Origin: an uncultured Collinsella sp.
GTDB lineage: Bacteria; Actinomycetota; Coriobacteriia; Coriobacteriales; Coriobacteriaceae
Length of the DNA stretch: 64,000 nt
NCBI GenBank assembly: GCA_902473205.1
Contig: CABRRA010000008.1
Span: 829 to 64,828 of the forward strand
Direction: 5' to 3'
Shown: positions 1 through 64,000 of the stretch, in pieces
How the letters are laid out: each line of letters begins with the position of its first letter
Numbering within the stretch: position 1 is the first letter of the stretch
Translations under genes and position numbers: made by a program
Notes under the pieces: generated by a model
The model's input: the letters and a program-made list of their open reading frames with translations, nothing else
Databases searched by the model: none
What the model was told of the DNA's origin: nothing

Positions 1-423
1 GGCGGTCGTCGGCACGGCGATGGTGAACACAGCGTGATTCTTAGTCGGAGCAACGCCCTCGAGGCTGCGGACATCGGCGAACTCGGGGTTGTTGATGATG
101 ATGCCAATGGCCTTGGCGGTGTCCATGGAGGAGCCGCCACCGATGGTCACGATAGCGTCAGCCTCGGCGGCCTTGAAGGCCTCGACGCCGTCCTTGACGT
201 TCTGGACGGTGGGGTTGGGCTTGATCTCGGAGTAGAGGCTCCAAGCGATGCCGGCAGCGTCGAGCTCGTCGGTCACCTTAGCGGTAACGCCAAACTTGAC
301 CAGATCGGGGTCGGAGCAGACGAAGATCTTCTTATAGCCACGACGCTGGAGCTCGCCGGGGATCTCCTTGATGGCGCCGGAACCATGATAAGAGATGGTA
401 TTGAGAACGAAACGATTAGCCAT
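1..423 (-). CDS. fucO: Iron-containing alcohol dehydrogenase / lactaldehyde (1,2-propanediol) reductase, N-terminal 141 aa only; the rest lies outside the window
   Basis: Absent from the ORF track because it runs off the window edge. My reverse-strand translation from ATG 423 reads MANRFVLNTISYHGSGAIKEIPGELQRRGYKKIFVCSDPDLVKFGVTAKVTDELDAAGIAWSLYSEIKPNPTVQNVKDGVEAFKAAEADAIVTIGGGSSMDTAKAIGIIINNPEFADVRSLEGVAP. This is collinear with E. coli FucO as I recall it, including the GGGS..D.AKAIG and NNPEFADVRSLEG stretches. A GGGAGG SD lies just upstream. The listed + ORF 34..426 is its antisense shadow. Confidence 0.85.
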   Translation of the reverse strand, partial: MANRFVLNTISYHGSGAIKEIPGELQRRGYKKIFVCSDPDLVKFGVTAKVTDELDAAGIAWSLYSEIKPNPTVQNVKDGVEAFKAAEADAIVTIGGGSSMDTAKAIGIIINNPEFADVRSLEGVAPTKNHAVFTIAVPTTA

Positions 424-657
424 TGATAGCCTCCCATCGCGTGTGGGGCACCCATTACGCCCCACGCTATGAGTCCCATCCTAACGCTTTTGAAACGAAA
501 AACATGTGAGAACGTCAAATTAGTTAAAGCGTTTCAACATAATAACGGAGTCCTAGACCTTCCCTCCCGACAGCAGCGAAGGCTAGATTATAGGAGCAAT
601 CGCCCAAAGGATACGACCACTCAGTCTATAAATTGTTTCTGTTTTAGCAATATATGT

Positions 658-686
658 TTGACAATACGTTTATAAATGGTTACCTT
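658..686 (+). promoter_or_regulatory. Candidate sigma70-type promoter for the island operon
   Basis: TTGACA (658-663), a 17-nt spacer, then TACCTT (681-686, which keeps the T-A-n-n-n-T positions). It lies about 40 nt upstream of the radical SAM start in AT-rich DNA. This is a motif match only. Confidence 0.3.
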
Positions 687-725
687 ATAGTAAACATCTT
701 AGTTCACTAAAATAACATTAGTGAA

Positions 726-2171
726 ATGAAAGAGGCGGTAGAGATGTTAGTTCTACCCATAAAGACCCTCTTGGGCCACTACATTTATGATGCCAATCGA
801 AACGAGATACTTGCAGTAAGCAAAGATCTCTTCAATTTCATCTCAGAAGTCCAAGCAGGCGATGTTTGCCCCGACTCCTATAAATCAGACCAAGAATTCC
901 AGTTACTACAATCATGTGGCTACTGCTGTGATTCGCCATTGCAGGATGTCGCTTATCCATCAATTGACCTTTTGAAAGTTAAGCTGGAAAGAAATTTACG
1001 GATGATAACCCTTCAGCTGACTCAATCTTGCAACTTCCGATGTGATTACTGTATCTATTCCGAAAACTCCTTATACAACAGAACCCACAGTCATAACTCT
1101 ATGTCTGTTTCGACGGCCAAACATGCAATCGAATTCTTTAAGATGCACTCGATTGACAACCCAAACCCGGTCGTAGCATTTTATGGAGGAGAACCTCTCC
1201 TTCGATTTAGTGAAATTAAGCTAATTACTCAATATGCAGAACAGGTATTTGAAGGAAAACACATCTCATTTCGAATTACAACCAATTGCTCTCTTTTATC
1301 TGAAGATATGGTTAAATTCTTCTTCGATTCTGGGCATGAATTCTATTTGCTAATCAGTCTTGACGGGCCGCAGCAAATCCATGATAAGTCTAGGCATTAC
1401 GCTAATGGTGAGTCCTCATACCAAGCAGTTATAGACAATGTTCATATGATTTTAGACAACCATCCTGAACGCAACAAATATATTCATTTTAATGCCGTAG
1501 TCGACACGAACAACATCTATAAAACAGTCTCTTCCTTTATAAATGATAAGGATATCGAGGCTTGCGATGTTCAATTCAACTACTTGGAACGCAACGGACG
1601 TATCGCCCCCTACAATGACAAGTTCTCAAGTCAACTGAATTACGCCTTATTTAAAGCAAGAATTATGGACGAGCGCAAGATCGAAAAAGGAAACCGCAGC
1701 GATAGGCTCGCTTCATATACGCTTGCAAGCATCAACCAAAACATTAAGCGATTTGCACCTTCGAACATCCCAACAAAAGCTATACCCGGCGGTCCATGCG
1801 AGCCAGGAGTTACGCGTCTATTTGTGACAACAGCAGGAGCGCTTCTTCCTTGCGAAAGGGTCAGCGAAACAACCAAAGACATGTATATCGGTACATTGGA
1901 TTCAGGATTTGATTTAGGTCAAATTGAAAAGATGATCAATGTTTCAAAGCTGACCAGCGATTCATGTAAAAAATGTTGGGCATTTCAGCTGTGCACTCAA
2001 TGCATTAAAAGCGCAGATTGCAAAGGAGTAATTAGCCCTGATTACAAGCGAACAGCATGCGACAACTCAAAACGAATTGCCTTTGATCGACTTAATCAGA
2101 AAATACTTCGCTTTGAGCTTCATAGACACGAAGTGTCCATTACAACGGCTCTTAAAAGGAACAAGCGATAA
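726..2171 (+). CDS. Radical SAM / SPASM-domain peptide-modifying maturase (CcpM-like)
   Basis: 481-aa ORF. It has a CxxxCxxC cluster (LTQSCNFRCDYCIY), FYGGEPLL, and ITTNCSLL...SLDGPQQIHDKSR. The C-terminal region is a Cys-rich SPASM-type stretch (GGPCEPGVTRLFVTTAGALLPCERV...CKKCWAFQLCTQCIKSADC). ATG 744, preceded by AAGAGG, is an alternative start. Confidence 0.85.
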   Translation: MKEAVEMLVLPIKTLLGHYIYDANRNEILAVSKDLFNFISEVQAGDVCPDSYKSDQEFQLLQSCGYCCDSPLQDVAYPSIDLLKVKLERNLRMITLQLTQSCNFRCDYCIYSENSLYNRTHSHNSMSVSTAKHAIEFFKMHSIDNPNPVVAFYGGEPLLRFSEIKLITQYAEQVFEGKHISFRITTNCSLLSEDMVKFFFDSGHEFYLLISLDGPQQIHDKSRHYANGESSYQAVIDNVHMILDNHPERNKYIHFNAVVDTNNIYKTVSSFINDKDIEACDVQFNYLERNGRIAPYNDKFSSQLNYALFKARIMDERKIEKGNRSDRLASYTLASINQNIKRFAPSNIPTKAIPGGPCEPGVTRLFVTTAGALLPCERVSETTKDMYIGTLDSGFDLGQIEKMINVSKLTSDSCKKCWAFQLCTQCIKSADCKGVISPDYKRTACDNSKRIAFDRLNQKILRFELHRHEVSITTALKRNKR

Positions 2172-2176
2172 AAATC

Positions 2177-3190
2177 ATGAAGACAATTGGACTTATATCT
2201 TTCACGAGAGCTGACTATCCTCTTCTAATTGGGTTGCTAGGAATTGGCTACAATATCCGGGTATCAACGCCATGCGGCATTCTACCGGACGGCCTAGATG
2301 TTGCCAACCTTGTTAATTGCAAAGAAATTGGTATAAGAAATCAAATTAACTATGTAACGACAATCGATGAATCAGACCTGGTAGTCATTTTATCGACAAA
2401 AGAAAGCGCCGCAGGACTCATAGAATTTAGTAAACACGCTGAAACCTATGCTCATTCTGTAAATAAGAAGGTTGTCAGCCAACTCGCCACTGAACAAATC
2501 GAGTCTAGCAAAAGCGACATGCAGGATTTAGCCCTGATACCAAAAATTGTTGTCGGGAATCTATATACACCCGCCGATTCAACAATTACGTTTAGTAGCA
2601 TCGTTAGCGAGATGAGAAAGTACCATCCCAATCTATGCGCTTTGAGCTTCAATCCTTTAAATGAAATCTGGGGCTGCAACACCCTTAGTTTTGATGGTGG
2701 CCAATCCGCCATCATCAAAATGAATGAGCAGATCAATCTCATCATTGAAAATGATAAAACCGACCTGGCTCTATTAGAAACGCCCAATGTGCTTATGAAA
2801 TACGACGACCACATTTTCGGAGATTACGGATTAGGATCGATTGCTGCATGTCGAGCTTTCTGCCCTGACTTGGCCATTATCAATATCCCATACACGATAG
2901 CCGACTACGACATAATGCTTGGACTCATGCCCATAATTGAAACGCTTACGCAAGCAGAGAAAGTTCAATTTGAAATTACAAACGAAGTACTTGACGCCAC
3001 GGAAGGGTTGGAGACGCATAGATTTCAAATAAGCTATTCATCTAGCGATAAAGCTATTCAAGCAGCAAGAGAACTTCGACTAAGAGGAATGCCCTGTTTC
3101 TCAGCCAGCTTAGATCCAGAAGAATCATTACTATGCTGCAAAACAATCGAGAACGAGTTGTTTGATTTCGATATTGGGGTGCTGAAATGA
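2177..3190 (+). CDS. Hypothetical protein. By size and position it is a candidate 'peptide maturation system protein' partner of the rSAM enzyme
   Basis: 337-aa ORF starting 5 nt after the rSAM stop. Its stop overlaps the next start (ATGA at 3187-3190). Codon usage is AT-rich like its neighbours. I recognise no motif; the functional call rests on context only. Confidence 0.5.
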   Translation: MKTIGLISFTRADYPLLIGLLGIGYNIRVSTPCGILPDGLDVANLVNCKEIGIRNQINYVTTIDESDLVVILSTKESAAGLIEFSKHAETYAHSVNKKVVSQLATEQIESSKSDMQDLALIPKIVVGNLYTPADSTITFSSIVSEMRKYHPNLCALSFNPLNEIWGCNTLSFDGGQSAIIKMNEQINLIIENDKTDLALLETPNVLMKYDDHIFGDYGLGSIAACRAFCPDLAIINIPYTIADYDIMLGLMPIIETLTQAEKVQFEITNEVLDATEGLETHRFQISYSSSDKAIQAARELRLRGMPCFSASLDPEESLLCCKTIENELFDFDIGVLK

Positions 3191-3501
3191 CAGCATATTG
3201 TAAAGATGAAACCATCTATGCAGAAATCGAAAAAGCGATAAGCAATATTAGAGATTTGGATTTGACTCAATTTGACCAAAATCTAAGAAATCAGCAATTG
3301 ACCGACCCGCCATTCAACTTGTCCTCATCAGATTTAGTTCGACTGCTAATTTATCTTGAAAGCAGGTTTTCTGTTTACGTTGAGTACTCGTCGATTGAAA
3401 ACCTAGGGTTCAACAGTGTTGAGGAGGTGAAGAAGGTAATAGAACAGTCAGAAATAATCGAACAATGGGAGGTAAATCATGAGAAGTATTCGTCCATTTA
3501 A
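3187..3501 (+). CDS. Acyl-carrier-protein-related small protein
   Basis: 104-aa ORF, translationally coupled to the upstream gene. FNLSSSDLVRLLIYLESRF aligns residue-for-residue with the ACP helix-II motif (LG.DSLD.VELVM.LEEEF). That alignment places Ser47 at the phosphopantetheine-Ser position. Confidence 0.6.
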   Translation: MTAYCKDETIYAEIEKAISNIRDLDLTQFDQNLRNQQLTDPPFNLSSSDLVRLLIYLESRFSVYVEYSSIENLGFNSVEEVKKVIEQSEIIEQWEVNHEKYSSI

Positions 3502-3658
3502 CATGCATGCAGTAAATAGCGCCATTCATTTTATTAGAAATTGCCCATGCGGTTATTGCAGCTGCATGTACTGCAACATACTGCGCAATTCTCCGCACGA
3601 AGCAGAAGTCGGTTCCAATTCGATCGAGGCGATGACGCGTGGTGGCTACTGGTCCTAA
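3479..3658 (+). CDS. Cys-rich small ORF (59 aa), candidate RiPP precursor peptide
   Basis: Not in the ORF track because it is below the 60-aa cutoff. My translation is MRSIRPFNMHAVNSAIHFIRNCPCGYCSCMYCNILRNSPHEAEVGSNSIEAMTRGGYWS*. GGGAGG (3466-3471) sits 7 nt before ATG 3479. There are five Cys within 11 residues. It lies directly after the rSAM / unknown / ACP-like genes and overlaps both neighbours slightly in a different frame. ATG 3503 is an alternative start. Confidence 0.55.
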   Translation: MRSIRPFNMHAVNSAIHFIRNCPCGYCSCMYCNILRNSPHEAEVGSNSIEAMTRGGYWS

Positions 3659-4178
3659 ATCGAGCAAGACGGCTACAAACGAATATCGAATCTCAATTGA
3701 GGGTAACCCTTATCCGCATGATCTAGTTCTCATCAACCCAGCTGGAGACAACCTCAATATCAAAAGACATGGGTTCACGGGTCCACTAGGACAGCTATTG
3801 AGTCTAAAATATACCGTTTATGACGATGCAAATGAAAAACTCTTTACTGTCGTCGACGGTGGTTTTAGTAACATGCCCAGGGTTGCGCTCATCATCGAAC
3901 ACAAGGAAGTTGCGGTGTTCGATTATGGCCTAAACAGACTTGAGATGAAGTGCATAACGAACATACCGAATTACACAATAAAAGGTAACTTCCTATTTGG
4001 AGATTACGATATATTCAGCCAACGGGAAGTGAAGCTATCTTCAGTTATCGTCCTTCAATGTGATAAACGATCGTGCTTTAGCATACAGGTTTTGGATAAA
4101 GCCGAATTAGCCGCCGCAATTGGAATACCCACAGCCATTGCCCTTCTGAGGGCTCGGATTGAAGAGCATCTCGAATAA
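3639..4178 (+). CDS. LURP-one-related / YxjI-like (tubby C-terminal-like fold) protein
   Basis: 179-aa ORF. The patterns LSLKYTVYDDANEKLFTVVDG, YTIKGNFLFGDYDIF and CFSIQVLDKAELAAAIGIPTAIALL resemble B. subtilis YxjI / PF04525 as I recall them. The true start may be downstream of 3639. Confidence 0.5.
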   Translation: MVATGPKSSKTATNEYRISIEGNPYPHDLVLINPAGDNLNIKRHGFTGPLGQLLSLKYTVYDDANEKLFTVVDGGFSNMPRVALIIEHKEVAVFDYGLNRLEMKCITNIPNYTIKGNFLFGDYDIFSQREVKLSSVIVLQCDKRSCFSIQVLDKAELAAAIGIPTAIALLRARIEEHLE

Positions 4179-4212
4179 ATCGCAAAAAGCAGTTCGTAGC
4201 AACGTTCAGGAG

Positions 4213-5817
4213 CTAGATAGTTTTTTCTGGCTCCTGAAACTGTATTACATAGTCCGAAAATTGTTCGAAACCATGTCCATGATCCGCAATGATGACGATT
4301 CGCTCTTTCATCTCCTGTGCAACAACCACCTTCAAAAAGGATATCGAAGCATTATCTAAATTGTTGCAAGGCTCATCCAAAATAACAATAGAATAACTGC
4401 TCAGAAAGGCCCTACAAAGTAATAGAGAAGCCAGTTCTCCGCCAGACAAATTGTGTCCCCTAGCTCCAATGATGGGATTTGATTCAAATAATTTATCGAG
4501 GCTAAAACCCCTCAAAAGATAGATGAGTTTTTCAGAGTCAATATCTACAAGACCATAGTAAAGAGCCTTCCTGAAAGTTCCCCCCATTATCAAATGTCTT
4601 TGCGGCATAGTTGCGCAGGGTAGCTGGATTAAAGTCGAACCATCGAAAATGACAGTAGACTCATTAACACACAGTCTGCCAGCAACTGGAGACAATAATC
4701 CATTCAATACTTCCAGAAATGAAGATTTACCACATGCATTAGGGCCGCTTACTAAAACCAGACAAGGTGCCTGTATCGTGCAATCTGGAATTGTTATCCT
4801 CTCATTAGTTTCGTTCGACGAAAACGAGAGACTGATTCCTTTCCAACTAATTCGATCAGCGTGATCGAAGCATATCAAATTAGGTTTTTCAGCTTCCAAA
4901 AGACGACGTAATTCCAAGACACGGTGCAACGATCTAAACGACGGCTGAAGCTGAGCCCAACAATTCAGAACAAGAGGAAAAGGAGAATAGCATAGAAGTA
5001 CAAGTTGATAACTCTGCACTGCAATCCCGACCGTCAGCCCGCGCTTTAACACAAGGAAAATAAGCAGCAGAACTGAAAGCAAGCCAGTAATGATGTTGCC
5101 AGCGTCAACTATTTCAGTTGCCAATCTCGCAAAGACACTCTCCTCAACTCGAGAGTTCCTGCAGGCTTTAAGCATCTTTTTATAGTGAAGTAATTCCAAG
5201 TTAATTGAACGAGAAATACGAATGTAAAGTCGACAATTTATTAGTTGGGCTAAATAAGCAGAACCCCTCGCCTGGGCCTCCAATGCCTTTTCGCTCTTAG
5301 TCGATAGCTTACTAAGAGCGAACGGATATAGAAGCGAAATAAACAATGCCGAAACACAAACAGGAATCAAAAGCAACATAGAGATATTAGATAGCGCCAC
5401 AAACGATACCAAACCCGTCACTAGGCACGGAAGAAACGCAGTTGTAAATATTCCAATCATCGGCTGTAGGTTCCCGGCCTCTTCAATGCGCGATAACAGG
5501 TAGTCACTGTCTTTTGCTAAAACTAAGGGCCGCTCTAAAGCATGGCGGGCAAGCAATCTATAGAAGCAGTTAGCACCATCGGAAGCCAATTGCTCCGCAT
5601 ATTTTGATCTGAACAGATTTGTCACCAGCTCAACTGAGAGCAATACTAGCAGGCCTAACCCAATGTATAAAACGTTACGATAATTAGAACGAAGCAGGCC
5701 ATAATCTATTATCAACGATTCAGCTTTAACAACAGACAGCTCCACCAGGGCAGATAAAATGCAGAGCGCCATCAACTTGATTACTGTCGTCTTATTTTGA
5801 ATAAAAAGCTCTGGCAT
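4213..5817 (-). CDS. ABC transporter, fused permease/ATP-binding half-transporter (exporter type), with no N-terminal C39 peptidase domain
   Basis: 534-aa ORF. The N-terminal half is hydrophobic (multiple TM segments). Motifs present: Walker A GPNACGKSS, signature LSGGE, Walker B IVILDEP, H-loop IIADHG. It is convergent with the LURP-like gene. A GAGGGGA SD and a TATAAT lie upstream on the minus strand. Confidence 0.85.
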   Translation of the reverse strand: MPELFIQNKTTVIKLMALCILSALVELSVVKAESLIIDYGLLRSNYRNVLYIGLGLLVLLSVELVTNLFRSKYAEQLASDGANCFYRLLARHALERPLVLAKDSDYLLSRIEEAGNLQPMIGIFTTAFLPCLVTGLVSFVALSNISMLLLIPVCVSALFISLLYPFALSKLSTKSEKALEAQARGSAYLAQLINCRLYIRISRSINLELLHYKKMLKACRNSRVEESVFARLATEIVDAGNIITGLLSVLLLIFLVLKRGLTVGIAVQSYQLVLLCYSPFPLVLNCWAQLQPSFRSLHRVLELRRLLEAEKPNLICFDHADRISWKGISLSFSSNETNERITIPDCTIQAPCLVLVSGPNACGKSSFLEVLNGLLSPVAGRLCVNESTVIFDGSTLIQLPCATMPQRHLIMGGTFRKALYYGLVDIDSEKLIYLLRGFSLDKLFESNPIIGARGHNLSGGELASLLLCRAFLSSYSIVILDEPCNNLDNASISFLKVVVAQEMKERIVIIADHGHGFEQFSDYVIQFQEPEKTI

Positions 5818-5996
5818 ATGTCCATCCCCTCAACTAATAATTATAGCTAGAAAGATGACATTTTTATTCTATAGCCTCAAGCAGCACGCTTTGCTGACGT
5901 CAAATCTTGTCATTACAAACATGCACCTTAGCGCTTAAGACTCCAAAAATGGGGCGGCCGAGATGGCCGTCCCCTCCCCATTATCGATCTATCTGA

Positions 5997-6015
5997 CAAA
6001 GGGACGGCCCCTTTG
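5997..6015 (-). terminator. Hairpin just downstream of the YoaK-family gene
   Basis: CAAAGGG-acggc-CCCTTTG is a perfect 7-bp stem, 11 nt past the stop at 6026. No U-tract follows, so function is uncertain. Confidence 0.3.
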
Positions 6016-6025
6016 CCGCATTCGG

Positions 6026-6742
6026 TTACTTTCGACAGCCCTCTTTCCAAGCCTCGGCCGCAACCTTCCAGCGTAAGCGCAAGTCGCGCTCGCGGTCGAT
6101 GAACATGATGGCAAACGCGACAAACAGCAGCAAGCTCGCCACGACGATGGCGTGCAGGCCCATGCGCTCAATACACCAGTTGCCCAACACGGCGCCAAAC
6201 ACAAAGGTAAAGATCACGCCAAAGTACAGCAGGCCGTTTTCCAAAAAGCCGCGCCTGTGGGTGATGATGTAATCGTCCACGTTTTGCAGCGCGTTGCGCA
6301 AGTTGCCGATGCACATGGTCGTAGCGATGCCGTGACCGTGGATCTTGCGGAAGCTCTCGACCTGCATGCCGCAGGCAAACGAGGTGAGGCAGTTGGCGAG
6401 CAGGTTGTAACCGCCACCGGGGATAAAGCTCACGCCCAGCAAGATGACGGCTTCAAAGAACACCGTCACCTGACGCCAGTGGATCACACTGCCAAACCGC
6501 TCGTGTACCAGGTCGGCAAGCATAATGCCCACAGCAAACGACACCACAGGGAAGAAGTAGCGCCCCGCAAGTGCCCAATTGCCCTCCGAGATGCTTACGC
6601 CCACCAGCAAGATATTGCCCGTCTGCGCGTTGGCGAAAACATGGTCGCGCCCAATGTACGAATAAACGTCCATAAAGCCACCGGCGAGCGCCAAGATGAT
6701 GCCCAGCTCAATAGACTCCGATATCTGTTTGGCACGCTGCAT
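6026..6742 (-). CDS. YoaK-family (DUF1275) integral membrane protein
   Basis: The track ORF is 6026..6991. I place the start at ATG 6742 (MQRAKQISESIELGIILALAGGFMDVYSYIGRDHVFANAQTGN...), which is preceded by AAGGAGGA. The GGFMD..Y....VFAN.QTGN pattern and the multi-TM body are typical of DUF1275. Confidence 0.8.
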   Translation of the reverse strand: MQRAKQISESIELGIILALAGGFMDVYSYIGRDHVFANAQTGNILLVGVSISEGNWALAGRYFFPVVSFAVGIMLADLVHERFGSVIHWRQVTVFFEAVILLGVSFIPGGGYNLLANCLTSFACGMQVESFRKIHGHGIATTMCIGNLRNALQNVDDYIITHRRGFLENGLLYFGVIFTFVFGAVLGNWCIERMGLHAIVVASLLLFVAFAIMFIDRERDLRLRWKVAAEAWKEGCRK

Positions 6743-7010
6743 CGTCGTGCATCCTCCTTGTTGACGACTCTCTCGTGCGTTGGCGGAAACATAGCCGCCG
6801 TTCATACTGTAACCCATTGACAACATGGCGTGCGCGCGAGACGGGTTCTCCAACGCGCAGATACACAGTCTGGAAACAAACAGCGGGCGCGGCGCCGGCA
6901 CCCGCATCGACACGCCGATCCGCCAGCTCGTGTACTCCACCAGTCTTTTTAGCCCCGTCCCAAAAAGACTGGTTACAATTACGTGCAGCATACAAACACC
7001 GGGAGGGATC

Positions 7011-9152
7011 GTGGCAAAAAAGCCTCAGCACGCTCAGAACAACCAGCGCAGTCAGCAGGGCAAACAGGGCCAGCAGCAAAAGCGCGGCGGCAAGGCGCAG
7101 GGTGGGCACACCACGCATACCCCAGCAGCGCCCACGCGCCCCTGGCGTCCGGGCCGCGATAAGTTCCTCCCCGTCAGCCGCGCCGACATGGATGCGCGCG
7201 GCTGGGACCAGTGCGACTTTGTCTACATCTGCGGCGACGCCTACGTGGACCACCCTAGCTTTGGTATGGCCATCATCAGCCGCGTCCTCGACGCGCACGG
7301 CTACAAGGTGGGCATCATCTGCCAGCCCGACTGGACCGACCCCGCCAGCATCAGCGTGCTCGGTGAGCCGCGCCTGGGCTTTCTCGTCAGCGCCGGTAAC
7401 ATGGACTCCATGGTCAACCACTATTCGGTGACCAAGCACCGCCGCCACACCGATGCCTATACCCCCGGTGGCGAGGAGGGGCGCCGTCCCAACCGAGCCG
7501 TCACGGTCTACGGCAACCTTATCCGCCAGACGTTCAAGGATGCCCCCATCATCATCGGCGGCATCGAGGCGAGCCTACGCCGTCTGGCCCACTACGACTA
7601 CTGGCAGGACAAGCTCAAGCGCTCGGTACTGCTCGACTCGGGCGCCGACATCCTCATCTACGGCATGGGCGAGCACGCGATTGTCGAGATTGCCGACGCG
7701 CTCGACGCGGGGCTGCCCGTCGATCAGATCACCTATATCAACGGCACCGTCTACCGCACGGGTTCGCTCGACGAGGTCTACGACTACGACCTGCTGCCCA
7801 GCTGGGACGATCTTACCGCCGACAAGCTCAACTACGCACGCAGCTTCAATGTGCAACAGCAGAATATGGACCCCATCACCGGACATCGCCTGGTAGAGCC
7901 CTACCCCAACAGCGTCTATGTGGTGCAGAACCCGCCATCGGCGACGCTCACCACCGATGAGATGGACGAGGTTGCCGAACTCCCCTACGCACGTGACTGG
8001 CATCCCGACTACGACGCGGCGGGCGGCGTGCCGGCCTTTGCCGAGATCAAGTTTTCCATTAGCTCCAACCGCGGCTGTTTTGGCGAGTGCTCGTTTTGCG
8101 CCCTCACCTTCCACCAGGGCCGCGTACTGCAGATGCGCAGCCACGACTCGATCATGCGCGAGGCCGAGCTGCTCACGCGCGATCCCGAGTTTAAGGGTTA
8201 CATCAACGACGTGGGCGGACCGACGGCAAACTTTAGCCGCCCGGCCTGCGACAAGCAGCTCAAGCACGGCGTGTGCAAGAACAAACGCTGCCTGTGGCCG
8301 AGCGTATGCAAGAACATGGTGGTCGACGAGAGCGGCTACACGCAGCTGTTGCGCGACCTGCGCCAGCTGCCGGGCGTCAAAAAGGTCTTCGTGCGCAGCG
8401 GCATCCGCTTTGACTACACCATGGCCGACGCCTCGGACGAGTTTTTGCGCGAGCTGCTGGAGCACCATGTCTCGGGCCAGCTGCGCGTAGCGCCCGAGCA
8501 CGTGAGCGACGCGGTGCTGTCCGTGATGGGCAAGCCGAGCCGCGCCGTCTACGATGCATTCTGCCGTAAATTTGAACGCTTGAATCGCGAGTATGGACTC
8601 AAGCAGTATGTGGTGCCGTACCTCATCTCGAGCCACCCGGGCTCAACCATGAAGGAAGCCGTGGACCTTGCCGAGGCCGTGCGCGACATGGGCTACATGC
8701 CCGAGCAAGTGCAGGACTTCTACCCCACGCCGTCCACCATGTCGACGTGCATGTACTACACCGGCGTGGACCCGCGCACCATGGAGCCGATCTATGTGGC
8801 GCGCGACCCGCACGAGAAGGCCATGCAGCGCGCGCTCATCCAATATCGCAAGCCCGAGAACTACAAGCTCGTACGCGAGGCGCTGGAAAAGGCCGGGCGT
8901 CGTGACCTGATCGGCTACACCAAGCATTGTCTGATTCGCCCCGTGCCGCCACGCCCGGGCGAGACATCTGCTGGCGGCGGACACGGCGCTGGCAAGAAAG
9001 GCGGCAAGCCGCACGGTGGCGCTGGCGGTGCCGGCAAGGGGCCAAAGGGCAGCAAGGGGCACAGCGGCATGTCGCGCGCACAGAACACTGCCGGTCGCAA
9101 TCGCGCGGCCCAGGGACGGCAGGGCGCCAACGGAGGCGGGCGTCGCAATTAG
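7011..9152 (+). CDS. ygiQ: YgiQ-family (UPF0313) radical SAM protein with a Gly/Lys-rich C-terminal tail
   Basis: The track ORF is 6825..9152. A likely GTG start at 7011 follows GGGAGG. FLPVSRADMDARGWDQCDFVYICGDAYVDHPSFGMAIISRVLDAHGYKVGIICQPDW parallels the E. coli YgiQ N-terminus. The radical SAM cluster is SNRGCFGECSFC. Confidence 0.85.
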   Translation: MAKKPQHAQNNQRSQQGKQGQQQKRGGKAQGGHTTHTPAAPTRPWRPGRDKFLPVSRADMDARGWDQCDFVYICGDAYVDHPSFGMAIISRVLDAHGYKVGIICQPDWTDPASISVLGEPRLGFLVSAGNMDSMVNHYSVTKHRRHTDAYTPGGEEGRRPNRAVTVYGNLIRQTFKDAPIIIGGIEASLRRLAHYDYWQDKLKRSVLLDSGADILIYGMGEHAIVEIADALDAGLPVDQITYINGTVYRTGSLDEVYDYDLLPSWDDLTADKLNYARSFNVQQQNMDPITGHRLVEPYPNSVYVVQNPPSATLTTDEMDEVAELPYARDWHPDYDAAGGVPAFAEIKFSISSNRGCFGECSFCALTFHQGRVLQMRSHDSIMREAELLTRDPEFKGYINDVGGPTANFSRPACDKQLKHGVCKNKRCLWPSVCKNMVVDESGYTQLLRDLRQLPGVKKVFVRSGIRFDYTMADASDEFLRELLEHHVSGQLRVAPEHVSDAVLSVMGKPSRAVYDAFCRKFERLNREYGLKQYVVPYLISSHPGSTMKEAVDLAEAVRDMGYMPEQVQDFYPTPSTMSTCMYYTGVDPRTMEPIYVARDPHEKAMQRALIQYRKPENYKLVREALEKAGRRDLIGYTKHCLIRPVPPRPGETSAGGGHGAGKKGGKPHGGAGGAGKGPKGSKGHSGMSRAQNTAGRNRAAQGRQGANGGGRRN

Positions 9153-10069
9153 TGCGGGAATGCGGTAGATGTGGTCGCAGCGCTCTGCTGGCACGCTTGG
9201 CGCAGTGAGCGCATTGCCTCAACGAGGATGACGCCGGCAATAGCGACCGTAATTGCCACGTCGAACGGCGTGTCCACAAACCAGAGCAACGTCATGAGAT
9301 ACGACCCGGCATTAAAGGCAAAATGCAGCAGGATCGTATAGCGAAGCTTTCCGGTCGTCACGAGCACCCAGCCAAAGATGAGGCCGGCGGCACCCGCGTA
9401 GCAACCTTGCACCCAATTCATGTGCATAAAACCGAAGATTGCCGCCTGCAACACAATCGCCGCGGCGATACCCCACGTGCTTGGGGCCGCCCAGGGCACC
9501 ATGGCGCCGTCCTGCGCGCTCGCACGACGCCGGCGCTTCCAAAGTGGGCGGCACTGCGGATTAAACGCTCGGAGCGAAAACTCAAAGATGATGCCGCGCA
9601 CCAGGAGCTCTTCGCAAAACGGCGCGCCGAGCACCGTGGTCAGGACGGCCAGATAGCTCGTGTCGCCCATGCCCGTCTCCTCGACAAGTTCGCTGTAATC
9701 GGCCGCCGCCTCGGGCAACAGCGACAGCACGGCGTCGGTCACGTAGCCAACGACCACCTGCATGGACAGACCGATCACGACAACGCAGACGATGCGCTTC
9801 CATGCCGCGCCTGTTCCCCCACCGAGCGGGCGCTCGCCCTGCCGGCGCGCCATGAAGGAGCGGGGCCACAGATAGCGCCACCACAGCAGCGCCATCAAAT
9901 ACGACGCCGTCTGAGCGGCAGCCTGGAACCATTGAATATCGAGATTGTCGACCGGATAGCCCGTCAGCACCGACAGGGCATCGAGAACCGAAAACAGAAC
10001 CACGCTCAGGGCTATATCGGCAGCGACAACGCCAAAACAGGCAAGTGCCCAAACCAGCGCATTGAGCAT
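9149..10069 (-). CDS. CPBP-family intramembrane glutamic endopeptidase (CAAX protease / Abi family)
   Basis: 306-aa multi-TM ORF with motifs FCEELLVRG (EExxxR), FGFMH (FxxxH) and HFAFN (HxxxN). Confidence 0.8.
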   Translation of the reverse strand: MLNALVWALACFGVVAADIALSVVLFSVLDALSVLTGYPVDNLDIQWFQAAAQTASYLMALLWWRYLWPRSFMARRQGERPLGGGTGAAWKRIVCVVVIGLSMQVVVGYVTDAVLSLLPEAAADYSELVEETGMGDTSYLAVLTTVLGAPFCEELLVRGIIFEFSLRAFNPQCRPLWKRRRRASAQDGAMVPWAAPSTWGIAAAIVLQAAIFGFMHMNWVQGCYAGAAGLIFGWVLVTTGKLRYTILLHFAFNAGSYLMTLLWFVDTPFDVAITVAIAGVILVEAMRSLRQACQQSAATTSTAFPH

Positions 10070-10120
10070 GCCAACCTCCTCAAAACGTTCCCTAATTCTA
10101 CCACAACTCGGCAGAGAGCT

Positions 10121-10151
10121 GATCCCATGGGGACGGAGGAAAACGGATCAC
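10121..10151. repeat. Family C short repeat (GATCCCnnGGGGACGGAGGAAAACGGATCA), copy 1
   Basis: gatcccatggggacggaggaaaacggatcac. Related copies lie at 10519, 34169 and 41183/41236. Confidence 0.75.
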
Positions 10152-10352
10152 TTATTGATGAGAATCGGGCGCAGCGCCAAAGGCCCCGCTGGGCGAAATG
10201 TCGAACGGAAAGGTGCCGCAGCGATTGAACGCGGCGATGAACATGCGGATGGCGTTGGACGGCGTGGTACCCACGAGCTGGGTTGCCGCCGCGAAGGCCG
10301 CCTTTTCCTCGGGCAAGACCTTCGCGACAACCGGGGTCATGTGTTCTGCCAT
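10152..10352 (-). CDS. RelB/DinJ-family antitoxin-like small protein with no adjacent toxin gene
   Basis: The track ORF is 10152..10427. I place the start at ATG 10352 (MAEHMTPVVAKVLPEEKAAFAAATQLVGTTPSNAIRMFIAAFNRCGTFPFDIS...), after AAAGGAAG. The pattern matches the E. coli DinJ N-terminal ribbon-helix-helix region (V.A.I.E..K..A......G.T.S..IR.........PFD). Confidence 0.55.
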   Translation of the reverse strand: MAEHMTPVVAKVLPEEKAAFAAATQLVGTTPSNAIRMFIAAFNRCGTFPFDISPSGAFGAAPDSHQ

Positions 10353-10518
10353 GGCGCTTCCTTTTTGAAACGACGGTGGTGTGGATAGATGCGGGCCACG
10401 CGGCTGGGCGACGGGCTGTGAAGGCAACCCGATTGGCCCGCATCTGGAGTTTGTTTCTACGGCGTTGGTATTACTCTGTATTCTTAAGTATTACCCCCGC
10501 AGATAGAATACCATACCC

Positions 10519-10548
10519 GACCCCATGGGGACGGAGAAATACGGATCA
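10519..10548. repeat. Family C short repeat, copy 2, in the same orientation as copy 1
   Basis: gaccccatggggacggagaaatacggatca. Together with copy 1 it brackets the DinJ-like gene as direct repeats. Confidence 0.7.
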
Positions 10549-10567
10549 TTTTGTTGCTAAGTAGTAT

Positions 10568-11330
10568 TTAGAGCGTGATGATGTCCGAGATATTGAGGGC
10601 CCGAGCGTCAGCGGCATCGTGCGTGGCAAGCAGGAGCATGCGGCCGTCGAGCGCCGGCGCCCAGGGCGCGCGATCGCCCACGGCAAGCGCAAGCTCCGCT
10701 GCAACCCCGCCGTCAGCAGGGCCGCCCGCACGCCCATAACTGCCCTCGCCTTTTGATTCGCGCACGGCGCGGAAGGGACGCGGCGAACGTCGGCGTATGG
10801 CGCGCCCAATCTGGGCATCCGGCGCATGGCGCCCTATTGTCTTGCATATTTTCGCTTGTGCCATGCATAAATAGATGGGGGCGCCCCTTCCCGTCCCAAC
10901 GTACCCCCGCTTGGACCGTGCAAAAACCGGAGTATTCAGCATCGCGACCCCCGCCGGCGACGCCGCGAACCGGGAGCATCGCGCGGCCGGCGTCGCTTTG
11001 GGGCACGGCACGGCGCGAAACGCGCGCTATCGCCACGCCGTACGCCGCCTGCCGACCCAAATCGCCCGTCGAGGGATCTCGCGAGATCAAATAGACGCTT
11101 CCGGCGCGTATGCAGCCACCCCGGCTTGCTGAAAACTCCCGAAAATGCACGTCGCACCCCGGGGGACCCGTGCGTGCCGTGAAAAAACACGCCCGCATCC
11201 AGAACAATGCGAGCGTGAAAGTCAGATGGCAGCAAGGGCGCCAGGCAGCGAGCGGAATCCCGAGTGTGTCCGCCCGGGCACTGCGGCCACCGTGCGTCAG
11301 TAGGGAGCTTCACGTTCTCCGTCTATGCCA
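10568..11330 (-). pseudogene. Possible decayed ABC-type ATPase gene (frameshifted remnants)
   Basis: No intact ORF spans this roughly 0.9 kb GC-rich gap. The minus-strand frames carry fragments that resemble ABC ATPase segments in the correct order. These are ...DAGVFFHGTHGSPG... (Walker A-like), ...LGRQAAYGVAIARVSRRAVP... (signature/Q-R-V-A-I-A-R-like), and a terminal ...GRMLLLATHDAADARALNISDIITL* (H-loop THD plus C-terminus). The similarity is weak and pattern-level only. Confidence 0.25.
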
Positions 11331-11505
11331 GAACCCCGCATACGCGAATCTCCAACTAAGCCGATAACCCACATCTCTTGCCGCGACCGCCTCCGTGCTT
11401 TTTCGTGAGGGGGCCGGCCCACCTCAAACTACGCCCACAAAAAGGGCCCCGAGCATCGTCTACTCGGGACCCAAACTCATCTCGCCTTACCGCGCGACGC
11501 GTATG

Positions 11506-13755
<2,250 letters not shown>

Positions 13756-14026
13756 ATGTCGTTGTTCCTTATCTGCACGCGTCATGGGCGCGGCATGCGG
13801 CCGCGCGGGCGTGCTTGGTAGTGCGCTAATACATACAAATACGGGTGCGCACAGAGAGGACGTTGCTCAGCACGCTGGCGATCGCTTTGGCAGCCCTATC
13901 ACGCGCCGTCCAGACGCAGCGGCCCTAAGCGATGGAGCAGATTCGCCGCGGGTTAGTATACCCGTGCTTCGCATGCCCCCACGTAAACCACAGATGACGA
14001 GGCGGACGCGGCGGGCCCGGCTGATT

Positions 14027-14164
14027 GTCTCAATCTGTAACATCTACAGGGCAAATCTTCCTCTACGTGTTACAGATCGAGACAAACGGTCGACACGGTT
14101 CACAAACGTCTCAATCTGTAACAGTTATCGAGTAAAATCGGCCCTAATTGTTATAGATCAAGAC
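14027..14164. repeat. Family A array A1: 2 units of the 80-81 bp periodic palindromic repeat
   Basis: 16-nt arms GTCTCAATCTGTAACA (14027-14042), TGTTACAGATCGAGAC (14068-14083), GTCTCAATCTGTAACA (14108-14123) and TGTTATAGATCAAGAC (14149-14164). Loops are 25 nt and the linker is 24 nt. Confidence 0.9.
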
Positions 14165-14343
14165 AGAGGGGGATTTCCGTTCAGTCCAAACCAAATCTCT
14201 CGCTCTTCCTGCAATTTCGAACATGTGGCCTATAATGTTGCTTTGGTTACGCTATATATTGCGCAGCCATTTAATACGTCGCCCACCGGGAGCCATTAAT
14301 TCCTATCGCCATATTGGCTAGGAAGCAATCAAAGGAGGTATCC

Positions 14344-15306
14344 GTGGCAGCAGAGACGCCTTGCTCGGTCCTCTATAACGATATTCGCTCGTTCGGCGGT
14401 CTTAAACATCTCGAGATCGCCCGAATGCTCATCAATGGAAACTCTTATCTCGGCAGTACCCTGCTCGAGAAATGCTCTTCCAACCGCTCGTATCTCACCC
14501 GTTACATCGTCCATCGCAAGCCTGACCAGTGCGCGCCCGCCATCTACAGCGACTTTACCGTCACCACGCTCAACCTTTCCGCGGCAATCTGCAGCAAGCT
14601 CGGCGGCGGCGAGTCCGCCTATCGGGCAATCGCCGAGCACTATCGCGGTCCGGCCGCCAACGAAATGATGTCGGCTCTCGCCAGCTACAAGCTGGACAGC
14701 CGCCTATATGCAAATACCCTCAATCGCATCGATAACTTTGACGGCAATGCCGTGCGCGAAAAAAGCACGCTCTTCTTGATGCTCTTTGTGGCAACGGGGG
14801 CGCTCGCCGATCCCGTTCAGGGCGTGGCCACCGTCGAGCGCTTTTGCGACAGCAAGACGGGCGGGCACTTTGGCACCACCGAAACTACCGTCGGACGTGG
14901 CTTTATGAGCAGCCTGGAGCAGCCGCGCACCGTCGCCCCCAACCTCGGTCTGCTCAGAACCCATGCCGACAACTGCGCCGACATGCAAATCCATCCCCTC
15001 ACACGCGATCCGCGCGGCACCGTAATTGGTTCTTTGCCCAAAACCTCGCCCAGCATCACCGATGTGGGCGCCGACGCATCGCGCGAGCATCTTCGCATTT
15101 GGCTTGAGGGTGAGCACTGGTACGCCCAGGGCCTTGGATCGACCAACGGCACGGTACTCGAATCGGGTGCAGGCGACGGCGATATTGTGATTGAGCCGCC
15201 GCGCGACCAACGCGAGCCCGGCAAGATCTATCCCCCAGTGAAAATCGAAAACAGCGACAGGCTCCATCTGGGTCTCTACACGACATTCCTTGTCATTGTG
15301 GACTAG
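14344..15306 (+). CDS. FHA-domain protein: an N-terminal region of unknown function followed by a C-terminal FHA domain
   Basis: The track ORF is 14314..15306. A likely GTG start at 14344 sits 6 nt after AAAGGAGG. The C-terminal stretch VIGSLP...DASREHLRIWLEGEHWYAQGLGSTNGTVLES...VKIENSDRLHLGLYTTFLV carries the FHA hallmarks (G-x, S-x-x-H, N-G-T). Confidence 0.75.
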   Translation: MAAETPCSVLYNDIRSFGGLKHLEIARMLINGNSYLGSTLLEKCSSNRSYLTRYIVHRKPDQCAPAIYSDFTVTTLNLSAAICSKLGGGESAYRAIAEHYRGPAANEMMSALASYKLDSRLYANTLNRIDNFDGNAVREKSTLFLMLFVATGALADPVQGVATVERFCDSKTGGHFGTTETTVGRGFMSSLEQPRTVAPNLGLLRTHADNCADMQIHPLTRDPRGTVIGSLPKTSPSITDVGADASREHLRIWLEGEHWYAQGLGSTNGTVLESGAGDGDIVIEPPRDQREPGKIYPPVKIENSDRLHLGLYTTFLVIVD

Positions 15307-15477
15307 CGCGGACGGCGATCGGAAGACGGTCGCCGTCCGTCTTTCGTCTTCTACCTTCTGCGTCGTAAACGACAATGCTCAGCGGTATACGTGGGCAGTG
15401 CGGCTATCATGGTACTTTACCGATATCCGCACTGCTCGCGTATACGTGCGGCAACCCATGCCAGACAAAGGAACGCC

Positions 15478-17562
15478 ATGGATACTACCGATAGCGCCTA
15501 TGGCGACAAACTCATCCGTCTCGATACGTTCGATACCGCCGTGGCGGTCGACCCCAGCGCCGAGGACGACGCCAAACGTCGGTTTATGACGCTTATTCTC
15601 CAGACGGCCCACCGCAACAACGGCAACATCGGGCACGTGCTGCGCGCGACCAACACGAGCGGCGAGGTCTTTGCCGTCAAGCTACTCAAGGACAACGCTA
15701 TCCTTTCCGGCCAAGCCCCCGACCGCTCCGCCGAGCAATCGGCCGCTCACTTGGCCAACACCGCCGCGCTATTCGAGGAGTACCGTCATCTTTGTACCGT
15801 CTCGCACCTGCGCGGATTTCCGCGCGTCTATGGCTACGGATCGTGCGAGGATGACCCGCTCATCCTCATGGAGTGGGTCGAGGGCACCTCGCTCAAGCAG
15901 GCGCTGCCCCTGCTTCCGCACGACGCCTCGGGCGGGCTGACCACCCAGATGGTCGCCGCCGTCGGAAACGCCGTGCTTCGTGCGCTCTTGATGACCCAAG
16001 GCCTCGTGAACCCGGTCATCCATCGCGATCTGTCGCCCGCCAATATTATGTTCCGCACCACCAGCCGAACGCTCGAGCAGCAGATTGCCGATTGCTCCTT
16101 TGACCCCTGCCTCATCGACATGGGCTCCGCGACCATGGCTCTCGGCGACGACACGATCACCCGGTGCGCCGACATCTGGCGCTTTGCCACGCCCGCATAC
16201 GCCGCGCCCGAGATGCTCACGCAGGATATCGAAGGCATCGCGGCCCTTCGCCGTTCGCCGGCAATCGACGTCTATGCGCTTTCGAGCATTCTGTACCAGC
16301 TCTACAGCGGTCGCAAACCGTTTGACTTTGAGTCGACGGACGCCGCTGCAACCGGCTCGTTCTATCTCGTAAAGACCAAGACCAAGCCGGCACCGCTCGA
16401 GCCGCGCTGCGAGGGCGATGAGGCGCTCGTCCAGATCATCATGAAGGGTCTCTCAGTCGAGCAGTGCGATCGTCCCACCGAGCAGCAGATGCTCGAGGTG
16501 CTCTCGGCATACCTCACCGACGCCGAATCCGAAGGCCGCGAAGGTGCAGGAGACGAGGCCGCAATTGATATCGATTCTGGCACGCACCTTAAGGTCGACG
16601 TCGCCGGCGAGCGCGCACGAGAGATCCTGAATCAGGCCCGCCACGATGCCATGACCCGCCGCCGCTTTATTATCGGCGGCGCTATCGCAGCCGTTGCGGG
16701 GCTCAGCGTTATCGGGGCGGCAACCCATGGCTTTGGCATCCCCGACTACCTCGACGGCATCCGCGGTTCACTTGACGACTACACCTGGGATCAGCTGCAG
16801 GAGATTTCGCTCAAGATTAAGGCCGCCGAGACCCGTAGCGAGGCACGCGAGATTGCCAAGCGCTATCACCTGCTCGATGCCGATGGGCATATCCCCTATC
16901 CGTGTACCAAGCGTGTCACGCTCACCAACGGGCTGCAGGTTGGCGCGCAGCTTGTGGGCATCCGCCACGATGAGCTTCTGGACGGGACGGGCAAGGCCGG
17001 ACTGACGTTTATGTTCGACGCGGGTATTGCCGAGCGCAACGCTGCGGCTGAACCGCCGAGCGCCGGCTGGGCAGATTGCGAGCTGCGGAAATGGCTCAAC
17101 GGCGACGGCCTTAAGCTGCTGCCCAACGAGTTGCGCGCACTCATCAAATCTGTCAAAAAGATCTCGAATAACGCTGGCGCCGCCAACAGTGCATCGTGTC
17201 TGAGCGAGTTGCCCGCAACCCTTTGGCTGCCCGCCATGGTCGAGCTGTGCGGTACGCAACCGCCCGATTCGTTTGCCAAGGACTATCACTACCTGGCAGA
17301 CATCTACAACGGCGAGGGCAAGGGGTACCAACTCTTCCGCGAGCTCAAGGTGAGCCCGTATTCCACGAACGAGACGATGGTCCGCCAGTGGAAGGGCAAG
17401 GACACCTGCTGGTGGGAGCGCACGGTGAGCCCCGACTCATCGGAGACCGAAGGCACGCTCTATTTGAATCGCGTTGGACACGACGGCGACGTCTTTACGT
17501 ACGCAACGCCTGCGGACAAGCCAAACAAACGAACCTGTGTGATCCCCGGATTCTGTATCTAG
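15478..17562 (+). CDS. Transmembrane Ser/Thr protein kinase (Hanks type) with a C-terminal extracytoplasmic domain resembling DUF6273
   Basis: The track ORF is 15391..17562. I place the start at ATG 15478, after AAAGGAA. Kinase motifs: VFAVKLL (VAIK Lys), IHRDLSPANIMF (HRD), LIDMGSA (DFG-like) and YAAPEM (APE). One TM segment, TRRRFIIGGAIAAVAGLSVIGAA, follows. The roughly 270-aa C-terminal domain contains GWADCELRKWLNGDG and TCWWERTVSP motifs. Confidence 0.85.
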   Translation: MDTTDSAYGDKLIRLDTFDTAVAVDPSAEDDAKRRFMTLILQTAHRNNGNIGHVLRATNTSGEVFAVKLLKDNAILSGQAPDRSAEQSAAHLANTAALFEEYRHLCTVSHLRGFPRVYGYGSCEDDPLILMEWVEGTSLKQALPLLPHDASGGLTTQMVAAVGNAVLRALLMTQGLVNPVIHRDLSPANIMFRTTSRTLEQQIADCSFDPCLIDMGSATMALGDDTITRCADIWRFATPAYAAPEMLTQDIEGIAALRRSPAIDVYALSSILYQLYSGRKPFDFESTDAAATGSFYLVKTKTKPAPLEPRCEGDEALVQIIMKGLSVEQCDRPTEQQMLEVLSAYLTDAESEGREGAGDEAAIDIDSGTHLKVDVAGERAREILNQARHDAMTRRRFIIGGAIAAVAGLSVIGAATHGFGIPDYLDGIRGSLDDYTWDQLQEISLKIKAAETRSEAREIAKRYHLLDADGHIPYPCTKRVTLTNGLQVGAQLVGIRHDELLDGTGKAGLTFMFDAGIAERNAAAEPPSAGWADCELRKWLNGDGLKLLPNELRALIKSVKKISNNAGAANSASCLSELPATLWLPAMVELCGTQPPDSFAKDYHYLADIYNGEGKGYQLFRELKVSPYSTNETMVRQWKGKDTCWWERTVSPDSSETEGTLYLNRVGHDGDVFTYATPADKPNKRTCVIPGFCI

Positions 17563-17604
17563 AGAGCGGGCGTCTTGCCGTGACGGGACCCCTCCCCGGC
17601 AATT

Positions 17605-17902
17605 GTCTCGATCTGTAACACTAGCTCGGCAGATACAGGTCTAGATGTTACAGAACGAGACAAACCCCAACCCCGCGAGACAACATCTCAATCTGTAACA
17701 ACTAGGACCCAAATATCGGTCTTGCTGTTACAGATCGAGATGTTCAGGTTACCCTCGAATGGTTTGTCTCGATCTGTAACATCTAGCAGGCAAAACAGTC
17801 CCCAGATGTTACAGATTGAGACGTTAAGTTGTGGCTCGATGAAATATCTAGATCTGTAACAGTTACTCGACAAAAACGGGTCTAGTTGTTACAGATTGAG
17901 AC
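17605..17902. repeat. Family A array A2: 4 units of the 80-81 bp periodic palindromic repeat
   Basis: Arms start at 17605, 17646, 17685, 17726, 17766, 17807, 17846 and 17887, alternating in orientation. Same-orientation spacing is 80, 81, 80 bp. Confidence 0.9.
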
Positions 17903-17979
17903 ATTAGACCGGCTACGGTCCGCCGACCTGGCTATCACCTCGGCCAATAACAGAATGGCATACATTTCAATCTCCACTG

Positions 17980-18004
17980 TACACCCCCAGGGGGTATGGG
18001 TGTA
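17980..18004. promoter_or_regulatory. Candidate CsoR operator upstream of copA
   Basis: TACACCCCCAGGGGGTATGGGTGTA contains the near-palindrome ACACCCCC-A-GGGGGTAT. This resembles known CsoR boxes of the type TACCC...GGGGGTA. It overlaps a TATAGT -10-like hexamer about 50 nt before the copA ATG, and a csoR gene lies in the same locus. Confidence 0.5.
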
Positions 18005-18055
18005 TAGTATCAGCAGGTTAACAATTCCAACACCGAACCACAGAAAGGAGAAGCC

Positions 18056-20395
18056 ATGGCTCAAGATAAGTTTGACGTGGGCGGCATGACGTGCGCCGCG
18101 TGCCAAGCGCACGTGGACCGTGCCGTCAGCAAACTCGACGGCGTCCAAAGCGTCGCGGTCAATCTGCTCGCCGGCTCTATGCTGGTGGACTACGACCCTG
18201 CGCAGGTCTCCCCCGACGACATTTGCACCGCTGTCGACCGCGCGGGCTACTCGGCCTCGCCCGTCAGCACGGGCATCGACGCCTCCCAAAACGGCAGTAC
18301 GCAAGCCAGGTCCGGCGCCGCCCATATGGAGTCGCCCACCAAAAAGCTGGAGGCCGCCGCCTCCGCCATGCGCACCCGCCTCATCATCTCGATCGTATTC
18401 CTCATCCCACTGTTCTACATAGGCATGGGGCACATGCTCGGCTGGCCGCTGCCCGGTATTTTCACCGACCATACCCACAGTATGACACTCGCGCTCACCG
18501 AGCTCGTCCTGCTCATCCCCATCGTCTACGTCAACGACGCGTACTTTATCAACGGGTTTAAATCGCTCGCGCACGGCGCGCCCACCATGGACGCCCTTAT
18601 TGCCGTGGGCGCCACCGCCTCCATCGCCTGGTCGCTCTACGCCATGTTCATCATGGCCGACCAGCTAGCCGCAGGTCAGGTGCACGAGGCCATGATGACG
18701 AGCATGGACAACCTGTATTTTGAGAGCGCTGGCACCATCCTGTCGCTCGTCACCGTGGGCAAATACCTCGAGACGCGCAGCAAGTCCAAGACCGGCGGCG
18801 CTATCGAGGCGCTCATCGACTTAGCACCCAAGACCGCGACCGTCGTGGCAGAGGACGGCAGCGAGGCCACCGTCGACGTCGATGCCATTCTGCCCGGCCA
18901 GGTGCTGCGTGTGCGCCCCGGCGAGTCCATCCCCGTTGACGGCGTGGTACTCGAGGGCGCTTCGGCCGTGGACGAAAGCGCGCTCACCGGCGAATCCATT
19001 CCCGTGGAGAAGACCGCCGGCGACACTGTCAACGCAGCCACGGTCAACCGCACGGGCTCGTTTACCTTCCGCGCCACGCGTGTGGGCGCCGACACGTCGC
19101 TCGCCAAGATTATCCAGCTCGTCGAGGACGCCAACGCCACCAAGGCGCCCATCGCCCGCATGGCCGACAAGGTCGCCGGCGTGTTCGTGCCCGTAGTATT
19201 CGCAATCTCGGCCGTGACCTTTGTGGTGTGGATGGTGCTGACCGGAAGCATCAACGAAGCGCTTACCTCCGCCGTCGCCGTGCTGGTGATCAGCTGCCCG
19301 TGCGCGCTGGGCCTGGCCACGCCCGTCGCCATTATGGTCGGCACCGGCAAGGGCGCCGAGATGGGCATTCTGTTTAAGAGCGCCGAAGCGCTGGAGAACC
19401 TGCGCAGCGTGGGCACCGTAGTACTCGACAAGACGGGCACCGTCACCCGCGGCAAGCCGGCTGTGACCGATATCACGGTAGCCACGCGCGCTGACGGCTC
19501 GCCCACCATGAGCGAAAAGGCGTTGCTCAAGCTGGCCGCTGCGCTGGAGCGCTCAAGCGAGCACCCGCTGGCCGAGGCGATTATGGCCGAGTGCAAGGCG
19601 CGCGGAATCGTCGCACGCATGGTCGAGGACTTTGCCGCCGTGCCCGGGCGAGGCGTTACGGCACGCGAGGGGCAGAATGTCATCGCCGCCGGCAACGTGC
19701 GTCTGATGGACGAGCTGGGCGCGAAGGTGCCCGCCGGCCTTGCCGAACAGTTCGCGGCCGAGGGCAAGACGCCGCTGTTCTTTGCCAAGAACAGCGAGCT
19801 TGTCGGTACCATCGCCGTGGCTGATGAGGTCAAAGAGACGAGCGCCGAGGCCATCGCCGCGCTCCGCAAGCTCGGCATCGACGTGCGCATGCTCACCGGC
19901 GACAACCGCGTGACAGCCGAAGCGATCGCCCGCCGCGTGAGACTGAGCAGCGAGCAGGTCATCGCCGACGTCCTCCCCGCCGACAAGGAACGCCACGTGC
20001 GCGAGCTGCAGGATGCGGGCAGCAAGGTCGCCATGGTGGGCGACGGCATCAACGACTCCCCCGCCCTGGCGCGCGCCGACGTGGGCCTTGCCATCGGTAC
20101 CGGCGCCGACATCGCCAAAGAAGGGGCAGATGTGGTTCTCATGCGCAGCGACCTCATGGACGTCGCCCGCGCCATCGAGCTTTCGCGCGCCACGATTCGT
20201 AACATCAAGCAGGACTTGTTCTGGGCGCTGTTCTACAACGGCATCGGCATTCCGCTCGCCGCGGGCGTGTTCTTCCCCCTCACCGGTTGGCAGCTCTCGC
20301 CGATGTTTGGCGCCGCAGCCATGAGTCTGTCGAGCGTCTGCGTCGTAAGCAATGCGCTGCGCCTAAAATCCTTTAAGCCTAAAGTGGCAAAATAG
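18056..20395 (+). CDS. copA: Copper-translocating P1B-type ATPase
   Basis: 779-aa ORF. N-terminal HMA domain [11 protein letters not shown], transmembrane CPC motif ([13 protein letters not shown]), DKTGTVT phosphorylation site, and [19 protein letters not shown]. Confidence 0.95.
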
Positions 20396-20542
20396 GCTCA
20401 CCACTAAGTCCATTTAGAACGGGTTTTCCAGGTGCCCGAGATTGACCTGAAAGAGGAGCGACGCGTACTTTGATACGCGAGCGACGGCTTGAAGGTCAAG
20501 GTCGGGTGCCTGGGAAAGCCGACACAACAGAGAGGAATATCC

Positions 20543-20764
20543 ATGCGTTTCACAATTAAGACTTCCGGCCTTATGTGCGGCCACTGCGACGCCACCGTCG
20601 AGACGGCGCTGCTCAACGTTGCCGGCGTAACCGATGCCGACGCCGATCACGAGACCCAGACTGTCCAGGTGGAGTGCGCCGACACCGTGACCGTCGAGCA
20701 GCTCACCGCCGCTGTCGAGGGCGCCGGCGAGAAGTTCCACGCCCTTTCGGTGACCGCCGCATAG
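20543..20764 (+). CDS. copZ: Heavy-metal-associated (HMA) copper chaperone
   Basis: The track ORF is 20489..20764. I place the start at ATG 20543 (MRFTIKTSGLMCGHCDATVETAL...), after AGAGGAA. The MxCxxC metal-binding motif is present. Confidence 0.85.
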   Translation: MRFTIKTSGLMCGHCDATVETALLNVAGVTDADADHETQTVQVECADTVTVEQLTAAVEGAGEKFHALSVTAA

Positions 20765-20790
20765 CAGTCGCTGCCTACTGAATCCTCAGA

Positions 20791-20857
20791 AGTTGCGGTG
20801 AAATACGGACTGTTGAGCCGCCCTAGGCCTTTAAACAGTCCGTATTTCGCCGCAACT
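20791..20857. repeat. Family B palindromic element (AGTTGCGGTGAAATA...TATTTCrCCGCAACT), copy 1
   Basis: Arms AGTTGCGGTGAAATACGGACTGTT (20791-20814) and AACAGTCCGTATTTCGCCGCAACT (20834-20857) pair at 23/24 positions. It lies between copZ and csoR. Confidence 0.85.
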
Positions 20858-20899
20858 GACGGGGGCATCCGGAAGATCGACCAGAAACGAGGACCCGCC

Positions 20900-21172
20900 A
20901 TGATGGCAGACCATAAATCGGTGACCCGCATGCTCAAGACGGCACGCGGCCAGATCGACGGCATCTTGCGGATGGTCGATGAGGACCGTTATTGCGTCGA
21001 TATCTCCACGCAGCTCATGGCCACACAGGCGCTCATCGCTCGCATCAACGCCGATGTGTTGAAGGCGCACATCGAGGGCTGTGTGACTTCGGCAATCGAA
21101 TCGGGCGACGAAGACCTCAAAGCCGCCAAGCTCGCCGAAATCGAACGCGTCGTCGACAAGCTCTCCAAGTAA
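20900..21172 (+). CDS. csoR: CsoR/RcnR-family metal-sensing transcriptional repressor
   Basis: The track ORF is 20798..21172. I place the start at ATG 20900 (MMADHKSVTRMLKTARGQIDGILRMVDEDRYCVDISTQLMATQALI...). The R..G.I.GI.RMV...RYC.DI.TQ pattern of DUF156/CsoR is present. The 5' extension of the track ORF is encoded by repeat B1. Confidence 0.85.
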   Translation: MMADHKSVTRMLKTARGQIDGILRMVDEDRYCVDISTQLMATQALIARINADVLKAHIEGCVTSAIESGDEDLKAAKLAEIERVVDKLSK

Positions 21173-21182
21173 TTGGGGCATT

Positions 21183-21263
21183 GGGGACAGACTTCTTTGC
21201 ACCGTCTTGGTATTCCGGGGACAGGTATGTTTGCACCACATTGGTGCAGATTAACCTGTCCCC
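21183..21263. repeat. Family F repeat (GGGGACAGGTnnnTTTGCACCA): two half-copies plus a nested palindrome. Possible csoR terminator
   Basis: GGGGACAGACTTCTTTGCACCG (21183-) is followed by GGGGACAGGT-atgtt-TGCACCA-cat-TGGTGCA-gatta-ACCTGTCCCC (21217-21263). Related copies lie at about 51936-52056 and 58717-58740. Confidence 0.7.
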
Positions 21264-21318
21264 CTTGCTCTAAATCGGGTATAAAGGCGTGCAGCATATC
21301 GAACGAAAGGCAATTTGC

Positions 21319-21792
21319 ATGAATGACTTTATGAAGGGTCGCAATGGTGCCGATGAACTCACCATCGTGATGGGTTTTGCCGGCATCGTCATCGCGATGA
21401 TCGGATCGATAGCCCGCATCCAGTGGCTCAGCTGGATTGCCATCGCCGTAATCGTGATTGGCGTGCTGCGCGGCCTGTCCAAAAATATCGACGCACGTCA
21501 CAAGGAGAACGAGGCCTTTGTCGCCGCGACTGCAAACGTACCCGGCTTGGGCAAGTTTGTAGCTAGCTTGGGCGGCGGCGCTGCAGCGGCCAGCACCTCA
21601 CGCGCGGCCGGCACCAGCAAGGAAGACTTTGAGCGCGCCAAGCGCACGGCCAAGAAGATGTGGAAGGGTCGCAAGACCACGGCATACCTCAAGTGCCCCA
21701 ACTGCGGCCAGATGCTCTCCGTCCCCAAGGGCAAGGGCAAGATCCGCGTCACCTGCCCCAAGTGCCACGCCAAGATGGAGACGCGCTCCTAG
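21319..21792 (+). CDS. Small membrane protein with a C-terminal zinc-ribbon
   Basis: The track ORF is 21289..21792. I place the start at ATG 21319, after GAAAGG. It has two hydrophobic segments and a C-terminal CPNCGQ...CPKCH (CxxC...CxxC). Confidence 0.6.
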   Translation: MNDFMKGRNGADELTIVMGFAGIVIAMIGSIARIQWLSWIAIAVIVIGVLRGLSKNIDARHKENEAFVAATANVPGLGKFVASLGGGAAAASTSRAAGTSKEDFERAKRTAKKMWKGRKTTAYLKCPNCGQMLSVPKGKGKIRVTCPKCHAKMETRS

Positions 21793-21814
21793 CCGCTACA
21801 CCATAGGACATAAT

Positions 21815-21851
21815 AAAAGCCGAGGCCTCGCGCTGAGACCTCGGCTTTTTT
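21815..21851. terminator. Bidirectional rho-independent terminator
   Basis: AAAAGCCGAGG-cctcgcgctgaga-CCTCGGCTTTTTT has an A-run and a T-run flanking the stem. It sits between convergent genes ending at 21792 and 21885. Confidence 0.7.
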
Positions 21852-21884
21852 GATTATGACAATGGGACCGTCCCTTTGTCACAC

Positions 21885-23255
21885 CTATGCTACGCCATCG
21901 CGGGCAAGCTCCTCGGCCAACGCCTCGGCAGGCATGGCCATAATCGCGTCGAGCTCGGCGTCCACCTCGGGAATACGCTTCACCTTGAGCTTGCGCACCA
22001 GATCACCGCGACACATCACGTGCATCGGCTCACGCAGTGCGCACAGGTCATCGAGCGGGTTCTTGCGCGTCACCAGGATATCGGCGGCCTTGCCGCACTC
22101 GATCGTGCCAGTCTCGCCGCCCAGCCCCAGTAGCTCGGCATTGACCTGCGTGGCCGTATGCAGCGCAAAGGCATTGCTCACGCCCACGTACTTGGCAAAA
22201 TAGGCCACCTCACGCCACATGTCGTACTGCGTCACGAACGGGCAGCTCGAGTCCGTACCCAGGCCCACCTTAACGCCAGCGTCCAGTGCGGCACGGGCGC
22301 TCTCGATAATGCCCGAGCACACGATGTCGCCGTTCTTCTTTTGCGTAACGGTCGAATGGGTCTTTTCCGGGTCGAGCAATACAAACGGCAGCGCCGGGCT
22401 GATAGTGCAGGTCACACTCGGCGCACGCCCCTCGAGCTGCGTACCTGCGGCGCCACGGTACAGCTCCAGGATCTCGGGCGTCATCGGGGCACCGTGCTCG
22501 ATCGTATCGACGCCGGCCTCAAGCGCGGCCTTCACGCCCTCGGTGCTCTCGACATGAGCCATGACCGGCAGCCCCACCTCGTGCGCAGCCTTGCACGCCG
22601 CCGCGGCAACCTCCACCGGCATACGCAGCACGCCCGGCTCGCCCACCTCGGTCGCATCGAACACGCCGCCCGTCACGAACAGCTTAATGACGTCGGCACC
22701 GCGCGCATACAGGTCGCGCACCTGTTCGGCTGCCTCGGCGGGACTGTTGGCCACCTGGGCGAACAAGCCCGCACCATGGCCGCCCGGCACCGTGACGCCC
22801 GTTCCCGGCGCCACCAGGCGAGGACCTTGATACTTGCCGGCATCGATAGCATCGCGCACGGCCAGATCGGCAAACAGCGGGTCGCCCGCGCCGCGCACCG
22901 TGGTCACGCCACTTGCCAGCTGCTGCTGGGCACTGCCTTTGAGGATGCGGCACACGATGGCGCGCCCCACGGGATTATCGAGCTTCTTCATCAGCGCGCC
23001 CGCATCGCCCGCCGAAACCGTCTTGCCCGAACCGCACAGATGCACATGCATATTGATGAGGCCTGGCATGAGATACGCACCTGCTAGGTCGATAACCTCG
23101 GCACCCGCAGGTGCCTGCGCCACAGCACTCGGCCCCATCCACGTGATGACACCGCGCTCAACAGTCACGGCCATATCGGGTTGCGGCTCCATATCCTCCG
23201 AACCATCCAGGACGGTCGCATTGATAAACAACGTGGAACGATCGGCAGACGCCAT
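21885..23255 (-). CDS. Amidohydrolase-family metal-dependent hydrolase
   Basis: The track ORF is 21885..23288. I place the start at ATG 23255, after GGGAGGAG. MPGLINMHVHL (HxH metal site) and later H/D metal ligands fit the amidohydrolase superfamily. The substrate is unknown. Confidence 0.8.
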   Translation of the reverse strand: MASADRSTLFINATVLDGSEDMEPQPDMAVTVERGVITWMGPSAVAQAPAGAEVIDLAGAYLMPGLINMHVHLCGSGKTVSAGDAGALMKKLDNPVGRAIVCRILKGSAQQQLASGVTTVRGAGDPLFADLAVRDAIDAGKYQGPRLVAPGTGVTVPGGHGAGLFAQVANSPAEAAEQVRDLYARGADVIKLFVTGGVFDATEVGEPGVLRMPVEVAAAACKAAHEVGLPVMAHVESTEGVKAALEAGVDTIEHGAPMTPEILELYRGAAGTQLEGRAPSVTCTISPALPFVLLDPEKTHSTVTQKKNGDIVCSGIIESARAALDAGVKVGLGTDSSCPFVTQYDMWREVAYFAKYVGVSNAFALHTATQVNAELLGLGGETGTIECGKAADILVTRKNPLDDLCALREPMHVMCRGDLVRKLKVKRIPEVDAELDAIMAMPAEALAEELARDGVA

Positions 23256-23403
23256 ATCGAGCTCCTCCCTCACGATTAACTTGAACATTTGTCCATTATC
23301 ACCTAGTCCCGCTGGATTGCTGCAGACGCATCGGTTAACGGAGGGAAGAGGGGATATGGGGGACGGAATACGTTGAGCCCCACCCCAGCAACATCAGGGA
23401 AAT

Positions 23404-23541
23404 GTCTCGATCTGTAACAGGTACAGGGTTATTGGGCCCCTTGATGTTACAGATCGAGACATTCGGTCGACGTTTCACCGGCTTGTCTCGATCTGTAACA
23501 ATTACGAGCTCAAACGACCTCTAAACGTTACAGATCGAGAC
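23404..23541. repeat. Family A array A3: 2 units
   Basis: Arms at 23404-23419, 23445-23460, 23485-23500 and 23526-23541. Period 81 bp. Confidence 0.9.
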
Positions 23542-23549
23542 GAAACCTC

Positions 23550-24620
23550 TCAGCGCCCATACCACTGGCGTCTCCACTCCTCAGCCAAATCGGCCCGCTG
23601 CGAAATACCCGCCAACCTCATTTTCTCGACCAGCTTCCCCGGGTCTTTGAGTTCGTTAAACGTAAACCGAAGCACCTTGTGCCCGAGCATTGTCAGATGA
23701 GATTCCCGCTGGCGCTCTGCCACGAACGGGTCGACCGACTCCCGACCCTCGCCGTTCTGCAAGGCATACTTCCCCTTTCCGTCGAGCTCGCCGATGACAC
23801 ATGTCCCGTCCTCGAGCCTCCAGAAATAATCGACCCGAAACACCTGGCTCAAATCGAGCGGATCGCGAAACTCCACCTGCAACTCCGGAACCGGAAAGCC
23901 GTATGCAATAAAGAACGCCCGAAAGCGAGACTCGCCGCCGTTCTCGGACAGCCCGTCCGCATGCGACGCAATCACCTGAGCTCTGCGATACCCTCGCCTG
24001 CCCTCGCAATCGACCTGGAGCCGCTCGCAGAGGTCGTCGCGCGACATGCCCTTCGCCCGCAATGCAGAATCGGCGATCGCCAGACCATACGAAAACGGCG
24101 CACGCAGCAGACAATCCTCCACCGTGCGCCAAAACGGCGTCACCCGCACGCCATCGACTTGCTCAAGCACACCCGCCGTCTGCGGACGCAGCAGCCTACA
24201 CCCCATACTCAATGCCACCGAACATCCCGTTTTGACCAAGTAACGCGGCCCGAGCAGATCATTCGGCAACTCCAGACCCCACAAAAGTGCTGCGTCATAC
24301 CCCCAAAACGCCCAATCGGGATGAAACTCCGCAAGCCCCTTGATGGTCCACCGCGCCCGCTCCGGAGGCATCAACGCATCCCATTCATGCTGAAAACAGA
24401 ACAAATACGGCTCGGGCTCCGCAATATCATCGGTTCCCACATGACGCCGCAGCCACATGAGTTCGGCATTGTCGTGTGTCACAAGCAGCACGCCTTGTTC
24501 AGCCGCCTCCGTGAGCCTGGCAAGCATCCTATTCCGCGCCAAGGTGTTACGTGTTGCATGCTTGTGTTTAAAAACGGTATTAGACACTTCCATCACCACC
24601 ACATCGGAGAAATGGGCCAT
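23550..24620 (-). CDS. Restriction-endonuclease-like (DUF559 / Vsr-like) domain protein
   Basis: The track ORF is 23550..24686. Its first 22 codons are encoded by array A4, so I start at ATG 24620. The C-terminal stretch SENGGESRFRAFFIAYGFPVPELQVEF...FRVDYFW...VIGELDGKGKY matches the E-S...G-(L/F)-P-x-P-x-x-Q...R-x-D...E-x-D-G pattern common in actinobacterial DUF559-type proteins. Confidence 0.6.
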   Translation of the reverse strand: MAHFSDVVVMEVSNTVFKHKHATRNTLARNRMLARLTEAAEQGVLLVTHDNAELMWLRRHVGTDDIAEPEPYLFCFQHEWDALMPPERARWTIKGLAEFHPDWAFWGYDAALLWGLELPNDLLGPRYLVKTGCSVALSMGCRLLRPQTAGVLEQVDGVRVTPFWRTVEDCLLRAPFSYGLAIADSALRAKGMSRDDLCERLQVDCEGRRGYRRAQVIASHADGLSENGGESRFRAFFIAYGFPVPELQVEFRDPLDLSQVFRVDYFWRLEDGTCVIGELDGKGKYALQNGEGRESVDPFVAERQRESHLTMLGHKVLRFTFNELKDPGKLVEKMRLAGISQRADLAEEWRRQWYGR

Positions 24621-24646
24621 CGTCGCTGTTGCCGCCGCCGACAAGC

Positions 24647-24784
24647 GCCTCGACCTGTAACAGTTACGGGCACAAGCAGCCGCCAAACGTTACAGATCGA
24701 GACGTTCGCGCAGCATTGCACCTCTTTGTCTCGATCTGTAACAGGAAGACCGGTTTTTTGTCCCTAAACGTTACAGATCGAGAC
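24647..24784. repeat. Family A array A4: 2 units, with a degenerate first arm
   Basis: Arms at 24647-24662 (GCCTCGACCTGTAACA), 24688-24703, 24728-24743 and 24769-24784. Period 81 bp. Confidence 0.85.
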
Positions 24785-24824
24785 ATAAAGGCGGAAGGCA
24801 GGGCATGCGACAACTGCTCATCCC

Positions 24825-25532
24825 CTACTCCCATTCCTGCTCGTAAATATTGAGCGACTTCACGTACCGCCCCTGGGCGCCCATGATGTCGCGAACCAGG
24901 CGCAAAAAGAAGCTGATGCACGAGGTGTCGAAACCGTCCTCTAGGTCCTCGGGATGCACCGCGCCCGGCCCGTCGACCGCCGTGTCGCTCAGGCGCGCGA
25001 TGTCATACAGGTAGAGCTGCCCCGCCGTCAGCCAGACATCGTCGACGCACGCGAGCCGCACCGCAATCGCGCCATCGTTCCAGTGCTCCTTTTGCACGAT
25101 ATGTGGGTCGTAGACGTCAAAGCGACGGTCGGCGCGCGTGTCCTTCAGCACGACCATGCCAGTCGCGGGATCCTTGTCCAAAATGCCAAAGCGCGAGAAA
25201 TAATGCGTGTCACGCACCTGCTTAAGTCTCCTGAGCGAAGCAGGATAAATTGACGCTGGCGGCTCGTCCACATACAGTTCCAGCAGCGTCTTACCGTGGT
25301 AATAGGGGCGCTCAAACAGCAGCCAATCGGTAAACGCCATGTTGTAGGCCATGATTTCGTTTTGAGAAGGTTCCTCGCAATAGCTGAGCCACGGATCGAC
25401 GATAATCTCGAACTGATTACGCGCCGGCTCCAGAAATTGAAACTTCCGCGGCATCCAAAAGTGAGCCATGTCGGCAATATCGTTGCCGACGGCTTCGGCC
25501 AGCTGCGCTCGGTCTAAAACGTGGTCAGTCAC
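24825..25532 (-). CDS. Hypothetical protein
   Basis: 235-aa ORF with GC3-rich codon usage like the host genes. I recognise no motif. Confidence 0.55.
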   Translation of the reverse strand: MTDHVLDRAQLAEAVGNDIADMAHFWMPRKFQFLEPARNQFEIIVDPWLSYCEEPSQNEIMAYNMAFTDWLLFERPYYHGKTLLELYVDEPPASIYPASLRRLKQVRDTHYFSRFGILDKDPATGMVVLKDTRADRRFDVYDPHIVQKEHWNDGAIAVRLACVDDVWLTAGQLYLYDIARLSDTAVDGPGAVHPEDLEDGFDTSCISFFLRLVRDIMGAQGRYVKSLNIYEQEWE

Positions 25533-25820
25533 GGCATCCTCCTCAAACTGATGAACCTCAATTTGAGCTTACGAGGAGGGTGGGCAGCCACGACCAGCGC
25601 GGGCAAAATAGGCCTCCGGCTGCAAACCAGATGCTGACCAAACACTTGACGAAAAGCTTGACCGAAAATGCGCACCGCAACAAAACCGCAGGTAAACATA
25701 GACGGCCAACCCGCCCTTTTGAGCCAGATACCCACAGCCACCACAGAAACAACAGGTGACCACAGCCCAAGAAGTCGACAAATGAACACCCGTACGTCGA
25801 CAAACGAGCAAATCGCTCGC

Positions 25821-25879
25821 AAAGAGTGTCCCCAACGACTAGACAAAAAAAATGACTAGTCATTGGGGACGTTCTTAAA
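25821..25879. repeat. Family D repeat (GTCCCCrAyGACTAGTC pair), inverted configuration
   Basis: AAAGAGTGTCCCCAACGACTAGAC, then A8, then TGACTAGTCATTGGGGACGTTCTTAAA. The second half is the reverse complement of the second half at 56740-56765. It abuts the gltD stop. Confidence 0.8.
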
Positions 25880-25887
25880 TGACTACT

Positions 25888-27369
<1,482 letters not shown>

Positions 27370-27374
27370 GGCAC

Positions 27375-30300
27375 TTACGCCTCCTTCTTGGTCGAAGCAA
27401 CAGAGCTGGCGGCGGGCACAGCGCCAGCGACACCACCCGCCACATCGAAGCGAGCGACATCGGCGGCGTCGGCGCGACCGGTCACGATGTCAAACGCCAG
27501 CTCCTCGGCCTGCTCATGCGTCTTGCCGACGGCCTCACCCGCAGCGACAATCGCCAGCACGCGCTCGTACTCGGTCGGAATGACCTTCACAAAGTGCTTG
27601 CTCATCGTCTCAAAGCTGTAGAGCAGCTTAATGCCGCGCGGGCTCTGCGTCGCGTCCACGTGCTCCTGGATGAGCGCACGAATCTGCGCCAGCTCGCCGG
27701 CCGTCGGGGCCTTGAGCTCAACGCTCTCGTGGTTCACGCGGGCATCGAGCGTGCCGTACTGATCGAAGACATAAGCCACGCCACCCGTCATACCTGCGGC
27801 GAAGTTCTGCCCGGCCTCGCCCAAGATGAGCGCCAGACCGCCCGTCATGTACTCGCAGCCATGGTTGCCGCAGCCCTCGACCACCACCGTGGCACCGGAG
27901 TTGCGTACGCCAAAGCGCTGGCCTGCCAGGCCGTTGATGAAGCCGCGGCCGCTCGTAGCGCCAAAGAACGCAACGTTGCCCACGATGATGTTCTCGTCGA
28001 ACTTGTAGGTCGCATGCGGGTTGGGGCGCACCGATACCTCGCCGCCCGAAAGACCCTTGCCAAAGTAGTCGTTGGCGTCGCCGCACACGTTGAGCGTAAT
28101 GCCGCGCGGAAGGAACGCGCCAAAGCTCTGACCGGCCGAACCATCGCAATCGATGGTGATGGAGCCGGCGGGCAGACCCTCGGGATGCGCCTTGGTCACC
28201 GCGTTGCCCAAAATAGTGCCCACGCAGCGGTTGACGTTGGCGATGTCGGCGCGGAAGCGAATCGGGCGCAGGTGCGCACGGGCATCGGCCGTATAGGGCA
28301 CAAACAGCGTGGAGTCGAGCGTCTTGTCGAGCTCACTGTCCGCAGCCATCTGCGGCAGGAAGTGACGACCGTCGGCACCCGGGATGTGGGCACCGAACTC
28401 GCAGGTCGCGCTCGCCAGCACGGGCGACAGATCGAGCAGGTTGGCCTTGCGGTTGCCCGGGACCTCAATCTGGCGCAAGCACTCGGGATGGCCGACCATC
28501 TCGTCGACGGTGCGGAAGCCCAGGCTCGCCATGACCTCGCGCAGCTGCTCGGCAACAAAGAGCATAAAGTGTTCGACGTGCTCGGGCTTGCCGCGGAAGC
28601 CGCGACGCAGGCGGCAGTTTTGCGTGGCGATGCCGGCCGGGCAGGTATCCTGCTGGCAGTCGCGCTGCATAAGGCAGCCCATGGAGATGAGCGGCATGGT
28701 AGCAAAGCCAAACTCCTCGGCGCCCAACAGGCAGGCGACGGCGACGTCGGTGCCGTCCATGAGCTTGCCGTCGGCCTCGAGTACCACGCGCGAGCGCAGG
28801 CCGTTTTGCAGCAACGTCTGTTGAGCCTCGGCAAGGCCAAGCTCCAGCGGCAGACCGGCGTGCCAGATCGAATCGCGCGCCGCAGCACCGGAGCCGCCGT
28901 TGTGGCCGCTGATCAAGATCTTGTCGGCGGCACCCTTGGCCACACCGGTGGCGATGGTGCCGACGCCGGCCTCGCTGACCAGCTTGACCGACACGCGTGC
29001 GCCGGGGTTGGCGTTCTTAAGATCGAAGATCAGCTCTGCCAAGTCCTCGATGGAGTAGATGTCGTGGTGCGGCGGAGGCGAAATCAGGCCGATGCCGGGC
29101 GTGGACTGACGGACCTCGGCAATCCAGGGGTAGACCTTCTTGCCGGGCAGGTGACCGCCCTCACCGGGCTTGGCGCCCTGGGCCATCTTGATCTGAATCT
29201 CGAAGGCGCTGCACAGGTAGCGGCTCGTCACGCCAAAGCGCGCGCTTGCCACCTGCTTGATGGCGGAATTCTTGGAGTCACCGTTGGCCAGCGGGGTCTC
29301 GCGACGCGGATCCTCGCCGCCCTCGCCCGAGTTGGAACGACCGTGCAGGCGGTTCATGGCGATGGCCATGCACTCGTGTGCCTCTTTGCTGATGGAACCG
29401 TACGACATGGCGCCGGTGTTAAAGCGGCGGACGATGTTGAGCGCGGGCTCCACCTCGTCGAGCGAAACCGGCGTGCGACCGTTGGCATTAAAGTCCAGCA
29501 GGTCACGCAGGCGCACGGCACGGCCGGTGCGGTGCAGGCGGGCGCTGTACTCCTTAAAGGTGTCGTAGCTGTCCTCGCGGCAGGCGGTCTGCAGCAGGTA
29601 GACGGTCTGCGGGTCGATAAGGTGATCCTCGCCGCCGAGCGGGCGCCACTTGGTCAGGCCCAGCGTGGGCAGCTGATCGGGAGCCGGGCTCTTAAGGATA
29701 GCGAGCGCGGCGTCGTAGCGCTCATTCTGCTCGCGCTCGACGTCCTCGACACCCATACCGCCCACACGGCTCACCGTGCCGGCGAAGTACGCGTTGACGA
29801 ACTCCGGAGTGAAGCCCACGGCCTCGAAGATCTGCGCCGAATGGTAGCTCTGCACCGTGGAGATGCCCATCTTGGACATGATGGAAACGATGCCGGCGGT
29901 CGCAGCCTTGTTGTAGTTGGCGATGCCCTGCTCGGCCGTCACGTCCAGGTCGCCGCGTGCCGCCAGATCGCGGATGCACGCATGTGCGTTGTACGGATAG
30001 ATGCCGCTCGCGGAGTAGCCCACCAGCGCCGCAAAGTCGTGCGGAGACACGGCGTCGCCGCACTCCACCACGATGTCGGCAAAGGTACGCACGCCGGCGC
30101 GGATCAGGTGGTTGTGCACGCAGCCCACGGCGAGCAGCGACGGCACGGGCACCTCACCCGCAGCGGCGCGATCGCTCAACACCACGATGTTCACGCCGTC
30201 GCGGACCGCAGCCTCAACATCCTCTGCAAGCTGCTTGAGCGCAGCCTGCAGCGCGCCCTCGCCGGCGTCGCGGCGGTACACGGCACGGAAACGGCGGGTC

Positions 30301-30701
30301 TTAAAGCCCACGCGGTCGATGGCGCAGATACGCTCGAACTCCTCCTCGCTCAGCAACGGACGCTCCAAGCGCACCAGCTGGCAGGCCGTGCGGGAGTCCT
30401 CGAGCAGGTTGCCGTGGTTGCCCAGGTAGAGCGTGGTCGAGGTGACCATATGCTCGCGCAGGGCATCGATCGGCGGGTTCGTGACCTGGGCGAACAGCTG
30501 ATAGAAGTAGTCGAAGAACGAGCGCGTCTTCTTGGACAGGCAGGCCAGCGGCGCATCGATACCCATCGAGGCGAGCGGCGCCTTGCCCTGCTGGGCCATG
30601 GGACGCACGACTTCGTCAACATCATCCCAGTGATACCCGAGCTTGGCCATGCGCACGGCGGCGGGCACCTCGGTATCCTCGGCGGGCGTGGGCGCCCACA
30701 T
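27375..30701 (-). CDS. gltB: Glutamate synthase large subunit, central, FMN and C-terminal domains; this is the C-terminal fragment of a frameshift-split gltB
   Basis: 1108-aa ORF with LFAQVTNPPIDALRE, the FMN/Fe-S region (ISPPPHHDIYSIEDL, CLMQRDCQQDTCPAGIATQ) and the C-terminal GxxGxxxG beta-helix region. Its frame differs from the N-terminal fragment, and the two overlap by 80 nt. Confidence 0.9.
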   Translation of the reverse strand: MWAPTPAEDTEVPAAVRMAKLGYHWDDVDEVVRPMAQQGKAPLASMGIDAPLACLSKKTRSFFDYFYQLFAQVTNPPIDALREHMVTSTTLYLGNHGNLLEDSRTACQLVRLERPLLSEEEFERICAIDRVGFKTRRFRAVYRRDAGEGALQAALKQLAEDVEAAVRDGVNIVVLSDRAAAGEVPVPSLLAVGCVHNHLIRAGVRTFADIVVECGDAVSPHDFAALVGYSASGIYPYNAHACIRDLAARGDLDVTAEQGIANYNKAATAGIVSIMSKMGISTVQSYHSAQIFEAVGFTPEFVNAYFAGTVSRVGGMGVEDVEREQNERYDAALAILKSPAPDQLPTLGLTKWRPLGGEDHLIDPQTVYLLQTACREDSYDTFKEYSARLHRTGRAVRLRDLLDFNANGRTPVSLDEVEPALNIVRRFNTGAMSYGSISKEAHECMAIAMNRLHGRSNSGEGGEDPRRETPLANGDSKNSAIKQVASARFGVTSRYLCSAFEIQIKMAQGAKPGEGGHLPGKKVYPWIAEVRQSTPGIGLISPPPHHDIYSIEDLAELIFDLKNANPGARVSVKLVSEAGVGTIATGVAKGAADKILISGHNGGSGAAARDSIWHAGLPLELGLAEAQQTLLQNGLRSRVVLEADGKLMDGTDVAVACLLGAEEFGFATMPLISMGCLMQRDCQQDTCPAGIATQNCRLRRGFRGKPEHVEHFMLFVAEQLREVMASLGFRTVDEMVGHPECLRQIEVPGNRKANLLDLSPVLASATCEFGAHIPGADGRHFLPQMAADSELDKTLDSTLFVPYTADARAHLRPIRFRADIANVNRCVGTILGNAVTKAHPEGLPAGSITIDCDGSAGQSFGAFLPRGITLNVCGDANDYFGKGLSGGEVSVRPNPHATYKFDENIIVGNVAFFGATSGRGFINGLAGQRFGVRNSGATVVVEGCGNHGCEYMTGGLALILGEAGQNFAAGMTGGVAYVFDQYGTLDARVNHESVELKAPTAGELAQIRALIQEHVDATQSPRGIKLLYSFETMSKHFVKVIPTEYERVLAIVAAGEAVGKTHEQAEELAFDIVTGRADAADVARFDVAGGVAGAVPAASSVASTKKEA

Positions 30702-32097
30702 GGTAATCGGCGATGCGCGCTTCGACGGGCTTGTCGAGCGCGTCGACGGTCAGCGTCTCCTCGGCGATCCAGTCGCGATAGGGCTTTTCCTTGGCGTAAC
30801 GGGCGCGCAGCTCGTCGTTGTAGATGACGCGGCCGCGGGCAAAATCGACCTCGAGCATCTGGCCCGGTCCCAGACAGCCGCTCGTCAGGATGTTCTCGGG
30901 GCGTACCTCGATGGTGCCCACCTCGCTCGCCAGCATAAAGCGACCGTCGCGCGTCACATAGTAGCGGGCGGGGCGCAGGCCGTTGCGGTCGAGGGCGGCA
31001 CCCAGGGTACGGCCGTCGGTAAAGGCGATGGCGGCCGGACCGTCCCACGGCTCCATGAGCATGGACTGGTAAGCGTCGTAGGCGCGGCGCTCCTCGCTCA
31101 GGCTGTCGTTGTGGTCCCACGGCTCGGGCAGCAACATGGACGCGGCACGCGTAAGCGGGCGACCGTTCATGACCAAAAACTCAAGCACATTGTCCAGAAT
31201 CGCGGAGTCGGAACCCTCGCGGTTGATGATGGGCATCACGCGCTCAAGATCGTGCTGCAGCACGGGGCTGTACAGGTTGGGCTCGCGGGCGCGAATCCAG
31301 TTGACGTTGCCCTTGAGGGTGTTGATCTCGCCGTTGTGGATGATAAAGCGGTTGGGGTGCGCGCGCTCCCAGCTGGGCGTGGTGTTGGTGGAGTAGCGCG
31401 AGTGGACGAGCGCTACGGCCGTCTTGACGGCGGCGTCGTTGAGGTCGATGAAAAAGCGGCGCATCTGCGTGGCGACCAGCATGCCTTTGTACACGATGGT
31501 GTGAGAGCTCATGGAGCACACATAGAAGATCTTGCCGCGCAGGGCAAACTCGGCGTCGGCCTTCTTCTCGATGGTGCGGCGGCACACGTACAGGCGACGC
31601 TCAAAGGCATCGCCGGCGAGCGTGTCGTCCGGACGGCCCAGGAAGGCCTGCAGGATGGTAGGCATGCAGGCGCGGGCCGTCTCGCCCAGGTCGTGCGGGT
31701 CGACCGGCACCTCGCGCCAAAAGAGCAGCGGCACGCCAGCCTCGGCGCAGCCTTCCTCAAACACGCGACGGGCATCCTCTACGCCCTTGTCGTCCTGCGG
31801 GAAGAACAGCATGGCCACGCCATAGTCGCCCTCTGCCGGCAGAATCTGGCCGCACTTTTGAGCCTCTTTACGGAAAAAGTGATGCGGAACCTGGAACAGG
31901 ATGCCAGCGCCGTCGCCGGTGTTCTTCTCGAGTCCCGTGCCGCCGCGGTGCTCCAAGTTGACCAGAATGGACAGCGCATCGTCCAGAATCTGGTGATGGC
32001 GCTCACCGTTGATATCGGCAAGCGCGCCGATGCCACATGCATCGTGATCGAATTCGGGGCGATAAAGGCCCTGCTGCTGAGCGGAATCTGCCTGCAT
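30622..32097 (-). CDS. gltB: Glutamate synthase large subunit, N-terminal Ntn glutamine amidotransferase domain; this is the N-terminal fragment of the split gltB
   Basis: 491-aa ORF: MQADSAQQQGLYRPEFDHDACGIGALADING..., then HSRYSTNT and HNGEINT. GGGGAGGA SD. The frame ends in out-of-frame-looking Arg/Gly residues (VGAHARRGYRGARRRAHG...). Confidence 0.9.
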   Translation of the reverse strand: MQADSAQQQGLYRPEFDHDACGIGALADINGERHHQILDDALSILVNLEHRGGTGLEKNTGDGAGILFQVPHHFFRKEAQKCGQILPAEGDYGVAMLFFPQDDKGVEDARRVFEEGCAEAGVPLLFWREVPVDPHDLGETARACMPTILQAFLGRPDDTLAGDAFERRLYVCRRTIEKKADAEFALRGKIFYVCSMSSHTIVYKGMLVATQMRRFFIDLNDAAVKTAVALVHSRYSTNTTPSWERAHPNRFIIHNGEINTLKGNVNWIRAREPNLYSPVLQHDLERVMPIINREGSDSAILDNVLEFLVMNGRPLTRAASMLLPEPWDHNDSLSEERRAYDAYQSMLMEPWDGPAAIAFTDGRTLGAALDRNGLRPARYYVTRDGRFMLASEVGTIEVRPENILTSGCLGPGQMLEVDFARGRVIYNDELRARYAKEKPYRDWIAEETLTVDALDKPVEARIADYHVGAHARRGYRGARRRAHGQARVSLG

Positions 32098-32281
32098 CGC
32101 GATCCTCCCCTAGATATTTAGACAGTCAGTTGAATAGGCATACTAGGAGCATCGCCGGCCCGTTGTGTTTCCCGCCCGTTTCGAAACAATCGCGTAACGC
32201 GCGCCCTACGAGTGGACACCACCGACATCAAGGACGACAACAAGGGCCCCAGGTTCGGCCCGTAAGCTCACCGCTTCAAAC

Positions 32282-32498
32282 ATCTCAATCTGTAACAGAA
32301 AGACCCAATTTCGACGACTTACTGTTACAGATCGAGATGTTTTCGAGAGACGGTTCCGAATGTCTCAATCTGCAACACGAAGGGCCGGTTTTGGCGGTCA
32401 GCTGTTACAGATCGAGATTTTCCATAGGACCATTTCTTCCTGTCTTGATCTGTAACACCTAGACCCAATTTCCATCCCTAGTTGTTACAGATCAAGAC
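32282..32498. repeat. Family A array A5: 3 units
   Basis: Arms at 32282, 32323, 32362, 32403, 32442 and 32483. Periods 80 and 80 bp. Confidence 0.9.
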
Positions 32499-32618
32499 AT
32501 TTCGGCAGCCCCCTTCCTCATCCTATTCAAATACAGCTATTTCGTTAGTCTTGGTTAACTTCGAGCCTAAAACGGGTATCCTTTGCGGCGTCAAGCAAAC
32601 GGCACGCAGGAGCGCACC

Positions 32619-33875
32619 ATGATCAACCATCTCAAACATCACTTTGGCTCCCCGCGCACCGGTGGCCACGGAGGACTCGACATCGCACGGCATATCGGCC
32701 CCGGACTGCTCGTGACCGTCGGCTTTATCGACCCGGGCAATTGGGCCTCCAATATGGCCGCCGGCTCGCAGTTTGGCTACGCGCTGCTGTGGATCGTCAC
32801 GCTGTCCACGATCATGCTCATCGTGCTACAGCACAACGCGGCGCACTTGGGCATCGCCACGGGCATGTGTCTCGCCGAGGCCACGACGCGCCACCTGCCC
32901 CGCCTCGTCGGGCGTGCGATACTCGGCAGCGCGTATCTAGCCACGGTCGCCACCGCCATGGCCGAAGTCCTGGGCGGTGCGATCGCGCTTCAAATGCTCT
33001 TTGGCCTGCCCGTACGCGCCGGCTGCATCATCGTGGCGGCGGTATCGATTGCCATGCTCATGACAAGCTCCTACAAACGCGCCGAGCGCTGGATCATCGC
33101 CTTCGTAGGCGTGGTAGGACTTTCGTTTTTGGCCGAGCTTGCACTAGTCAAGGTCGAATGGCCGCAAGCCGCCGCAAGCTGGATCACACCCAGTATGCCC
33201 ACCGGCTCGGCCGCGATTATCGTAAGTGTCCTAGGCGCGGTCGTTATGCCCCACAACCTCTTCCTACACTCCGAGGTCATCCAATCCATGCACTTCGAAG
33301 GCCAAGGCGAGCGGGTTATCGAAGAACGCCTGCGCTACGAACTCTTCGACACGCTCTTTTCGATGGGCGTGGGCTGGGCAATCAACTCGGCCATGGTCAT
33401 CCTGGCCGCAACGACCTTCTTTGCGCACGGCATGGTCGTAGACGACCTCGCCGTCGCAGCGGCCACGCTCTCCCCCATTCTGGGCCCGGCAAGCTCGATT
33501 ATCTTTGCGGTGGCACTGCTATTTGCGGGCATATCGAGTAGTGTGACGGCGGGCATGGCGGCGGGCACCATCACCGCAGGCATGTTCGACGAGGAATACG
33601 ACATCCACGACCGACACTCCTCGATCGGGGTGACGGCCTGTTTCGTCGGCGCAGTGACGGCGTGCCTGGTCGTCCCGAATCCTTTCGAGGGTCTCATTTG
33701 GAGTCGGGCGCTGCTGTCGCTTCAGCTGCCGATTACGGTCTTTGTGCTCATACGACTCACCAGTTCGCCCCGCGTCATGGGCAAATACGCCAACTCGCGC
33801 CCGCTCAACACGCTGCTTGTAGGGATCGGTGTCGTCGTAACGGCGCTCGACGCCGTGCTGCTAACGGGGATGTGA
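32619..33875 (+). CDS. mntH: Nramp-family divalent metal (Mn2+/Fe2+) transporter
   Basis: The track ORF is 32583..33875. I place the start at ATG 32619, after AGGAG. It has GPGLLVTVGFIDPGNWASNMAAGSQFGYALLW (the DPGN motif) and a multi-TM body. Confidence 0.9.
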   Translation: MINHLKHHFGSPRTGGHGGLDIARHIGPGLLVTVGFIDPGNWASNMAAGSQFGYALLWIVTLSTIMLIVLQHNAAHLGIATGMCLAEATTRHLPRLVGRAILGSAYLATVATAMAEVLGGAIALQMLFGLPVRAGCIIVAAVSIAMLMTSSYKRAERWIIAFVGVVGLSFLAELALVKVEWPQAAASWITPSMPTGSAAIIVSVLGAVVMPHNLFLHSEVIQSMHFEGQGERVIEERLRYELFDTLFSMGVGWAINSAMVILAATTFFAHGMVVDDLAVAAATLSPILGPASSIIFAVALLFAGISSSVTAGMAAGTITAGMFDEEYDIHDRHSSIGVTACFVGAVTACLVVPNPFEGLIWSRALLSLQLPITVFVLIRLTSSPRVMGKYANSRPLNTLLVGIGVVVTALDAVLLTGM

Positions 33876-33902
33876 TCGAACGGAGCACCTACCCAGGCAA
33901 AC

Positions 33903-34119
33903 GTCTCGATCTGTAACATCTAGGCCCGCTTTTGATGTCTAGATGTTACAGATCGAGATCATTCCGAGGGACAGCTCCGTTTGTCTCAATCTGTAACACG
34001 TAGGCCCCGTTTTCGCTGCTAGATGTTACAGATTGAGATCTTCTGCCGGACGGTTTTGGTTTGTCTTGATATGTAACAAGTGGGCCCAATTTCCACTTCT
34101 AGATGTTACAGATCGAGAC
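33903..34119. repeat. Family A array A6: 3 units
   Basis: Arms at 33903, 33944, 33983, 34024, 34063 and 34104. Periods 80 and 80 bp. Confidence 0.9.
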
Positions 34120-34168
34120 AAAAGGTCGGCCGGACTCACGACAGACAGGATCGGCTAACAGCAGCCGT

Positions 34169-34194
34169 GATCCCTTGGGGACGGAGGAAAAGGG
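34169..34194. repeat. Family C short repeat, copy 3 (partial)
   Basis: gatcccttggggacggaggaaaaggg, 50 nt after array A6. Confidence 0.65.
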
Positions 34195-34263
34195 CCCCGG
34201 CCGGGATATCCGACCGAGACCCTTGGACAGAGCTATGTTCGGCTTTCGCCGTGTGCCTGCGAG

Positions 34264-34407
34264 TTACTCCTCGACGAGCTCAAACTGATCGGGGCCGACG
34301 CCGCACACCGGGCACACGTAATCCTCGGGCAGCTCGGGCGTATCGACCTCAACCTCGTAACCACAAACGGTGCAAACGAACTTATACGTCTTCTTCTCCT
34401 CAGCCAT
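34264..34407 (-). CDS. Short rubredoxin-type protein (47 aa)
   Basis: Not in the ORF track (<60 aa). My translation is [47 protein letters not shown]. It has two CxxCG knuckles and an [18 protein letters not shown] stretch like classical rubredoxins. GAGGAGAA SD. It lies directly downstream of the flavin reductase gene. Confidence 0.7.
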
Positions 34408-34495
34408 GATGTTCTCCTCTCGAACGTGACTGCTGGTGTACTTGCTTATTAGTATATATTCTCAATAATATTATGCAAGTAGTTTTGCAGCATTT

Positions 34496-34999
34496 CTACC
34501 CTTGGTACGAAGATGCCTTGGGCGGCGTCTTGCCCTTCAGCACCTTGTGGTAGTAGTCATAGGTCAACGGAGTCTCGCCGCTCAGACGCTCGGCATCTTC
34601 GACCTCGCCAATAAAGAGCAGATGTGTACCCACGTCAACAGTGTCGATCAAACGGCAGCTAAACAAGGCCGCCGCATGCTCGGGAACATAGGGCATGCCC
34701 AGTGCAGTCTCGCGCGTCTCGTACTTAGCAAATTTGTCATAGTCGCTGCTGGTACGGAATCCAAAGTTGCCAATGTAGAGCATATCGGCCGTCTGATCGA
34801 TCACGGTCAGCGCAAAGGCCTTGGCAGACGCGATAACACCAGACGTGACATTTTCCTTGTTCACGGCAACCGAGATGCGTGGTGGCGCAGACGTCACCTG
34901 CACCGCGGTGTTGATGACGCAGCCGGCACGCAGCCCGTCGGCCGCAGCACTCACCACATACAGGCCGCTCGGCATCGTAAAGAACGCAGTTTTGTCCAT
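34496..34999 (-). CDS. Flavin reductase-like (FMN-binding split-barrel) protein
   Basis: The track ORF is 34496..35101. I place the start at ATG 34999 (MDKTAFFTMPSGLYVVSAAADGLRAGCVINTAVQVTSAPPRISVAVNKEN...), after GGGGGAG. The sequence is typical of the flavin reductase domain and is paired with rubredoxin. Confidence 0.8.
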   Translation of the reverse strand: MDKTAFFTMPSGLYVVSAAADGLRAGCVINTAVQVTSAPPRISVAVNKENVTSGVIASAKAFALTVIDQTADMLYIGNFGFRTSSDYDKFAKYETRETALGMPYVPEHAAALFSCRLIDTVDVGTHLLFIGEVEDAERLSGETPLTYDYYHKVLKGKTPPKASSYQG

Positions 35000-35130
35000 A
35001 ACGATCACTCCCCCTAGCCCGGGATTGAACCTCATGGATGTATGTACCCACAAAAAAGGCGACGCCCATAACGGACGCCGCCCCATACACATAAGTGCCA
35101 AGATTGCAGGTCAGCCAAGTCCCTCCACCA

Positions 35131-35197
35131 AGTTGCGGTGAAATAGTTCCTGCTTGTCGGGTATTTGGCCTCAAACAGGGACTATTCCACCGCAACT
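35131..35197. repeat. Family B palindromic element, copy 2
   Basis: AGTTGCGGTGAAATAGTTCCTG...CAGGGACTATTCCACCGCAACT, lying between the smpB stop and the flavin reductase gene. Confidence 0.8.
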
Positions 35198-35209
35198 TAT
35201 ACAGAGCGC

Positions 35210-35680
35210 CTAGCGGTTACGCTCCTTAAGCGCGCGGTCAATCTCGCGCTGAACGTCGCGCTTGGCCATGTCTTCGCGCTTGTCGTAGAGCTTTTTGCCG
35301 CGGCCCAGGCCCAACAGCAACTTTACGCGACCATCGGTATTAAAGTAGAGCTCCAACGGCACCAGCGCATAGCCGCGGTTGCGCAGTTTGCCGTCAAGAA
35401 AATCAATCTCCTTGCGATGCAGCAGCAGACGGCGACGGCGATCGGGGTCACGGTTCCACACGCCACCGTGGCTGTAAGGGTGAATATGCAGGCCCACGAG
35501 CCAGCACTCGCCGCCGCGAATCAGCGCAAAGGTGTCGGTGATCTGGCACGCACGCTCGCGAATCGACTTGACCTCGGTACCACTCAGCTCAATGCCGCAC
35601 TCAAAGGTCTCGTCGATAAAGTACTCGTGATGCGCCGAACGATTCTTGGAAATGAGCTTGCGTTCGCGCTTACTGGGCAT
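35210..35680 (-). CDS. smpB: SsrA-binding protein
   Basis: The track ORF is 35210..35821. I place the start at ATG 35680 (MPSKRERKLISKNRSAHHEYFIDETFECGIELSGTEVKSIR...LLLHRKEI...GYALVPL.LYF). This is a canonical SmpB sequence. Confidence 0.92.
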   Translation of the reverse strand: MPSKRERKLISKNRSAHHEYFIDETFECGIELSGTEVKSIRERACQITDTFALIRGGECWLVGLHIHPYSHGGVWNRDPDRRRRLLLHRKEIDFLDGKLRNRGYALVPLELYFNTDGRVKLLLGLGRGKKLYDKREDMAKRDVQREIDRALKERNR

Positions 35681-36587
35681 CGCCGGCCTCCTTGACGCCG
35701 TCGGCTCCCTTGTCGGCGCCTGCGCGCTTTGCCTTGCGCTCGGCATTGAGCTCGGCATCGCTCTCGCGCACCAGTTTGATAATCGCCGCGCAGGCCTCCT
35801 CGCCCACCAAGTCGCGAGCACGTACCGTCAGGCGCGTCGCCTCCTGCTTGTCGCCGTCGCTTGCAGCATCGGTCGCGCACATAATCAGGCAGATGGCAAT
35901 CTCGGCCGAAGGCGAGGTCGGCACGCCTTGCAGGGCCAGTTCACCCATCACGTGGTCGTCGCTCTCATCAGCGGCATCCGGATAGGTGGTATGGATCTTG
36001 TTGAGCAGGCGCGTCGTATGCGCATCGTTGGGCGCCAGGCGCAGCACCAGACGCGCGCAGCCCACGGCAGCCGAAACGTTCTCGGTCTCGGGCTCCAAGA
36101 AGTACTGACCTAGATTGGCGTAAGCGCGGGCGGCGCACTTGCCATCGCTTGCACGCTCCAGCACCGAGAACGAGAGCGATGCCCATTCCTGCTTGTCCTC
36201 GAGTGCACGGAACAGCTCGGCCAAATCCAAGCGATAGTTGCAGTTCATGGGGTCCCAACGCACAGCCTGCATCAGGGCATTACGAGCGCTTACATAATCC
36301 TGCTGGCGAATGTAGGCAAACGCCATGTCAGAGTACAGGCGGTCAAACGGCACCTCGACCTGCACCAGCTCGCGCGGATCCTTTTCCACACGACGGTAGG
36401 CCAGACGCTCAAACTTGCTATCGAAGCTAAAGTACTGGCGGTTCTCCTCTGTCTTGCACTCGGCATCGATATACTCCTCGGCGAGCTCAACCAAACGCTC
36501 CAACAGCGGCGTCGCCGTGGCCAAGTCTCCCTGCGCCAGGTAATTCTCGGCATACGTAATGTCTTGTAGGCTGATGGGCAGGTCCAT
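35670..36587 (-). CDS. Tetratricopeptide-repeat-like protein (function unknown)
   Basis: 305-aa ORF with helical repeat character (AYIRQQDYVSARNALMQAVRWDPMN, ARAYANLGQYF). It overlaps the smpB start by 11 nt. Confidence 0.6.
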   Translation of the reverse strand: MDLPISLQDITYAENYLAQGDLATATPLLERLVELAEEYIDAECKTEENRQYFSFDSKFERLAYRRVEKDPRELVQVEVPFDRLYSDMAFAYIRQQDYVSARNALMQAVRWDPMNCNYRLDLAELFRALEDKQEWASLSFSVLERASDGKCAARAYANLGQYFLEPETENVSAAVGCARLVLRLAPNDAHTTRLLNKIHTTYPDAADESDDHVMGELALQGVPTSPSAEIAICLIMCATDAASDGDKQEATRLTVRARDLVGEEACAAIIKLVRESDAELNAERKAKRAGADKGADGVKEAGDAQ

Positions 36588-36640
36588 GGCAACTCCTCGG
36601 TCCGGGTGAAACGCGGCTCATTCCACACATGCGACGTATA

Positions 36641-36672
36641 CACAAAACCCGGGTCTCTTGCGAGGCCCGGGC
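36641..36672 (-). terminator. Rho-independent terminator after the tRNA pair
   Basis: On the minus strand: GCCCGGG-cctcgcaagaga-CCCGGGTTTTGTG, i.e. a stem followed by a U-tract, immediately 3' of tRNA-Glu. Confidence 0.6.
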
Positions 36673-36682
36673 GTTCATTTTG

Positions 36683-36759
36683 TGGTAGCCCGTACCAGAT
36701 TCGAACTGGTGATCTCCGCCTTGAGAGGGCGGCGTCCTAAACCGCTAGACGAACGGGCC
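36683..36759 (-). tRNA. tRNA-Glu (anticodon CTC), with encoded CCA
   Basis: The reverse complement is GGCCCGTTCGTCTAGCGGTTTAGGACGCCGCCCTCTCAAGGCGGAGATCACCAGTTCGAATCTGGTACGGGCTACCA. Anticodon stem CCGCC/GGCGG with loop CTCTCAA, T-arm CCAG-TTCGAAT-CTGG, and 7-bp acceptor pairing. Confidence 0.9.
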
Positions 36760-36776
36760 ATATGTAGCAAATGCAA

Positions 36777-36850
36777 TGGCTGGGATGGAGGGAGTCGAAC
36801 CCCCATTGACGGAACCAGAATCCGCTGTCCTGCCATTAGACGACATCCCA
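36777..36850 (-). tRNA. tRNA-Gln (anticodon CTG), with encoded CCA
   Basis: The reverse complement is TGGGATGTCGTCTAATGGCAGGACAGCGGATTCTGGTTCCGTCAATGGGGGTTCGACTCCCTCCATCCCAGCCA. Anticodon loop TTCTGGT, a GGTTCGA T-loop, and acceptor pairing TGGGATG/CATCCCA. Confidence 0.9.
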
Positions 36851-37069
36851 ATGACTGCATCGCTGCGCTCGGCTGTGCCTTTGCGCAAGAAAGAAATATA
36901 CGGGAAGTTCTACGGTGACGCAAGCCCCATTTTTAACTTTTTTGAAAATCGGCCAATTTGCCCCGACCCATGAAGGACCTGTGAAGCCAAACCGCATGCA
37001 AGTGGCAAAATGCCGCAAGCGCACCGCAATTACCGTTGACGGATTGCTGCATTCTGGTCGCTGTCAATA

Positions 37070-37525
37070 GTGACACAATCAGGATGCCAATTATCGTGCG
37101 GACATCGAGGCGACATGGATGAAGAGCTTGATTACCTATGGGAAACCCTCGGCCTCGAGATAACTGCCACCCCTTGGCCAGATCGGCACAAAATTCATCC
37201 CACGCTACGCCCCGCCATCACAGTCATGCAGGCAACGTATCGCGGCGCCTCATTTTTAATGATGCGAATGGCATGGCACGCGACGCTACCCGACCTCAAG
37301 CGAGTTCAGGCAAGCCTCGTGGAGCTATCCGGTATTCCCGTCGTGATTTCGGAGACCCATTTGGAGCAACGCCAACGCGACCGTTTGCAAGCACAGCGAA
37401 TCCCGTTCATCTGCTCCAACATTCAGGCATACCTGCCCTTTATGGACGAAGAGTACTGGAGCGGCAAGCCCAACAAACAGGTAAAGATCTACGACCCGCA
37501 TAAGTGGGCAAAGCTTGAGTACTGA
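37070..37525 (+). CDS. Hypothetical protein
   Basis: 151-aa ORF, with an alternative start at ATG 37115 (MDEELDYLW). GC appears lower than in neighbouring core genes. I recognise no motif. Confidence 0.4.
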   Translation: MTQSGCQLSCGHRGDMDEELDYLWETLGLEITATPWPDRHKIHPTLRPAITVMQATYRGASFLMMRMAWHATLPDLKRVQASLVELSGIPVVISETHLEQRQRDRLQAQRIPFICSNIQAYLPFMDEEYWSGKPNKQVKIYDPHKWAKLEY

Positions 37526-37597
37526 CCGGAGCGAACCTGCCGGCGGAAAGCGCAACCCAAAATCTACGCCCAAAACGGAACGCGCTTTCCGCAGCTG

Positions 37598-37957
37598 CTA
37601 CAGTAGTACCTCGGTCCAGGCTGCTTCCTTAAAGCCTGGAATCGCAAAGTCATCGCCCACCAGCAGCGGGCGCTTAACCAGCATGCCGTCGGTCGCCAAC
37701 AGCTCGTAACATTCCTGATCCGTCATTCCCGCGTCCAGGCGTGCCTTCAGGCCAAGCTCTCGATACTTCATGCCCGACGAGTTAAAGAAGCGACGCACCG
37801 GCAGCCCCGAACGCGCAATCCAGGCCGCAAGTTCCTCAGCCGAAGGATTGTCTGTAACAATATCGCGATCGACGTACTCAACCCCATGCTCGTCCAACCA
37901 GGCCTTGGCCTTTTTACACGTCGAGCATTTGGGATATTCAACAAACAGCACTGCCAT
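37598..37957 (-). CDS. ArsC/Spx-family (arsenate reductase-like, thioredoxin fold) protein
   Basis: 119-aa ORF: MAVLFVEYPKCSTCKKAKAWLDEHGVEY..., with the N-terminal CxxC and the ...LVKRPLLV pattern of the ArsC/YffB/Spx family. Confidence 0.8.
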   Translation of the reverse strand: MAVLFVEYPKCSTCKKAKAWLDEHGVEYVDRDIVTDNPSAEELAAWIARSGLPVRRFFNSSGMKYRELGLKARLDAGMTDQECYELLATDGMLVKRPLLVGDDFAIPGFKEAAWTEVLL

Positions 37958-38211
37958 GGGGATTCCCTTCTTAGAAAAGACAAGTGTCTGGCAGACAGCG
38001 CACCGATGGCCATCTGCGACCGATGCCGATATTGTAGCCAGCGCCGACGTACAGGCGGTCGCGGTTTTCCATCTTGAGGTTAACGTCTCGCATGGGCGTC
38101 AATGGTACGGTATGGGCGCCACGACGGATGTTGGTGCCCATCCACATGCAAACGGGGGCAAGTTGGTCTGGATGGGCGACGGTAGCCGTTGAGCCCGCGT
38201 CCCCGACAGCC

Positions 38212-38847
38212 CTACTCCGTCTCGCGCATCCAGCGATCGAAGGTCCCCACGCACACGCCTAGGCGCTTTGCCGCCTGACTCCGGGTAATATTGCCCGCCT
38301 CATAGATATCGCGCACTCGTTCAAATTGCGGAGGGCACGGCTTGCGGGGCCGACCAAAACGCACACCGCGCGCCCGCGCCGCCGCGATTCCCTCCGCCTG
38401 ACGACGGTGGATGTTCTCTCGTTCCACCTGCGCCACATAACTCAACAGCTGCAAAACGATATCGGCGATCAGCGTGCTGGTCACATCCGATCCGCCGCAA
38501 TCTCTCGCACGCGTATCGAGCAACGGCATGTCCAGCACAACGATGGCCGCACCAAGTTCCTTGGTTATACGACGCCACTCCTCGAGTATCTCGCTATAGT
38601 TTCGACCCAGCCGATCGATGGAAAGCACCACCAACACATCACCGGAAGCCAAGGCATGAAGCAATTCCCGATACTGCGGGCGATCAAAGTCCTTACCGCT
38701 CGCACGGTCGGCAAAGACATTCGCCGGCTCCACGCCATAGGCGCTCAGCGCATCCAACTGGCGATTCAAATTTTGATCACGCGAGCTCACCCGCGCATAC
38801 CCATACACCGTTGCCACAACATCCCAGCTTTCTCGTAAACCTGCCAA
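38212..38847 (-). CDS. Serine recombinase (resolvase/invertase family)
   Basis: 211-aa ORF. VYGYARVSSRDQNLNRQLDAL (catalytic Ser), LVVLSIDRLGRN, and a C-terminal HTH (ITRSQAAKRLGVCVGTFDRW). A GTG at 38817 (giving MATVYGYARVS) is a plausible true start. Confidence 0.85.
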   Translation of the reverse strand: MAGLRESWDVVATVYGYARVSSRDQNLNRQLDALSAYGVEPANVFADRASGKDFDRPQYRELLHALASGDVLVVLSIDRLGRNYSEILEEWRRITKELGAAIVVLDMPLLDTRARDCGGSDVTSTLIADIVLQLLSYVAQVERENIHRRQAEGIAAARARGVRFGRPRKPCPPQFERVRDIYEAGNITRSQAAKRLGVCVGTFDRWMRETE

Positions 38848-38995
38848 AAAGGGACAGGCTTGTTTTGGTAGGTCCTATCTCCCAAAAGCATATGAAGAAG
38901 CGGCCGAGCTCATGGCAGGGCAATCAAGAGACACGCAAAGAGGGCGGCCCCGAAAGACCGCCCTGTCCGCTTTGCCGATACTCACTCCGTACCGG

Positions 38996-41131
38996 TTAAT
39001 GAATGAGCTTAAAGTCCAAATGTCCGCGAGTAGTGTTGACACGCGAGACCTCGATAATCACGCGCTGCCCCAACTCAAAACGGCGTCCCGTGTCGGCACC
39101 CGTCAATGTGAGCGCGTCCTCGTCAAACTCAAACCACTCGTTGCCCAGGCTCTTGATCGAAACCAAGCCTTCGACCTGCGTTAGGTCCAAGCGCACAAAG
39201 AGGCCCATGCTGCTAACCCACGAGACGGTTCCGGCATAGCGCTCGCCCAGGCGATCCTCGTAGTACTGCGCAATCTTGATTTTTTGCGTCGCATGGCTGG
39301 CAGCGTCGGCCGCACGCTCGGCATCGCTGCACGCGCGGCAGATTTGCGGCAGGATGCGCGGAAGCGACTCTCGGCCTTTTCCGATCAGCCTCGGCGTACG
39401 CACCAAGGCGTCTTTTCCACCCAGCTGCTCGTATGCCAGCTGCAGCTTGAGTACGCGATGCACCACCAGATCGGGATAACGGCGAATGGGGCTTGTAAAG
39501 TGGCAGTAGCACGGCGCAGCGAGCGCAAAGTGGCCCTCGTTGCGAGGCTTATACAACGCACGCTGCATACTGCGCAAAAGGAGCGTGTTGACGAGTGGCG
39601 CGTTAGCCGTGCCGGCAGCGGCGTCAACCGTCGCCTGCAACTCATCAGGACTTCCCAGGGCAATGCCCGCCGCACGGCGATCATCGATGATACCGAGCTG
39701 CGCCAGCGCCACAGCAGCACCGTGCAGACTGTCGGGGCTGGGGTCATCGTGCACGCGATAGCACGCCTCGATGTCGCGGTCGGCCAGCCACTCGGCAACG
39801 CACTCGTTAGCCAGCAGCATTGCCTCCTCGATAAGCGAGGTTGCGCAGGAGCGCTCGCGTGCCACGATCTGCACGGGCACGCCGCTCTCATCCAGCAGCG
39901 CGCGAATCTCGGCCGTGTCAAAGTCGACCGAGCCGCGTGCGCGACGTATGCGACGCCGGAGTTCTGCGAGTTCGTTTGCGGCGACCAGGAAATCGGCCAG
40001 GTCAACGTTATAGCCGCGAGCGGCATCCTCGCACGCAAGCCCGCGCTCAAGCGCTTTCTCGCGCGAGGCTTCGGCCGCAGCGACATCCTCCGCAGCGCCC
40101 TCCAACACGGAATACTCCACCGCGCCAGCACGCACCAGCAGCGCCTCGGCGCCGTCGTAGTCCATACGCACACGCGAACGAATCACACTGGGATAGGGAT
40201 CGTAATGGCGCACGCGACCCTGCGCGTCGAGCTCGATGTCGACGGTAAACGCCAGGCGGTCCTCGTCGGGACGAAGCGAGCACAGGTCATTAGACAGGCG
40301 CTCGGGCAGCATGGGAAGCACACGGTCGGCAAGGTAGACCGACGTCGTGCGATGGCGGGCCTCCAGGTCGATATGTCCGTCCCAGGCAACATAGTGCGAA
40401 ACGTCAGCGATATGCACGCCCAGCTTATAGCCGCCCTCGAGCGTGCGCTCGAGCGAGATGGCATCGTCAAAGTCGCGCGCATCAACCGGGTCGATGGTGA
40501 TGACAAAGCGATCGCGCAGGTCACGGCGAAGCGGGTCTTTAAGCGCTGCAGTCACATCGAGCGAAAGCGCCTCTGCCTCTGCCAGAGCCGCCTCGGGAAA
40601 GCCGTCGGTATAGCCATAGCGCGCCATAACATATTGGACGCCCAGATCGGGCGCATCGTCGCCGCCAATGCGGCGATCGATCGTCACCGTGCCCGACTCC
40701 AAGCGCGTCGGGTAGGTCAGAATACGCGCGACGACGACATCGCCAGGGCGCACGCCCAGGCGCTCCGCCGAAGTGTCCTCAGGCAAAATAAAGAAATCGG
40801 CTTTGAGACGCGAATCGAGCGGTTCGATCACACCAAGCGGGCCGGCCGTCTGATACGTACCCACCACGCTGATGGCGGCACGCTCGATGACGCCCTCGAT
40901 CACGGCGCGACGATCCCCGCGCGGTCCCGCCTTGATGCTTACGGCCACGGTATCGCCGTCCATAATCTCACGCTTACCGCGACCCATGACCTTGTAATCG
41001 CCGTTGTCGGTCACGACATAAGCGCTGTGCTCATGGAGCTGAACGCGGCCAGTCATGCTCGGGCGACGCTCGCTGCGCACCGGCCCGCGTTTATTGCGTG
41101 CGCTACGCTTATGTTTGTTATTGCGCCCCAT
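38996..41131 (-). CDS. rnr: Ribonuclease R (RNase II family 3'-5' exoribonuclease)
   Basis: 711-aa ORF. It has an N-terminal cold-shock-like region, the RNB domain (ITIDPVDARDFDDAISL...; SPIRRYPDLVVHR) and a C-terminal S1 domain (YAGTVSWVSSMGLFVRL). Confidence 0.92.
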   Translation of the reverse strand: MGRNNKHKRSARNKRGPVRSERRPSMTGRVQLHEHSAYVVTDNGDYKVMGRGKREIMDGDTVAVSIKAGPRGDRRAVIEGVIERAAISVVGTYQTAGPLGVIEPLDSRLKADFFILPEDTSAERLGVRPGDVVVARILTYPTRLESGTVTIDRRIGGDDAPDLGVQYVMARYGYTDGFPEAALAEAEALSLDVTAALKDPLRRDLRDRFVITIDPVDARDFDDAISLERTLEGGYKLGVHIADVSHYVAWDGHIDLEARHRTTSVYLADRVLPMLPERLSNDLCSLRPDEDRLAFTVDIELDAQGRVRHYDPYPSVIRSRVRMDYDGAEALLVRAGAVEYSVLEGAAEDVAAAEASREKALERGLACEDAARGYNVDLADFLVAANELAELRRRIRRARGSVDFDTAEIRALLDESGVPVQIVARERSCATSLIEEAMLLANECVAEWLADRDIEACYRVHDDPSPDSLHGAAVALAQLGIIDDRRAAGIALGSPDELQATVDAAAGTANAPLVNTLLLRSMQRALYKPRNEGHFALAAPCYCHFTSPIRRYPDLVVHRVLKLQLAYEQLGGKDALVRTPRLIGKGRESLPRILPQICRACSDAERAADAASHATQKIKIAQYYEDRLGERYAGTVSWVSSMGLFVRLDLTQVEGLVSIKSLGNEWFEFDEDALTLTGADTGRRFELGQRVIIEVSRVNTTRGHLDFKLIH

Positions 41132-41182
41132 GGCGCCTCCTTACTATCGATAGCCGTTTACACCCCAAGAGTCTACCCAAAT

Positions 41183-41266
41183 GATCCCTAGGGGACGGCA
41201 GGATTGCGGATCACTTAGGGGGTCGGTCTATTCGAGTGATCCGTTTTCCTCCGTCCCCTAGGGATC
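41183..41266. repeat. Family C repeat, inverted pair (copies 4a/4b) forming a long hairpin
   Basis: GATCCCTAGGGGACGGCAGGATTGCGGATCAC (41183-41214), a 21-nt loop, then GTGATCCGTTTTCCTCCGTCCCCTAGGGATC (41236-41266). It lies between the rnr start and the ftsX stop. Confidence 0.8.
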
Positions 41267-41324
41267 AAAAAACGGGCCGTCCCAAAAGGAACGACCCGTT
41301 GGAAGGAACGAATTCCAAGCATAC

Positions 41325-42245
41325 CTACACGCGCAGATAACGGCGCATGGCGATGGCAGAGCCAAAGAGGCCGATGAGCACGCCGACAAGAATCAGTGCG
41401 GCGTAGGTCACCAGATAGTACTGCATCGGCAGCGCAAACGACATCCAGCCGACGCTCGCCTGCAGGCGCGGAATCATCAGATTGCGCAGCAGCTCCAAAA
41501 CACCGATGGAAAGCAGCGAGCCCAGAATGGCCTGCAACACGCCCTCGGTAATGAACGGCCCGCGAATGAAGCCGTTGCTGGCGCCCACCAGGCGCATAAT
41601 CGCAATCTCGCGACGACGCGCCGTAATGGACAGGCGAATCGTGTTGTTGATAAAGATGAACGCGATAAAGGTCAGCAGGCCGACGAGCACCACGGCGGCG
41701 ATACGAATGTAGTTGGTCACCTGGAACAGGCGGCTCACTCCCTCCTGGCCATACAGCACGCTCGCGTTGACGTCGCCGTCGTCCGCGATCTTTTGGAAGT
41801 CGGCGTTCTTCTTGAGCTTCTTGGCCGTGCTCTCGACCTGAGACGGATCGTCCATCTCAATCGCAAACGAGGCGGGCAGCGGGTTCTGGCCGTCGAGCGC
41901 ACTCATGGTGGCGTCGGCGTTGCCCGACATCTTGCTCGTGTACTCGGCCAGCGCGTCGTCCTTATCCTTATAGGTCACGGACTTGACGTTGCTCCACGTC
42001 TTGAGCTCGGCCTCAAAGGCCTGAACATCTGCCTGATCGGCGTCATCGCTAATAAAGGCATTGATGACAACCTGATCCTCGACGGTACCGATCACGGAGT
42101 TCAGCATCGCGGAACCCATAATGAACAGGCCGATGATAAACAGCGAAAGGAAGATCGTGATGACGGCGCCGAGCGAGGTGGTCCAGTTACGGAAGAAGTG
42201 GCTGATAGCCTCTTTGAGCGAATAGCCCACGTTAGTTGGTGCCAT
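41325..42245 (-). CDS. ftsX: Cell division ABC transporter permease FtsX
   Basis: 306-aa ORF with the FtsX topology (N-terminal TM, large loop, three C-terminal TMs) and the motif ITARRREIAIMRLVGA. It overlaps the ftsE stop. Confidence 0.88.
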   Translation of the reverse strand: MAPTNVGYSLKEAISHFFRNWTTSLGAVITIFLSLFIIGLFIMGSAMLNSVIGTVEDQVVINAFISDDADQADVQAFEAELKTWSNVKSVTYKDKDDALAEYTSKMSGNADATMSALDGQNPLPASFAIEMDDPSQVESTAKKLKKNADFQKIADDGDVNASVLYGQEGVSRLFQVTNYIRIAAVVLVGLLTFIAFIFINNTIRLSITARRREIAIMRLVGASNGFIRGPFITEGVLQAILGSLLSIGVLELLRNLMIPRLQASVGWMSFALPMQYYLVTYAALILVGVLIGLFGSAIAMRRYLRV

Positions 42246-43452
42246 AGTTGCCGTAACCTCCCCTCTCCTGGTCGCGGATTACGTGGCCGCCCTCGAGGGC
42301 GATCACGCGACGGTGCATGCTATCGACCATCTCGCGGTCGTGCGTGGCGACGATCACGGTGGTGCCGGTACGGTTAATGCGCTCGAGCAGCTTCATAATG
42401 CCCAGCGAAATCGCGGGGTCGAGGTTGCCCGTGGGCTCGTCGCAGATAAGCAGCGGCGGACGGTTGACCATAGCGCGGGCAACGGCGACACGCTGCTGCT
42501 CGCCACCGGACAGCTGATCGGGCAGAGAGTCCATCTGATCGGCCAGACCGACCAGGCGAAGCACCTCGGGCACCTGGCTGCGAATGACGCCCTTGGGCTT
42601 GCCGATGCACTGCAGGGCAAACGCCACGTTTTCGTAGGCGGTCTTCTGCGGCAGGAGCTTAAAGTCCTGGAACACGGCACCGATCTGGCGACGCAAGAAC
42701 GGAACTTTGCGGTTCTTGATCTTCATGAGGTCCTGGCCGGCGACCAAAATGCGGCCGCTCGTCGGCTTGACGTCGCGGTTGAGCGTCGAAAGCAGCGTGG
42801 TCTTACCCGAGCCGGAGTGACCGACCAGGAAGACAAACTCACCAGGATAGATCTCGATGTTGATGTCGTCGAGCGCGGGCTTGTTGGGCTGTGTCGGGTA
42901 GATTTTGGTGACGTGCTCCATGAGGATGACGGGCTCGACACCGGCCTGCTTGGCCATCTTCTTGCGGCTGGCCTGCGGATCGATGGGCGCAAACACCGAC
43001 GTAAAGTCGGGATTGTTGAGCGCATTGTCGAGGCTTGCGACCTCGGCGGCCTGATCGCTCTCGACTACGGGAGCCGCGGGCTGCGTAGGATCGGGAATAC
43101 CGGCAAAAAGACCGGACTGCGCAGGCTGTGGCGCCGGAGTCGCAGGAGCCATGGGATCGGGAATACCGGCCATGACAGGCTGCGGCGCGACAGCGTCCGC
43201 CTGGGGCTGATCCACGCGAGCGGTCACCTTCTGCACGGGCTCAAAACCCGCGGCCTCGGAAAGCTCGACATCATTGGTGGGATTGTAGGCAAAGGGATCT
43301 GATGCCGGCTGTGCCTGATCTGCCGGCTGTGCGGGGATCGGGCTAAACAGCTGATCCTCTGAATCCGGGGTGGCGAAACGAGTGCCCGCGGCGCCTGGCT
43401 GCGTCTTGGGGGCGTCATCGCCCGCACCGGAGGTACGGAAGTGGTTACCCAC
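42232..43452 (-). CDS. ftsE: Cell division ATP-binding protein FtsE with a Pro/Ala/Gln-rich N-terminal extension of about 175 aa
   Basis: 406-aa ORF with a GTG start at 43452 after GGAG. Motifs: Walker A GHSGSGKTT, LSGGEQQRVAVARA, Walker B LLICDEPTGNLD. The N-terminal part is low complexity (PA.P repeats). Confidence 0.88.
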   Translation of the reverse strand: MGNHFRTSGAGDDAPKTQPGAAGTRFATPDSEDQLFSPIPAQPADQAQPASDPFAYNPTNDVELSEAAGFEPVQKVTARVDQPQADAVAPQPVMAGIPDPMAPATPAPQPAQSGLFAGIPDPTQPAAPVVESDQAAEVASLDNALNNPDFTSVFAPIDPQASRKKMAKQAGVEPVILMEHVTKIYPTQPNKPALDDINIEIYPGEFVFLVGHSGSGKTTLLSTLNRDVKPTSGRILVAGQDLMKIKNRKVPFLRRQIGAVFQDFKLLPQKTAYENVAFALQCIGKPKGVIRSQVPEVLRLVGLADQMDSLPDQLSGGEQQRVAVARAMVNRPPLLICDEPTGNLDPAISLGIMKLLERINRTGTTVIVATHDREMVDSMHRRVIALEGGHVIRDQERGGYGNYGTN

Positions 43453-43561
43453 TGGTGCTCCTTATCGTCGTACGTTTAAACTACATGAGCGCTTCGTATT
43501 TTAGCAGCATTAGCTTCGCTGCACATAAGAAGCATGGCGGGGTTTTGGTCCCACCGGCCGC

Positions 43562-43672
43562 GCGCAGGGTTACCTCCCAAATCTTTCCGCAGGACGGAGG
43601 AACCCCCGCCGCACGTAGTGCGCAGCGGGGGCTCCGACATGTCCGAGGACGATTTGGGAGGTAACCCTGCGC
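43562..43672. repeat. 111-nt hairpin with perfect 22-bp terminal arms and a nested stem
   Basis: GCGCAGGGTTACCTCCCAAATC (43562-43583) and its exact reverse complement GATTTGGGAGGTAACCCTGCGC (43651-43672). The interior carries CCCCCGC...GCGGGGG and a GGACGGAGGAA core shared with family C. Confidence 0.8.
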
Positions 43673-43883
43673 ACGGCCTGCGGCTACTAAGGGGCCGCCG
43701 CGTTTATCTTAGGGTGCCACATCACCATGCTGGGTGGGCTGAGTGGCACTTTGCTGATATGGGCCCTTTTCCCGGTAGAGACTTTTGCTTGACGCGTTTT
43801 TGATTTGATTGTTGCGCAACTCGGATTTGGATTGTCGATTTACAGTGGCCTCGATGGGAACGCCTATGGTTGTGGGAGCCAGT

Positions 43884-44615
43884 ATGAATTGTCCTTATTG
43901 TGGAGCTGAGTTACGCGATGGCGTGAGGTACTGCACAGCGTGCGGGGCTGCCGTCAATGGCATCTCTGCTGATTCTGAGCTTCGGGTAAAGCCTCGGAAC
44001 CACGTTGCGGTCATCCTTACCTGCATGCTGGTAATTGGCATTGTCGGCGGTAGCTGTATGGGCCTTCATCTGCGGCAGGTGTTGTCGCACTTCGTATCCG
44101 CCCATTCGGAGCACGCCATTGTGCTGGATGTCGCGGCTGCGGGCTGGGACACCGATAACGGGGCATCGCGCGTTCCGATACATATTACGGGCAAGTCCAT
44201 CGACGGAATAACGGTCGACAGGATTGAGTTCGTCGCCTCCGATGGCTCTGGCATCAATCTCATACAAGGTGTCTACACGCTCGAGGCAGCAGGTTCCCCT
44301 ATCGCTGCGGATGGCACGATCTATCAAATTCCATGCACGAGTGCCACACTCGTCCTCGATGATGCCTTTGCCATGGGTGAAACGATCGATCTGGCCGAGC
44401 TTGCAGAACAGGATTCGATTCTCGCCTTCTGCCCCATTGATGCCGCCGATGTGACCAATGATGAAATCTACGATGCCGCTTTGCTCGCCATGACATACAG
44501 AGGCAGCGATGCCCCCGATGTCGCTGCACTGTGCCAAGCCGCAATCAATCGTCGCGATGGAGCCAGCACAAGCGGGAACTCCTTCGGAAGTTGCGGTGAA
44601 ATACAGATTAATTGA
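43884..44615 (+). CDS. Zinc-ribbon membrane-anchored protein (function unknown)
   Basis: The track ORF is 43809..44615. I place the start at ATG 43884 (MNCPYCGAELRDGVRYCTACGAAV), after GGGAG. One TM segment follows (VAVILTCMLVIGIVGGSCMGL). The last codons and the stop lie inside repeat B3. Confidence 0.6.
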   Translation: MNCPYCGAELRDGVRYCTACGAAVNGISADSELRVKPRNHVAVILTCMLVIGIVGGSCMGLHLRQVLSHFVSAHSEHAIVLDVAAAGWDTDNGASRVPIHITGKSIDGITVDRIEFVASDGSGINLIQGVYTLEAAGSPIAADGTIYQIPCTSATLVLDDAFAMGETIDLAELAEQDSILAFCPIDAADVTNDEIYDAALLAMTYRGSDAPDVAALCQAAINRRDGASTSGNSFGSCGEIQIN

Positions 44616-44655
44616 GCCTTTAGGCTGGCAAAACAGTCCTTATTTCACCGCAACT
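44589..44655. repeat. Family B palindromic element, copy 3
   Basis: AGTTGCGGTGAAATACAGATT...ACAGTCCTTATTTCACCGCAACT. It overlaps the 3' end of the zinc-ribbon gene. Confidence 0.8.
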
Positions 44656-44661
44656 GAAACA

Positions 44662-44686
44662 GGGGCGCTCTCCAAGAGAGCGCCCC
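44662..44686. terminator. Hairpin between convergent genes
   Basis: GGGGCGCTCTC-caa-GAGAGCGCCCC is a perfect 11-bp stem. The flanking T-tracts are weak. Confidence 0.5.
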
Positions 44687-44758
44687 TGCCGGGTTTCCAT
44701 AGTACTGGCGAAGCAGTTTTATAGTTCTGGCGAAGCAGTCCTTGAGATCCGCCTTGCC

Positions 44759-45700
44759 TTATGCCAAGAACTCCTTGGTGGTCGCCACGATGTTGGCGGC
44801 GTCCAGGCCGTACCTGTGCAGGAGCTCGGCACCCGGGCCGGACTCGCCGAACGTGTCGTTGACGCCGATCTTCTTGAGCGGCGTCGGGCACTGCTCGCAC
44901 AGGACATCGGCAACGGCGCTGCCCAGGCCACCGATCACGGAGTGCTCCTCAACGGTCCCGACGGGGCCGGTCTTGGTGGCGCTCTTGACGATCAGGTCGG
45001 AGTCGATGGGCTTGATGGTGTGCATGTTGATGACCTCGGCGTCGATACCCTCGGCAGCGAGCTGCTCGGCGGCCTCGAGGGCCTCGCCGACCATCAGGCC
45101 ACAGGCGATGATGGTGACGTCGGCGCCCTCGCGCATAACGATGCCCTTGCCCAACTCGAACTTGTAGGTCTCGGGGTCGTTGATGACCGGCGAGGCCAGG
45201 CGGGCAAAGCGCATGTACACGGGGCCGTCGCACTCGTAGGCGGCGCGCGTCACGGCGCGGGCCTCGACGTCGTCGGCGGGAACGATGACGGTCATGCCGG
45301 GAATGACGCGCATAAGGGCGATATCCTCGCAGCACTGGTGCGTGGCGCCGTCCTCGCCGACAGAGATGCCGGCGTGCGTGGCGCCGATCTTGACGTTGAG
45401 ATGCGGGTAGCCAATGGAGTTGCGGACCTGCTCAAAGGCGCGGCCGGCGGCAAACATGGCAAAGCTGCTCGCGAAGGCAACGCGGCCGGTGGTTGCGATA
45501 CCGGCGGCAACACCCATCAGGTTGCTCTCGGCAATGCCCACATCGAAGAAGCGGTCGGGGCAGGCTGCCTTGAACTTACCGGTCTGCGTGGCGGCGGCCA
45601 GGTCGGCGTCGAGGACCACAAAGTCATCGTGCTCGTTGGCGAGCTCGACGAGAGCCTCGCCGTAGCTTACGCGCGTGGCGATTTTCTTGACGTCTGCCAT
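44759..45700 (-). CDS. tkt: Transketolase, C-terminal subunit (split transketolase)
   Basis: The track ORF is 44759..45784. I place the start at ATG 45700 (MADVKKIATRVSYGEALVELANEHDDFVVLDADL...), right after the upstream stop. The pyrimidine-binding and C-terminal domains are present. Confidence 0.9.
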   Translation of the reverse strand: MADVKKIATRVSYGEALVELANEHDDFVVLDADLAAATQTGKFKAACPDRFFDVGIAESNLMGVAAGIATTGRVAFASSFAMFAAGRAFEQVRNSIGYPHLNVKIGATHAGISVGEDGATHQCCEDIALMRVIPGMTVIVPADDVEARAVTRAAYECDGPVYMRFARLASPVINDPETYKFELGKGIVMREGADVTIIACGLMVGEALEAAEQLAAEGIDAEVINMHTIKPIDSDLIVKSATKTGPVGTVEEHSVIGGLGSAVADVLCEQCPTPLKKIGVNDTFGESGPGAELLHRYGLDAANIVATTKEFLA

Positions 45701-45701
45701 C

Positions 45702-46532
45702 CTAGAGCTCCTCTCCGGCGGCCGTGAGCTCTGCCATGGCCTGCTCAAACTGTTCATCGTTGGGGGCCTTGCCGTGCCAACCAACCTGGTTCTCCATAAA
45801 GGAAACGCCCTTGCCCTTCATGGTCTCGGCGATAATGGCGGTCGGCTGACCCTTGGTGGCGCGAGCCTCGGCAAAAGCGGCGCGAATCTGATCGAAGTCG
45901 TTGCCGTCGGCGAGCTCCACCACATGGAACTTAAAGGCGCGGAACTTGTCGGCGAGCGGCATGGGGTCGTTGACCTCCTCGACGGAGCCATCGATCTGCA
46001 GACCGTTGTGGTCGACGATCACGCAGAGGTTGTCGAGCTGCTGGTTGCCGGCAAACATGGCGGCCTCCCAGACCTGGCCTTCCTCGCTCTCGCCATCGCC
46101 CAGCAGGGCGTACGTGCGGTAAGTATCGCCCCAGTGCTTAGCGGCAACGGCCATGCCCACGGCGGCGGAAACGCCCTGGCCGAGCGAGCCAGTGGACATG
46201 TCGACGCCCGGGGTGTCGTTCATGTTGGGGTGACCCTGCAGGTGGCTGCCGATATGGCGCAGCGTCTCGAGGTCCTCCTTGGGGAAGAACCCGCGCTCGG
46301 CGAGCACGGCGTACAGGCCCGGAGCGCAATGACCCTTGGAAAGCACAAAGCGGTCGCGATCGGCCTTGCGGGGATCGGCCGGGTCGACGTTCATTTCCTC
46401 AAAGTACAGATAGGTCATGATGTCGGCAGCGCCGAGCGAACCGCCCGGATGGCCGGACTTGGCAGCGTGCACGCCGGTGACGATGCCCTTCCTTACCTCG
46501 TTGGCAACCTTTTTGAGCTCTTCGTCGCTCAT
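45702..46532 (-). CDS. tkt: Transketolase, N-terminal (thiamine diphosphate-binding) subunit
   Basis: 276-aa ORF with SGHPGGSLGAADI, VLSKGHCAPGLY and GDGESEEGQVWEA (the ThDP motif). Confidence 0.9.
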   Translation of the reverse strand: MSDEELKKVANEVRKGIVTGVHAAKSGHPGGSLGAADIMTYLYFEEMNVDPADPRKADRDRFVLSKGHCAPGLYAVLAERGFFPKEDLETLRHIGSHLQGHPNMNDTPGVDMSTGSLGQGVSAAVGMAVAAKHWGDTYRTYALLGDGESEEGQVWEAAMFAGNQQLDNLCVIVDHNGLQIDGSVEEVNDPMPLADKFRAFKFHVVELADGNDFDQIRAAFAEARATKGQPTAIIAETMKGKGVSFMENQVGWHGKAPNDEQFEQAMAELTAAGEEL

Positions 46533-46778
46533 TGTGCCTTCCTTTCATCCTCATTAGGCAAAATGCGCACGGCGCCGAAGGTAATCCCAACACAGCCGCA
46601 ATGCACGTACGTCATTCATTATGCTGGAAACTGATGGCTTTACCAGAGTTTTTATCATTATTTGAACAATTTAGCAGGCAGAACCGCTGATGAAACGGTT
46701 TATCAATGTGAACGTCTTTTGGATGCGGTGTCTACCTCTCGCCCCGGCACAAAAATGATCCGCAAACCGAAATTCAGC

Positions 46779-47669
46779 CTACGCGTTAATGTCCTTGAAT
46801 CCCTCACCGAAGGCTTCCGTAACGTCGGCGACCGTCACAATGGCGTGAGGATCGCGCTCGCGCACGATCGTTTTGAGGGTGTTGAGCTCTCGACGGCTAA
46901 CGATCACCATGATCACCGGCTTCTCGACGCCCGAATACATACCGGTCGCCTTTAATTTGGTACAGCCGCGGCCCAGACCATACATGATGTCGGCCGCGAT
47001 ATCGGGAAAGTTATCCGAGATGATGAGCACCATACGACGCTTATTGCCGCCATCGACCACAGCATCGATCACATAGCCGCTAATCACCATCGAAAGTCCT
47101 GCGTATAGAGCATTTTCGAGCGAGAATACCGGAGCAGATGCCGCACATACGGCAACGTCGATTGCCATGACGGTCGAGCCCACCGGCAGCGAGGTGTTAC
47201 GCGAGATGATTTGGCCAATCGTGTCCGAGCCGCCGGTGTTGGCGCCGGCGCGCAACACCATGCCGTAACCAATGCCCGTGATAATGCCGCCCCACATAGC
47301 GGGAAGCATCAGGTCCGCATGTGCCAGAGGCGCTACAAACGGGGCAAACAGATCGGTAAAGAAGCCCAGCAGCACAAAGCCCGTCGCCGTCTGCACTACG
47401 TAGAACATGCCACCCTCGCGCATAACGATCAGCAGCAGCAAGGCATTCATCACGATGGTCTGGATACCGACGGGAAGCGACACGCCTCGCGCTGCGCCGA
47501 CTGCCTGGATAATCGTCGCAAGGCCCGTAACGCCACCGGCTGCAAGACCGTTGGGAATCAAAAACAGGTCGGTCGCGATGGCGGCCAAGGCACACCCCAA
47601 CATGATCTGGGGCAGATCGTGAAAGAAGTTCATCGAAAGAATGCGCTTGATGTCCAGACGATATGCCAT
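46779..47669 (-). CDS. YitT-family membrane protein (DUF2179 C-terminal domain)
   Basis: The track ORF is 46779..47693. I place the start at ATG 47669, after GAGGGAGG. It has LIPNGLAAGGVTGLATI and GANTGGSDTIGQII patterns and a C-terminal soluble domain. Confidence 0.8.
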   Translation of the reverse strand: MAYRLDIKRILSMNFFHDLPQIMLGCALAAIATDLFLIPNGLAAGGVTGLATIIQAVGAARGVSLPVGIQTIVMNALLLLIVMREGGMFYVVQTATGFVLLGFFTDLFAPFVAPLAHADLMLPAMWGGIITGIGYGMVLRAGANTGGSDTIGQIISRNTSLPVGSTVMAIDVAVCAASAPVFSLENALYAGLSMVISGYVIDAVVDGGNKRRMVLIISDNFPDIAADIMYGLGRGCTKLKATGMYSGVEKPVIMVIVSRRELNTLKTIVRERDPHAIVTVADVTEAFGEGFKDINA

Positions 47670-47836
47670 GCTGCCTCCCTCAAAAAAGCGCACCCCATCG
47701 GATGCGCTTTGAACTTCTTCTTGTATTCGATTCTACCGATTCGCCGGACAAAAACCACCCCTGTGCAGGGTATATTCTGGATACAAAACCACCCCGCTCG
47801 GAGGGTTTTAATCCATTTCCACATAAACTGAGCGGT

Positions 47837-48984
47837 TTATGCAGACGGGGCCTCCGCGTCTGCGTTGCCGGTAGCCCAACGGTGATAGCCAATCACAAAT
47901 GGATCCAGGTCGCCGTCGTCAAGAACTGCCTCGACGTTGCTGGTCTCCACGCCCGTGCGCAGGTCCTTAACCATCTGGTACGGGTAGAGCACGTAGCTGC
48001 GGATCTGGTTGCCAAAACCAATTGTGGTCTTGGGTCCGCGAATCTCATCCAGGGCCTCGGCGCGCTTTTCGAGCTCAATCTCGTACAGGCGCGCCTTGAG
48101 GATCTGCATGCACGCAGCCTTGTTTTGAATCTGGCTGCGCTCGTTTTGACACGTGACCACGATACCGCTGGGGAAATGCGTCACGCGCACGGCGGAGTCG
48201 GTGGTGTTGACACCCTGGCCGCCCGGGCCGCTTGCATGGTACACGTCGACGCGAATGTCATCGGGACTAATCTCGATATCGATATCGTCGGGCAGTACCG
48301 GAATGACCTCGACGCCGGCAAACGTAGTCTGGCGGCGTTTCTTGTCGTCGGTGGGGCTAATGCGCACCAGGCGGTGAACACCGGCCTCGGCACGAAGCAT
48401 GCCAAAGGCATCCTTGCCTTCGACGGTAAAGGTCGCGCGATCGATGCCGATAACCTCGGCCGCGGGGCAATCGTTGATGGTGACCTTCCAACCGCGGCGC
48501 TGGCAGTACTTCATGTACATCTTAAAGAGCATGAAGGTCCAGTCCTGGGCCTCCAAACCGCCCTGCCCGGGCTTGATGGTCACAATCGCGTCGCCATGGT
48601 CGAACTCCCCGGTAAACCAGCTCGCAAGCTCAAGCTCGTCGATGGCGCGGGAAAGGCGCTCCGCCGTGGCGGCAGCCTCCTCACGCAGCGCGGCAGCATC
48701 GGGGTCATCGCCCATTTCCTCGGCAAGCTCCAGCGCGGCGCGAGCATCGGAAAGCTCACCGCGCGCCGTATCCACGGCGGCGATGTCCTCCTTGGCGCGT
48801 GCAATCTCCTCCATCGTGGCGCGAGCGGCATCGGCATCGTCCCAAAAGCCCGGAGCGACGCTTTTGGCCTCGAGCTCAGCCACGCGGGTGCGCTTCTCGT
48901 CCAAATGGAGATACGACTCGACCTCGCCGAGTCGGTCCGCAAACGCGTCCAACTCGGCGGGAGTTACCTCTAGAGTCTCGGCCA

Positions 48985-48985
<1 letters not shown>
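47837..48985 (-). CDS. prfB: Peptide chain release factor 2, in a single frame with no programmed frameshift
   Basis: 382-aa ORF with GPGGQGVNTTDSAVRVTHFPSGIVV (GGQ) and VHRLVRISPTDDKKRRQTTFAGVEV at the stop-codon recognition loop. The ATG overlaps the secA stop (TAATG). Confidence 0.92.
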
Positions 48986-51792
<2,807 letters not shown>

Positions 51793-51935
51793 GTGGTTTT
51801 CCTTTTTTGGCCATCGCCCACGCCGTACAGCTGCGGGCGAGTTAAACACAGATGATTGTACTTTAGCCAAACAAGGCGCGGCCTATACGGTCGACCTCGA
51901 CCGCCACGTAATAACTACGACCAACCCGCCAAAAA

Positions 51936-52056
51936 GGGACTGGTTTAATTTGGCAGCTTTTATCTGGGAAAACGCTGTCTCTCTGCCATTTGGCGCAAAC
52001 CAATCCGTCCCCTTCGTACCAATCTGGTGCCATGGAGACAGGTTCGTTTGCACCAA
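51936..52056. repeat. Family F repeat cluster (three half-copies, mixed orientation)
   Basis: GGGACTGGTTTAATTTGGCAGC (51936-51957); TTTGGCGCAAACCAATCCGTCCCC (51989-52012, reverse orientation); GGAGACAGGTTCGTTTGCACCAA (52034-52056). Confidence 0.65.
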
Positions 52057-52060
52057 TAAA

Positions 52061-52096
52061 GGAAAAGGGCCGCGCACCCAAATGGATACGCGGCCC
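52061..52096 (-). terminator. Rho-independent terminator of rpmE
   Basis: On the minus strand: GGGCCGCG-tatccatttgggtg-CGCGGCCC followed by TTTTCCTTTATT, about 40 nt after the rpmE stop. Confidence 0.7.
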
Positions 52097-52133
52097 TTTA
52101 GCCATGAATGCGAGTGTTTGCTCGGCGAGCTAT

Positions 52134-52559
52134 TTACTCAGCAGCCTCGGTGGTCTCGGCCTCGGCAGCGGCCTCCTCGACGGGAGCCTCTGCGGGAGCC
52201 TCTGCGGCCTGCTTGGCAGCCTCCTCGGCAAACTTAGCGGCACGCTTAGCCTTCTCGGCAGCCTTAGCCTCAGCGGCGGCCTTGCGAGCGGCCTCGGCCT
52301 CAGCAGCCTTGGCGGCCTTGGCAGCCTTGGCCTCCTCGGCCTTCTTGAGCTGAGCGGCAGCGGCGCCACCGAACTTGTCGGCGAAGCGCTGGACGCGTCC
52401 ACCGGTGTCGACGAACTTCTGCTGGCCGGTGTAGAACGGGTGGCACTCGTTGCAAAGCTCGACCTTCATCTCGGACACGGTAGCGTGCGTCTTGAAGGTG
52501 TTGCCACAGGAGCACGTCACCGTGCACTCGACATACTGGGGATGGATACCCTGCTTCAT
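52134..52559 (-). CDS. rpmE: 50S ribosomal protein L31 with an Ala/Lys/Glu-rich C-terminal extension of about 65 aa
   Basis: 141-aa ORF: [63 protein letters not shown] is canonical L31. A low-complexity [24 protein letters not shown]... tail follows. Confidence 0.9.
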
Positions 52560-52885
52560 GGTAGGACTCCTTATTGGTCAGGCGCTGGTTACCGATCAGC
52601 GCATAAGGCGTCTTGGTTTCCGACCAAGACAACAAACTTGGCTATGGTACCACGGCGTCGAGCGTCCCACAAAAGGTTCACGGTCTTTGCACTGTGCATC
52701 GCGCCCAAGACACAGCAGACGACACGACGAATCGCGGCAAACGGGCGCCTTTGCCCCTTCTCCCATGTTGCAGACGTGTAACGCCGCAGCAAGGGTGCCC
52801 CTTTTGGCGCCAGACAGGTACAATGATGAACACTGTACCGTAGCGGAGCGCCCCCGCGCGCCGCAACCACGCGAAAGGGTTTCCC

Positions 52886-53173
52886 ATGGCCGAGATCTCG
52901 TCCTCCCGCATCGTCATCACCGTCCTTGGCAAGAACCGCCCCGGTATCGTCGCCGGCGTCACCCGCGTTCTGGGCGAGGCCAACGTCGACATCCGCGACA
53001 TTACGCAGTCCATTATCGAGGACATCTTTACCATGACCATGCTGGCCGACACCGCCGAGTCCAAGCTCGACTTCGCCGAGTTGCAGAAGGCCCTGGCCGA
53101 GGCAGGCGAGCTTTCGGGCGTCAACGTGTCCATCCAGCGCGAGGACGTCTTTAACTTTATGTACCGCCTGTAG
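52886..53173 (+). CDS. ACT-domain protein (UPF0237 family)
   Basis: 95-aa ORF: RIVITVLGKNRPGIVAGVTRVLGEANVDIRDITQSIIEDIFTMTMLAD matches the UPF0237 ACT pattern. Confidence 0.75.
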   Translation: MAEISSSRIVITVLGKNRPGIVAGVTRVLGEANVDIRDITQSIIEDIFTMTMLADTAESKLDFAELQKALAEAGELSGVNVSIQREDVFNFMYRL

Positions 53174-53250
53174 CGAACAAACCGCTCGGGGCAGCTTGAC
53201 GTCATATCGTCCAAGCGCGCCGCCCCAAAGCGGACCGGAGAGGAGCGCGC

Positions 53251-54669
53251 ATGGCCTACGACGCCAAGAAAATCTACTACCGCTTCGACGATCACCTGAG
53301 CCGCCTGGTTCTGGATTACGAGGCGAGCCGTCAGATTTCGCCCGAAAGCGAAAACCTCTACCACGGCCTGCCGACCGCCCCGTACGACGAGGGCTTGTTC
53401 GTAGAGCACAACGTCAAGCGCGGCCTGCGCAATGCCGACGGCTCGGGCGTGGTCGCCGGCCTCACTCGTATCTCGGATGTGCACGGCTACAACAAGGTCG
53501 ACGGAAAGGTCGTGCCCGATCAGGGCAAGCTCACGCTTCGCGGCTACAGCATCGAGGATCTGGTCAACAACGCCCAGGCCGAGAATCGCTACGGCTACGA
53601 GGAAGTCGCCTATCTGCTTATCACGGGTTCGCTGCCCAACAAGGAAGAGCTCGACGGCTTTTGCGAGCGCCTGGGCGCCTTTAGGCACCTGAGCGACGAA
53701 TACGTCCGCGAGTTCCCCATGACCACGGTATCGTCGAGCATCATGAATGTGCTTCAGCGCGCCGTGCTGCTGCTCTACGCCTTCGACGCCGAGCCCGACG
53801 CCATTACACCCGAGCACGAAATCGACGTCGCCATCTCCATGCTCGCCCGTCTCCCCCGCATCGCCGCCTTCGCGCATATGGCCTCGGTCGCCAAGCGCCG
53901 CGGCTCCGAGGTTCATGTACCGCACCCCACACCCGGCCTCTCCACCGCCGAAACCATCCTGCAGGTGTTGCGCGGCGGCATGGAATTCACCCACGACGAA
54001 GCCATGCTGCTCGACGTGATGCTCATGCTGCATGCCGAGCACGGCGGCGGCAACAACTCCACGTTTGCCTGCCGCGTGCTGTCCTCCTCGGCCACCGACC
54101 CGTATTCCGCCTACGCCGCGGCCATCGGCTCGCTCAAGGGCCCGCGCCACGGCGGCGCCAACGCCAAGGTCGTGTCCATGCACGAGGACATCCGTGCGCA
54201 TGTCTCCAATTGGGAGGACGAGGACGAGGTCGCAGCCTACCTGGGCAAGATCCTCGACAAGCAGGCCTTCGACGGCACGGGTCTCATCTACGGTATGGGC
54301 CACGCCGTCTACACGCTGAGCGACCCGCGCGCCGAGGTGTGCCGCCGTTACGCGCGCACGCTTGCCGCCAAGAAGGACTTGGGCGAGGAGTTCGCACTCA
54401 TCGAGCGCATCGAGCGTCTGGCCCCGCAGGTGATGCGCGATCACGGCATGACCAAGCCCATCTGCGCCAACATCGACCTGTACACGGGCTTTATCTACAA
54501 GATGCTCGGCGTGCCCGAGACGCTCTTTACGCCGCTGTTCGCCGTCGCCCGCATGGCCGGCTGGTCGGCGCACCGCATGGAAGAGCTCTTCTGCGCGCAC
54601 CGCATCATCCGTCCCGCGTATCGCCCGGTTATCGAGCCGCTGGAGTATAAGCCGCTCGCCGACCGCTAG
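53251..54669 (+). CDS. Citrate synthase family protein
   Basis: 472-aa ORF with LHAEHGGGNNSTF, LKGPRHGGAN and GMGHAVYTLSDPRA (catalytic His/Asp context). The long minus ORF 52678..54708 is its antisense shadow. Confidence 0.88.
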   Translation: MAYDAKKIYYRFDDHLSRLVLDYEASRQISPESENLYHGLPTAPYDEGLFVEHNVKRGLRNADGSGVVAGLTRISDVHGYNKVDGKVVPDQGKLTLRGYSIEDLVNNAQAENRYGYEEVAYLLITGSLPNKEELDGFCERLGAFRHLSDEYVREFPMTTVSSSIMNVLQRAVLLLYAFDAEPDAITPEHEIDVAISMLARLPRIAAFAHMASVAKRRGSEVHVPHPTPGLSTAETILQVLRGGMEFTHDEAMLLDVMLMLHAEHGGGNNSTFACRVLSSSATDPYSAYAAAIGSLKGPRHGGANAKVVSMHEDIRAHVSNWEDEDEVAAYLGKILDKQAFDGTGLIYGMGHAVYTLSDPRAEVCRRYARTLAAKKDLGEEFALIERIERLAPQVMRDHGMTKPICANIDLYTGFIYKMLGVPETLFTPLFAVARMAGWSAHRMEELFCAHRIIRPAYRPVIEPLEYKPLADR

Positions 54670-54693
54670 GACGCGGACCGTTATAGAACTCGA

Positions 54694-54731
54694 GCGTGGC
54701 CAGGGCATCGCCGCCCTCGGCCACGCTTTTT
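54694..54731 (+). terminator. Rho-independent terminator after citrate synthase
   Basis: GCGTGGCCAGGGC-atcgcc-GCCCTCGGCCACGC followed by TTTTTAT. Confidence 0.65.
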
Positions 54732-54756
54732 ATGCCAGCAGAAAGGGCTGCATCAT

Positions 54757-55599
54757 ATGATTGTGTTTTCCGATATGGATGGAACGCTGTTGACGAGCGA
54801 TAAGCAGATGAGCGATGCCACCTGGGCGATGCTCGACGAACTCGCTCGACGCGGAATTGAATTTGTGCCCTGCACGGGACGTCCGCTGTCGGGCATCTTT
54901 GAGCCCATCCTCGCCCATCCCGCCGTGCACTATGCCGTCTGCGCCAATGGCGCCAGCGTCTGGCAGCTCGACGACGATGTGCCCAACGACGCCTCGCGCG
55001 CCACGCGCATATTGAGCCGTCCGCTCGATCGCGGCATTGCCCATCGCGTCCATCGCATCGCCGCCGGCCACGATGTGACCTTCGATATCTTCGCGGATGG
55101 GCAGTGCTTCCTCCCCCGCTCGCTCTACACGCGCCTAGACGAATTCTGCGGCGGCGACCCCCACATCGCGGCTTCGCTCAAGCGCACACGAACACCGATC
55201 GACATGGATATCGACAGCAAGATCGACGAGGTCGAGACACTCGAACGCATCGCCATGTACTGGCACGACCCGGCAGATCGCGACGCCATCGCGGCGGAGC
55301 TCGACACGCTCGGAGGCATTGAGGTCACGCGTTCGTACGCCATGAATATCGAGGTCATGGGCGAGGGCGCCACCAAGGGAACGGCCCTCACGTGGCTGTG
55401 CGAGCATCTGGGCGAGCGTCTCGCCGACGCTTGGGCGTTCGGCGACAATATCAACGACATCCCCATGCTGCAGGCAGCGGGCCACGGCATGGCCATGATC
55501 AACGGCGAGCTCGAGGACCGCGAGGCCGCCGACGCCATCACCGAATACGACAACGACCACGACGGCGTCGCCCGCACCATCATGGCCGCCCTCGCCTAG
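54757..55599 (+). CDS. Cof-type HAD-IIB family hydrolase (sugar-phosphate phosphatase-like)
   Basis: 280-aa ORF with MIVFSDMDGTLL (DxD motif), TGRP, and GDNINDIPML. Confidence 0.85.
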   Translation: MIVFSDMDGTLLTSDKQMSDATWAMLDELARRGIEFVPCTGRPLSGIFEPILAHPAVHYAVCANGASVWQLDDDVPNDASRATRILSRPLDRGIAHRVHRIAAGHDVTFDIFADGQCFLPRSLYTRLDEFCGGDPHIAASLKRTRTPIDMDIDSKIDEVETLERIAMYWHDPADRDAIAAELDTLGGIEVTRSYAMNIEVMGEGATKGTALTWLCEHLGERLADAWAFGDNINDIPMLQAAGHGMAMINGELEDREAADAITEYDNDHDGVARTIMAALA

Positions 55600-55615
55600 C
55601 AGCATCAACCCGGCA

Positions 55616-55696
55616 GGGTAGCTAATTTGGGACGGGGCTATTTTAGCTACCTAACAAGCGGGTAGCTAAAATAGCCCCGTCCCAAATTAGCTACCC
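55616..55696. repeat. 81-nt perfect palindrome (36-nt arms, 9-nt loop) between convergent HAD genes
   Basis: GGGTAGCTAATTTGGGACGGGGCTATTTTAGCTACC (55616-55651), loop taacaagcg, then GGTAGCTAAAATAGCCCCGTCCCAAATTAGCTACCC (55661-55696), matching 36/36. Each arm is itself self-complementary at its ends (GGTAGCTAA...TTAGCTACC). Confidence 0.9.
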
Positions 55697-55758
55697 CCGG
55701 AAAACCGCAAGGACTGTCCCCCACTGCCGGCAGAAAAGGAACGTCCCCATCTGCCGGA

Positions 55759-56553
55759 TTAAGCGAGACTCTCCAGCACACGGCGGAGCTCCTGCTGGAC
55801 GGCGTGGTCGCGGTTACGACCCACCACGCGATCGGCAACGGCCTTGAGCGCGGGGCGCGCGTTTTCCATCGCGCAGCCCGTACCGACAAAGCGAATGATC
55901 TCGTAGTCGTTCATCGAGTCGCCAAACGCCATGACCTCGTCGCGCCCAATGCCGTAATGCTCCGCGAGCTGCGCGATGCCCGAGGCCTTCGACACACCGG
56001 GCTGCATGGCATCGATCCACGCGTTGCCCGAAGGCGCAAAAGTAAAGAGCTGACCAAGTTCGCGCTGAAGTACGTAAGCGCTGTCCATAACGGCACCGTC
56101 ATCGCAAAAGATACTCGCCTTGATGATATTTACGCTGGGATCGGGCAGCTCCCAAATGCGCTCGGCATTGGGAAGGTCCTTATCGACCTCACGCACGAAC
56201 TTGCACTCGTCATCGAGCAGGAAGGACTTGGTTCGGTCAAAAAGCGCAAGATGCAGATTGGGAAACGTCGCGACAGCCTGGGCGAGCCTTCGAATCGCCA
56301 GGTGCGAATACACCTCACGGTCTACCATTTTGCCGTCGGCGTAGACCTGGGCACCGTTAGCGGCGACAAAGTCCATCTTGTCGCGAACGGGCGCAAAGAA
56401 CTCGCACAGGCGATCGTAGCGACGACCTGACGATGCGGCAAAATGCACACCATGCTCGTGTAGCGCCAGAATCAGTTCGTAGGTCTCGGGAGGCACCTGG
56501 CCGTTTTCGTCAAGCAGTGTGCCGTCCATATCGGATGCAATCAGTTTAAACAT
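55759..56553 (-). CDS. Cof-type HAD-IIB family hydrolase
   Basis: 264-aa ORF with MFKLIASDMDGTLLDENG, SGRR and GDSMNDYEI. Confidence 0.85.
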   Translation of the reverse strand: MFKLIASDMDGTLLDENGQVPPETYELILALHEHGVHFAASSGRRYDRLCEFFAPVRDKMDFVAANGAQVYADGKMVDREVYSHLAIRRLAQAVATFPNLHLALFDRTKSFLLDDECKFVREVDKDLPNAERIWELPDPSVNIIKASIFCDDGAVMDSAYVLQRELGQLFTFAPSGNAWIDAMQPGVSKASGIAQLAEHYGIGRDEVMAFGDSMNDYEIIRFVGTGCAMENARPALKAVADRVVGRNRDHAVQQELRRVLESLA

Positions 56554-56714
56554 AGAAAAGCTCCCTTCGGGCTTGTTGGAATCGAACGTGTATCCGATTC
56601 CAACGTACCCAAAGGGAGCTCAGGTAAGACTCCGCGGGCGCAAACGTTACAAGGACCTGGCAAATAGCTCACACATGCCAGAGGTCCTACGGTCGCGGCG
56701 TCAGGCGACACGCC

Positions 56715-56765
56715 AAAGAGTGTCCCCGACGACTAGTCGTTTAAGAACGTCCCCGATGACTAGTC
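56715..56765. repeat. Family D repeat, direct configuration
   Basis: AAAGAGTGTCCCCGACGACTAGTCG-TTTAAGAACGTCCCCGATGACTAGTC. The TAG stop of the adenine deaminase gene (56760-56762) lies inside the second half. Confidence 0.8.
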
Positions 56766-58580
56766 GGCGTAGGTGAAGGTCGTGACGTCGAACATGCCCT
56801 CGGGGCGAATGCGGAGCGTCGGGATGACCGGCAGGGGCAGGAAGATGATGCCCATGATGGGGTCGAGCGGCGGCTCGATGCCCATGGCGCGCGCCTTGAC
56901 CATAAAGTCGTCGTGCTGCGCGGCGACATCCTCGGCCGTGCCTTCGCTCATCAGACCGCCGAGCGCCAGCGGAATGCGCGCCACGACCTCGCCGTTGCGC
57001 ACCAGCACGTGACCGCCCTGGCCCACAGCCTCAACAGCAGCCATCATATCGGCAGCGTTATCACCCACGACGCACACGTTGTGCGAGTCGTGGCCGATCG
57101 TGGAGGCAATGGCGCCACCGGTGATGGTGAAGCCACGCACCCAGCCGCGACCGATATGCTTGCCGACAAGACCCAGGCCCGCAGGACCATCACCGTCGGC
57201 GCCCTCGGCCTGCAGCGACACACCGCGGCCGTGGCGCTCGATCAGCATAATGCGGCGCAGGCCCTCGGCGCTCTCGGGGCGAACCATACCCGTGATGGCC
57301 TTACCCGGCACCACGTCGATCACGGCCTCACCCGGCTTAAAGGCATAGTCGAACACGTCGAGCGAAAGCTTCGGCAGCTTAACGGAGGCGCGCAGCTCAT
57401 CGGCAAGGGCCGCAACCTCGGCCATCTCGGGTGCAATCTCGCCCACAAAGGTGCCGTCCTGCGCCACCAGAGCACCGGCGGCATATACGCGATGCGGAGC
57501 CGTGGCAAACGTCAGGTCATTGAGCACCAGCAGGTCGGCACGCTTGCCCGGGGCAATCGCACCGCGGAGCTCGTGCGGGTCGCGGCAGCCGTGATCCAGG
57601 CCAAACGCCTCGGCCGTGGAGAGGGACGCCATGGAGATGGCGACCACCGGGTCGATGCCGGCCTCGATAGCCACGCGGCAGGCGTTGTCGATCATACCGG
57701 TCGAAAGCGCGTCGGAGGGAGCACGGTCGTCGGTCGCAAAGCAGCAACGACGGGCACGGGCGGGGTTTTCCAGCAGCATCGGCGACAGGTTGGCCAGGTC
57801 ATGGCTGCACGTACCCTCGCGCAGCATCACATACATGCCGCGAGACAGCTTGTCGAGTGCCTCCTCGGGAATCGTCGACTCATGGTCGGCGATAATGCCC
57901 GCCGCGGCATAGGCATTGAGGTCCTTGCCGGCAACGAGCGGCGCATGGCCGTCGACCTGCTTGGACGGCGTCTGGTTAGCGGCGTCGATACGAGCGCAGG
58001 TCTCGGGATCGGCCATAAAGACGCCCGGCAGGTTCATCATTTCGCCCAGACCAAAGACGTCGTCCGGATGCTCGGCAAAAAACGTCTGCATATCAGCGGC
58101 GGTAATGACGGCGCCGGCCTGCTCATCGGGCAGCGCGGGCACGCACGAGGGCATCATGTACTTGATGGAAATGGGCGCGCGACGGCCGTCCTCGATCATA
58201 AAGCGCAGGCCGTCCAGGCCGGAAACGTTGGCGATCTCGTGGCTGTCGGCAATGGCAGTGGTGGTGCCGCGCGTTGCCGCCATGCGCGCATACTCGGCGG
58301 GACGGATGTTCGAGGACTCAATGTGCAGATGTCCGTCGATAAAGCCGGGGGCGAGATAGCGGCCCTGGCAGTCAATAACCTCGGTCGCCTCGTAGGTGCC
58401 GGCGGCATCGTCGCGACCATCGTAGAGCACACCGACGATCACGCCATCCTTGACGGCAACGCTACCGGGCGCCACGCGCTGGCCGTACACATCGACAATC
58501 TGTGCGTTGGCAAACAGCGTGTCAACGGGTACACGACCCTCGGCGGCCTCGATCACAGATCTCATGACCTCAACGGACAT
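56760..58580 (-). CDS. ade: Adenine deaminase
   Basis: The track ORF is 56760..58739. I place the start at ATG 58580 (MSVEVMRSVIEAAEGRVPVDTLFANAQIVDVYG), after AAAGGAG. It has PGFIDGHLHIESS and later His/Asp ligands typical of Ade (amidohydrolase superfamily). Confidence 0.88.
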   Translation of the reverse strand: MSVEVMRSVIEAAEGRVPVDTLFANAQIVDVYGQRVAPGSVAVKDGVIVGVLYDGRDDAAGTYEATEVIDCQGRYLAPGFIDGHLHIESSNIRPAEYARMAATRGTTTAIADSHEIANVSGLDGLRFMIEDGRRAPISIKYMMPSCVPALPDEQAGAVITAADMQTFFAEHPDDVFGLGEMMNLPGVFMADPETCARIDAANQTPSKQVDGHAPLVAGKDLNAYAAAGIIADHESTIPEEALDKLSRGMYVMLREGTCSHDLANLSPMLLENPARARRCCFATDDRAPSDALSTGMIDNACRVAIEAGIDPVVAISMASLSTAEAFGLDHGCRDPHELRGAIAPGKRADLLVLNDLTFATAPHRVYAAGALVAQDGTFVGEIAPEMAEVAALADELRASVKLPKLSLDVFDYAFKPGEAVIDVVPGKAITGMVRPESAEGLRRIMLIERHGRGVSLQAEGADGDGPAGLGLVGKHIGRGWVRGFTITGGAIASTIGHDSHNVCVVGDNAADMMAAVEAVGQGGHVLVRNGEVVARIPLALGGLMSEGTAEDVAAQHDDFMVKARAMGIEPPLDPIMGIIFLPLPVIPTLRIRPEGMFDVTTFTYAD

Positions 58581-58716
58581 ACATACTCCTTTAACCGTAG
58601 AAAAAAGCTGCGGAGCGGACAGGCCTTCACCGCAGCAAACCAATAGCCATTGTATGCCCAAACGATGGGTCAACAATATGCCTCTCCGCTTAACGGCATC
58701 CGCCACTTGGCGCAAT

Positions 58717-58740
58717 GGCGACAGGTTGCTTTGCACCAAA
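58717..58740. repeat. Family F repeat, single copy
   Basis: GGCGACAGGTTGCTTTGCACCAAA, upstream of ade. It accounts for the spurious 5' extension of the track ORF. Confidence 0.6.
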
Positions 58741-58937
58741 AAGAAACGTCCCTAAGTGCCAACCAGGACAACGCCGTAGGTGGAGGACGGACAGCGAGCG
58801 GACTCCAGAGCGAACAAATTGGCATGAAAAGAGGACGGCATAGACCTTCTGGTCATGCCGTCCTCTTTGAATGACAAGTTGTCGCTCTGGAGCCCGCGCA
58901 GCGTCGAGCTGTTACGCGGTTTGGTAAAACCGCGTAA

Positions 58938-60149
58938 CTAAATAAGCTTAAAGCCCTTGCGCTTGCCTACGGAGAGGGTATCGCCCAGCTTGAGGGCACT
59001 GGGGTCGATGTTGTAGCTCTTGGGAGCCACGGCCTTGCCGTTGATCTTGACGCCGCCGCCGTCGATGTCGCGACGGGCCTGGCCGGCGCTGGCCGAAAGG
59101 CCCAGGTCCTTGAGCAGGCCGGCGAGGTAGATCTGGCCCTCGTCGTTGACGGTCAGCTCAACATGCTTCTCGGGGAAGTCGGCGAGTTGGCCCTCCTTGA
59201 ACACGCGGTCGAACTCGGCCTGAGCCTCGTCGCCGGCACCGGCGCCGTGGTAGGTGTCGCACAGGTCGCGGCCCAGAGCGCGCTTGAGCTCATAGGGATC
59301 GGCGGAGCCGTCGGCCAGAGCAGCGTCGATCTTGTCGACCTCGGCCGGGGTGAGCGAGCTCGCCAGGCGGTAGTACTTGCCGATCATCTCGTCGGGGATG
59401 GACATGGTCTTGCCGAACATATCCTTGGGCGCGTCGGTCAGGCCGATGTAGTTACCGTAGGACTTGGACATCTTACGGACGCCATCGGTGCCCTCGAGCA
59501 ACGGCATGGTGAGCGCGATCTGGGGCTCCATGCCCATCTTCTCCATGAGCTCACGGCCGGCGAGCAGGTTGAAGAGCTGATCGGTGCCGCCCATTTCCAC
59601 GTCGGCCTTGATCTGCACGGAGTCGTAAGCCTGCATCACGGGATACAGGAACTCATGCAGGGCGATCGGCGTCTGGGACTGGTAGCGCTTGGTAAAGTCG
59701 TCGCGCTCGAGAATACGGGCGACGGTGAACTTGGAGCACACCTGCAGCAGGCCGGCCAGATCCATCGACAAGATCCAGTCGCCGTTGTGCACGATGGTGG
59801 TCTTCTCGGGATCCAGGATCTTCATGGCCTGGCTCACGTAGGTCTCGGCGTTGGCCTCGATCTGCTCCTGCGAAAGCTGCGGGCGGGTGGAGTTCTTGCC
59901 CGAGGGGTCGCCAATCAGCGCAGTACCGTTGCCGATGATGAGGGTGACGTTGTGGCCCAGGTCCTGGAACTGACGCATCTTGCGCAGCGGCACGGCGTGG
60001 CCCAGGTGCAGGTCGGGGCTGGTGGGATCGACGCCGAGCTTGATGTTGAGGGGCTCGCCCTTCTCAAGCTTCTTGCGAAGGTCGGCCTCGGGGACGATCT
60101 GCGCGGCGCCCGAGGTGATGATACGCATTTGCTCGTCAACAGACAGCAT
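58938..60149 (-). CDS. tyrS: Tyrosine--tRNA ligase
   Basis: 403-aa ORF with the class I motifs HLGH (PDLHLGHAVPL) and KMSKS (RKMSKSYGN), and a C-terminal S4-like domain. AAAGGAGGA SD. Confidence 0.93.
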   Translation of the reverse strand: MLSVDEQMRIITSGAAQIVPEADLRKKLEKGEPLNIKLGVDPTSPDLHLGHAVPLRKMRQFQDLGHNVTLIIGNGTALIGDPSGKNSTRPQLSQEQIEANAETYVSQAMKILDPEKTTIVHNGDWILSMDLAGLLQVCSKFTVARILERDDFTKRYQSQTPIALHEFLYPVMQAYDSVQIKADVEMGGTDQLFNLLAGRELMEKMGMEPQIALTMPLLEGTDGVRKMSKSYGNYIGLTDAPKDMFGKTMSIPDEMIGKYYRLASSLTPAEVDKIDAALADGSADPYELKRALGRDLCDTYHGAGAGDEAQAEFDRVFKEGQLADFPEKHVELTVNDEGQIYLAGLLKDLGLSASAGQARRDIDGGGVKINGKAVAPKSYNIDPSALKLGDTLSVGKRKGFKLI

Positions 60150-60245
60150 TGGGTATCCTCCTTTTGCTATAGCACCCTCGCCGAAAACGGCGGTGCTGGA
60201 AGTCCATAAACTCTCTTATGATAACAAACTGACGCGACGCAGCAT

Positions 60246-62240
60246 CTACGACAGGAAAATCCTCGTCCTGCCGCATGCGTCGATGGCAACTGACAGACGT
60301 GTACCGTCACGCTCGACCAGATAGCGCACCTGCCGACGACGCAAGCAGTCGCGGCAACGGGCCTGCCCCGTCGCATCGGTGGCGCAGACGCCCTCGGCGG
60401 TCAGCAGGCAGTGCTCGCACACCATAAGCTCGGGACAGTCGGCGTCGAACGGACCCAAGACGCCGGGTTCAGCAGCCAGCTCGGCAATACGCTCCCTATC
60501 ATTGCTGAGCAGCTCGGCAGGCAAGTATACCCACCCCGCGCCAAGCCCGCGCAGCCAGGCAAGCGTGGCCCGATTGGCACAGAACACCGGCGCCGCCACG
60601 TCAAACGCCGTGCCCAGCTCGCGGGCCATCGCCACCTGCCCCAGGTTGCGGCAAACAATACGCCCGGCACGTTGCATAAGCGCCCGAGTCCGCTCGATAT
60701 CGCCTGCGCGGCACACTTCGTCGAGCACCACCGTCGAATCGGACAGATCCCGCTCATCGCGCGGATCCAAATCCATCAGCTCCCAGGCAAAGACCATACG
60801 AGCAAAAGCCTCATGCTTTGCCGGCTCCGCCGGTCCCGCCAACTCCGTCGGTACATCGCCATCTGCCAGAACGCCCTCAAACGGCAGCACCTCAACGGAC
60901 TGCTCAGCAGGCGCGACCGCATCTGCCTCGACCCGCATGCGCTCCAACACCGTTGCCGTCTGCCCCAGCACGCCGGCACTGCGAATCAGATAGACCTCGC
61001 AGCCCGCGTCCACCTTGCGTTTGCAATGCACGACGACGCGCTCTCCCGCAGCGGCATCCACGGGGCAAGGCACCTGTGGCCAGCGCTTGGGCACATCGGG
61101 ACGCGCGTCGGCACCCGGGTAAAATCGGATCTCGAGCGTATCGCCCGCCGCCACGGCGGCATCAAGCTCAACCGTCACCTCTTCGTGACCCACCGCCACC
61201 AAGTGGCCCACGCGCACGCCCTGGTTGATCGCGCGCTCAAAGCTCATGAGCTCGGCGCCCGAACGACCCCGCAGATACGCATCGGTAAAGCCGCGGTTGA
61301 ACGACCTTCCCAGCTCGCGCTCAAGCGCCGGCACCGCATCGGCATCCCATGTGCCGTCGCGCAGCATATTGAGCGCCCGACGCCACACCCTCACCACGTT
61401 AAAGACGTAGTCGGGATTCTTCATGCGGCCCTCGATCTTGAGCGATGCCACGCCGGCGGCAACAAGCTCGGGCAGATGCGCGATGCCCAGATAGTCACGC
61501 GGACAAAGCAGGCGATCCCCTTCGACAGCGACAACACTCTGCCCCGCCTCGTCCACCAAGTCATAGGATAGACGGCACGGTTGAGTGCAATCACCGCGCA
61601 TCGCAGAGCGGCCACGTCGAAGGGCAGAGAACCCGCACGCACCCGAGTATCCAATGCAAATAGCGCCGTGACAGAACACCTCGATGGGCACGCCAGTAGC
61701 GCAAAGTGTCTCAATCTCTGCAACGCTCAGCTCGCGCGCAGTCGTCACGCGCTCAACGCCCAACTCCTTGGCAGCCAACTGCACGGCACCCTCGCTATGA
61801 GCGCCCGCCTGAGTGGACAGGTGAATCTCGACCCCCGGAATCGCCGCACGAAGCGCACAAGCCAGCCCGGCATCGGCCACAATCAACGCATCGGCACCCA
61901 ACGCGCGCGCATGCGCCCCCAACGCCACGGCGTCGGCAAGCTCATCATCGAACACGAACACGTTGAGCGTCACGTACACACGCACGCCATGGGCATGGGC
62001 CACGGCACAACCGCGCGCGAACTCATCATCGCTAAAGCCATGCGCGCTCACTCGAGCGTTGAATCCGTCCAGCCCCGCATAGATGGCATCGGCACCCGCC
62101 GCAATCGCCGCGAGCATCTGGTCGAGTCCGCCAGCAGGCGCCAGCAGTTCGGGCAGCGCCACTTCAGCCGCCGCCAACTCGCTTTCGCATTGTCCGCTCG
62201 GTTCCATCGGCCGAATCGCCATCGGTAAACTCCTTGCCAA
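60246..62240 (-). CDS. Peptidase U32 family protein (collagenase-like / YhbU-YhbV type)
   Basis: 664-aa ORF with ELLAPAGGLDQMLAAIAAGADAIYAGLDGFNAR and EVFCHGAICIGYSGAC, typical of U32. The start is one of ATG 62240, 62222 or 62207. Confidence 0.85.
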   Translation of the reverse strand: MARSLPMAIRPMEPSGQCESELAAAEVALPELLAPAGGLDQMLAAIAAGADAIYAGLDGFNARVSAHGFSDDEFARGCAVAHAHGVRVYVTLNVFVFDDELADAVALGAHARALGADALIVADAGLACALRAAIPGVEIHLSTQAGAHSEGAVQLAAKELGVERVTTARELSVAEIETLCATGVPIEVFCHGAICIGYSGACGFSALRRGRSAMRGDCTQPCRLSYDLVDEAGQSVVAVEGDRLLCPRDYLGIAHLPELVAAGVASLKIEGRMKNPDYVFNVVRVWRRALNMLRDGTWDADAVPALERELGRSFNRGFTDAYLRGRSGAELMSFERAINQGVRVGHLVAVGHEEVTVELDAAVAAGDTLEIRFYPGADARPDVPKRWPQVPCPVDAAAGERVVVHCKRKVDAGCEVYLIRSAGVLGQTATVLERMRVEADAVAPAEQSVEVLPFEGVLADGDVPTELAGPAEPAKHEAFARMVFAWELMDLDPRDERDLSDSTVVLDEVCRAGDIERTRALMQRAGRIVCRNLGQVAMARELGTAFDVAAPVFCANRATLAWLRGLGAGWVYLPAELLSNDRERIAELAAEPGVLGPFDADCPELMVCEHCLLTAEGVCATDATGQARCRDCLRRRQVRYLVERDGTRLSVAIDACGRTRIFLS

Positions 62241-62383
62241 GGTGTGCTTTCACTCTGAAAATTGCTGCCAACCAGCATACACGAGGCCCCGCATGCCCCG
62301 ATTGGTTTATCGTGTAATAACTTATGTCCATCCTGCCCGGTAGCATACCTGCCGCCTGGCACGACATACCTGGAGGTCAATAT

Positions 62384-64000
62384 ATGGGTCCTCGCCAACG
62401 ACAGGGGCGCGGTCGCTCTAAGACGCATGCCCTTCCCATGATCTTGCTCTCGTTTTTGGGCTTTCTGCTTATCGCGGGCGTAGCGTTTGGCATCGGCATG
62501 ATCGGCAACGTCAACCGCTGGCTGTCCGATCTGCCCGACTACACCGATGCCAACGCGTATCTGGTGAGCGAGCCCACCGACATCGTCGACTGCAACGGCA
62601 ATACCATTGCGAGTTTCTACACGCAAAACCGCAAGTCCATCACCAAGGACCAAGTGTCCCCGTACGTGCTGCAGGGCACCGTCGACGTTGAGGACGAGCG
62701 CTTCTACGAACATGGCGGCATCGACCTCTGGGGCATTGCACGCGCATCGGTGGCAACCCTCACCGGCGGCCACGAGGGCGCATCGACCATCACCCAGCAG
62801 CTGGTTCGCAACACCATCTTGCAGGAGGAACAATTCGACTCGACCATCGAGCGTAAGGTGCGCGAGGCCTATATCGCCATCAAGATGGAGGATATGTACT
62901 CCAAAGACGAGATCCTCATGATGTACCTCAACACCATCTACTACGGCCATGGAGCATATGGAATCGAGGCCGCCGCCGAGACCTATCTGTCCAAAACCGC
63001 CGCCGACCTCACCCTGAGCGAGGCCGCGCTGCTCATCGGCCTTCCCAACTCGCCCTCGCAGTACGACCCCACGGTTAATCCCGACTTGGCGCTGTCCCGC
63101 CGCAATAAGGTTCTGGACAACATGCTGCGTCTGGGCCACATCACGCAGGAAGAGCACGATGCCGCACAGGCTGAGCCCATCACGCTTGACGTGACCGAGA
63201 TTTCGGGCAGTGGCGTCGATGTGTACTCTCAGCCCTACTTTGTCTCCTACGTTAAACAGCTGCTTGAGCAGGAGTTCTCCACCGACGTGCTCTTTAAGGG
63301 CGGTCTGACCGTCAAGACCACCATCGACCCCACCATGCAGCAGGTGGCCGAGGAGGCTGTGCGCTCGCAGCTCGACACGCTTTCGCTCGACGGCCTGGAC
63401 ATGGGCATGGTCGTCGTTGACCCCAAGACCGGCTATATCAAGTGCATGGTAGGCGGCTACGACTACAACGCCGACGAGAATCACGTGAACCACGCTACGG
63501 CAAAGCGCCCCGTGGGCTCCACGTTTAAGGCCTTTACGCTGGCAACTGCCATCCAAAACGGTATGAACCCCAACGTCACCCTCAACTGCAACTCGCCGCT
63601 CAAGGCCAAGGGCACCACGACCGAGGTGCAAAACTACGGCAACCAGAGCTATGGCAACATCACGCTTAAGCAGGCAACGGCATACTCATCCAACACCGGC
63701 TACATTCAGGTGGCCGAAGCCATCGGCAATGACAAGATCATGTCGCTCGTCAAAAAGCTTGGCATCGATCCCGCCAAGGACAATATCGAGGACGTTCCCG
63801 TCATGACGCTCGGCACCGGGTCCATCTCACCGCTCGAGATGGCATCTGCCTACGCAACGTTTGCCAACGGTGGCTACTACCGTCAGCCCATCGCCATTAC
63901 CGAGATCGACTCGCGTACCGGCTCGGTTCTGTACCAGCACACCGACAATCCCACGCAGGTGCTCACCGAAGGCGAGGCTGCCGCGGTTACCGATGTTCTA
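62384..64000 (+). CDS. Class A penicillin-binding protein (bifunctional glycosyltransferase/transpeptidase), 5' portion; continues beyond the window
   Basis: Not in the ORF track because it stays open to the window end. ATG 62384 follows GGAGG. My translation is MGPRQRQGRGRSKTHALPMILLSFLGFLLIAGV...VDVEDERFYEHGGID...GASTITQQLVRN...RKVREAYIAIKME, carrying the GT51 motifs. The transpeptidase region (RPVGSTFKAF = SxxK) follows. The minus ORF 62048..63631 is an antisense shadow. Confidence 0.88.
   Translation, partial: MGPRQRQGRGRSKTHALPMILLSFLGFLLIAGVAFGIGMIGNVNRWLSDLPDYTDANAYLVSEPTDIVDCNGNTIASFYTQNRKSITKDQVSPYVLQGTVDVEDERFYEHGGIDLWGIARASVATLTGGHEGASTITQQLVRNTILQEEQFDSTIERKVREAYIAIKMEDMYSKDEILMMYLNTIYYGHGAYGIEAAAETYLSKTAADLTLSEAALLIGLPNSPSQYDPTVNPDLALSRRNKVLDNMLRLGHITQEEHDAAQAEPITLDVTEISGSGVDVYSQPYFVSYVKQLLEQEFSTDVLFKGGLTVKTTIDPTMQQVAEEAVRSQLDTLSLDGLDMGMVVVDPKTGYIKCMVGGYDYNADENHVNHATAKRPVGSTFKAFTLATAIQNGMNPNVTLNCNSPLKAKGTTTEVQNYGNQSYGNITLKQATAYSSNTGYIQVAEAIGNDKIMSLVKKLGIDPAKDNIEDVPVMTLGTGSISPLEMASAYATFANGGYYRQPIAITEIDSRTGSVLYQHTDNPTQVLTEGEAAAVTDVL

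Follow-up and report, generated by a model that had tools for sequence, protein, structure and literature searches.

The closest described counterpart of the locus analyzed here is the CcpM-type RiPP system of Clostridia and Paenibacillus, whose families are a radical SAM (rSAM) maturase (TIGR04068), a maturation protein (TIGR04066), an ACP-related protein (TIGR04069) and the CLI_3235 precursor (TIGR04065). An earlier note on this DNA held the system to be known only from comparative genomics and called it 'Clo7bot'. That name belongs to another rSAM system, TIGR04334, and one family member has in fact been expressed heterologously: SacP23, from a TIGR04068/66/69 cluster of Paenibacillus polymyxa #23, is an exported antimicrobial peptide directed against Gram-positive bacteria (PMC10731318). 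Its structure is still unsolved, and its mass of 3,404 Da has not been reconciled with its sequence.

A related set of genes occupies an AT-rich island inserted at the fucO / DUF1275-gene junction of the human gut species Collinsella aerofaciens, within the 64,000-nucleotide stretch of DNA that was analyzed (the window). The features of the locus are:

1..423, minus strand: host gene for a fucO-like Fe-alcohol dehydrogenase, 5' part only, forming the left flank (PF00465 in L002 and L012, where the gene is complete)
540..5996, no strand: inserted AT-rich island, 5,457 bp (empty-site joins, GC, GC3, tetranucleotides)
540..725, plus strand: non-coding region upstream of the operon, presumed to hold its promoter; 540-694 is kept in the common deletion form
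726..2171, plus strand: rSAM/SPASM peptide maturase, 481 aa (TIGR04068 (CcpM), PF04055)
2177..3190, plus strand: accessory protein, 337 aa, distant TIGR04066 relative (TIGR04066; AF2 model)
3187..3501, plus strand: ACP-related protein, 104 aa (TIGR04069)
3479..3658, plus strand: Cys-rich precursor peptide, 59 aa (Shine-Dalgarno, homologues, hhalign)
3639..4178, plus strand: 179-aa protein, proposed self-immunity (retention in deletion forms)
4213..5817, minus strand: convergent ABC exporter, fused permease and ATPase, 534 aa (PF00005)
5945..5969, minus strand: terminator-like hairpin and T-run at the island's right edge, 3' of the DUF1275 gene (consensus scan only)
6026..6742, minus strand: host gene for a DUF1275 (YoaK-type) membrane protein, forming the right flank (PF06912, E 4.5e-54)

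The open reading frames given in the earlier note, its 5-nt gap between the rSAM and 337-aa genes and its ATGA overlap are all exact; an alternative rSAM start at 744 gives 475 aa, the form called in other assemblies. The AT-rich island that it placed at 480-5945 also stands, but with other edges. In empty-site genomes, 1-539 abuts 5997 onward with ~20 bp between, placing the island at 540-5996, where 5,457 bp stand in place of those ~20 bp. GC within these edges is 0.42, compared to 0.61 in the surrounding DNA, where GC3 is about 0.8. Along 400-nt windows, GC drops from 0.61 to 0.37-0.45 at ~450 to 5950 and then returns to 0.57-0.68, and 500-nt windows average 0.417 (max 0.444) within the island and 0.614 (sd 0.044, min 0.49) beyond it. 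The GC3 of the six island genes is 0.41-0.50, versus 0.80 for fucO, 0.78 for DUF1275 and 0.84 for YgiQ. The tetranucleotide L1 distance between the island and the rest of the window is 0.692, while other 5.46-kb segments give 0.144 +/- 0.026 (max 0.209). The flip toward A/T between fucO and the YoaK-family gene, in composition and third codon positions alike, is thereby borne out by GC, GC3 and tetranucleotides, and the island deviates on both the sliding GC and the tetranucleotide measure. The island lacks an integrase gene, and its ends show neither direct nor inverted repeats. The insertion partly breaks the native hairpin of the empty site (GCGGCAAAGGG...CCCTTTGCCGC). A consensus scan gave no plus-strand promoter site in 540..725.

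Among 80 Collinsella species-representative genomes, which share the DUF1275 gene at 99-100% conservation, 61 have the empty site, three the full island and nine a reduced form; two more carry an island cut by contig ends, with the ABC gene present. The segment 540-5996 is a lateral acquisition found in only some C. aerofaciens strains. The same comparison of the fucO-yoaK junction, proposed in the earlier note, upholds its view of lateral transfer into an actinobacterial host: the host is Collinsella, the junction is polymorphic for presence and absence, and most relatives are without the island.

The maturase matches the TIGR04068 CcpM model over its full length at 416 bits, below the cut-off of 500, and shares only 34-37% identity with named CcpMs. 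A CX3CX2C motif (C102x3C106x2C109) is present, as are eight C-terminal cysteines attributable to a SPASM domain. The nearest solved structure is that of the thioether synthase CteB (5wgg, E 8e-22), and the next-best HMMs are those of the RumMC, lachnocin, PapB and QhpD maturases. The accessory protein reaches 38 bits against TIGR04066 (cut-off 200), with only its C-terminal half matching, and the 104-aa protein 34 bits against TIGR04069 (cut-off 70), where a canonical control itself scores only 34.9. The three accessions named in the earlier note, TIGR04068, TIGR04066 and TIGR04069, are the best HMM matches and the gene order is canonical, but full CcpM membership does not hold, as every curated cut-off is missed (416/500, 38/200, 34/70). 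Nor does the precursor match TIGR04065, the fourth accession given there, even at E<=10. By NCBIfam criteria, the sub-cut-off scores and the missing TIGR04065 match place the island system in a divergent sister clade, outside the family itself, and by these sequence comparisons it is a divergent relative of the Firmicutes CcpM-type system.

The 59-aa sORF is a real, conserved gene. A GGGAGG Shine-Dalgarno sequence lies 7 nt 5' of its ATG, the frame is intact in 30/30 full-form loci, and homologous peptides stand 3' of the ACP-like gene in L015/L016, L017, L019, L169, L170 and L172. The peptide consists of a variable N-terminal stretch of ~20 aa, a CxCGxCxCxxC center and a conserved PHEAEVGSN...GGY tail, and four such precursors that are only ~40% identical share 15 invariant columns. 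Against the canonical CLI_3235 precursors, hhalign gives 84.5% probability (E 6.9e-6). The closest relatives of the locus (L015-L019, L170, L172) encode an rSAM, a ~360-aa and a ~95-aa protein and then a 58-60-aa peptide. L015 adjoins a phage-type integrase and L016 an IS110 transposase.

For the 337-aa protein, exhaustive phmmer retrieves 55 relatives at 19-29% identity. Its AF2 model (pLDDT 88.9) comprises two alpha/beta domains by secondary structure, and the best Foldseek matches, 2obn, 2g0t and 7xrj, align over the full length (351-393 aligned columns) with TM 0.50-0.60 and probability 1.00. The model thus confidently predicts a DUF1611/DgcN-like two-domain fold. Identity to these DUF1611 proteins, of which 7xrj is the N-acetyltransferase DgcN, is only 7-12%; Pfam DUF1611 does not match the 337-aa protein, and the stretch read as its P-loop equivalent, VGNLYTPADST, has no GK[ST]. 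The ACP-like family is without a conserved phosphopantetheine serine, the corresponding column reading S/G/G/G/G/S/G. The alignment of the ABC exporter with an ABC model that includes a peptidase spans model positions 148-655, and the C39 peptidase domain is absent. The island carries no leader peptidase gene; subtilases occur in the Firmicutes relatives L015, L020 and L021.

Between Collinsella haplogroups 4-9% apart, dN/dS is 0.18-0.31 for all six genes (0.21-0.24 for the rSAM, 0.23-0.28 for the ABC exporter), and every island gene is under purifying selection. At least three independent deletion architectures are seen: one with joins at 694|3499 and 4443|5771, the form in L130 and the form in L102. 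The 179-aa gene is intact in 9/9 reduced-form genomes covering it, in 36/38 reduced metagenome loci and in L130, and a lone, 54%-identical, GC-ameliorated homologue is present in L102. After loss of the biosynthetic genes its dN/dS is 0.1-0.4, the sites at which reduced forms differ split 6/2/12 over the three codon positions, and six of these forms have ATG in place of its GTG start. In the reduced forms the peptide gene beside it no longer has a Shine-Dalgarno sequence or a start codon and evolves ~4x faster. In L041, a full island, 168 bp are missing in frame from within the 179-aa gene. Because independent deletion forms keep this gene intact under purifying selection, the pattern suggests an orphan immunity gene, and resistance is its simplest explanation. 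The 179-aa protein shows no signal peptide or transmembrane segment in its sequence. It had been described as LURP-one-like, a label that these searches do not confirm: Pfam has no match, a PDB profile search returned nothing, and comparison by hhalign with LOR-like proteins encoded in related clusters yields a probability of 3%. BLASTP aligns it collinearly with an L015 protein at 17% identity (E 0.02).

The reading that we favor, and consider likely, is that 540-5996 is a horizontally acquired C. aerofaciens biosynthetic island, a divergent CcpM-type relative, which works as follows. The rSAM/SPASM enzyme would bind the N-terminal ~20 residues of the precursor through its own N-terminal domain and would then convert the five invariant cysteines (C22, C24, C27, C29, C32) into intramolecular thioether cross-links, probably with residues of the PHEAEVGSN tail as partners. 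Thioether chemistry is proposed because the nearest characterized enzymes are CteB, RumMC, PapB and QhpD. The DUF1611/DgcN-fold protein and its Ser-less ACP-like partner may perform or scaffold a second step, acyl transfer being one candidate. The product would be exported by the ABC transporter and trimmed by a protease encoded outside the island, and comparative genomics points to the 179-aa protein as shielding the producer. The island thus probably makes a cross-linked, cysteine-rich bacteriocin-type peptide.

Other readings have to be weighed against this pathway. The island could be a decaying relic, imported without its leader protease, yielding no mature product and lost piecemeal, with the 179-aa gene as the last undeleted piece; this would agree with the absence of a subtilase from the island and of a C39 domain from its exporter, with several independent deletion forms and 61/80 empty sites, and with frameshifts or stops in the rSAM, 337-aa, ACP or ABC gene in ~1/3 of metagenomic full-form copies, although the latter may be low-coverage assembly errors. 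Nevertheless, the window, the genome of an isolate (L012) and two MAGs (L068, L089) have all six genes intact. Their low dN/dS, together with post-deletion selection on the 179-aa gene, its better start codon and its ameliorated copy in a distant relative, is not expected of a neutral remnant, and decay is unlikely. That the 179-aa protein is instead a biosynthetic helper, for instance a chaperone or scaffold for the peptide, by analogy with the LOR/Tubby-like neighbors of related clusters, seems improbable. Its gene starts within the end of the precursor gene, suggesting translational coupling, and related Firmicutes clusters do have a small, weakly LOR/Tubby-like protein, to one of which (L015) it aligns collinearly; but the profile match is negligible, and a helper would have nothing left to do after deletion of the maturase, accessory and exporter genes, yet such forms keep the gene intact under purifying selection, and in L102 it stands alone.

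Quite unlikely, too, is a non-antimicrobial product, either a secreted signal or a Cys-rich metal-binding peptide, with the 179-aa protein as intracellular receptor or binding partner. Metal binding by the five closely spaced cysteines is conceivable, none of the CcpM-type products has a known chemistry or target, the 179-aa protein seems to reside in the cytoplasm, and a receptor kept after production is lost is also the pattern of a signal 'cheater'. Against this, SacP23, the sole tested family member, is antimicrobial (PMC10731318), the nearest characterized enzymes all make thioether-bridged peptides, which consumes Cys thiols, and the island has no regulator, kinase or DNA-binding domain.

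Like the island maturase, CteB (SCIFF), RumMC (sactipeptide), PapB (ranthipeptide) and QhpD combine a radical SAM core with SPASM auxiliary-cluster cysteines and act on Cys-rich substrates, and the N-terminal extension of the island enzyme sits where CteB has its peptide-recognition domain. The likeness is confined to the core, however, with scores of 81 bits for CteB and of 148-184 bits for thioether-maturase family models (cut-offs 340-720), and none of those systems has accessory proteins of the TIGR04066 and TIGR04069 families as a pair. Among lactic acid bacteria and streptococci, non-producers generally show the phenomenon of orphan bacteriocin immunity genes, where, as in the reduced Collinsella forms, a small adjacent gene is kept while the structural gene decays; the 179-aa protein differs in its lack of resemblance to any known immunity family and in its cytoplasmic appearance.

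The CcpM system itself shares with the island its gene order (rSAM, a ~340-380-aa protein, a ~80-100-aa ACP-like protein, a ~60-aa precursor), an ABC exporter, and precursors with a basic ~20-aa leader, a Cys-rich center and a Cys-free tail, profile-level homology spanning leader and Cys region. In the island, by contrast, the tail is clade-specific (PHEAEVG(S/T)N...GGY), the subtilase usual in CcpM-type clusters is missing, a 179-aa gene of no recognized family is added, and the host is an actinobacterium (Coriobacteriia) rather than a Firmicute. Closest of all is the sister clade from Firmicutes metagenomes and a Clostridium paraputrificum MAG (L015/L016, L017, L019, L169, L170, L172). It differs in the subtilase-like gene of L015 and in the small proteins encoded nearby (in L015 and L017 weakly LOR/Tubby-like, in L172 lipoprotein-like), with no homologue of the 179-aa gene. 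Its rSAMs are 40-44% identical to the island enzyme, its loci likewise fall under the CcpM cut-offs (465/500 and 158/200 bits), and its peptides carry the same CxCGxCxCxxC center and a PHE-x-E-V/M-G-S/T-N tail.

The island, an insertion between fucO and the DUF1275 (YoaK-type) gene, holds six genes:

726-2171, + strand: radical SAM (rSAM)/SPASM maturase
2177-3190, + strand: 337-aa protein
3187-3501, + strand: ACP-like protein of 104 aa
3479-3658, + strand: 59-aa sORF, predicted peptide precursor
3639-4178, + strand: 179-aa protein
4213-5817, - strand: ABC exporter

It differs sharply in composition from the surrounding DNA. In 400-nt windows, GC content falls from 0.61 to 0.37-0.45 between ~450 and ~5950 and then rises again to 0.57-0.68, and GC3 is 0.41-0.50 in the six island genes versus 0.80 in fucO, 0.78 in the DUF1275 gene and 0.84 in ygiQ. 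In 500-nt windows, GC outside the island averages 0.614 (sd 0.044, minimum 0.49), while inside it does not exceed 0.444. The tetranucleotide L1 distance between the island and the remainder of the window is 0.692, as compared to 0.144 +/- 0.026 (maximum 0.209) for other 5.46-kb segments. The shift in GC and codon third positions described in the earlier note is thereby borne out by sliding-window GC, GC3 and tetranucleotide comparison, and the ORFs it had listed were found at exactly those positions. Outside the island, just two 500-nt windows have a GC content below 0.50 (14001-14500 and 17501-18000, at 0.49 and 0.496), dips far milder than that of the island. In the downstream flank, the longest ORFs of ygiQ (6825-9152, + strand, 775 aa) and the DUF1275 gene (6026-6991, - strand, 321 aa) overlap head to head by ~170 nt; other assemblies have shorter calls of 711 aa and 238 aa, so the additional N-terminal residues are unlikely to be translated.

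Alignment of empty and occupied sites places the island limits at 540-5996, with 5,457 bp in place of ~20 bp. The insertion point adjoins a terminator hairpin between the end of the DUF1275 gene and the fucO promoter region. Family searches of the island proteins revealed no integrase or transposase gene within 540-5996, and no terminal direct or inverted repeats were found at the island ends, both as the earlier note had observed. RNA family searches gave no tRNA or other match at the insertion site, and a promoter scan of the island ends was uninformative. The island therefore lacks the attributes that define an integrative mobile element, namely an integrase or transposase and att sites or terminal repeats. 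Related clusters in Firmicutes have different surroundings. One lies beside a phage-type integrase and phage-like small genes (L015:1-5681), another beside an IS110 transposase (L016:1449-2738), and a third beside an integrase and NikA-like and MobC mobilisation genes (L021:935-7702). Such neighbors suggest that these clusters apparently travel on mobile elements in Firmicutes, in contrast to the bare insertion in Collinsella. The closest Firmicutes relatives have a GC content of 0.37-0.41, near the island's 0.42.

Close homologs of the 337-aa protein are annotated as Collinsella aerofaciens, and an identical rSAM occurs on 20 human-gut contigs, likewise flanked by the Fe-ADH gene (fucO) and DUF1275. 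A survey of the site with the DUF1275 protein as query and one genome per GTDB species returned 80 Collinsella loci, in each of which this protein is 99-100% identical. The fucO-DUF1275 junction, which the earlier note proposed to compare in relatives, proved to be empty in 61 of the 80, with a spacing of ~150 bp, so the island is not universal. The full island is present in three and a reduced form in nine; two further loci run off their contigs yet still include the ABC gene, and five could not be scored. In one group of carriers the island is more identical (98.0-98.5%) than its flanks (93-97%), a hint that homologous recombination in the conserved flanks may transfer it from one Collinsella lineage to another.

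The affiliation of the system is most evident from its maturase. Its top match is TIGR04068, the rSAM of the CcpM system, which further comprises a TIGR04066 protein, a TIGR04069 ACP-related protein and a TIGR04065 precursor. Residues 12-457 align to model positions 5-451 of 462 at 416.1 bits, below the curated whole-protein cut-off of 500 bits and hence outside the family as defined; a canonical CcpM control (L020) scores 523 bits and a Firmicutes relative (L015) 465 bits. The radical SAM CX3CX2C motif is present (C102x3C106x2C109), together with SPASM-typical C-terminal cysteines at 358, 376, 414, 417, 423, 426, 432 and 445 and a PF04055 match of 52.6 bits. Among solved structures, the thioether synthase CteB is nearest (5wgg, E 8e-22); its alignment begins at residue 91, leaving an N-terminal segment of ~90 aa that corresponds in place to the peptide-recognition domain of CteB. 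By analogy, the mature product would contain thioether bridges of the sactipeptide or ranthipeptide kind, from Cys sulfur to an alpha- or beta/gamma-carbon. The label 'Clo7bot' used in the earlier note was mistaken, as it names a separate rSAM system, TIGR04334, and two systems had been merged. The 25 best-scoring families listed for the window rSAM extend down to 52 bits and do not include TIGR04334, whose cut-off is 600 bits and on which the L015 rSAM reaches 58 bits.

Outside Collinsella, the rSAMs closest to that of the window (40-44% identity) were found on Firmicutes metagenome contigs and in a Clostridium paraputrificum MAG. Their operons have the same order, each with a 58-60-aa ORF after the ACP-like gene. 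The 59-aa sORF of the window occupies this position, with a ribosome-binding site, GGGAGG, 7 nt ahead of its ATG. Four of these peptides, ~40% identical, share 15 invariant columns (M1, C22, C24, G25, C27, C29, C32, P39, H40, A42, E43, G45, N47, G56 and Y57). In Collinsella, an intact sORF is present in 30/30 full-form loci, and its Cys-rich center is identical in the seven variant loci compared first. Judged by this conservation, the sORF is a real precursor gene and the peptides are clearly homologous. The earlier note's assignment of the precursor to TIGR04065 fails: this model (34 positions of leader and Cys region, cut-off 26 bits) gives no match at E<=10 for the peptides of the window, L015, L017 or L019, and scores 34 bits for the L020 control. 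Profile comparison by hhalign with three canonical CLI_3235 precursors, including SacP23/Sacti5 (PMC7343975), does align the leader and Cys region (84.5% probability, E 6.9e-6). Both kinds of precursor have a common layout of basic leader, Cys cluster and Cys-free tail; the tail PHEAEVG(S/T)N...GGY is specific to the window peptide and its Firmicutes relatives. The island system and six Firmicutes loci (L015/L016, L017, L019, L169, L170 and L172) form a sister clade of CcpM that has a precursor signature of its own. The upstream 68-aa ORF at 469-675, which also encodes cysteines, was rejected as a rival candidate for the precursor; it has no Shine-Dalgarno sequence, spans the island boundary at 540 and matches no family.

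The 337-aa and 104-aa proteins, assigned in the earlier note to the CcpM triad, do give family-level matches to TIGR04066 and TIGR04069, although at 38.1 of 200 and 34.1 of 70 bits, respectively. For the former, only the C-terminal half (residues 179-328) is matched, whereas the cut-off applies to the full length; the L020 and L015 counterparts score 226 and 158 bits, and the window protein does not qualify as a TIGR04066 member. A word-indexed homolog search retrieved Collinsella copies only, while an exhaustive HMMER search of 1.8 billion representatives yielded 55 relatives of ~350-380 aa at 19-29% identity. A single-sequence AlphaFold model was discarded (pLDDT 32) in favor of an AlphaFold2 model built with a 49-sequence alignment (pLDDT 88.9, pTM 0.77). 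Its best full-length Foldseek matches are the DUF1611 proteins 2obn and 2g0t and the DUF1611-type N-acetyltransferase DgcN (7xrj), with TM scores of 0.50-0.60 at 7-12% identity; the sequence contains no GK[ST] P-loop. Its near-invariant residues are P8, G34, D41, P122, G218 and N269. As for the ACP-like protein, the canonical L020 counterpart reaches just 34.9 bits, so the TIGR04069 cut-off does not discriminate here. At the column of the phosphopantetheine serine (Ser36 of E. coli AcpP), the window protein and L020 have Ser, and L015, L017, L019, L169 and L021 have Gly. The serine at the start of helix II that marks a functional acyl carrier protein is thus not conserved, and with Gly in five of seven members a conserved carrier function seems unlikely for the family. 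The pair of DUF1611-like and ACP-like accessories is itself conserved across all CcpM-type clusters. The exporter is a fused permease-ATPase with no C39 peptidase domain. No island protein matched S8 or any other peptidase, and the subtilase-family leader peptidase of a CcpM cluster is accordingly missing.

All six genes appear to be maintained. Between island haplogroups differing by 4-9%, dN/dS is 0.18-0.31 for each, and none is disrupted in the window, in the isolate genome L012 or in two MAGs. Among metagenomic full-form copies (L105-L129, human-gut contigs), about one third have a frameshift or stop in the rSAM, 337-aa, ACP or ABC gene; the 179-aa gene is intact in 27/29 full-form copies. 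These lesions could be real decay or low-coverage assembly artefacts, and since assembly error is possible, the census was set aside as evidence of decay.

Reduced forms of the island are informative about the 179-aa gene. The common form, also seen in 38/66 metagenome loci, keeps 540-694, 3499-4443 and 5771-5996; both ends of the ABC gene are retained, so two deletions in a full island must have produced it. In L130, a second derivative of independent origin, the 5' end of the rSAM gene is joined to the 3' end of that for the ACP-like protein, and the ABC gene is gone. A third (L102) comes from a more distant Coriobacteriaceae genome with flanks 82-85% identical and the left junction unchanged:

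L102:908-1462 (Logan SRR27722925 contig): 184-aa homolog of the 179-aa protein, a lone gene between fucO and DUF1275

This homolog is 54% identical to the 179-aa protein, with GC up from 0.43 to 0.56. Upstream of it is a short tandem repeat, GGCATCGAGGCATCGAGGTATCGAGGTATCGAGGCGATG, resembling a leftover 3' end of the peptide gene.

Across all these forms the 179-aa gene keeps its full length, with counts of 9/9 for reduced-form genomes that cover it and 36/38 for reduced metagenome loci. In six reduced-form genomes it starts with ATG in place of the original GTG, and among reduced forms dN/dS is ~0.1-0.4, with 6/2/12 segregating sites by codon position. In the common reduced form, the peptide gene is left with neither its own start codon nor its ribosome-binding site, encodes V44D or V44G within PHEAEVG, a motif that is otherwise invariant, lacks the last three residues and has suffered further deletions in two loci (L046 and L101). 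The simplest reading is that the 179-aa protein would serve in self-protection and that strains no longer producing the peptide retain its gene for orphan immunity. One otherwise complete island (L041) has a 168-bp in-frame deletion in this gene (window-equivalent 3843-4010), a producer genotype that is unexpected if the gene is needed for immunity. In a Firmicutes relative, the precursor is followed by a 214-aa protein (L172:3757-4401) with a lipoprotein-type N-terminus, LFLCGC, that is neither LOR-like nor of the 179-aa type; the precursor-adjacent gene thus varies between clusters, as immunity genes often do.

The 179-aa protein belongs to no recognisable family. Its earlier description as LURP-one-like received no support at the sequence level, with negative or marginal results in Pfam, NCBIfam, BLASTP, per-member Pfam, PDB profile and hhalign searches. 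It has no Pfam match at E<=10, LURP-one-related/Tubby C-terminal-like families (PF04525, PF23728) included. A per-member Pfam scan gave a LOR match at E 0.1 for one of seven family members, a PDB profile search returned nothing relevant, and profile comparison by hhalign with the LOR-like L015 and L017 proteins gave 3% probability. Because related Firmicutes clusters carry small, weakly LOR/Tubby-like proteins, the possible kinship remains a lead.

A plausible pathway begins with the rSAM binding the leader and linking the five cysteines through thioether bridges, probably to the conserved tail, which would give a hairpin as with other sacti- and ranthipeptides. The DUF1611-like protein, together with the Ser-less ACP-like protein, would perform or scaffold a second step. 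The product would then be exported by the ABC transporter and trimmed by a protease encoded outside the island, as proposed because the subtilase of the Firmicutes clusters is absent, and the 179-aa protein would protect the producer cell. In Paenibacillus polymyxa, a TIGR04068/66/69 cluster yields SacP23, a 3,404-Da peptide with activity against Gram-positive bacteria and an N-terminus blocked to Edman degradation (PMC10731318). By analogy, the island product may be antimicrobial, and N-terminal acylation, which would fit the blocked N-terminus (PMC10731318), is one candidate for the modification by the accessory pair. That this pair catalyzes an undescribed RiPP modification and that the 179-aa protein also founds a new family of cytoplasmic bacteriocin-immunity proteins is, taken jointly, a rather improbable proposition. 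If the 179-aa protein did found such a family, Collinsella populations of the human gut would comprise producers, immune-only strains and sensitive strains side by side.

C. aerofaciens is among the most prevalent human-gut actinobacteria, and no report of a radical-SAM peptide cluster in this species was found in the searchable literature. At a single, fixed chromosomal position, strains naturally have either the full island, a remnant that may confer immunity only, or an empty site. This three-state polymorphism makes strain-versus-strain antagonism directly testable with existing isolates, among which the strain of GCA_028209475.1 is island-positive. To our knowledge, neither the chemistry of the CcpM-type pathway nor the role of its DUF1611-like and ACP-like accessory proteins has been established so far; with six genes in 5.5 kb, the operon provides a convenient entry to both. 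Follow-up is warranted for the three-state polymorphism within a prevalent gut species, for the putative new immunity gene and for the conserved accessory protein with its DUF1611-like fold.

Taken together, the earlier interpretation is right at its core and needs several corrections. Gene order and best family matches agree with the proposed CcpM-type identification: the four core genes (726-2171, 2177-3190, 3187-3501 and 3479-3658) all lie on the + strand at intervals of 5, -4 and -23 nt. The rSAM, the TIGR04066-like protein and the precursor, on the other hand, remain under curated thresholds. The system is, by its family matches, of a type already catalogued, and the island is a CcpM relative that fails the CcpM thresholds. 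An S8 leader peptidase is encoded in the clusters of L020, L021, L015, SacP23 and Roseburia intestinalis L1-82, and none in the island, which in effect presents the CcpM-type pathway in compact form, with one precursor and no protease. Compared to the CcpM system, it dispenses with the subtilase, adds an unrelated 179-aa gene and resides in an actinobacterium.

Follow-up and report, generated by a model that had tools for sequence, protein, structure and literature searches.

A conserved 59-residue cysteine-rich peptide gene, probably the precursor gene of a divergent CcpM-type radical-SAM cluster in Collinsella

A short open reading frame (ORF) in Collinsella raises the question of whether it is a genuine gene and, if so, whether its product is the substrate of a radical-SAM (rSAM) enzyme encoded nearby. 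In the window, by which we mean the whole stretch of 64,000 nucleotides that was analyzed, this ORF occupies positions 3479..3658 of the plus strand, starts with ATG, and comprises 59 codons, with the product MRSIRPFNMHAVNSAIHFIRNCPCGYCSCMYCNILRNSPHEAEVGSNSIEAMTRGGYWS. Direct reading bore out the first-pass annotation, which had described a Cys-rich ORF of this length at 3479 with ATG, GGGAGG, and a CxCxxCxCxxC pattern. The five cysteines are residues 22, 24, 27, 29, and 32 (C-x-C-x-x-C-x-C-x-x-C), and this motif occurred only once across the six frames of the window. The spacing between the Shine-Dalgarno (SD) sequence and the start codon had been given as 7 nt and is actually 6 nt. The ORF shares 23 nt with the upstream 104-aa gene and 20 nt with the downstream 179-aa gene, in each case in a different frame. 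The features of the peptide gene are as follows.

3467..3472, plus strand: Shine-Dalgarno sequence GGGAGG, read directly, 6 nt (3473..3478) before the ATG; comparable in 7 of 8 family members
3479..3658, plus strand: putative RiPP precursor, 59-aa Cys-rich peptide gene (ORF, conservation, selection)
3479..3541, plus strand: basic leader-like N-terminal region, residues 1-21, M-[RK]-x-[IVL]...[ST]-x-[IV]-x-[FMY] (alignment of nine members)
3542..3574, plus strand: Cys block C22-P-C24-G25-Y-C27-S-C29-M-Y-C32 (nine-member alignment; 82 Collinsella loci)
3593..3619, plus strand: follower motif P39-H40-E-A-E-V-G-S-N47; P39 and H40 invariant, the rest kept in most members
3641..3649, plus strand: C-terminal motif G55-G56-Y57; G56 invariant, followed by Y or F

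Residues 1-21 would act as a leader, and the acceptor residues of cross-links may possibly lie in the P39-N47 follower motif. A search for sigma-70-like promoters found none upstream of either the rSAM gene or the peptide gene, and no terminator was found after the latter. An ORF of 59 codons is by itself not beyond chance here, because many ORFs of at least 40 aa overlap the same region; the significance of this one derives from its conservation across species.

The peptide gene lies in a low-GC island. On one side of it is a minus-strand Fe-ADH gene, whose start codon is at about 423, and on the other a DUF1275 gene; other Collinsella contigs showed the same flanks. The island was probably acquired horizontally by Collinsella aerofaciens. 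Its features are listed below.

430..5990, no strand: low-GC island, about 40% GC against about 62% for the genome (composition profile; boundaries approximate)
726..2171, plus strand: radical-SAM/SPASM maturase, CcpM-like (PF04055, TIGR04068)
2177..3190, plus strand: TIGR04066-like peptide-maturation system protein, 337 aa (TIGR04066, 38 bits against a cut-off of 200)
3187..3501, plus strand: acyl-carrier-related (ACP-like) protein, 104 aa (TIGR04069, 34 bits against a cut-off of 70)
3639..4178, plus strand: distantly tubby-C/LOR-like protein, 179 aa, GTG start, conserved partner directly after the peptide gene
4213..5817, minus strand: ABC exporter, 534 aa, fused permease and ATPase, without peptidase domain (PF00005)

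The rSAM gene, which gene callers mostly started at the ATG at 744 (475 aa), ends 5 nt before the 337-aa gene, and the latter heads an overlapping same-strand run. The first-pass annotation had placed the peptide gene immediately downstream of the rSAM gene; two genes (2177..3190 and 3187..3501) in fact intervene. The rSAM translation contains CNFRCDYC (CX3CX2C), G-x4-C, and C-x2-C-x5-C-x2-C motifs, so that both the CX3CX2C and the SPASM cysteine motifs that characterize maturases of thioether RiPPs were found. About 90 residues precede the CX3CX2C motif, and family-profile searches with the protein gave no match to an RRE or PqqD model. In Pfam it matched PF04055 and PF13353, in addition to SPASM-maturase models elsewhere. 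Its best family match was CcpM (TIGR04068, 416 bits, below the cut-off of 500), followed by RumMC (NF035951, 184 bits) and by lachnocin, PapB, QhpD, and SCIFF maturases, all thioether-forming. It is 34-37% identical to named CcpM proteins, and the closest solved structure was that of CteB (5wgg, E 8e-22).

TIGR04066 and TIGR04069 were the best matches of the two genes after the rSAM gene, both below their cut-offs. The 337-aa protein aligned end to end with the 362-aa protein that L011 encodes in this slot (21% identity, E 3e-18), a word-index search with it found no match outside Collinsella, and an AlphaFold2 model from a shallow 4-sequence alignment had a mean pLDDT of 31. The 104-aa ACP-like protein shared 32% identity with its counterpart in L100 (E 4e-9). 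Homologs of the 179-aa protein follow the peptide gene in L106 (E 1e-19), L102 (E 1e-15), and L100 (E 5e-4), and its hhalign comparison with the Tubby_C_like/LOR-like proteins of L011 and L013 gave a probability of 84.5% (E 7e-6); the LOR-like gene of those two clusters lies upstream of the rSAM gene, not beside the peptide gene. The GTG start of the 179-aa gene is ATG in L010, and a single-sequence AlphaFold2 model had a mean pLDDT of 38. This protein has no similarity to the 375-aa S8-like protein of L011, and the possibility that it is a truncated version of the latter was therefore discarded. Matches of the exporter to peptide-cleavage/export ABC models started at profile position 148 at the earliest, and neither an S8 nor a C39 leader peptidase was found in the Collinsella island by Pfam and family-profile searches; the L011 cluster carries a weak S8-like gene. 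No Rfam family or tRNA was found in the island.

Counterparts of the peptide gene were found in other clusters. An ORF of 57-59 aa stands directly after the ACP-like gene in L011/L012 (a C. paraputrificum MAG), L013, L015, L099, L100/L101, and L106, in which the rSAM proteins are 37-44% identical to that of the window and the peptides 37-46% identical to the window peptide. Relatives from other clusters, used as tblastn queries, matched 3479..3655 with E values from 1e-10 to 7e-16. A full HMMER search with the window peptide matched only 7 of 1.84 billion representatives, a word-index search gave only near-identical Collinsella copies and deletion fusions, and a metagenome pattern scan built from a second family alignment gave one locus. 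In the genome-collection scan, the best 80 of 211 stretches with relatives were all from Collinsella. Among nine diverse members, M1, C22, C24, G25, C27, C32, P39, H40, and G56 are invariant, which leaves four invariant Cys donors in the putative core, and C29 is missing only in the orphan copy of L098 (C29F). Of 8 members, 7 have an ATG with an SD sequence. The peptide and ACP-like genes also overlap in L100, L102, L106, and L011, and an intergenic spacer separates the two genes in L013, L015, and L099; thus the different-frame overlaps noted in the first-pass annotation are real, but they are not the peculiarity that it took them for.

Substitution patterns showed the signature of a coding sequence. 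Across the peptide family, differences at the three codon positions numbered 705/645/1031, and between L013 and L099 they numbered 3/3/20. For the latter pair, the NG86 dN/dS of the peptide gene was 0.034 (Sd 21, Nd 5), compared to 0.13 for the adjacent ABC gene, while its shifted sense frames gave values of at least 1. In 82 Collinsella loci (95.5-99.9% nucleotide identity), the peptide frame was open and all five cysteines were invariant. Between the window and L044, dN/dS was 0.17-0.33 for all six island genes, the peptide gene included, with dS of about 0.06-0.14. Polymorphism within Collinsella in the non-overlapping part of the gene (7 synonymous and 13 non-synonymous variable sites) was uninformative. 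The peptide ORF is therefore a real, conserved gene under purifying selection; its location is invariably a cluster of this type, and its Cys, Pro-His, and Gly-Tyr positions are constrained. The first-pass annotation had proposed to look for equivalent small ORFs next to rSAM homologs, for conserved Cys spacing, for stop codons or frameshifts in relatives, and for translation signals, and all four checks came out in favor of the gene. Its candidacy as a RiPP precursor is supported by the same homologs in the same slot, the Cys spacing, the intact frame, and the translation signals.

The gene content of the island resembles that of the CLI_3235 (Clo7bot)/CcpM system, which was reportedly defined bioinformatically by Haft and Basu in 2011. 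In C. felsineum, the order rSAM, TIGR04066-type, ACP-related, and small peptide gene is that of the window, with an ABC exporter nearby, and the gene order and lengths of the window island match those of canonical clusters. The window gene is thus a small Cys-rich precursor-type gene inside a CcpM-type cluster, directly after the ACP-like gene. The C. felsineum peptide (57 aa), in the same slot, has five central cysteines and a tail of about 26 aa, so the central Cys block is not the anomaly that it had been called. A comparison with the peptides of C. felsineum, C. pasteurianum (49 aa), and Caproicibacter indicated a common architecture of about 50-60 aa, in which a basic leader (about 20 aa) precedes a Cys block and a tail; the window peptide shares it.

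Membership in the CLI_3235 peptide family itself was not supported. TIGR04065 (cut-off 26 bits) gave no match up to E 10 for the window peptide, P0001, P0002, or the L011, L013, and L015 relatives, with the reservation that HMMER filters may hide very weak matches; the C. felsineum peptide, used as a positive control, scored 34 bits. An hhalign comparison of the family with four canonical peptides gave a weak match (probability 36.5%, E 3.7e-4, 36 columns), in which the leader and Cys block were in register. The window peptide had no Pfam match in a Pfam set without PF27803, where the canonical C. felsineum peptide was also unmatched; the latter carries a precomputed PF27803 match. The window spacing is CxCxxCxCxxC, whereas that of CLI_3235 is CxCxCxCxC, and the window follower has its own conserved Pro-His...Gly-Tyr signature. 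Unlike the CcpM system, the Collinsella island has no S8 protease and contains a tubby/LOR-like gene as its conserved extra gene; its rSAM, TIGR04066-like, and ACP-like proteins all fall below the family cut-offs, and its host is an actinobacterium. The island is therefore, from its gene content, probably a divergent branch of the CLI_3235/CcpM system, a system type already predicted from genomes. The earlier label "Clo7bot-type" thus fits the system, given the best match to CcpM and the C. felsineum slot, but was not confirmed for the peptide family. Because the curated precursor model misses the peptide, clusters of this branch can be read as having no structural gene, and a similar cluster of Roseburia intestinalis was reported in this way (PMC4573289).

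Several other systems are comparable. CteB, PapB, SCIFF, and QhpD enzymes form Cys-to-carbon thioethers on Cys-rich peptides, and the models of SCIFF/CteB (thermocellin), PapB, and QhpD match the window rSAM. Their precursors differ from the window peptide, with six C-terminal cysteines in SCIFF, CX3D repeats in PapA, and an enzyme subunit in QhpC, and these systems are not known to contain the accessory genes of the island. Ruminococcin C (RumC) is likewise matured by a SPASM radical-SAM enzyme, RumMC, the second-best family match of the window rSAM, in a system that is not known to include a TIGR04066-type or ACP-related partner. RumC and the window peptide have no detectable sequence relation; the four C-alpha thioethers of RumC are proven chemistry, whereas those of the window peptide are putative. 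Like the window system, RumC comes from the human gut (Ruminococcus gnavus), and it is bacteriocin-like (PMC6779426, PMC8188230). Its cysteines become thioether bridges that define hairpins (PMC8188230). The accessible text on SacP23 of Paenibacillus polymyxa #23 describes a TIGR04068 rSAM, TIGR04066 and TIGR04069 proteins, an ABC transporter, and a Cys-rich precursor, as in the window, together with an S8 protease, in which it differs (PMC10731318). There, the precursor is a bona fide CLI_3235 member of 61 aa with a predicted 19-aa leader and 42-aa core, and both leader cleavage and modification are given as predictions (PMC10731318). No report of the chemistry of CcpM/CLI_3235-type products was found in the searchable literature.

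We consider it likely that the ORF is the ribosomal precursor gene of a radical-SAM RiPP cluster, belonging to a divergent CLI_3235/CcpM branch that was horizontally acquired by Collinsella aerofaciens. The peptide is most likely the substrate of the neighboring rSAM enzyme; this role, the thioether chemistry, the division into leader and core, export, and immunity are inferred. The peptide would be translated from its own SD and ATG within the run of overlapping same-strand genes, and its N-terminal leader of about 21 residues would be recognized by the CcpM-like rSAM/SPASM enzyme. Using 5'-deoxyadenosyl-radical chemistry, this enzyme would link the five Cys thiols to carbons of the follower (PHEAEVG[ST]N...GGY), giving a hairpin-like peptide with multiple thioether bridges, as in sactipeptides or ranthipeptides. 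Maturation would be assisted by the TIGR04066-like and ACP-related proteins, the ABC transporter would export the product, and the 179-aa tubby/LOR-like protein may be the producer's immunity or handling factor.

Among the best 80 Collinsella loci (of the 211 stretches with relatives), 66 keep the island, and the type strain C. aerofaciens ATCC 25986 carries it. A deletion corresponding to 694..3497 was found in 14 species-level representatives (remnants L082-L095, of which L082 is Collinsella sp. AF23-2); these have lost the start codon and SD of the peptide gene, and all 14 have an intact 179-aa ORF. The changes L35Q, V44D, and G55D/E are confined to these 14 remnants and to L080, whose contig begins within the rSAM gene, and the other full-island loci are free of them; the metagenomic remnant P0003 has C32R in the peptide. 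Further lesions include fusions (P0004, P0005, P0132), a deletion within the 179-aa gene of L029, indels that affect the 337-aa gene of L033, L050, and L081, and an ACP W94* in 7 loci. In L102/L103, the rSAM gene is lost and the TIGR04066-like gene is reduced to its C-terminal half, with the peptide and 179-aa-type genes kept. The islet in L098 has also lost the rSAM gene, and its peptide and 179-aa-type ORFs are coupled by ATGA. Radical changes in the peptide coincided with loss of the maturase gene, which we counted as support for a precursor role.

The most skeptical reading, in which the ORF is a chance frame in a spacer, an antisense ORF of 85 aa (3410..3667, minus strand) is the true gene instead, or a single frameshifted pseudogene accounts for the 104-, 59-, and 179-aa ORFs, is extremely improbable. 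Many short ORFs, including the antisense one, do overlap this AT-rich region, and the three forward ORFs lie in three frames and overlap mutually. However, the ORF is conserved across the family together with its start codon, SD, and stop codon, which argues against a chance frame, and the ACP-like, peptide, and 179-aa-type genes are separate conserved genes elsewhere, with spacers in L013, L015, and L099. One antisense frame also had a low dN/dS (0.087); this is an expected artefact, and the antisense frame is excluded not by selection but by its 1-4 stops in L011, L015, L102, and L098. All three variants were rejected on conservation, coding signature, and antisense stops.

The other two readings accept the gene and explain it differently. 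The peptide could be a real small protein that is no maturase substrate but a partner of the 165-180-aa tubby/LOR-like protein, as in Cys/His metal binding or a toxin-antidote or signaling pair. Retention of the peptide and the 179-aa-type gene after rSAM loss in three independent cases (L082-L095, L102/L103, and L098) would fit this, and a metal site could be built from the five cysteines and an invariant His. The retained peptides, however, look like decay beside a preserved partner gene, as the remnants are without start codon and SD and carry L35Q, V44D, G55D/E, or C32R (P0003), and the L098 copy carries C29F. In L011 and L013, moreover, the LOR-like gene is not beside the peptide gene at all, and the variable Cys number of canonical relatives (3 to 9) and their multiple identical copies are typical of RiPP substrates rather than of cofactor-binding subunits. 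We thus regard the partner role as unlikely. It is equally hard to favor a precursor gene of a once-functional cluster whose Collinsella island is now a decaying relic without a product. The recurrent deletions, fusions, indels, and W94* changes, the missing leader peptidase, and the failure to find a sigma-70-like promoter upstream of the rSAM gene point in that direction. Against this, the island is kept by the large share of loci counted above and by the type strain, all six genes show dN/dS of 0.17-0.33 at dS of about 0.06-0.14, and the peptide frame and cysteines are intact in every full island.

The reading as an active precursor gene could extend further. It is conceivable, though rather doubtful, that the peptides form a distinct radical-SAM RiPP class, defined by CxCGxCxCxxC, Pro-His six residues further on, and Gly-Tyr at the C-terminus. 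The chemistry of such a class might go beyond a simple sactionine or ranthionine ladder, for example if the ACP-like and TIGR04066-like partners act with the invariant His, Pro, or Tyr, and the tubby/LOR-like neighbor might be a new type of immunity protein or receptor that many Collinsella strains retain as an orphan once the biosynthetic genes have been deleted. If this were true, orphan retention of the tubby/LOR-like gene would represent a producer/cheater polymorphism within a commensal that is very common in the human gut. The peptide, the maturase, and the natural deletion variants make CcpM-type cross-linking and the roles of the accessory proteins open to experiment, and likewise a possible influence of the product on how gut strains compete.

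Collinsella aerofaciens is a common, cultivable human gut species, and the peptide is widespread in public data (NCBI, JGI, ENA, Logan). The exact sequence was found on 131 contigs, and the commonest variants on 967 and 531 contigs, that is, on roughly 1,000 and 500. Public records label the peptide "hypothetical protein" at best. The first-pass annotation had expected routine annotation to miss the ORF, but all of the metagenome contigs inspected carry a 59-aa gene call for it.

The small ORF (window 3479..3658, plus strand) has an ATG start and 59 codons, and encodes, by direct translation, MRSIRPFNMHAVNSAIHFIRNCPCGYCSCMYCNILRNSPHEAEVGSNSIEAMTRGGYWS. The five-cysteine pattern C-x-C-x-x-C-x-C-x-x-C reported by the first-pass annotation is present in it, and is unique to it across the six frames of the 64-kb window. 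The ORF lies inside an island of ~40% GC (~430..5990) within surrounding DNA of ~62% GC, with an Fe-ADH gene on one side and a DUF1275 gene on the other, and the island carries:

726..2171, rSAM/SPASM enzyme; best match TIGR04068 CcpM, 416 bits (cut-off 500)
337-aa protein; weak TIGR04066 match
3187..3501, 104-aa protein; weak match to TIGR04069 'ACP-related'
3479..3658, plus strand, small peptide ORF
3639..4178, GTG start, 179-aa protein; no curated-family match
ABC exporter, convergent to the other island genes

After CcpM, the family matches of the rSAM enzyme were to RumMC, lachnocin, PapB, QhpD and SCIFF maturases. The ORF, at first placed immediately downstream of the rSAM gene, is two genes downstream, with the 337-aa and 104-aa genes between; its overlaps with the 104-aa and 179-aa genes measure 23 nt and 20 nt, and GGGAGG (3467..3472) stands 6 nt from its ATG, rather than 7. 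Nor is it unannotated, as had been claimed: gene callers reported the 59-aa gene on all contigs inspected, and 131, 967 and 531 contigs carry, respectively, this exact sequence and the two variants that are most common (records from NCBI, JGI, ENA and Logan). Their database names, and that of a C. paraputrificum relative (RefSeq WP_278678766.1), are absent or 'hypothetical protein'; the peptide has been called but not named. The family is rare in protein collections, where the peptide search matched 7 of 1.84 billion representatives.

Since short ORFs are numerous around it, one of them antisense (85 aa), the length of a 59-codon ORF alone is unremarkable. Near-identical copies of the island (at least 99.9%) say little about coding, and the decisive evidence came from distant clusters. 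The nearest rSAM homologues outside Collinsella share 37-44% identity, and in distant clusters (loci L011/L012 of a C. paraputrificum MAG, L013, L015, L099, L100/L101 and L106) the rSAM gene is followed by a ~355-362-aa protein, an ACP-like protein of ~92-114 aa and, last, an ORF of 57-59 aa; the products of these small ORFs have 37-46% identity with the window peptide. M1, C22, C24, G25, C27, C32, P39, H40 and G56 are invariant in an alignment of nine diverse members, while C29 is missing in a single orphan copy (L098) and kept in the others. An ATG with an upstream Shine-Dalgarno sequence was found in 7 of 8 family members. Differences by codon position were 705/645/1031 for the whole family and 3/3/20 between L013 and L099, a pair with an NG86 dN/dS of 0.034 for the peptide, 0.13 for the adjacent ABC gene and at least 1 in the shifted sense frames. 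At 82 Collinsella loci, with nucleotide identities of 95.5-99.9%, the peptide frame stays open and none of the five Cys varies. Across the island genes, dN/dS was 0.17-0.33 in the comparison with L044. A chance ORF was rejected on the conservation in distant clusters, the codon-position differences, dN/dS and the start and Shine-Dalgarno signals, and a frameshifted pseudogene on this coding evidence. One antisense frame also had a low dN/dS, an artefact to be expected, and an antisense gene was rejected because that frame has stops in L011, L015, L102 and L098. The peptide gene is thus conserved and under selection within a CcpM-like rSAM cluster. Equivalents beside rSAM homologues, an intact frame and a translation signal were the tests that the first-pass annotation had proposed, and at the sequence level they support its candidate precursor peptide.

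C. felsineum has a canonical CcpM cluster, and there the ACP-related gene is followed by the gene for a 57-aa peptide of the CLI_3235 family, MKKLGKNNKAEEANTIQAYMDDCGCTCDCGCSWSWLRSSADSAQGALIHRGFTGSAF, in which a leader of ~22 aa precedes five central Cys, with ~26 aa of tail after them. Cysteines in the middle of the peptide, initially considered unusual, are therefore normal for the CcpM/CLI_3235 system. Among other canonical clusters, C. pasteurianum BC1 has its precursor gene upstream, and C. tagluense has three identical precursor copies interleaved with ACP-related genes. TIGR04065 detected the C. felsineum peptide (34 bits) and gave no match for the window peptide or its relatives, and hhalign gave a weak match of the window family to canonical peptides (E 3.7e-4, probability 36.5%), in which the leader and the Cys block both line up in register. 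Judged by these comparisons, the window family is a divergent branch. Its signature is its own: C-[PST]-C-G-x-C-x-C-x-x-C-[NS], followed by Pro-His 5-6 residues on and Gly-Tyr/Phe near the C-terminus. Canonical clusters carry an S8 protease, whereas the Collinsella island does not; L011 has an S8-like gene (weak match). On C. tagluense plasmid NZ_CP077606.1, a bona fide ccpM cluster encodes three identical 67-aa Cys-rich 'hypothetical proteins' (L104:8648-8851, 9180-9383, 9712-9915), interleaved with ACP-related genes that are themselves duplicated, and in Caproicibacter fermentans the ACP-related gene is followed by a Cys-rich ORF (L097:10852-11148) that the locus called-gene list, of unstated provenance, does not include. 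Both look like unnamed precursors, which suggests that TIGR04065 misses precursors even within canonical clusters.

The matched families, CteB as the nearest solved structure to the rSAM enzyme, and known RumMC, PapB, QhpD and CteB chemistry point to a route in which the rSAM/SPASM enzyme would bind the leader-like N-terminal part of the peptide and join the five Cys to carbons in the conserved follower, giving a multiply thioether-bridged hairpin for export by the ABC transporter. The chemistry of PapB, QhpD and CteB is established. Thioether chemistry is likewise established for RumMC (PMC8188230). In the searchable literature, we found no report of product chemistry for any CcpM/CLI_3235 system: CcpM is given as a 'previously annotated' enzyme (PMC9062424); SacP23, a CLI_3235 peptide, was heterologously expressed, with leader cleavage and modification presented as predictions (PMC10731318); and Roseburia intestinalis has a cluster of this type that was described as lacking a structural gene (PMC4573289). 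The cluster type is chemically uncharacterised and the host is a prevalent, culturable gut bacterium; the peptide gene is a solid genome-mining lead, one unlikely to surprise a RiPP specialist.

We aligned the 104-aa protein (3187..3501) and the ACP-related proteins of 10 other clusters with an E. coli ACP sequence, which we take to mark the phosphopantetheine Ser position (alignment A9). Most proteins have Gly there, so that they may lack the prosthetic arm; Ser is kept in the window and C. felsineum proteins, and an Asp two positions on is nearly invariant. Seven Collinsella loci have the change 3468 G>A, which makes W94 of the ACP-like protein a stop codon; the 23-nt overlap with the peptide gene is thereby lost, and the final 10 ACP-like residues look dispensable.

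No curated family detects the Collinsella 179-aa protein. The peptide gene is directly followed by a homologue in L106 (E 1e-19), L102 (E 1e-15) and L100 (E 5e-4), and its profile matched Tubby_C_like/LOR-like proteins encoded upstream of rSAM in L011 and L013 (probability 84.5%, E 7e-6). Such a protein of ~150-180 aa, whose gene either follows the peptide gene or precedes rSAM, is a conserved component of this CcpM-like cluster branch:

window 3639..4178
L011:7450-7899
L013:7415-7876
L100:7685-8179
L102:8205-8702
L106:9984-10496

L010 has ATG in place of the GTG start of the window gene (3639), while in the remnant loci it is the second codon (3642) that reads ATG.

These remnants (L082-L095) are 14 of the 80 Collinsella loci examined (best 80 of 211), a set biased by using the peptide itself as query. 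A deletion of 694..3497 removed the rSAM, 337-aa and ACP-like genes and peptide codons 1-6, fusing the upstream non-coding region to codon 7 onward; the ABC gene is also gone, the remainder of the peptide frame is kept, as is the 179-aa ORF, which is intact, and the alignment ends at ~4238-4252. Radical peptide changes (L35Q, V44D, G55D/E) occur in the remnants and L080 only, C32R occurs in one metagenomic remnant, and P0004, P0005 and P0132 are further metagenomic deletion fusions. In L102/L103 the TIGR04066-like gene is reduced to its C-terminal half, and the other genes kept are the ACP-like gene, the peptide gene and a 165-aa gene. In L098, a ~900-nt lower-GC islet of a 65-70% GC MAG (GCA_902495015.1) has no rSAM gene nearby and holds only:

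L098:7157-7336, peptide copy with C29F (fourth Cys to Phe)
L098:7333-7831, 165-aa ORF, uncalled, ATGA-coupled, weakly resembling the 179-aa family

We read the remnants as decay of the peptide after maturase loss with the partner gene kept, possibly as orphan immunity. That peptide and partner are kept together after this loss would also fit a minority reading in which the two act as a pair.

We assign the host to Collinsella aerofaciens or a close relative, since near-identical copies of the 337-aa protein carry that NCBI name, the peptide was found at at least 80 Collinsella loci (best 80 of 211 relatives), and the window has an L31-Coriobacteria leader. The island is lower in GC than its surroundings, as are the related islands L106 and L098 in other high-GC hosts, which suggests transfer from Firmicutes-like donors. 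Integrase and transposase families gave no above-threshold match among the six island proteins (one sub-threshold IS110-transposase match, E 0.003, to the 337-aa protein), and no tRNA was found inside 430..5990. Elsewhere in the window, minus-strand tRNA-Glu(CTC) and tRNA-Gln(CTG) and the L31-Coriobacteria ribosomal-protein leader (35 bits, barely over the gathering score) were located at 36683..36850 and 52567..52602; they bear no relation to the peptide finding and fit a Coriobacteriia host.

Follow-up and report, generated by a model that had tools for sequence, protein, structure and literature searches.

REPINs are doublets of REP sequences that form hairpins and are mobilised by RAYT transposases, and the BIMEs of enterobacteria (bacterial interspersed mosaic elements), which are clusters of REP sequences, are bound by IHF, gyrase and Pol I. 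BIMEs have been regarded as protein-binding platforms (PMC2817692). In the NIMEs of Neisseria (neisserial intergenic mosaic elements), dRS3 inverted repeats (20 bp, ATTCCC-N8-GGGAAT) separate RS spacers of 19-214 bp; hundreds of NIMEs occur per genome, and a phage recombinase targets dRS3. NIME arrays have been proposed to serve as recombination substrates or as insertion places for the genes that they flank (PMC1797815). The repeat family described here, found in a 64-kb stretch of DNA from an uncultured Collinsella sp. (the window) and in related genomes, resembles these systems in part.

The building block of the family is an arm of 15-17 nt, R-TCTCRATCTGTAACA. A unit consists of two inverted arms (TGTCTCRATCTGTAACA) around a 25-nt centre and units recur with a period of 80-81 bp, so that arm orientation switches every 40 bp. 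Two kinds of spacer of 25-26 nt are present: the inner centre, which is semi-conserved and carries TAG/CTA plus an A/T tract at the dyad, and an outer linker, which is poorly conserved. Among 382 units, collected from 120 Collinsella blocks and the window, the centre was always 25 nt and the period 80-81 nt. The arrays contained 1-8 units and every one of them was intergenic.

The extragenic location, the short motif regularly spaced in alternating orientation, the two kinds of spacer and the variable copy number are all shared with BIMEs. A short conserved element combined with reused variable spacer families is also typical of NIMEs, and an inverted repeat pair with a short spacer, able to form a long hairpin and found both singly and in regular clusters, is typical of REPINs. 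However, a REP is an imperfect palindrome of ~35 nt (the stem-loop class being ~20-40 nt), whereas the Collinsella arm has no internal self-complementarity and a palindrome exists only as the arm pair. Compared with BIMEs, the Collinsella repeats also have a much lower copy number, strong clustering and rigid 25-nt spacers, no RAYT was found, and the host belongs to the Actinomycetota (Coriobacteriia). Unlike in NIMEs, spacer length is constant at 25-26 nt, and the arm is unrelated in sequence to dRS3 and not self-palindromic.

The arms were conserved to 95-100% at 14 of 15 positions among 359 distinct units, and orthologous units had diverged by 3.0% in the arms, 8.8% in the centres and 17.4% in the linkers. 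As a single strand, each unit can fold into a stem of 17-21 bp (dG -13 to -21 kcal/mol, z -3.7 to -10). Covariation of this hairpin, in arms and centre, was nevertheless rejected, as changes in the stem were uncompensated. The variable arm positions were independent between the two arms (positions 5/51: GC 110, AC 86, AT 82, GT 79), with Watson-Crick pairs at 53% compared to the expected 50% and A.C not depleted. No excess of G.U over A.C was seen on the transcribed strand (144 vs 165, P=0.26). These data show that the arms are constrained in sequence, not in pairing, and conservation without covariation points to a sequence reader of the arms rather than to a selected hairpin. The units differ in this from REPINs, for which a RAYT partner would also be expected and was not found, and from integron attC sites, in which the pairing is conserved while the sequence varies. 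An orientation code was considered and rejected, since the A-tract orientation of units varies both within arrays and between orthologous arrays.

The window contains 16 units in six arrays, with two and four units in A1 and A2, two each in A3 and A4, and three each in A5 and A6. These counts had been given in a first-pass annotation of the sequence, and a fuzzy search of the 64 kb bore them out, with no whole unit outside the six arrays. The heptamer TGTAACA occurs 28 times in the window compared to 2.7 times expected, and all copies except one, at 37853, are inside arrays. A1 (14026..14165) is located in the divergent gap between a DEAD-box helicase gene on the minus strand and an FHA-domain gene on the plus strand (14314-15306). 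The latter is followed on the same strand by a gene for a Ser/Thr kinase with DUF6273 (15391-17562), and A2 (17604..17903) lies in the co-directional gap between the kinase gene and copA, so that A1 and A2 bracket the FHA and kinase genes. A5 (32281..32499) separates gltB on the minus strand from the Nramp transporter gene mntH on the plus strand (32583-33875), and A6 (33902..34120) lies in the convergent gap downstream of mntH, which is thus the gene bracketed by A5 and A6. The only whole-array likeness in the window is that of A5 to A6, 76% over 223 nt.

A3 and A4 bracket a minus-strand gene for a hypothetical protein of 356 aa (23550..24620). A3 (23403..23542) lies between the start of an amidohydrolase gene and the stop codon of this gene and ends 7-8 nt from that stop, as had been observed earlier; A2, A3 and A6 all lie shortly 3' of stop codons. 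A4 (24646..24785) lies upstream of the gene, 26 nt from its probable start at 24620. It had been described as overlapping the 5' end of the listed ORF, which is correct for the longest ORF (to 24686) but not for the 356-aa form, whose start at 24620 is common to many homologues. The protein is conserved in Collinsella, where over 100 protein clusters show 83-94% identity. Of the identities given earlier to the bracketed genes, FHA, Ser/Thr kinase and Nramp/MntH were confirmed, while the only match behind 'DUF559/Vsr-like' is a sub-threshold one to DUF559 in Pfam (E=0.045, 14 bits vs a cut-off of 20.6). No functional theme was shared among the array-flanking genes; the metal-related genes (copA, csoR, mntH) appear together by local coincidence, and a defence island was discarded because PADLOC gave generic kinase matches only.

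Only the Collinsella aerofaciens group and close relatives carry the family: the genome matches to units were nearly all from Collinsella, and the sampled loci formed ~19 locus clusters. The sites have remained stable and can be matched as orthologues in many species, and from the sampled blocks and the locus clusters we estimate about 20-30 orthologous array sites per genome. Clade restriction, inheritance at orthologous sites and master-like subfamilies are further features in common with REPINs.

A 0.9-Mb piece of a C. aerofaciens chromosome carries ~30 units, with arrays in 13 of its 482 intergenic gaps. Arrays are therefore rare, and the finding that would have refuted the first-pass annotation, arrays at most intergenic regions, did not occur. 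Neighbouring arrays no more than two gaps apart were found three times compared to 0.63 times expected (P=0.02), and the largest number of arrays in any 20 kb was five (P=0.001). Close spacing thus exceeds chance at the genome scale, although the earlier grouping of the six arrays into three pairs is partly arbitrary, since A2 and A3 also bracket five genes and A4 and A5 three to four. In this one piece, which is replichore-sized and has a uniform GC skew, all 13 arrays are at 402-877 kb and 0-400 kb is without any. The idea of parS-like, origin-proximal elements was dropped, as neither the window nor the 0.9-Mb record contains an origin marker, and only the regional bias is noted. The 400 kb without an array and the rigid phasing at 40 bp are hints of a function for the host, of which a purely selfish or neutral repeat would have no need.

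No transposase, integrase or recombinase gene recurred within 2.5 kb of the arrays, and no integrase gene was present in the window or near arrays. The arms resemble the terminal inverted repeats of a MITE, but no short target-site duplication flanked the units and no insertion sequence with arm-like ends was found in the 0.9 Mb or in the loci. No gene for a RAYT (a Y1/HUH transposase) was found among 126 representative array-near ORFs or in the 0.9-Mb record, which together cover ~40% of a genome. The only IS200/IS605 tnpA gene seen, beside A6 in one strain, was rejected as a partner, because it belongs to an ordinary insertion that is present in two copies and has its own, unrelated hairpins. 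CRISPR arrays have direct repeats of 23-47 nt and unique spacers, whereas the Collinsella repeats alternate in orientation, share spacer families, have no cas genes nearby and gave no CRISPR match above threshold in Rfam. A phage origin was discarded as blastn of phage genomes gave no match; 'viral' contigs matching units numbered only 12, and several of these carry ORFs that cluster with host loci. With Rfam, at gathering as well as permissive thresholds, the arrays were assigned to no family: tRNAs and the L31-Coriobacteria leader were the only elements of the window to pass, and the only array matches, to microRNA hairpins far below threshold, were spurious. No description of the family was found in the searchable literature on Collinsella repeats, REPs or MITEs, and this palindromic intergenic repeat family of the C. 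aerofaciens group is apparently undescribed.

The three sets of bracketed genes are syntenic, with identical spacing, in all sampled array-bearing relatives, and each bracketed gene is known from one site only. In the outgroup locus L143 they occur in the same order (FHA-kinase, a weak DUF559-like gene, mntH) with no arm at all. L145, L146 and L147 are likewise without arms, and mntH is present without arrays in both L143 and L144. From the collinearity in the array-less L143, with GltD identity standing in for phylogeny, we infer that the three gene sets of the window are probably older than the arrays. L144 (87% identity) has a degenerate relative of the arm at the site equivalent to A3, so that L143 may instead have lost its arrays. 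The first-pass annotation had suggested, as one possibility, that the bracketed genes are mobile or recombining cassettes. For the genes of the window this is not supported, given their synteny, in the array-less L143 as well, the single site of each, and the lack of a recurring transposase or integrase gene. Movement of these genes between array sites was rejected for the same single location, and a CAP-domain gene elsewhere in NZ_OY725717.1 proved unrelated.

The arrays themselves change between relatives. Orthologous sites differ in unit number and orientation, in steps of whole units; A5 has 1-3 units in relatives, and all that is left of A6 in L093, L134 and NZ_OY725717.1 is half a unit or a single arm. 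In L051, the unit orthologous to the first unit of A2 (A2.1) has kept its arms and flanks around an unrelated centre. Centre subfamilies are common to non-orthologous sites, with as many as 24 of the 25 nt shared. One recent array insertion at a new site is polymorphic, with L120 having an array that NZ_OY725717.1 lacks. It is flanked on either side by a 40-nt duplication of the target hairpin, which is unlike the footprint of a transposase. A long flanking duplication was not accepted as a general footprint, as it was clear only at L120, with the array at 510.9 kb (c8) suggested as a second case.

Genes have also come and gone at arrays, and to this extent the cassette or variable-gene proposal was supported. 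A CAP-domain gene (1116 aa) is located between unit 1 and units 2-4 of A2 in L051/L057, a Fer4 gene splits A5 in L133 and L135-L138, and at another site the 'empty' allele for an AAA-ATPase gene has one undivided array. In addition, the FHA-kinase pair beyond A2 is swapped for other genes in L135-L142. On both sides of the AAA-ATPase insertion lies a duplicated sequence of 245 nt that contains locus-specific flanks, and this fits homologous recombination or target duplication and not exchange at the arms. Syntenic arrays that differ in repeat number and array-flanked genes are both known from NIMEs. However, the higher divergence of genes adjoining NIMEs has no significant counterpart here (91.8% vs 93.1%, P=0.15). 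The arrays had also been suggested to be insertion hot spots, but most indels that distinguish the 0.9-Mb relative from the window were at gaps without arrays.

The reading that we prefer, with a probability of roughly 55%, is that of a clade-specific mosaic repeat family of the C. aerofaciens group, similar to BIMEs and NIMEs, which was added to existing spacers and sometimes serves as a recombination substrate. Judging from the array-less collinear outgroups, the family would have inserted into intergenic spacers that were already present, and the centre subfamilies at non-orthologous sites suggest that whole units were dispersed between sites. The arrays would then have been retained at orthologous sites and grown or shrunk by the whole-unit steps that are seen. 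The most likely cause of the constraint on arm sequence would be a candidate reader, such as a transposase, recombinase or architectural protein, recognising each arm on double-stranded DNA. The close spacing in the window would be best explained if arrays had spread locally into adjacent spacers. As array-filled spacers consist mostly of array, and the arms provide short homology, insertions, deletions and swaps of genes would sometimes hit an array, so that units remain on either side of the change, as in the three cases elsewhere described above. Evidence against this reading is that neither a recurring enzyme gene near the arrays, nor an insertion sequence with arm-like ends, nor a short target-site duplication was found, and the hints of a host function also count against it.

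It has also to be considered that the repeats form a gene-cassette system, in which anything between arms, be it a spacer of 25 nt or an entire gene, is exchanged and the three pairs are occupied slots. We regard this as unlikely. The three genes that vary in presence between flanking units, the undivided array of the empty allele, the swapped segment adjoining A2, the centre replaced between intact arms in L051, the centre subfamilies common to several sites and the conservation of arm sequence rather than pairing all agree with it. Palindromic sites at gene boundaries, with some single genes present or absent between them, are also like integron attC sites. On the other hand, there are 2-4 Collinsella units per junction and not one attC per cassette, there is no integrase, and the bracketed genes are in both orientations, include the core genes gltBD and copA, and pre-date the arrays according to the outgroup comparison. 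Each is known from a single site, no recombinase gene recurs near the arrays, and the AAA-ATPase insertion has its 245-nt duplication. A chance insertion into a spacer that is ~60% array would moreover often split the array, and the core spacers of known tyrosine and serine recombinase sites are far shorter than 25 nt. The same model has been proposed for NIMEs (PMC1797815).

If the arrays had a host function, they could be architectural or regulatory sites, i.e. phased platforms for a clade-specific protein with roles in domain organisation, supercoiling or linked to replication. The rigid 40-bp phasing with an A/T tract at the dyad, the strong arm conservation without covariation, the stable orthologous positions across many species and the restriction of the 13 arrays to 402-877 kb are consistent with such sites, but the positional survey covers one genome piece. 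In addition, sister Collinsella lineages are without arrays in the same collinear region, A6 was lost in L093, L134 and NZ_OY725717.1 without visible consequence, and unit number and orientation vary freely per site, which makes this function improbable. In their logic, such sites would be comparable to parS, matS and the gyrase-binding BIME-2 clusters.

A bolder possibility, to which we give rather little credence, is that the arms are sites of a clade-specific recombinase or architectural protein and the arrays a platform for gene capture and exchange, like an integron or NIME but without the known enzymes. Such a platform would account for the rigid 40-bp phasing, for the exchange of a centre while its arms stay intact and for the confinement of arrays to one part of the chromosome.

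A role at the RNA level, in which transcribed hairpins would terminate transcription in both directions, insulate, or protect mRNA 3' ends like the REPs of E. coli, is very doubtful. Every unit can fold, A2, A3 and A6 lie just after stop codons, and high-GC Actinomycetota are reported to terminate at hairpins without U tracts. However, the stem changes are uncompensated, A.C mismatches are not depleted and G.U is not in excess on the transcribed strand. Unlike rho-independent terminators, the units are not followed by a T run (a U tract in RNA). A terminator consensus scan called none of the unit stem-loops, giving only two weak calls in unit centres, and a separate family of canonical terminator hairpins exists in these genomes. 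The arrays showed no preference among convergent, divergent and co-directional gaps (38/41/50), with divergent promoter gaps as frequent as convergent ones, and therefore the transcriptional insulators put forward in the first-pass annotation are not favoured either.

C. aerofaciens, whose genomes are very plastic, ranks among the commonest actinobacteria in the human gut. With its rigid geometry and conservation at the level of sequence, the 15-nt motif provides a handle for fishing out a DNA-binding or recombination protein. The variation of unit number at fixed sites could be used for strain typing, as with MIRU-VNTR, and the arrays may explain some of the contig breaks in metagenome-assembled Collinsella genomes. 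If the arrays are passive, the family is useful as an annotation, and genes bracketed by repeats should be checked against an outgroup before they are labelled cassettes. Should the arrays stimulate the exchange of genes, they would drive the turnover of accessory genes locally, a role that has been proposed for the NIMEs of Neisseria.

By repeat finding combined with pattern searches and a direct reading of the sequence, 16 repeat units were located in the window, each with two inverted arms (15-17 nt) around a 25-nt centre, in six intergenic arrays. The first-pass annotation had likewise reported six arrays and no others, and no further unit was found across the 64 kb. The heptamer TGTAACA is present in 28 copies compared to 2.7 expected, with one copy outside the arrays. 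According to Pfam, a DEAD-box helicase gene (minus strand) lies left of A1 (14026-14165, 2 units), and FHA and Ser/Thr kinase (with DUF6273) genes separate A1 from A2 (17604-17903, 4 units). Between A2 and A3 (23403-23542, 2 units) are genes for CopA, a small HMA protein, CsoR, a zinc-ribbon protein and an amidohydrolase (minus strand). A 356-aa hypothetical protein is encoded between A3 and A4 (24646-24785, 2 units) on the minus strand (Pfam gene map); its earlier label, DUF559/Vsr-like, has a Pfam match behind it, but a sub-threshold one (E=0.045). Genes for a 235-aa hypothetical protein, GltD and GltB, all on the minus strand, follow between A4 and A5 (32281-32499, 3 units), then MntH between A5 and A6 (33902-34120, 3 units), and a flavin reductase (minus strand) right of A6.

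The paired arrays (A1/A2, A3/A4, A5/A6) had been proposed as borders of cassettes carrying the FHA-kinase pair, the 356-aa gene and mntH. In substance, comparison with relatives refutes this for the bracketed genes of the window. Gene order is maintained among array-bearing relatives, where partner arrays are spaced as in the window (1108/1141, about 1409 and 3443 nt). GltD homologues of falling identity led to the orthologous 21-kb region in five less closely related Collinsella lineages, which served as outgroups. One of these loci, L143 (GltD 90 % identical), has the window's gene order of mntH, gltB, gltD, two hypotheticals, amidohydrolase, zinc ribbon, CsoR, HMA, CopA, kinase and FHA, the hypotheticals standing where the window has its 235-aa and 356-aa genes. 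No unit, arm or TGTAACA was found at this locus, and its kinase-copA spacer equals the window spacer minus the array. As gene order is the same in the array-less L143, the bracketed genes pre-date the arrays, and the cassette proposal is not supported for them. Units and arms are likewise absent from the orthologous locus in L145, L146 and L147. In L144, a degenerate arm relative, TGTCTG-N5-TGTAACA, occurs at two spacers (11679-11794 and 14226-14440), mostly as direct repeats with irregular spacing and with one cluster at the A3-equivalent spacer; this motif may represent a sister form of the repeat family, or an older one.

The wider suggestion that arrays bracket variable genes has support from three genes present or absent in relatives with units on both sides. 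At A2 in L051 and L057, a CAP-domain gene (1116 aa) sits precisely at the junction of unit 1 with units 2-4, while A2 of the window has four contiguous units and no such gene. At the A5 site, a Fer4 gene lies between two 2-unit arrays in L133 and between 3- and 2-unit arrays in L135-L138. An AAA-ATPase gene lies between 2-unit arrays in L043, L035 and L022, at a site with a single undivided array in L048, L070 and L078; the occupied allele contains a 245-nt direct duplication of array and flanks. Beyond A2 in L135-L142 (e.g. L135 17484-21125) the FHA-kinase pair is swapped for genes encoding Band_7/zinc-ribbon (525 aa), 244-aa and TPR-TIR_2 (778 aa) proteins, a set that may be a defence module. 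An integron-like cassette system would accommodate genes lying between units; insertion into a spacer that is ~60 % array would often split the array by chance, each cargo gene is known from a single site, and no recurring transposase or integrase was found within 2.5 kb of arrays. We regard such a system as unlikely.

NZ_OY725717.1, labelled a plasmid in PLSDB, is an 899,693-bp C. aerofaciens chromosome piece which includes the window's region at 92.7 % identity. Indels between the two are mostly in array-less gaps (10.4/11.5 kb, 37.96 kb, 43.5 kb and the 1-6 kb island), and higher divergence of array-adjacent genes was not significant in this comparison (P=0.15). The insertion hot-spot role also suggested for the arrays is therefore not demonstrated. 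As the ORF at 3187-3501 has no counterpart in NZ_OY725717.1, window positions 1-6000, which have low GC (0.42-0.45 compared to about 0.61), are probably an acquired island.

Surveyed over its whole length, NZ_OY725717.1 contains 13 arrays with 30 units, all within 402.7-876.8 kb. Five of the arrays lie within 20 kb and are orthologous to A1-A5, A6 being decayed there, and five are solitary. At 746650-761358 (L163), a LacI-PTS-lacG module is present in three tandem paralogous copies, each with a 2-unit array after it (arrays 751-761 kb), which suggests that the segment was duplicated along with its array, or that duplication proceeded through the array. Of 482 intergenic gaps, 13 contain an array, and in simulations on this sequence the arrays were clustered, with a maximum of 5 per 20 kb (P=0.001), 3 neighbouring arrays at most two gaps apart compared to 0.63 expected (P=0.02) and an array-free first 400 kb (P=0.002). 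A scan of the genome collection in 8-kb blocks with ATCTGTAACA-N23-27-TGTTACAGAT matched at least 120 blocks, almost all Collinsella, in ~19 locus clusters. Of these blocks 31 map to window 11-38 kb, and all clusters mappable to NZ_OY725717.1 fall at 402-880 kb. A host architectural role of the arrays could be read from this confinement, but this role, too, appears improbable. The arrays had no preference for gap topology (divergent 41, convergent 38, co-directional 50). No common function was found among flanking genes, examples being tuf, prfC, dxs, coaX, sugar PTS and LacI genes and peptidases.

In the 382 units extracted from these blocks and the window, the centre was 25 nt without exception and the period 80 nt in 133 cases, 81 nt in 92 and 79 nt in 7, with 1-8 units per array, usually 2-3. 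Their consensus reads R-TCTCRATCTGTAACA nn TAG n5 WWW n5 CTA nn TGTTACAGATYGAGA-Y. Counting arms as 15 nt makes the spacers, inner as well as outer, 25-26 nt long, so that a 15-nt site recurs along an array in 40-bp steps and changes orientation each time. Arm conservation was 95-100 % at 14 of 15 positions (359 distinct units), and orthologous units diverged least in arms (3.0 %), more in centres (8.8 %) and most in linkers (17.4 %). Positions 5/51 (GC 110, AC 86, AT 82, GT 79), like 0/56 and 4/52, varied without covariation between the arms, and the inner spacer had no self-complementarity past TAG/CTA. The conserved feature is each arm's sequence, not the pairing. Every unit could fold into a strong hairpin when single-stranded. 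Co-directional gaps had no excess of G.U over A.C on the transcribed strand (144 compared to 165, P=0.26). That units act as RNA hairpins is the least probable alternative. No Rfam family matched the repeat, and no description was found in the searchable literature.

Array presence can be polymorphic: L120 has a 2-unit array at a site where NZ_OY725717.1 has none. The empty site's 40-nt terminator hairpin is duplicated in L120, with one copy on each side of the array; this hairpin is a member of a second palindrome family, likewise dispersed, that also flanks the array at 510.9 kb. Centre subfamilies, up to 24/25 nt identical, are common to non-orthologous sites, and hence whole units were copied between sites.

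The second family, AAACCACCACAAAGG-GGACAGGCA-CCTTTGTGGTGGTTTT, has a loop conserved in both orientations and looks like a bidirectional terminator. It occurs in the window (38838-38887, 51923-51972) and in NZ_OY725717.1 (L148-L166; e.g. 152579, 237195, 250208, 510862, 511256, 733846), where 13 or more copies were counted over 0.9 Mb; two of the arrays are flanked by it on both sides, one copy is interrupted by IS1249 and another is truncated near an IS3. At 511124-511165 of NZ_OY725717.1 (L158), a 13-nt unit, AAACCGGTAGACA, has grown from one array's outer end to three tandem copies. In the same record, a tnpA element of the IS200/IS605 type (422700-423530; L149 42700-43530), with hairpins of its own and AAATCA at both junctions, is inserted beside the decayed A6 half unit, and an identical tnpA is at 533435. 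The window also contains four copies of a third small repeat, GATCCCATGGGGACGGAGGAAAACGGATCACTT (10121-10153, 10519-10551, 34169-34201, 41187-41217), one just right of A6, and three of a 23-nt repeat, CAAAGAGTGTCCCCRACGACTAG (25820-25842, 56714-56736, 56741-56763), the first two 96 % identical. Compared with NZ_OY725717.1, gltB on the minus strand carries an insertion of 28 nt (about 30695-30722) that splits it into two overlapping frames (30622-30722); GltB is intact in relatives (1525-1568 aa), and the split marks either a pseudogene or an error in the assembly. Two minus-strand tRNA genes and, upstream of rpmE, an L31-Coriobacteria ribosomal-protein leader (36686-36850, 52567-52602) are ordinary and consistent with a Coriobacteriia origin.

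The closest known kinds are NIMEs (PMC1797815) and BIMEs (PMC2817692). The Collinsella repeats differ from them at the sequence level and with regard to the REP palindrome, and are therefore an analogue of these elements, not a member. The evidence fits best with a BIME/NIME-like mosaic family specific to the clade. Such a family would have been added to pre-existing spacers, its arms being kept by a putative sequence-specific reader; its arrays would spread locally and occasionally to new sites, and may sometimes serve as a recombination substrate.

Follow-up and report, generated by a model that had tools for sequence, protein, structure and literature searches.

A lineage-specific family of phased, inverted 16-bp repeats in intergenic DNA of the Collinsella aerofaciens clade: arms and arm spacing under purifying selection at putative protein-binding sites

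Six short arrays of a repeated 16-mer lie between the genes of the window, by which we mean the whole 64-kb stretch of DNA that was analysed. The window contains 32 matches to GTCTCGATCTGTAACA at three or fewer mismatches, and six loci account for all of them; the chance expectation for the 16-mer is 0.31 matches, with a maximum of 2 (100 dinucleotide-preserving shuffles). The 32 arms pair into 16 units, each made of an arm, 25 nt and an inverted arm, and these are distributed over the six arrays as follows, no strand being assigned to any unit.

14027..14083, no strand, array 1 unit 1, between a DEAD-box helicase gene (-) and an FHA gene (+)
14108..14164, no strand, array 1 unit 2, with 2 mismatches in the right arm
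17605..17661, no strand, array 2 unit 1, between a Ser/Thr kinase-DUF6273 gene (+) and a copA-like P-type ATPase gene (+)
17685..17741, no strand, array 2 unit 2, found by pattern and HMM
17766..17822, no strand, array 2 unit 3, found by pattern and HMM
17846..17902, no strand, array 2 unit 4, found by pattern and HMM
23404..23460, no strand, array 3 unit 1, between an amidohydrolase gene (-) and the 3' end of a hypothetical, weakly DUF559-like gene (-)
23485..23541, no strand, array 3 unit 2, found by pattern and HMM
24647..24703, no strand, array 4 unit 1, directly upstream of the DUF559-like gene
24728..24784, no strand, array 4 unit 2, found by pattern and HMM
32282..32338, no strand, array 5 unit 1, between the divergent genes gltB (glutamate synthase, -) and Nramp (+)
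32362..32418, no strand, array 5 unit 2, found by pattern and HMM
32442..32498, no strand, array 5 unit 3, found by pattern and HMM
33903..33959, no strand, array 6 unit 1, between the convergent Nramp (+) and flavin reductase (-) genes
33983..34039, no strand, array 6 unit 2, found by pattern and HMM
34063..34119, no strand, array 6 unit 3, found by pattern and HMM

The forward arm is followed by the reverse arm at an offset of 41 bp throughout the window, which gives the loop of 25 nt, and the reverse arm is followed by the next forward arm at 39-40 bp, which gives a linker of 23-24 nt. Arms of the same orientation are spaced, from array 1 to array 6, by 81; 80, 81, 80; 81; 81; 80, 80; and 80, 80 bp, exactly the spacings that the initial annotation had claimed, all of them reproduced by the pattern search. 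Its count of 16 units at six loci, with 16-nt arms, 25-nt loops and 23-24-nt linkers, is likewise borne out by pattern search and HMMs together, since a unit HMM and a single-arm HMM recover 16 units and 32 arms in the 64 kb with zero degenerate extras. All arrays open with GTCTC and close with GAGAC, so the 57-bp arm-loop-arm palindrome is the indivisible unit and the linker is a spacer between units. Because the period is sometimes 80 and sometimes 81 bp, no reading frame can be conserved along the arrays.

All six arrays are intergenic by gene calls and by the RefSeq annotation of the orthologous region, in agreement with the earlier view that they are non-coding and that the open reading frames running through them are artefacts. 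Array 4 starts 21 bp upstream of the start codon of the DUF559-like gene (as annotated in its ortholog), and array 6 starts 28 bp past a stop codon; judged by this proximity to genes, some arrays, arrays 4 and 6 for example, are almost certainly transcribed. The gene bracketed by arrays 3 and 4 has a sub-threshold DUF559 match and no match in the PDB. Additionally, Rfam places an L31-Coriobacteria leader in the window, consistent with a Collinsella origin.

Representative genomes of 185,579 species were scanned with the pattern ATCTGTAACA-N24-26-TGTTACAGAT, and at least 120 stretches matched. Nearly all of the matches listed are titled Collinsella, namely C. aerofaciens and many uncultured gut Collinsella species; about 12 of those listed carry the generic title 'bacterium' and one is titled Acutalibacteraceae. 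The gap is 25 nt in every match listed, though the pattern allowed 24 to 26. The family is present in at least about 100 species-level genomes of the Collinsella aerofaciens clade, and its mosaic repeats, dispersed through intergenic DNA, are specific to that lineage. Distant relatives (Nramp 81-85% identical) carry no arm even at four or fewer mismatches, so no diverged arm variant is recoverable; two of them retain gltB upstream of Nramp. One distant relative has unrelated long hairpins at both of the corresponding intergenic positions.

The window and 124 of the loci listed form a comparative set of 946 kb with 819 arms. The spacing from forward to reverse arm is 41 bp in 378 of its 381 units. 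From reverse to forward arm the distance is 39 bp (n=146), 40 bp (n=94) or 38 bp (n=7), the first two corresponding to linkers of 23 nt (n=146) and 24 nt (n=94). About 99% of the arms within the arrays of the loci listed have three or fewer mismatches. Solo arms are rare at these loci, and odd arm counts reflect a pseudo-hit in a loop or one decayed arm.

The 155 arrays of the loci listed fall into 23 clusters of orthologous sites, a few of which include two arrays lying side by side, and the number of sites estimated by a Chao-type method is about 27; each genome is estimated to have about 25-30 fixed intergenic sites. Arrays of the loci listed contain 1 (15 arrays), 2 (60), 3 (46), 4 (23), 5 (3) or 8 (1) units. 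Apart from decay, unit number alone varies between species at orthologous sites, from 1 to 8; the array upstream of copA has 1-5 units depending on the species. Decay to a single arm is seen at some sites, such as L097 and the array-6 remnant of the record OY725717. A loop differs from its ortholog at 0-3 positions and from the loops of other sites at 5-8. Given that loops are near-identical at orthologous sites and distant elsewhere, the arrays have been inherited vertically and without recent copying between sites. They are old, vertically inherited and without current transposition.

The PLSDB record OY725717 (C. aerofaciens, 900 kb) contains 30 units, or 60 arms, in 13 arrays, each of which is intergenic. 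These arrays are confined to 403-877 kb, with none in the first 400 kb and 13 in 480 kb. GC skew is monotonic along the entire record, which therefore covers a single replichore. The record is labelled a plasmid, yet it carries recA, rpoBC, dnaE and ribosomal operons.

A link to phages was considered and rejected. The IMG/VR matches fall in host DNA flanking predicted Collinsella proviruses, a prophage junction lying about 73 bp beyond one array, and a search of a phage database gave no match to the repeat. A second hairpin, CCACCACAAAGG...CCTTTGTGGTGG, was also considered as a part of the element; in the contiguous 900 kb it is a separate, terminator-like family spread genome-wide, so its enrichment near the arrays of the loci listed is a sampling artefact.

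The arm consensus is RTCTCRATCTGTAACA, and two such 16-bp arms point towards one another with exactly 25 bp between them. Information content over 360 distinct units is 1.6-2.0 bits at 13 of the 16 arm positions, the variable ones being position 1 (G or A), position 5 (C, less often A or T) and position 6 (G or A), and the two arms have mirror-image conservation profiles. Loops and linkers in the same units mostly stay below 0.5 bit. The loop has a loose consensus, nCTAGaccc-gTTTTTg-gcgcCTAGa, with a central A/T tract and CTAG-like flanks, and its well-kept positions are limited to TAG (19-21), TTT (28-30) and CTA (37-39). Linkers are close to 0 bits except for an A/T-rich trinucleotide adjoining each arm.

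Rates of change were taken from 78 orthologous array pairs of equal length, with the flanks used to set the orientation. Their pairwise divergence is lowest at the 13 conserved arm positions (0.019), rises to 0.087 at the 3 variable ones, and reaches 0.11 for loops and 0.12 for linkers; the 60-bp flanks stand at 0.18. The mean over four-fold degenerate sites in the adjoining genes is 0.144 (range 0.07-0.26). The 13 arm positions thus evolve about 7-7.5 times more slowly than four-fold sites, and loops and linkers change at near the synonymous rate, which upholds the initial proposal that the arms are under selection of their own and that the DNA between them drifts. Length is constrained as well. 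The flanks show 0.0102 gap events per bp, which predicts a length change in about 25% of loop or linker pairs, about 66 in the 275 linker pairs compared; orthologous linkers differ in length in 25 of these pairs, always as 23 versus 24 nt, and loop lengths essentially never differ between orthologs. Both the arm sequence and the arm spacing are under purifying selection, at fixed sites. Concerted evolution of the arms may contribute, though an identical stretch of 16 bp is short for gene conversion.

The arrays fold far better than shuffled sequences (z = -11.5 as RNA and -9.9 as DNA), and such strong predicted folding is a trivial consequence of inverted arms. A selected stem would be expected in the pairing itself, and at the variable positions the two sides of the stem vary independently. 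Pair (1,57) is GC in 151 units, GT in 99, AC in 66 and AT in 40, and pair (6,52) is GC in 112, AC in 85, AT in 81 and GT in 80, both as independence predicts. Mismatches of the G·T plus T·G kind (262) compare with 244 of the A·C plus C·A kind. Among 57 non-redundant units no stem pair has mutual information above the null; paired cells amount to 73.2% versus 75.0% after column shuffling, and the covariation score is 0.124, which 499 of 500 shuffles equal or exceed (0.142 after shuffling). The invariant stem pairs, 13 in number, carry no information on base pairing either way. In 74 of 131 arrays the loops do not all point the same way, some units having TTT and others AAA at the dyad. Frequent flipping of loops is not supported, 0 of 176 orthologous loop comparisons being inverted.

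The setting of the arrays shows no tie to transcripts. About 20 sites have a called gene on either side, in convergent (8), divergent (6) or tandem (6) arrangement; arrays in untranscribed convergent spacers appear as conserved as transcribed ones. A terminator-like hairpin separates gene from array in about half of the flanks that face 3' ends; the units themselves have no U-tract, and a terminator scan calls none of them. The flanking genes share no common functional theme, being varied and unrelated housekeeping genes, and neither partition genes nor any consistently recurring DNA-binding gene adjoins the arrays. Since it is sequence and not pairing that is conserved, since the two arms are equal, and since strand polarity is absent and lengths are fixed, the arrays are best read as phased double-stranded recognition sites. 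The evidence argues against a selected RNA or DNA hairpin and favours putative protein sites. The initial annotation had offered two readings of the arms, and the 16-bp hairpin stem finds no support, with no covariation in any test. Its other reading, a protein site repeated on alternating faces, keeps its first half, favoured by conserved sequence and spacing, and loses its second, because 39-41 bp is about 3.8-3.9 helical turns and puts successive arms on roughly the same face of the helix.

The arrays are also recombinationally active. Unit number changes, and pairs of arrays often bracket segments of 1-3.5 kb, which contain a DUF559-like gene, an Nramp gene, an FHA-kinase pair or a P-loop ATPase. 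At L047 a 240-bp direct duplication containing the array flanks the P-loop ATPase cassette; the empty configuration is preserved at L082.

We propose, with moderate confidence, that the arrays are phased double-stranded recognition sites for a putative DNA-binding protein. Each arm would be a sequence-specific recognition site in double-stranded DNA, and the spacings of 41 and 39-40 bp, about four turns each, would let a dimeric or oligomeric protein fill the sites in register. The resulting nucleoprotein array might be a functional analogue of protein-bound BIME/REP clusters. Unit number would shift through unequal recombination or slippage between arms of the same orientation, and exchange of that kind preserves the period automatically. 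The mean period of 80.5 bp is 7.7 turns at 10.5 bp per turn, a non-integer, so the same-face argument needs DNA that is wrapped or underwound. A hairpin or cruciform role may also be combined with sequence-specific recognition, for example by a structure-specific nuclease or a transposase that reads the stem.

A more specific proposal, which we think unlikely, is that the arrays are platforms for a putative lineage-specific protein that organises the chromosome, comparable to MatP-matS, ParB-parS, sopC or an insulator. Such a protein would read the 16-bp site at the 41 / 39-40-bp phasing, and the arrays would mark or insulate chromosomal domains. This would account for the regional restriction along one replichore (none in 400 kb, then 13 in 480 kb), for the array pairs that often bracket single accessory genes, for the position of arrays outside terminators, and for purifying selection on sequence and spacing without an RNA-type signature.

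Several other explanations have to be weighed against protein sites. The family could be a relic, or a domesticated form, of a non-autonomous mobile element of the MITE or REPIN kind, whose 57-bp unit is bounded by 16-bp terminal inverted repeats (TIRs); it would have spread in the ancestor of the clade by a transposase acting in trans, and that enzyme, possibly still encoded, would keep the arms conserved. We consider this account doubtful, although much in the layout suits it: the TIR-like geometry is perfect, units are always complete and solo arms rare, the copies are dispersed through intergenic DNA, the bracketed genes often look accessory, the L047 duplication with its empty L082 configuration being one case, and REP clusters of tandemly reiterated dimers are known (PMC3733652). 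One remnant, that of array 6 in OY725717, is even adjoined by an IS200/IS605 element. Its tnpA was considered as a RAYT/REPtron and rejected, the element being an ordinary two-copy IS with unrelated end hairpins and a TnpA 82% identical to streptococcal copies. Across about 100 species of the loci listed there is no gain or loss of a site; cleanly empty versus occupied sites are absent, unit number alone changes, and decay to a single arm is all that is seen. Loops are site-specific, and no recent copies are common to two sites. No direct repeat of at least 2 bp exists in 87 of 110 distinct flank pairs, hence no consistent target-site duplication (TSD). No transposase flanked by arms was found in the window, the 946 kb of loci and the 900-kb record (about 1.9 Mb), and no RAYT (a Y1 HUH transposase) accompanies the repeats in the same 1.9 Mb, about 60% of a genome lying outside it; that of the IS200 element is the sole Y1 transposase there. 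The initial annotation had named, as the finding that would overturn it, that the motif is the terminal inverted repeat of a known IS or MITE with a defined transposase, and no cognate transposase was found. Selfish spread also fails to account for the 7-fold slower arms and for the constraint on linker length.

It is improbable that the arrays act as functional RNA or single-stranded DNA hairpins with a stem of about 16-22 bp, serving as terminators, 3'-end protection or RNase III sites. REP and Correia elements have been shown to act as terminators, 3'-end protectors or RNase III sites, the predicted folding is very stable, many arrays lie directly downstream of genes or between cistrons, and CTAG pairs together with flanking A/T pairs could often lengthen the stem. 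Against this stand all the covariation tests, A·C mismatches as common as G·U, and an apical loop that would be UUU or AAA within one array; a hairpin has no need of an exact 25-nt loop or a 23-24-nt linker, and structure alone would not hold 13 of 16 positions invariant. Furthermore, 6 of the roughly 20 sites are divergent promoter regions, many arrays lie beyond terminator-like hairpins, and U-tract, terminator call and Rfam match are all missing. We give little credence to a neutral minisatellite, that is, functionless tandem repeats kept regular through the mechanics of unequal crossing-over alone. Copy number does vary freely at the same site, as upstream of copA, and some sites have decayed to a single arm without obvious consequence (L097, the OY725717 remnant), but arms that evolve about 7.5 times more slowly than four-fold sites, next to intervening DNA near that rate, indels depleted relative to the flanks, and about 99% of arms with at most three mismatches speak against it. 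There is next to no chance that the arrays are CRISPR-like or otherwise acquire spacers. They share with CRISPR short conserved repeats and variable segments of constant length; however, the repeats alternate in orientation, the loops and linkers have a common loose consensus that is inherited across species, no flank contains cas genes, and no Rfam CRISPR repeat model matches. Repeat orientation and the orthologous conservation of the supposed spacers rule such an array out.

Rfam gives no match to the family at gathering scores, and up to E = 5 there are only spurious matches to miRNA hairpins, far below thresholds. A full-text literature search with the 16-mer returned no paper, and one for Collinsella and repeats returned nothing relevant. 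Descriptions of Collinsella repeats were not found in this search, and a catalogue of structured RNAs of the human microbiome lists Collinsella motifs without sequences for comparison. The earlier statement that the family could not be recognised from the literature is in keeping with this result: it is in no Rfam model, and its 16-mer is in no paper by full-text search.

The family matters for several reasons. Few actinobacteria are more abundant in the human gut than Collinsella aerofaciens, and its roughly 100 close species allow selection on sequence and spacing to be separated from selection on pairing, a separation that REP-like elements, to our knowledge, rarely permit. Should there be a cognate protein, the arrays are a ready-made and highly specific 16-bp bait for it, and they would represent a new architectural or insulating system in Coriobacteriia. 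With their variable unit number, the roughly 25-30 loci could serve to type Collinsella strains in metagenomes by VNTR. On the practical side, the arrays mislead ORF callers and are likely to trouble assemblers.

Among known systems, BIME/REP clusters are bound by gyrase, IHF and Pol I. They are built, as PMC2817692 and PMC3733652 describe them, of repeats at regular intervals that alternate in orientation and are joined by two linkers in turn; this layout is textbook, so the initial description of the arrays as an undescribed repeat architecture is not supported. Like BIME-2/REP clusters, the Collinsella arrays are extragenic, alternate in orientation, have two linkers of fixed length, are reiterated to a variable extent and have a lineage-specific sequence, and same-locus copy number differs between strains. 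A REP is a 20-40-nt imperfect palindrome with a stem-loop of its own, whereas the Collinsella 16-mer is not self-complementary and the whole 57-bp unit is palindromic; arm positions 1-7 and the adjacent loop have no mutual information in 57 non-redundant units. REPs also carry a GTAG or CGTC tag at one end (PMC3733652). In the Collinsella units, the sequence at positions 18-21 is nTAG and 26% of units have G at 18, which is not a GTAG tag, and a CGTC tag at positions 0-3 is possible in at most 29%, position 0 being C in 29%. REPs number in the hundreds (more than 100 per genome), as opposed to about 30 units per 900 kb. Unlike REP/BIME elements, the Collinsella arrays have no RAYT in the 1.9 Mb and occur in divergent promoter regions as well. 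Their host is an actinobacterium, and the word 'Actinobacteria' is absent from the main text of the REP survey (PMC3733652).

REPINs of Pseudomonas resemble the family in having two inverted repeats with a short spacer, rare singlets, tandem clusters and long vertical inheritance; they are replicating sequence populations with a cognate single-copy RAYT (PMC3116915, PMC3337134). The Collinsella units differ from them in lacking covariation, site turnover and a RAYT in the examined DNA. A study of REPINs in Pseudomonas reportedly saw an excess of compensated (symmetric) variants. The likeness to MIRU-type VNTRs of mycobacteria, which also belong to Actinomycetota, lies in tens of fixed intergenic loci with tandem units of 40-100 bp and polymorphic number, and the MIRU-VNTR layout likewise weakens the claim of a new architecture. 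MIRUs are said, after Supply et al. 1997, to be direct repeats oriented with the operon, whose small ORFs couple translation. The Collinsella unit, unlike them, is inverted and without polarity, and with an 80/81 period no reading frame is kept.

Correia elements (CREE) of Neisseria are 100-155 bp long with a TA duplication, occur in hundreds of copies with insertion polymorphism, are not known to form phased tandem arrays, and have an A/T-rich centre that is an IHF site. The Collinsella units are similar to these and other TIR-type MITEs in being small and intergenic, with conserved inverted-repeat ends, an A/T-rich centre and the possibility of a long hairpin, and differ in having no TSD, no insertion polymorphism and no IS with the same TIRs. 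In sopC of F, 43-bp units, each with an inverted-repeat site for SopB, form a single plasmid locus by the partition genes. Tandem units, an inverted-repeat protein site in each and a fixed phase are common to sopC-type centromere arrays and to the family described here, but the 25-30 Collinsella arrays are dispersed along the chromosome without adjoining partition genes. Because membership fails for each of these systems and neither an Rfam model nor a paper of the library searched contains it, the family is apparently undescribed; the layout is a known one, and the sequence family with several of its properties is apparently new.

Gene segments of 1-3.5 kb are often bracketed by paired arrays of the inverted-repeat units, both within the window and at L047, one of the loci used for comparison. 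The bracketed segments contain the following:

window 14027-17902, an FHA and Ser/Thr kinase pair
window 23404-24784, a protein of 356 aa whose C-terminus resembles DUF559/Vsr at a sub-threshold score
window 32282-34119, an Nramp gene
L047 2359-3917, a P-loop ATPase

The ATPase cassette of L047 is flanked by a 240-bp direct duplication, which is made up of an array together with a terminator hairpin plus 55 bp from the adjoining gene, and a second compared locus, L082, presents the empty configuration relative to this cassette. In NZ_OY725717.1, three paralogous lacG / PTS / LacI loci are found inside 10 kb (751406-761359), each bearing a two-unit array at the equivalent position. Segmental duplications of the genes may have carried the arrays with them.

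The record NZ_OY725717.1 (899,693 bp) is named "plasmid 6" in PLSDB. Its genes include recA, ftsK, dnaE, rpoBC and rho, the operons for ribosomal proteins and numerous tRNA synthetase genes, and the GC skew runs monotonically along the sequence. NZ_OY725717.1 is a chromosome segment, and the plasmid label is therefore an assembly or annotation artefact. Downstream of its Nramp gene, an IS200/IS605 element (422752-423495, equivalent to 42752-43495 of locus L149) directly adjoins the decayed remnant of array 6. The tnpA of this element encodes 152 aa and matches Pfam Y1_Tnp at 7e-40, and an identical second copy adjoins rpsJ at 533435-533893.

The more distant relative L154 is devoid of the arm family and bears unrelated long perfect hairpins in its intergenic DNA, at 3194-3283 (36-nt arms, 18-nt loop) and 7335-7403 (25-nt arms, 19-nt loop). 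These are located beside gltB and directly downstream of Nramp, the genes adjoined by arrays 5 and 6 in the window. L039 (CAVCBD010000014.1) is titled "Acutalibacteraceae bacterium" but has two arrays whose orthologous site is in Collinsella, and it is probably a mis-binned Collinsella contig.

The first 6000 nt of the window have a GC content of 0.42-0.45, versus about 0.6 elsewhere, and also code for hypothetical proteins. This region has the look of a RiPP/bacteriocin-type cluster gained by horizontal transfer. Features of the window include:

726-2171, a radical-SAM protein
4213-5817, minus strand, an ABC-transporter ATPase
36686-36850 and 52567-52602, two tRNA genes (minus strand) and an L31-Coriobacteria ribosomal-protein leader match

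The leader match, upstream of a small ORF on the minus strand, is marginally above the gathering score (35.1 bits against 33).

A further conserved hairpin family, aaaaCCACCACAAAGG-(9 nt)-CCTTTGTGGTGGtttt, is distinct from the arrays and has no specific linkage to them, with about 20 copies per 900 kb and none in the window. Copies and interrupting elements include:

L043 4340-4370 and 4610-4650, hairpin copies
L124 about 5975-6005, hairpin copy
NZ_OY725717.1 152579-152611, 237195-237227 and 250208-250240, example copies
OY725717 238104-239222, IS1249 splitting one copy
OY725717 850104-851473, IS3 splitting another

Since two OY725717 copies are interrupted in this way, insertion sequences seem to target the hairpin. 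Its loop is found in both orientations, and the hairpin looks like a bidirectional intrinsic terminator.
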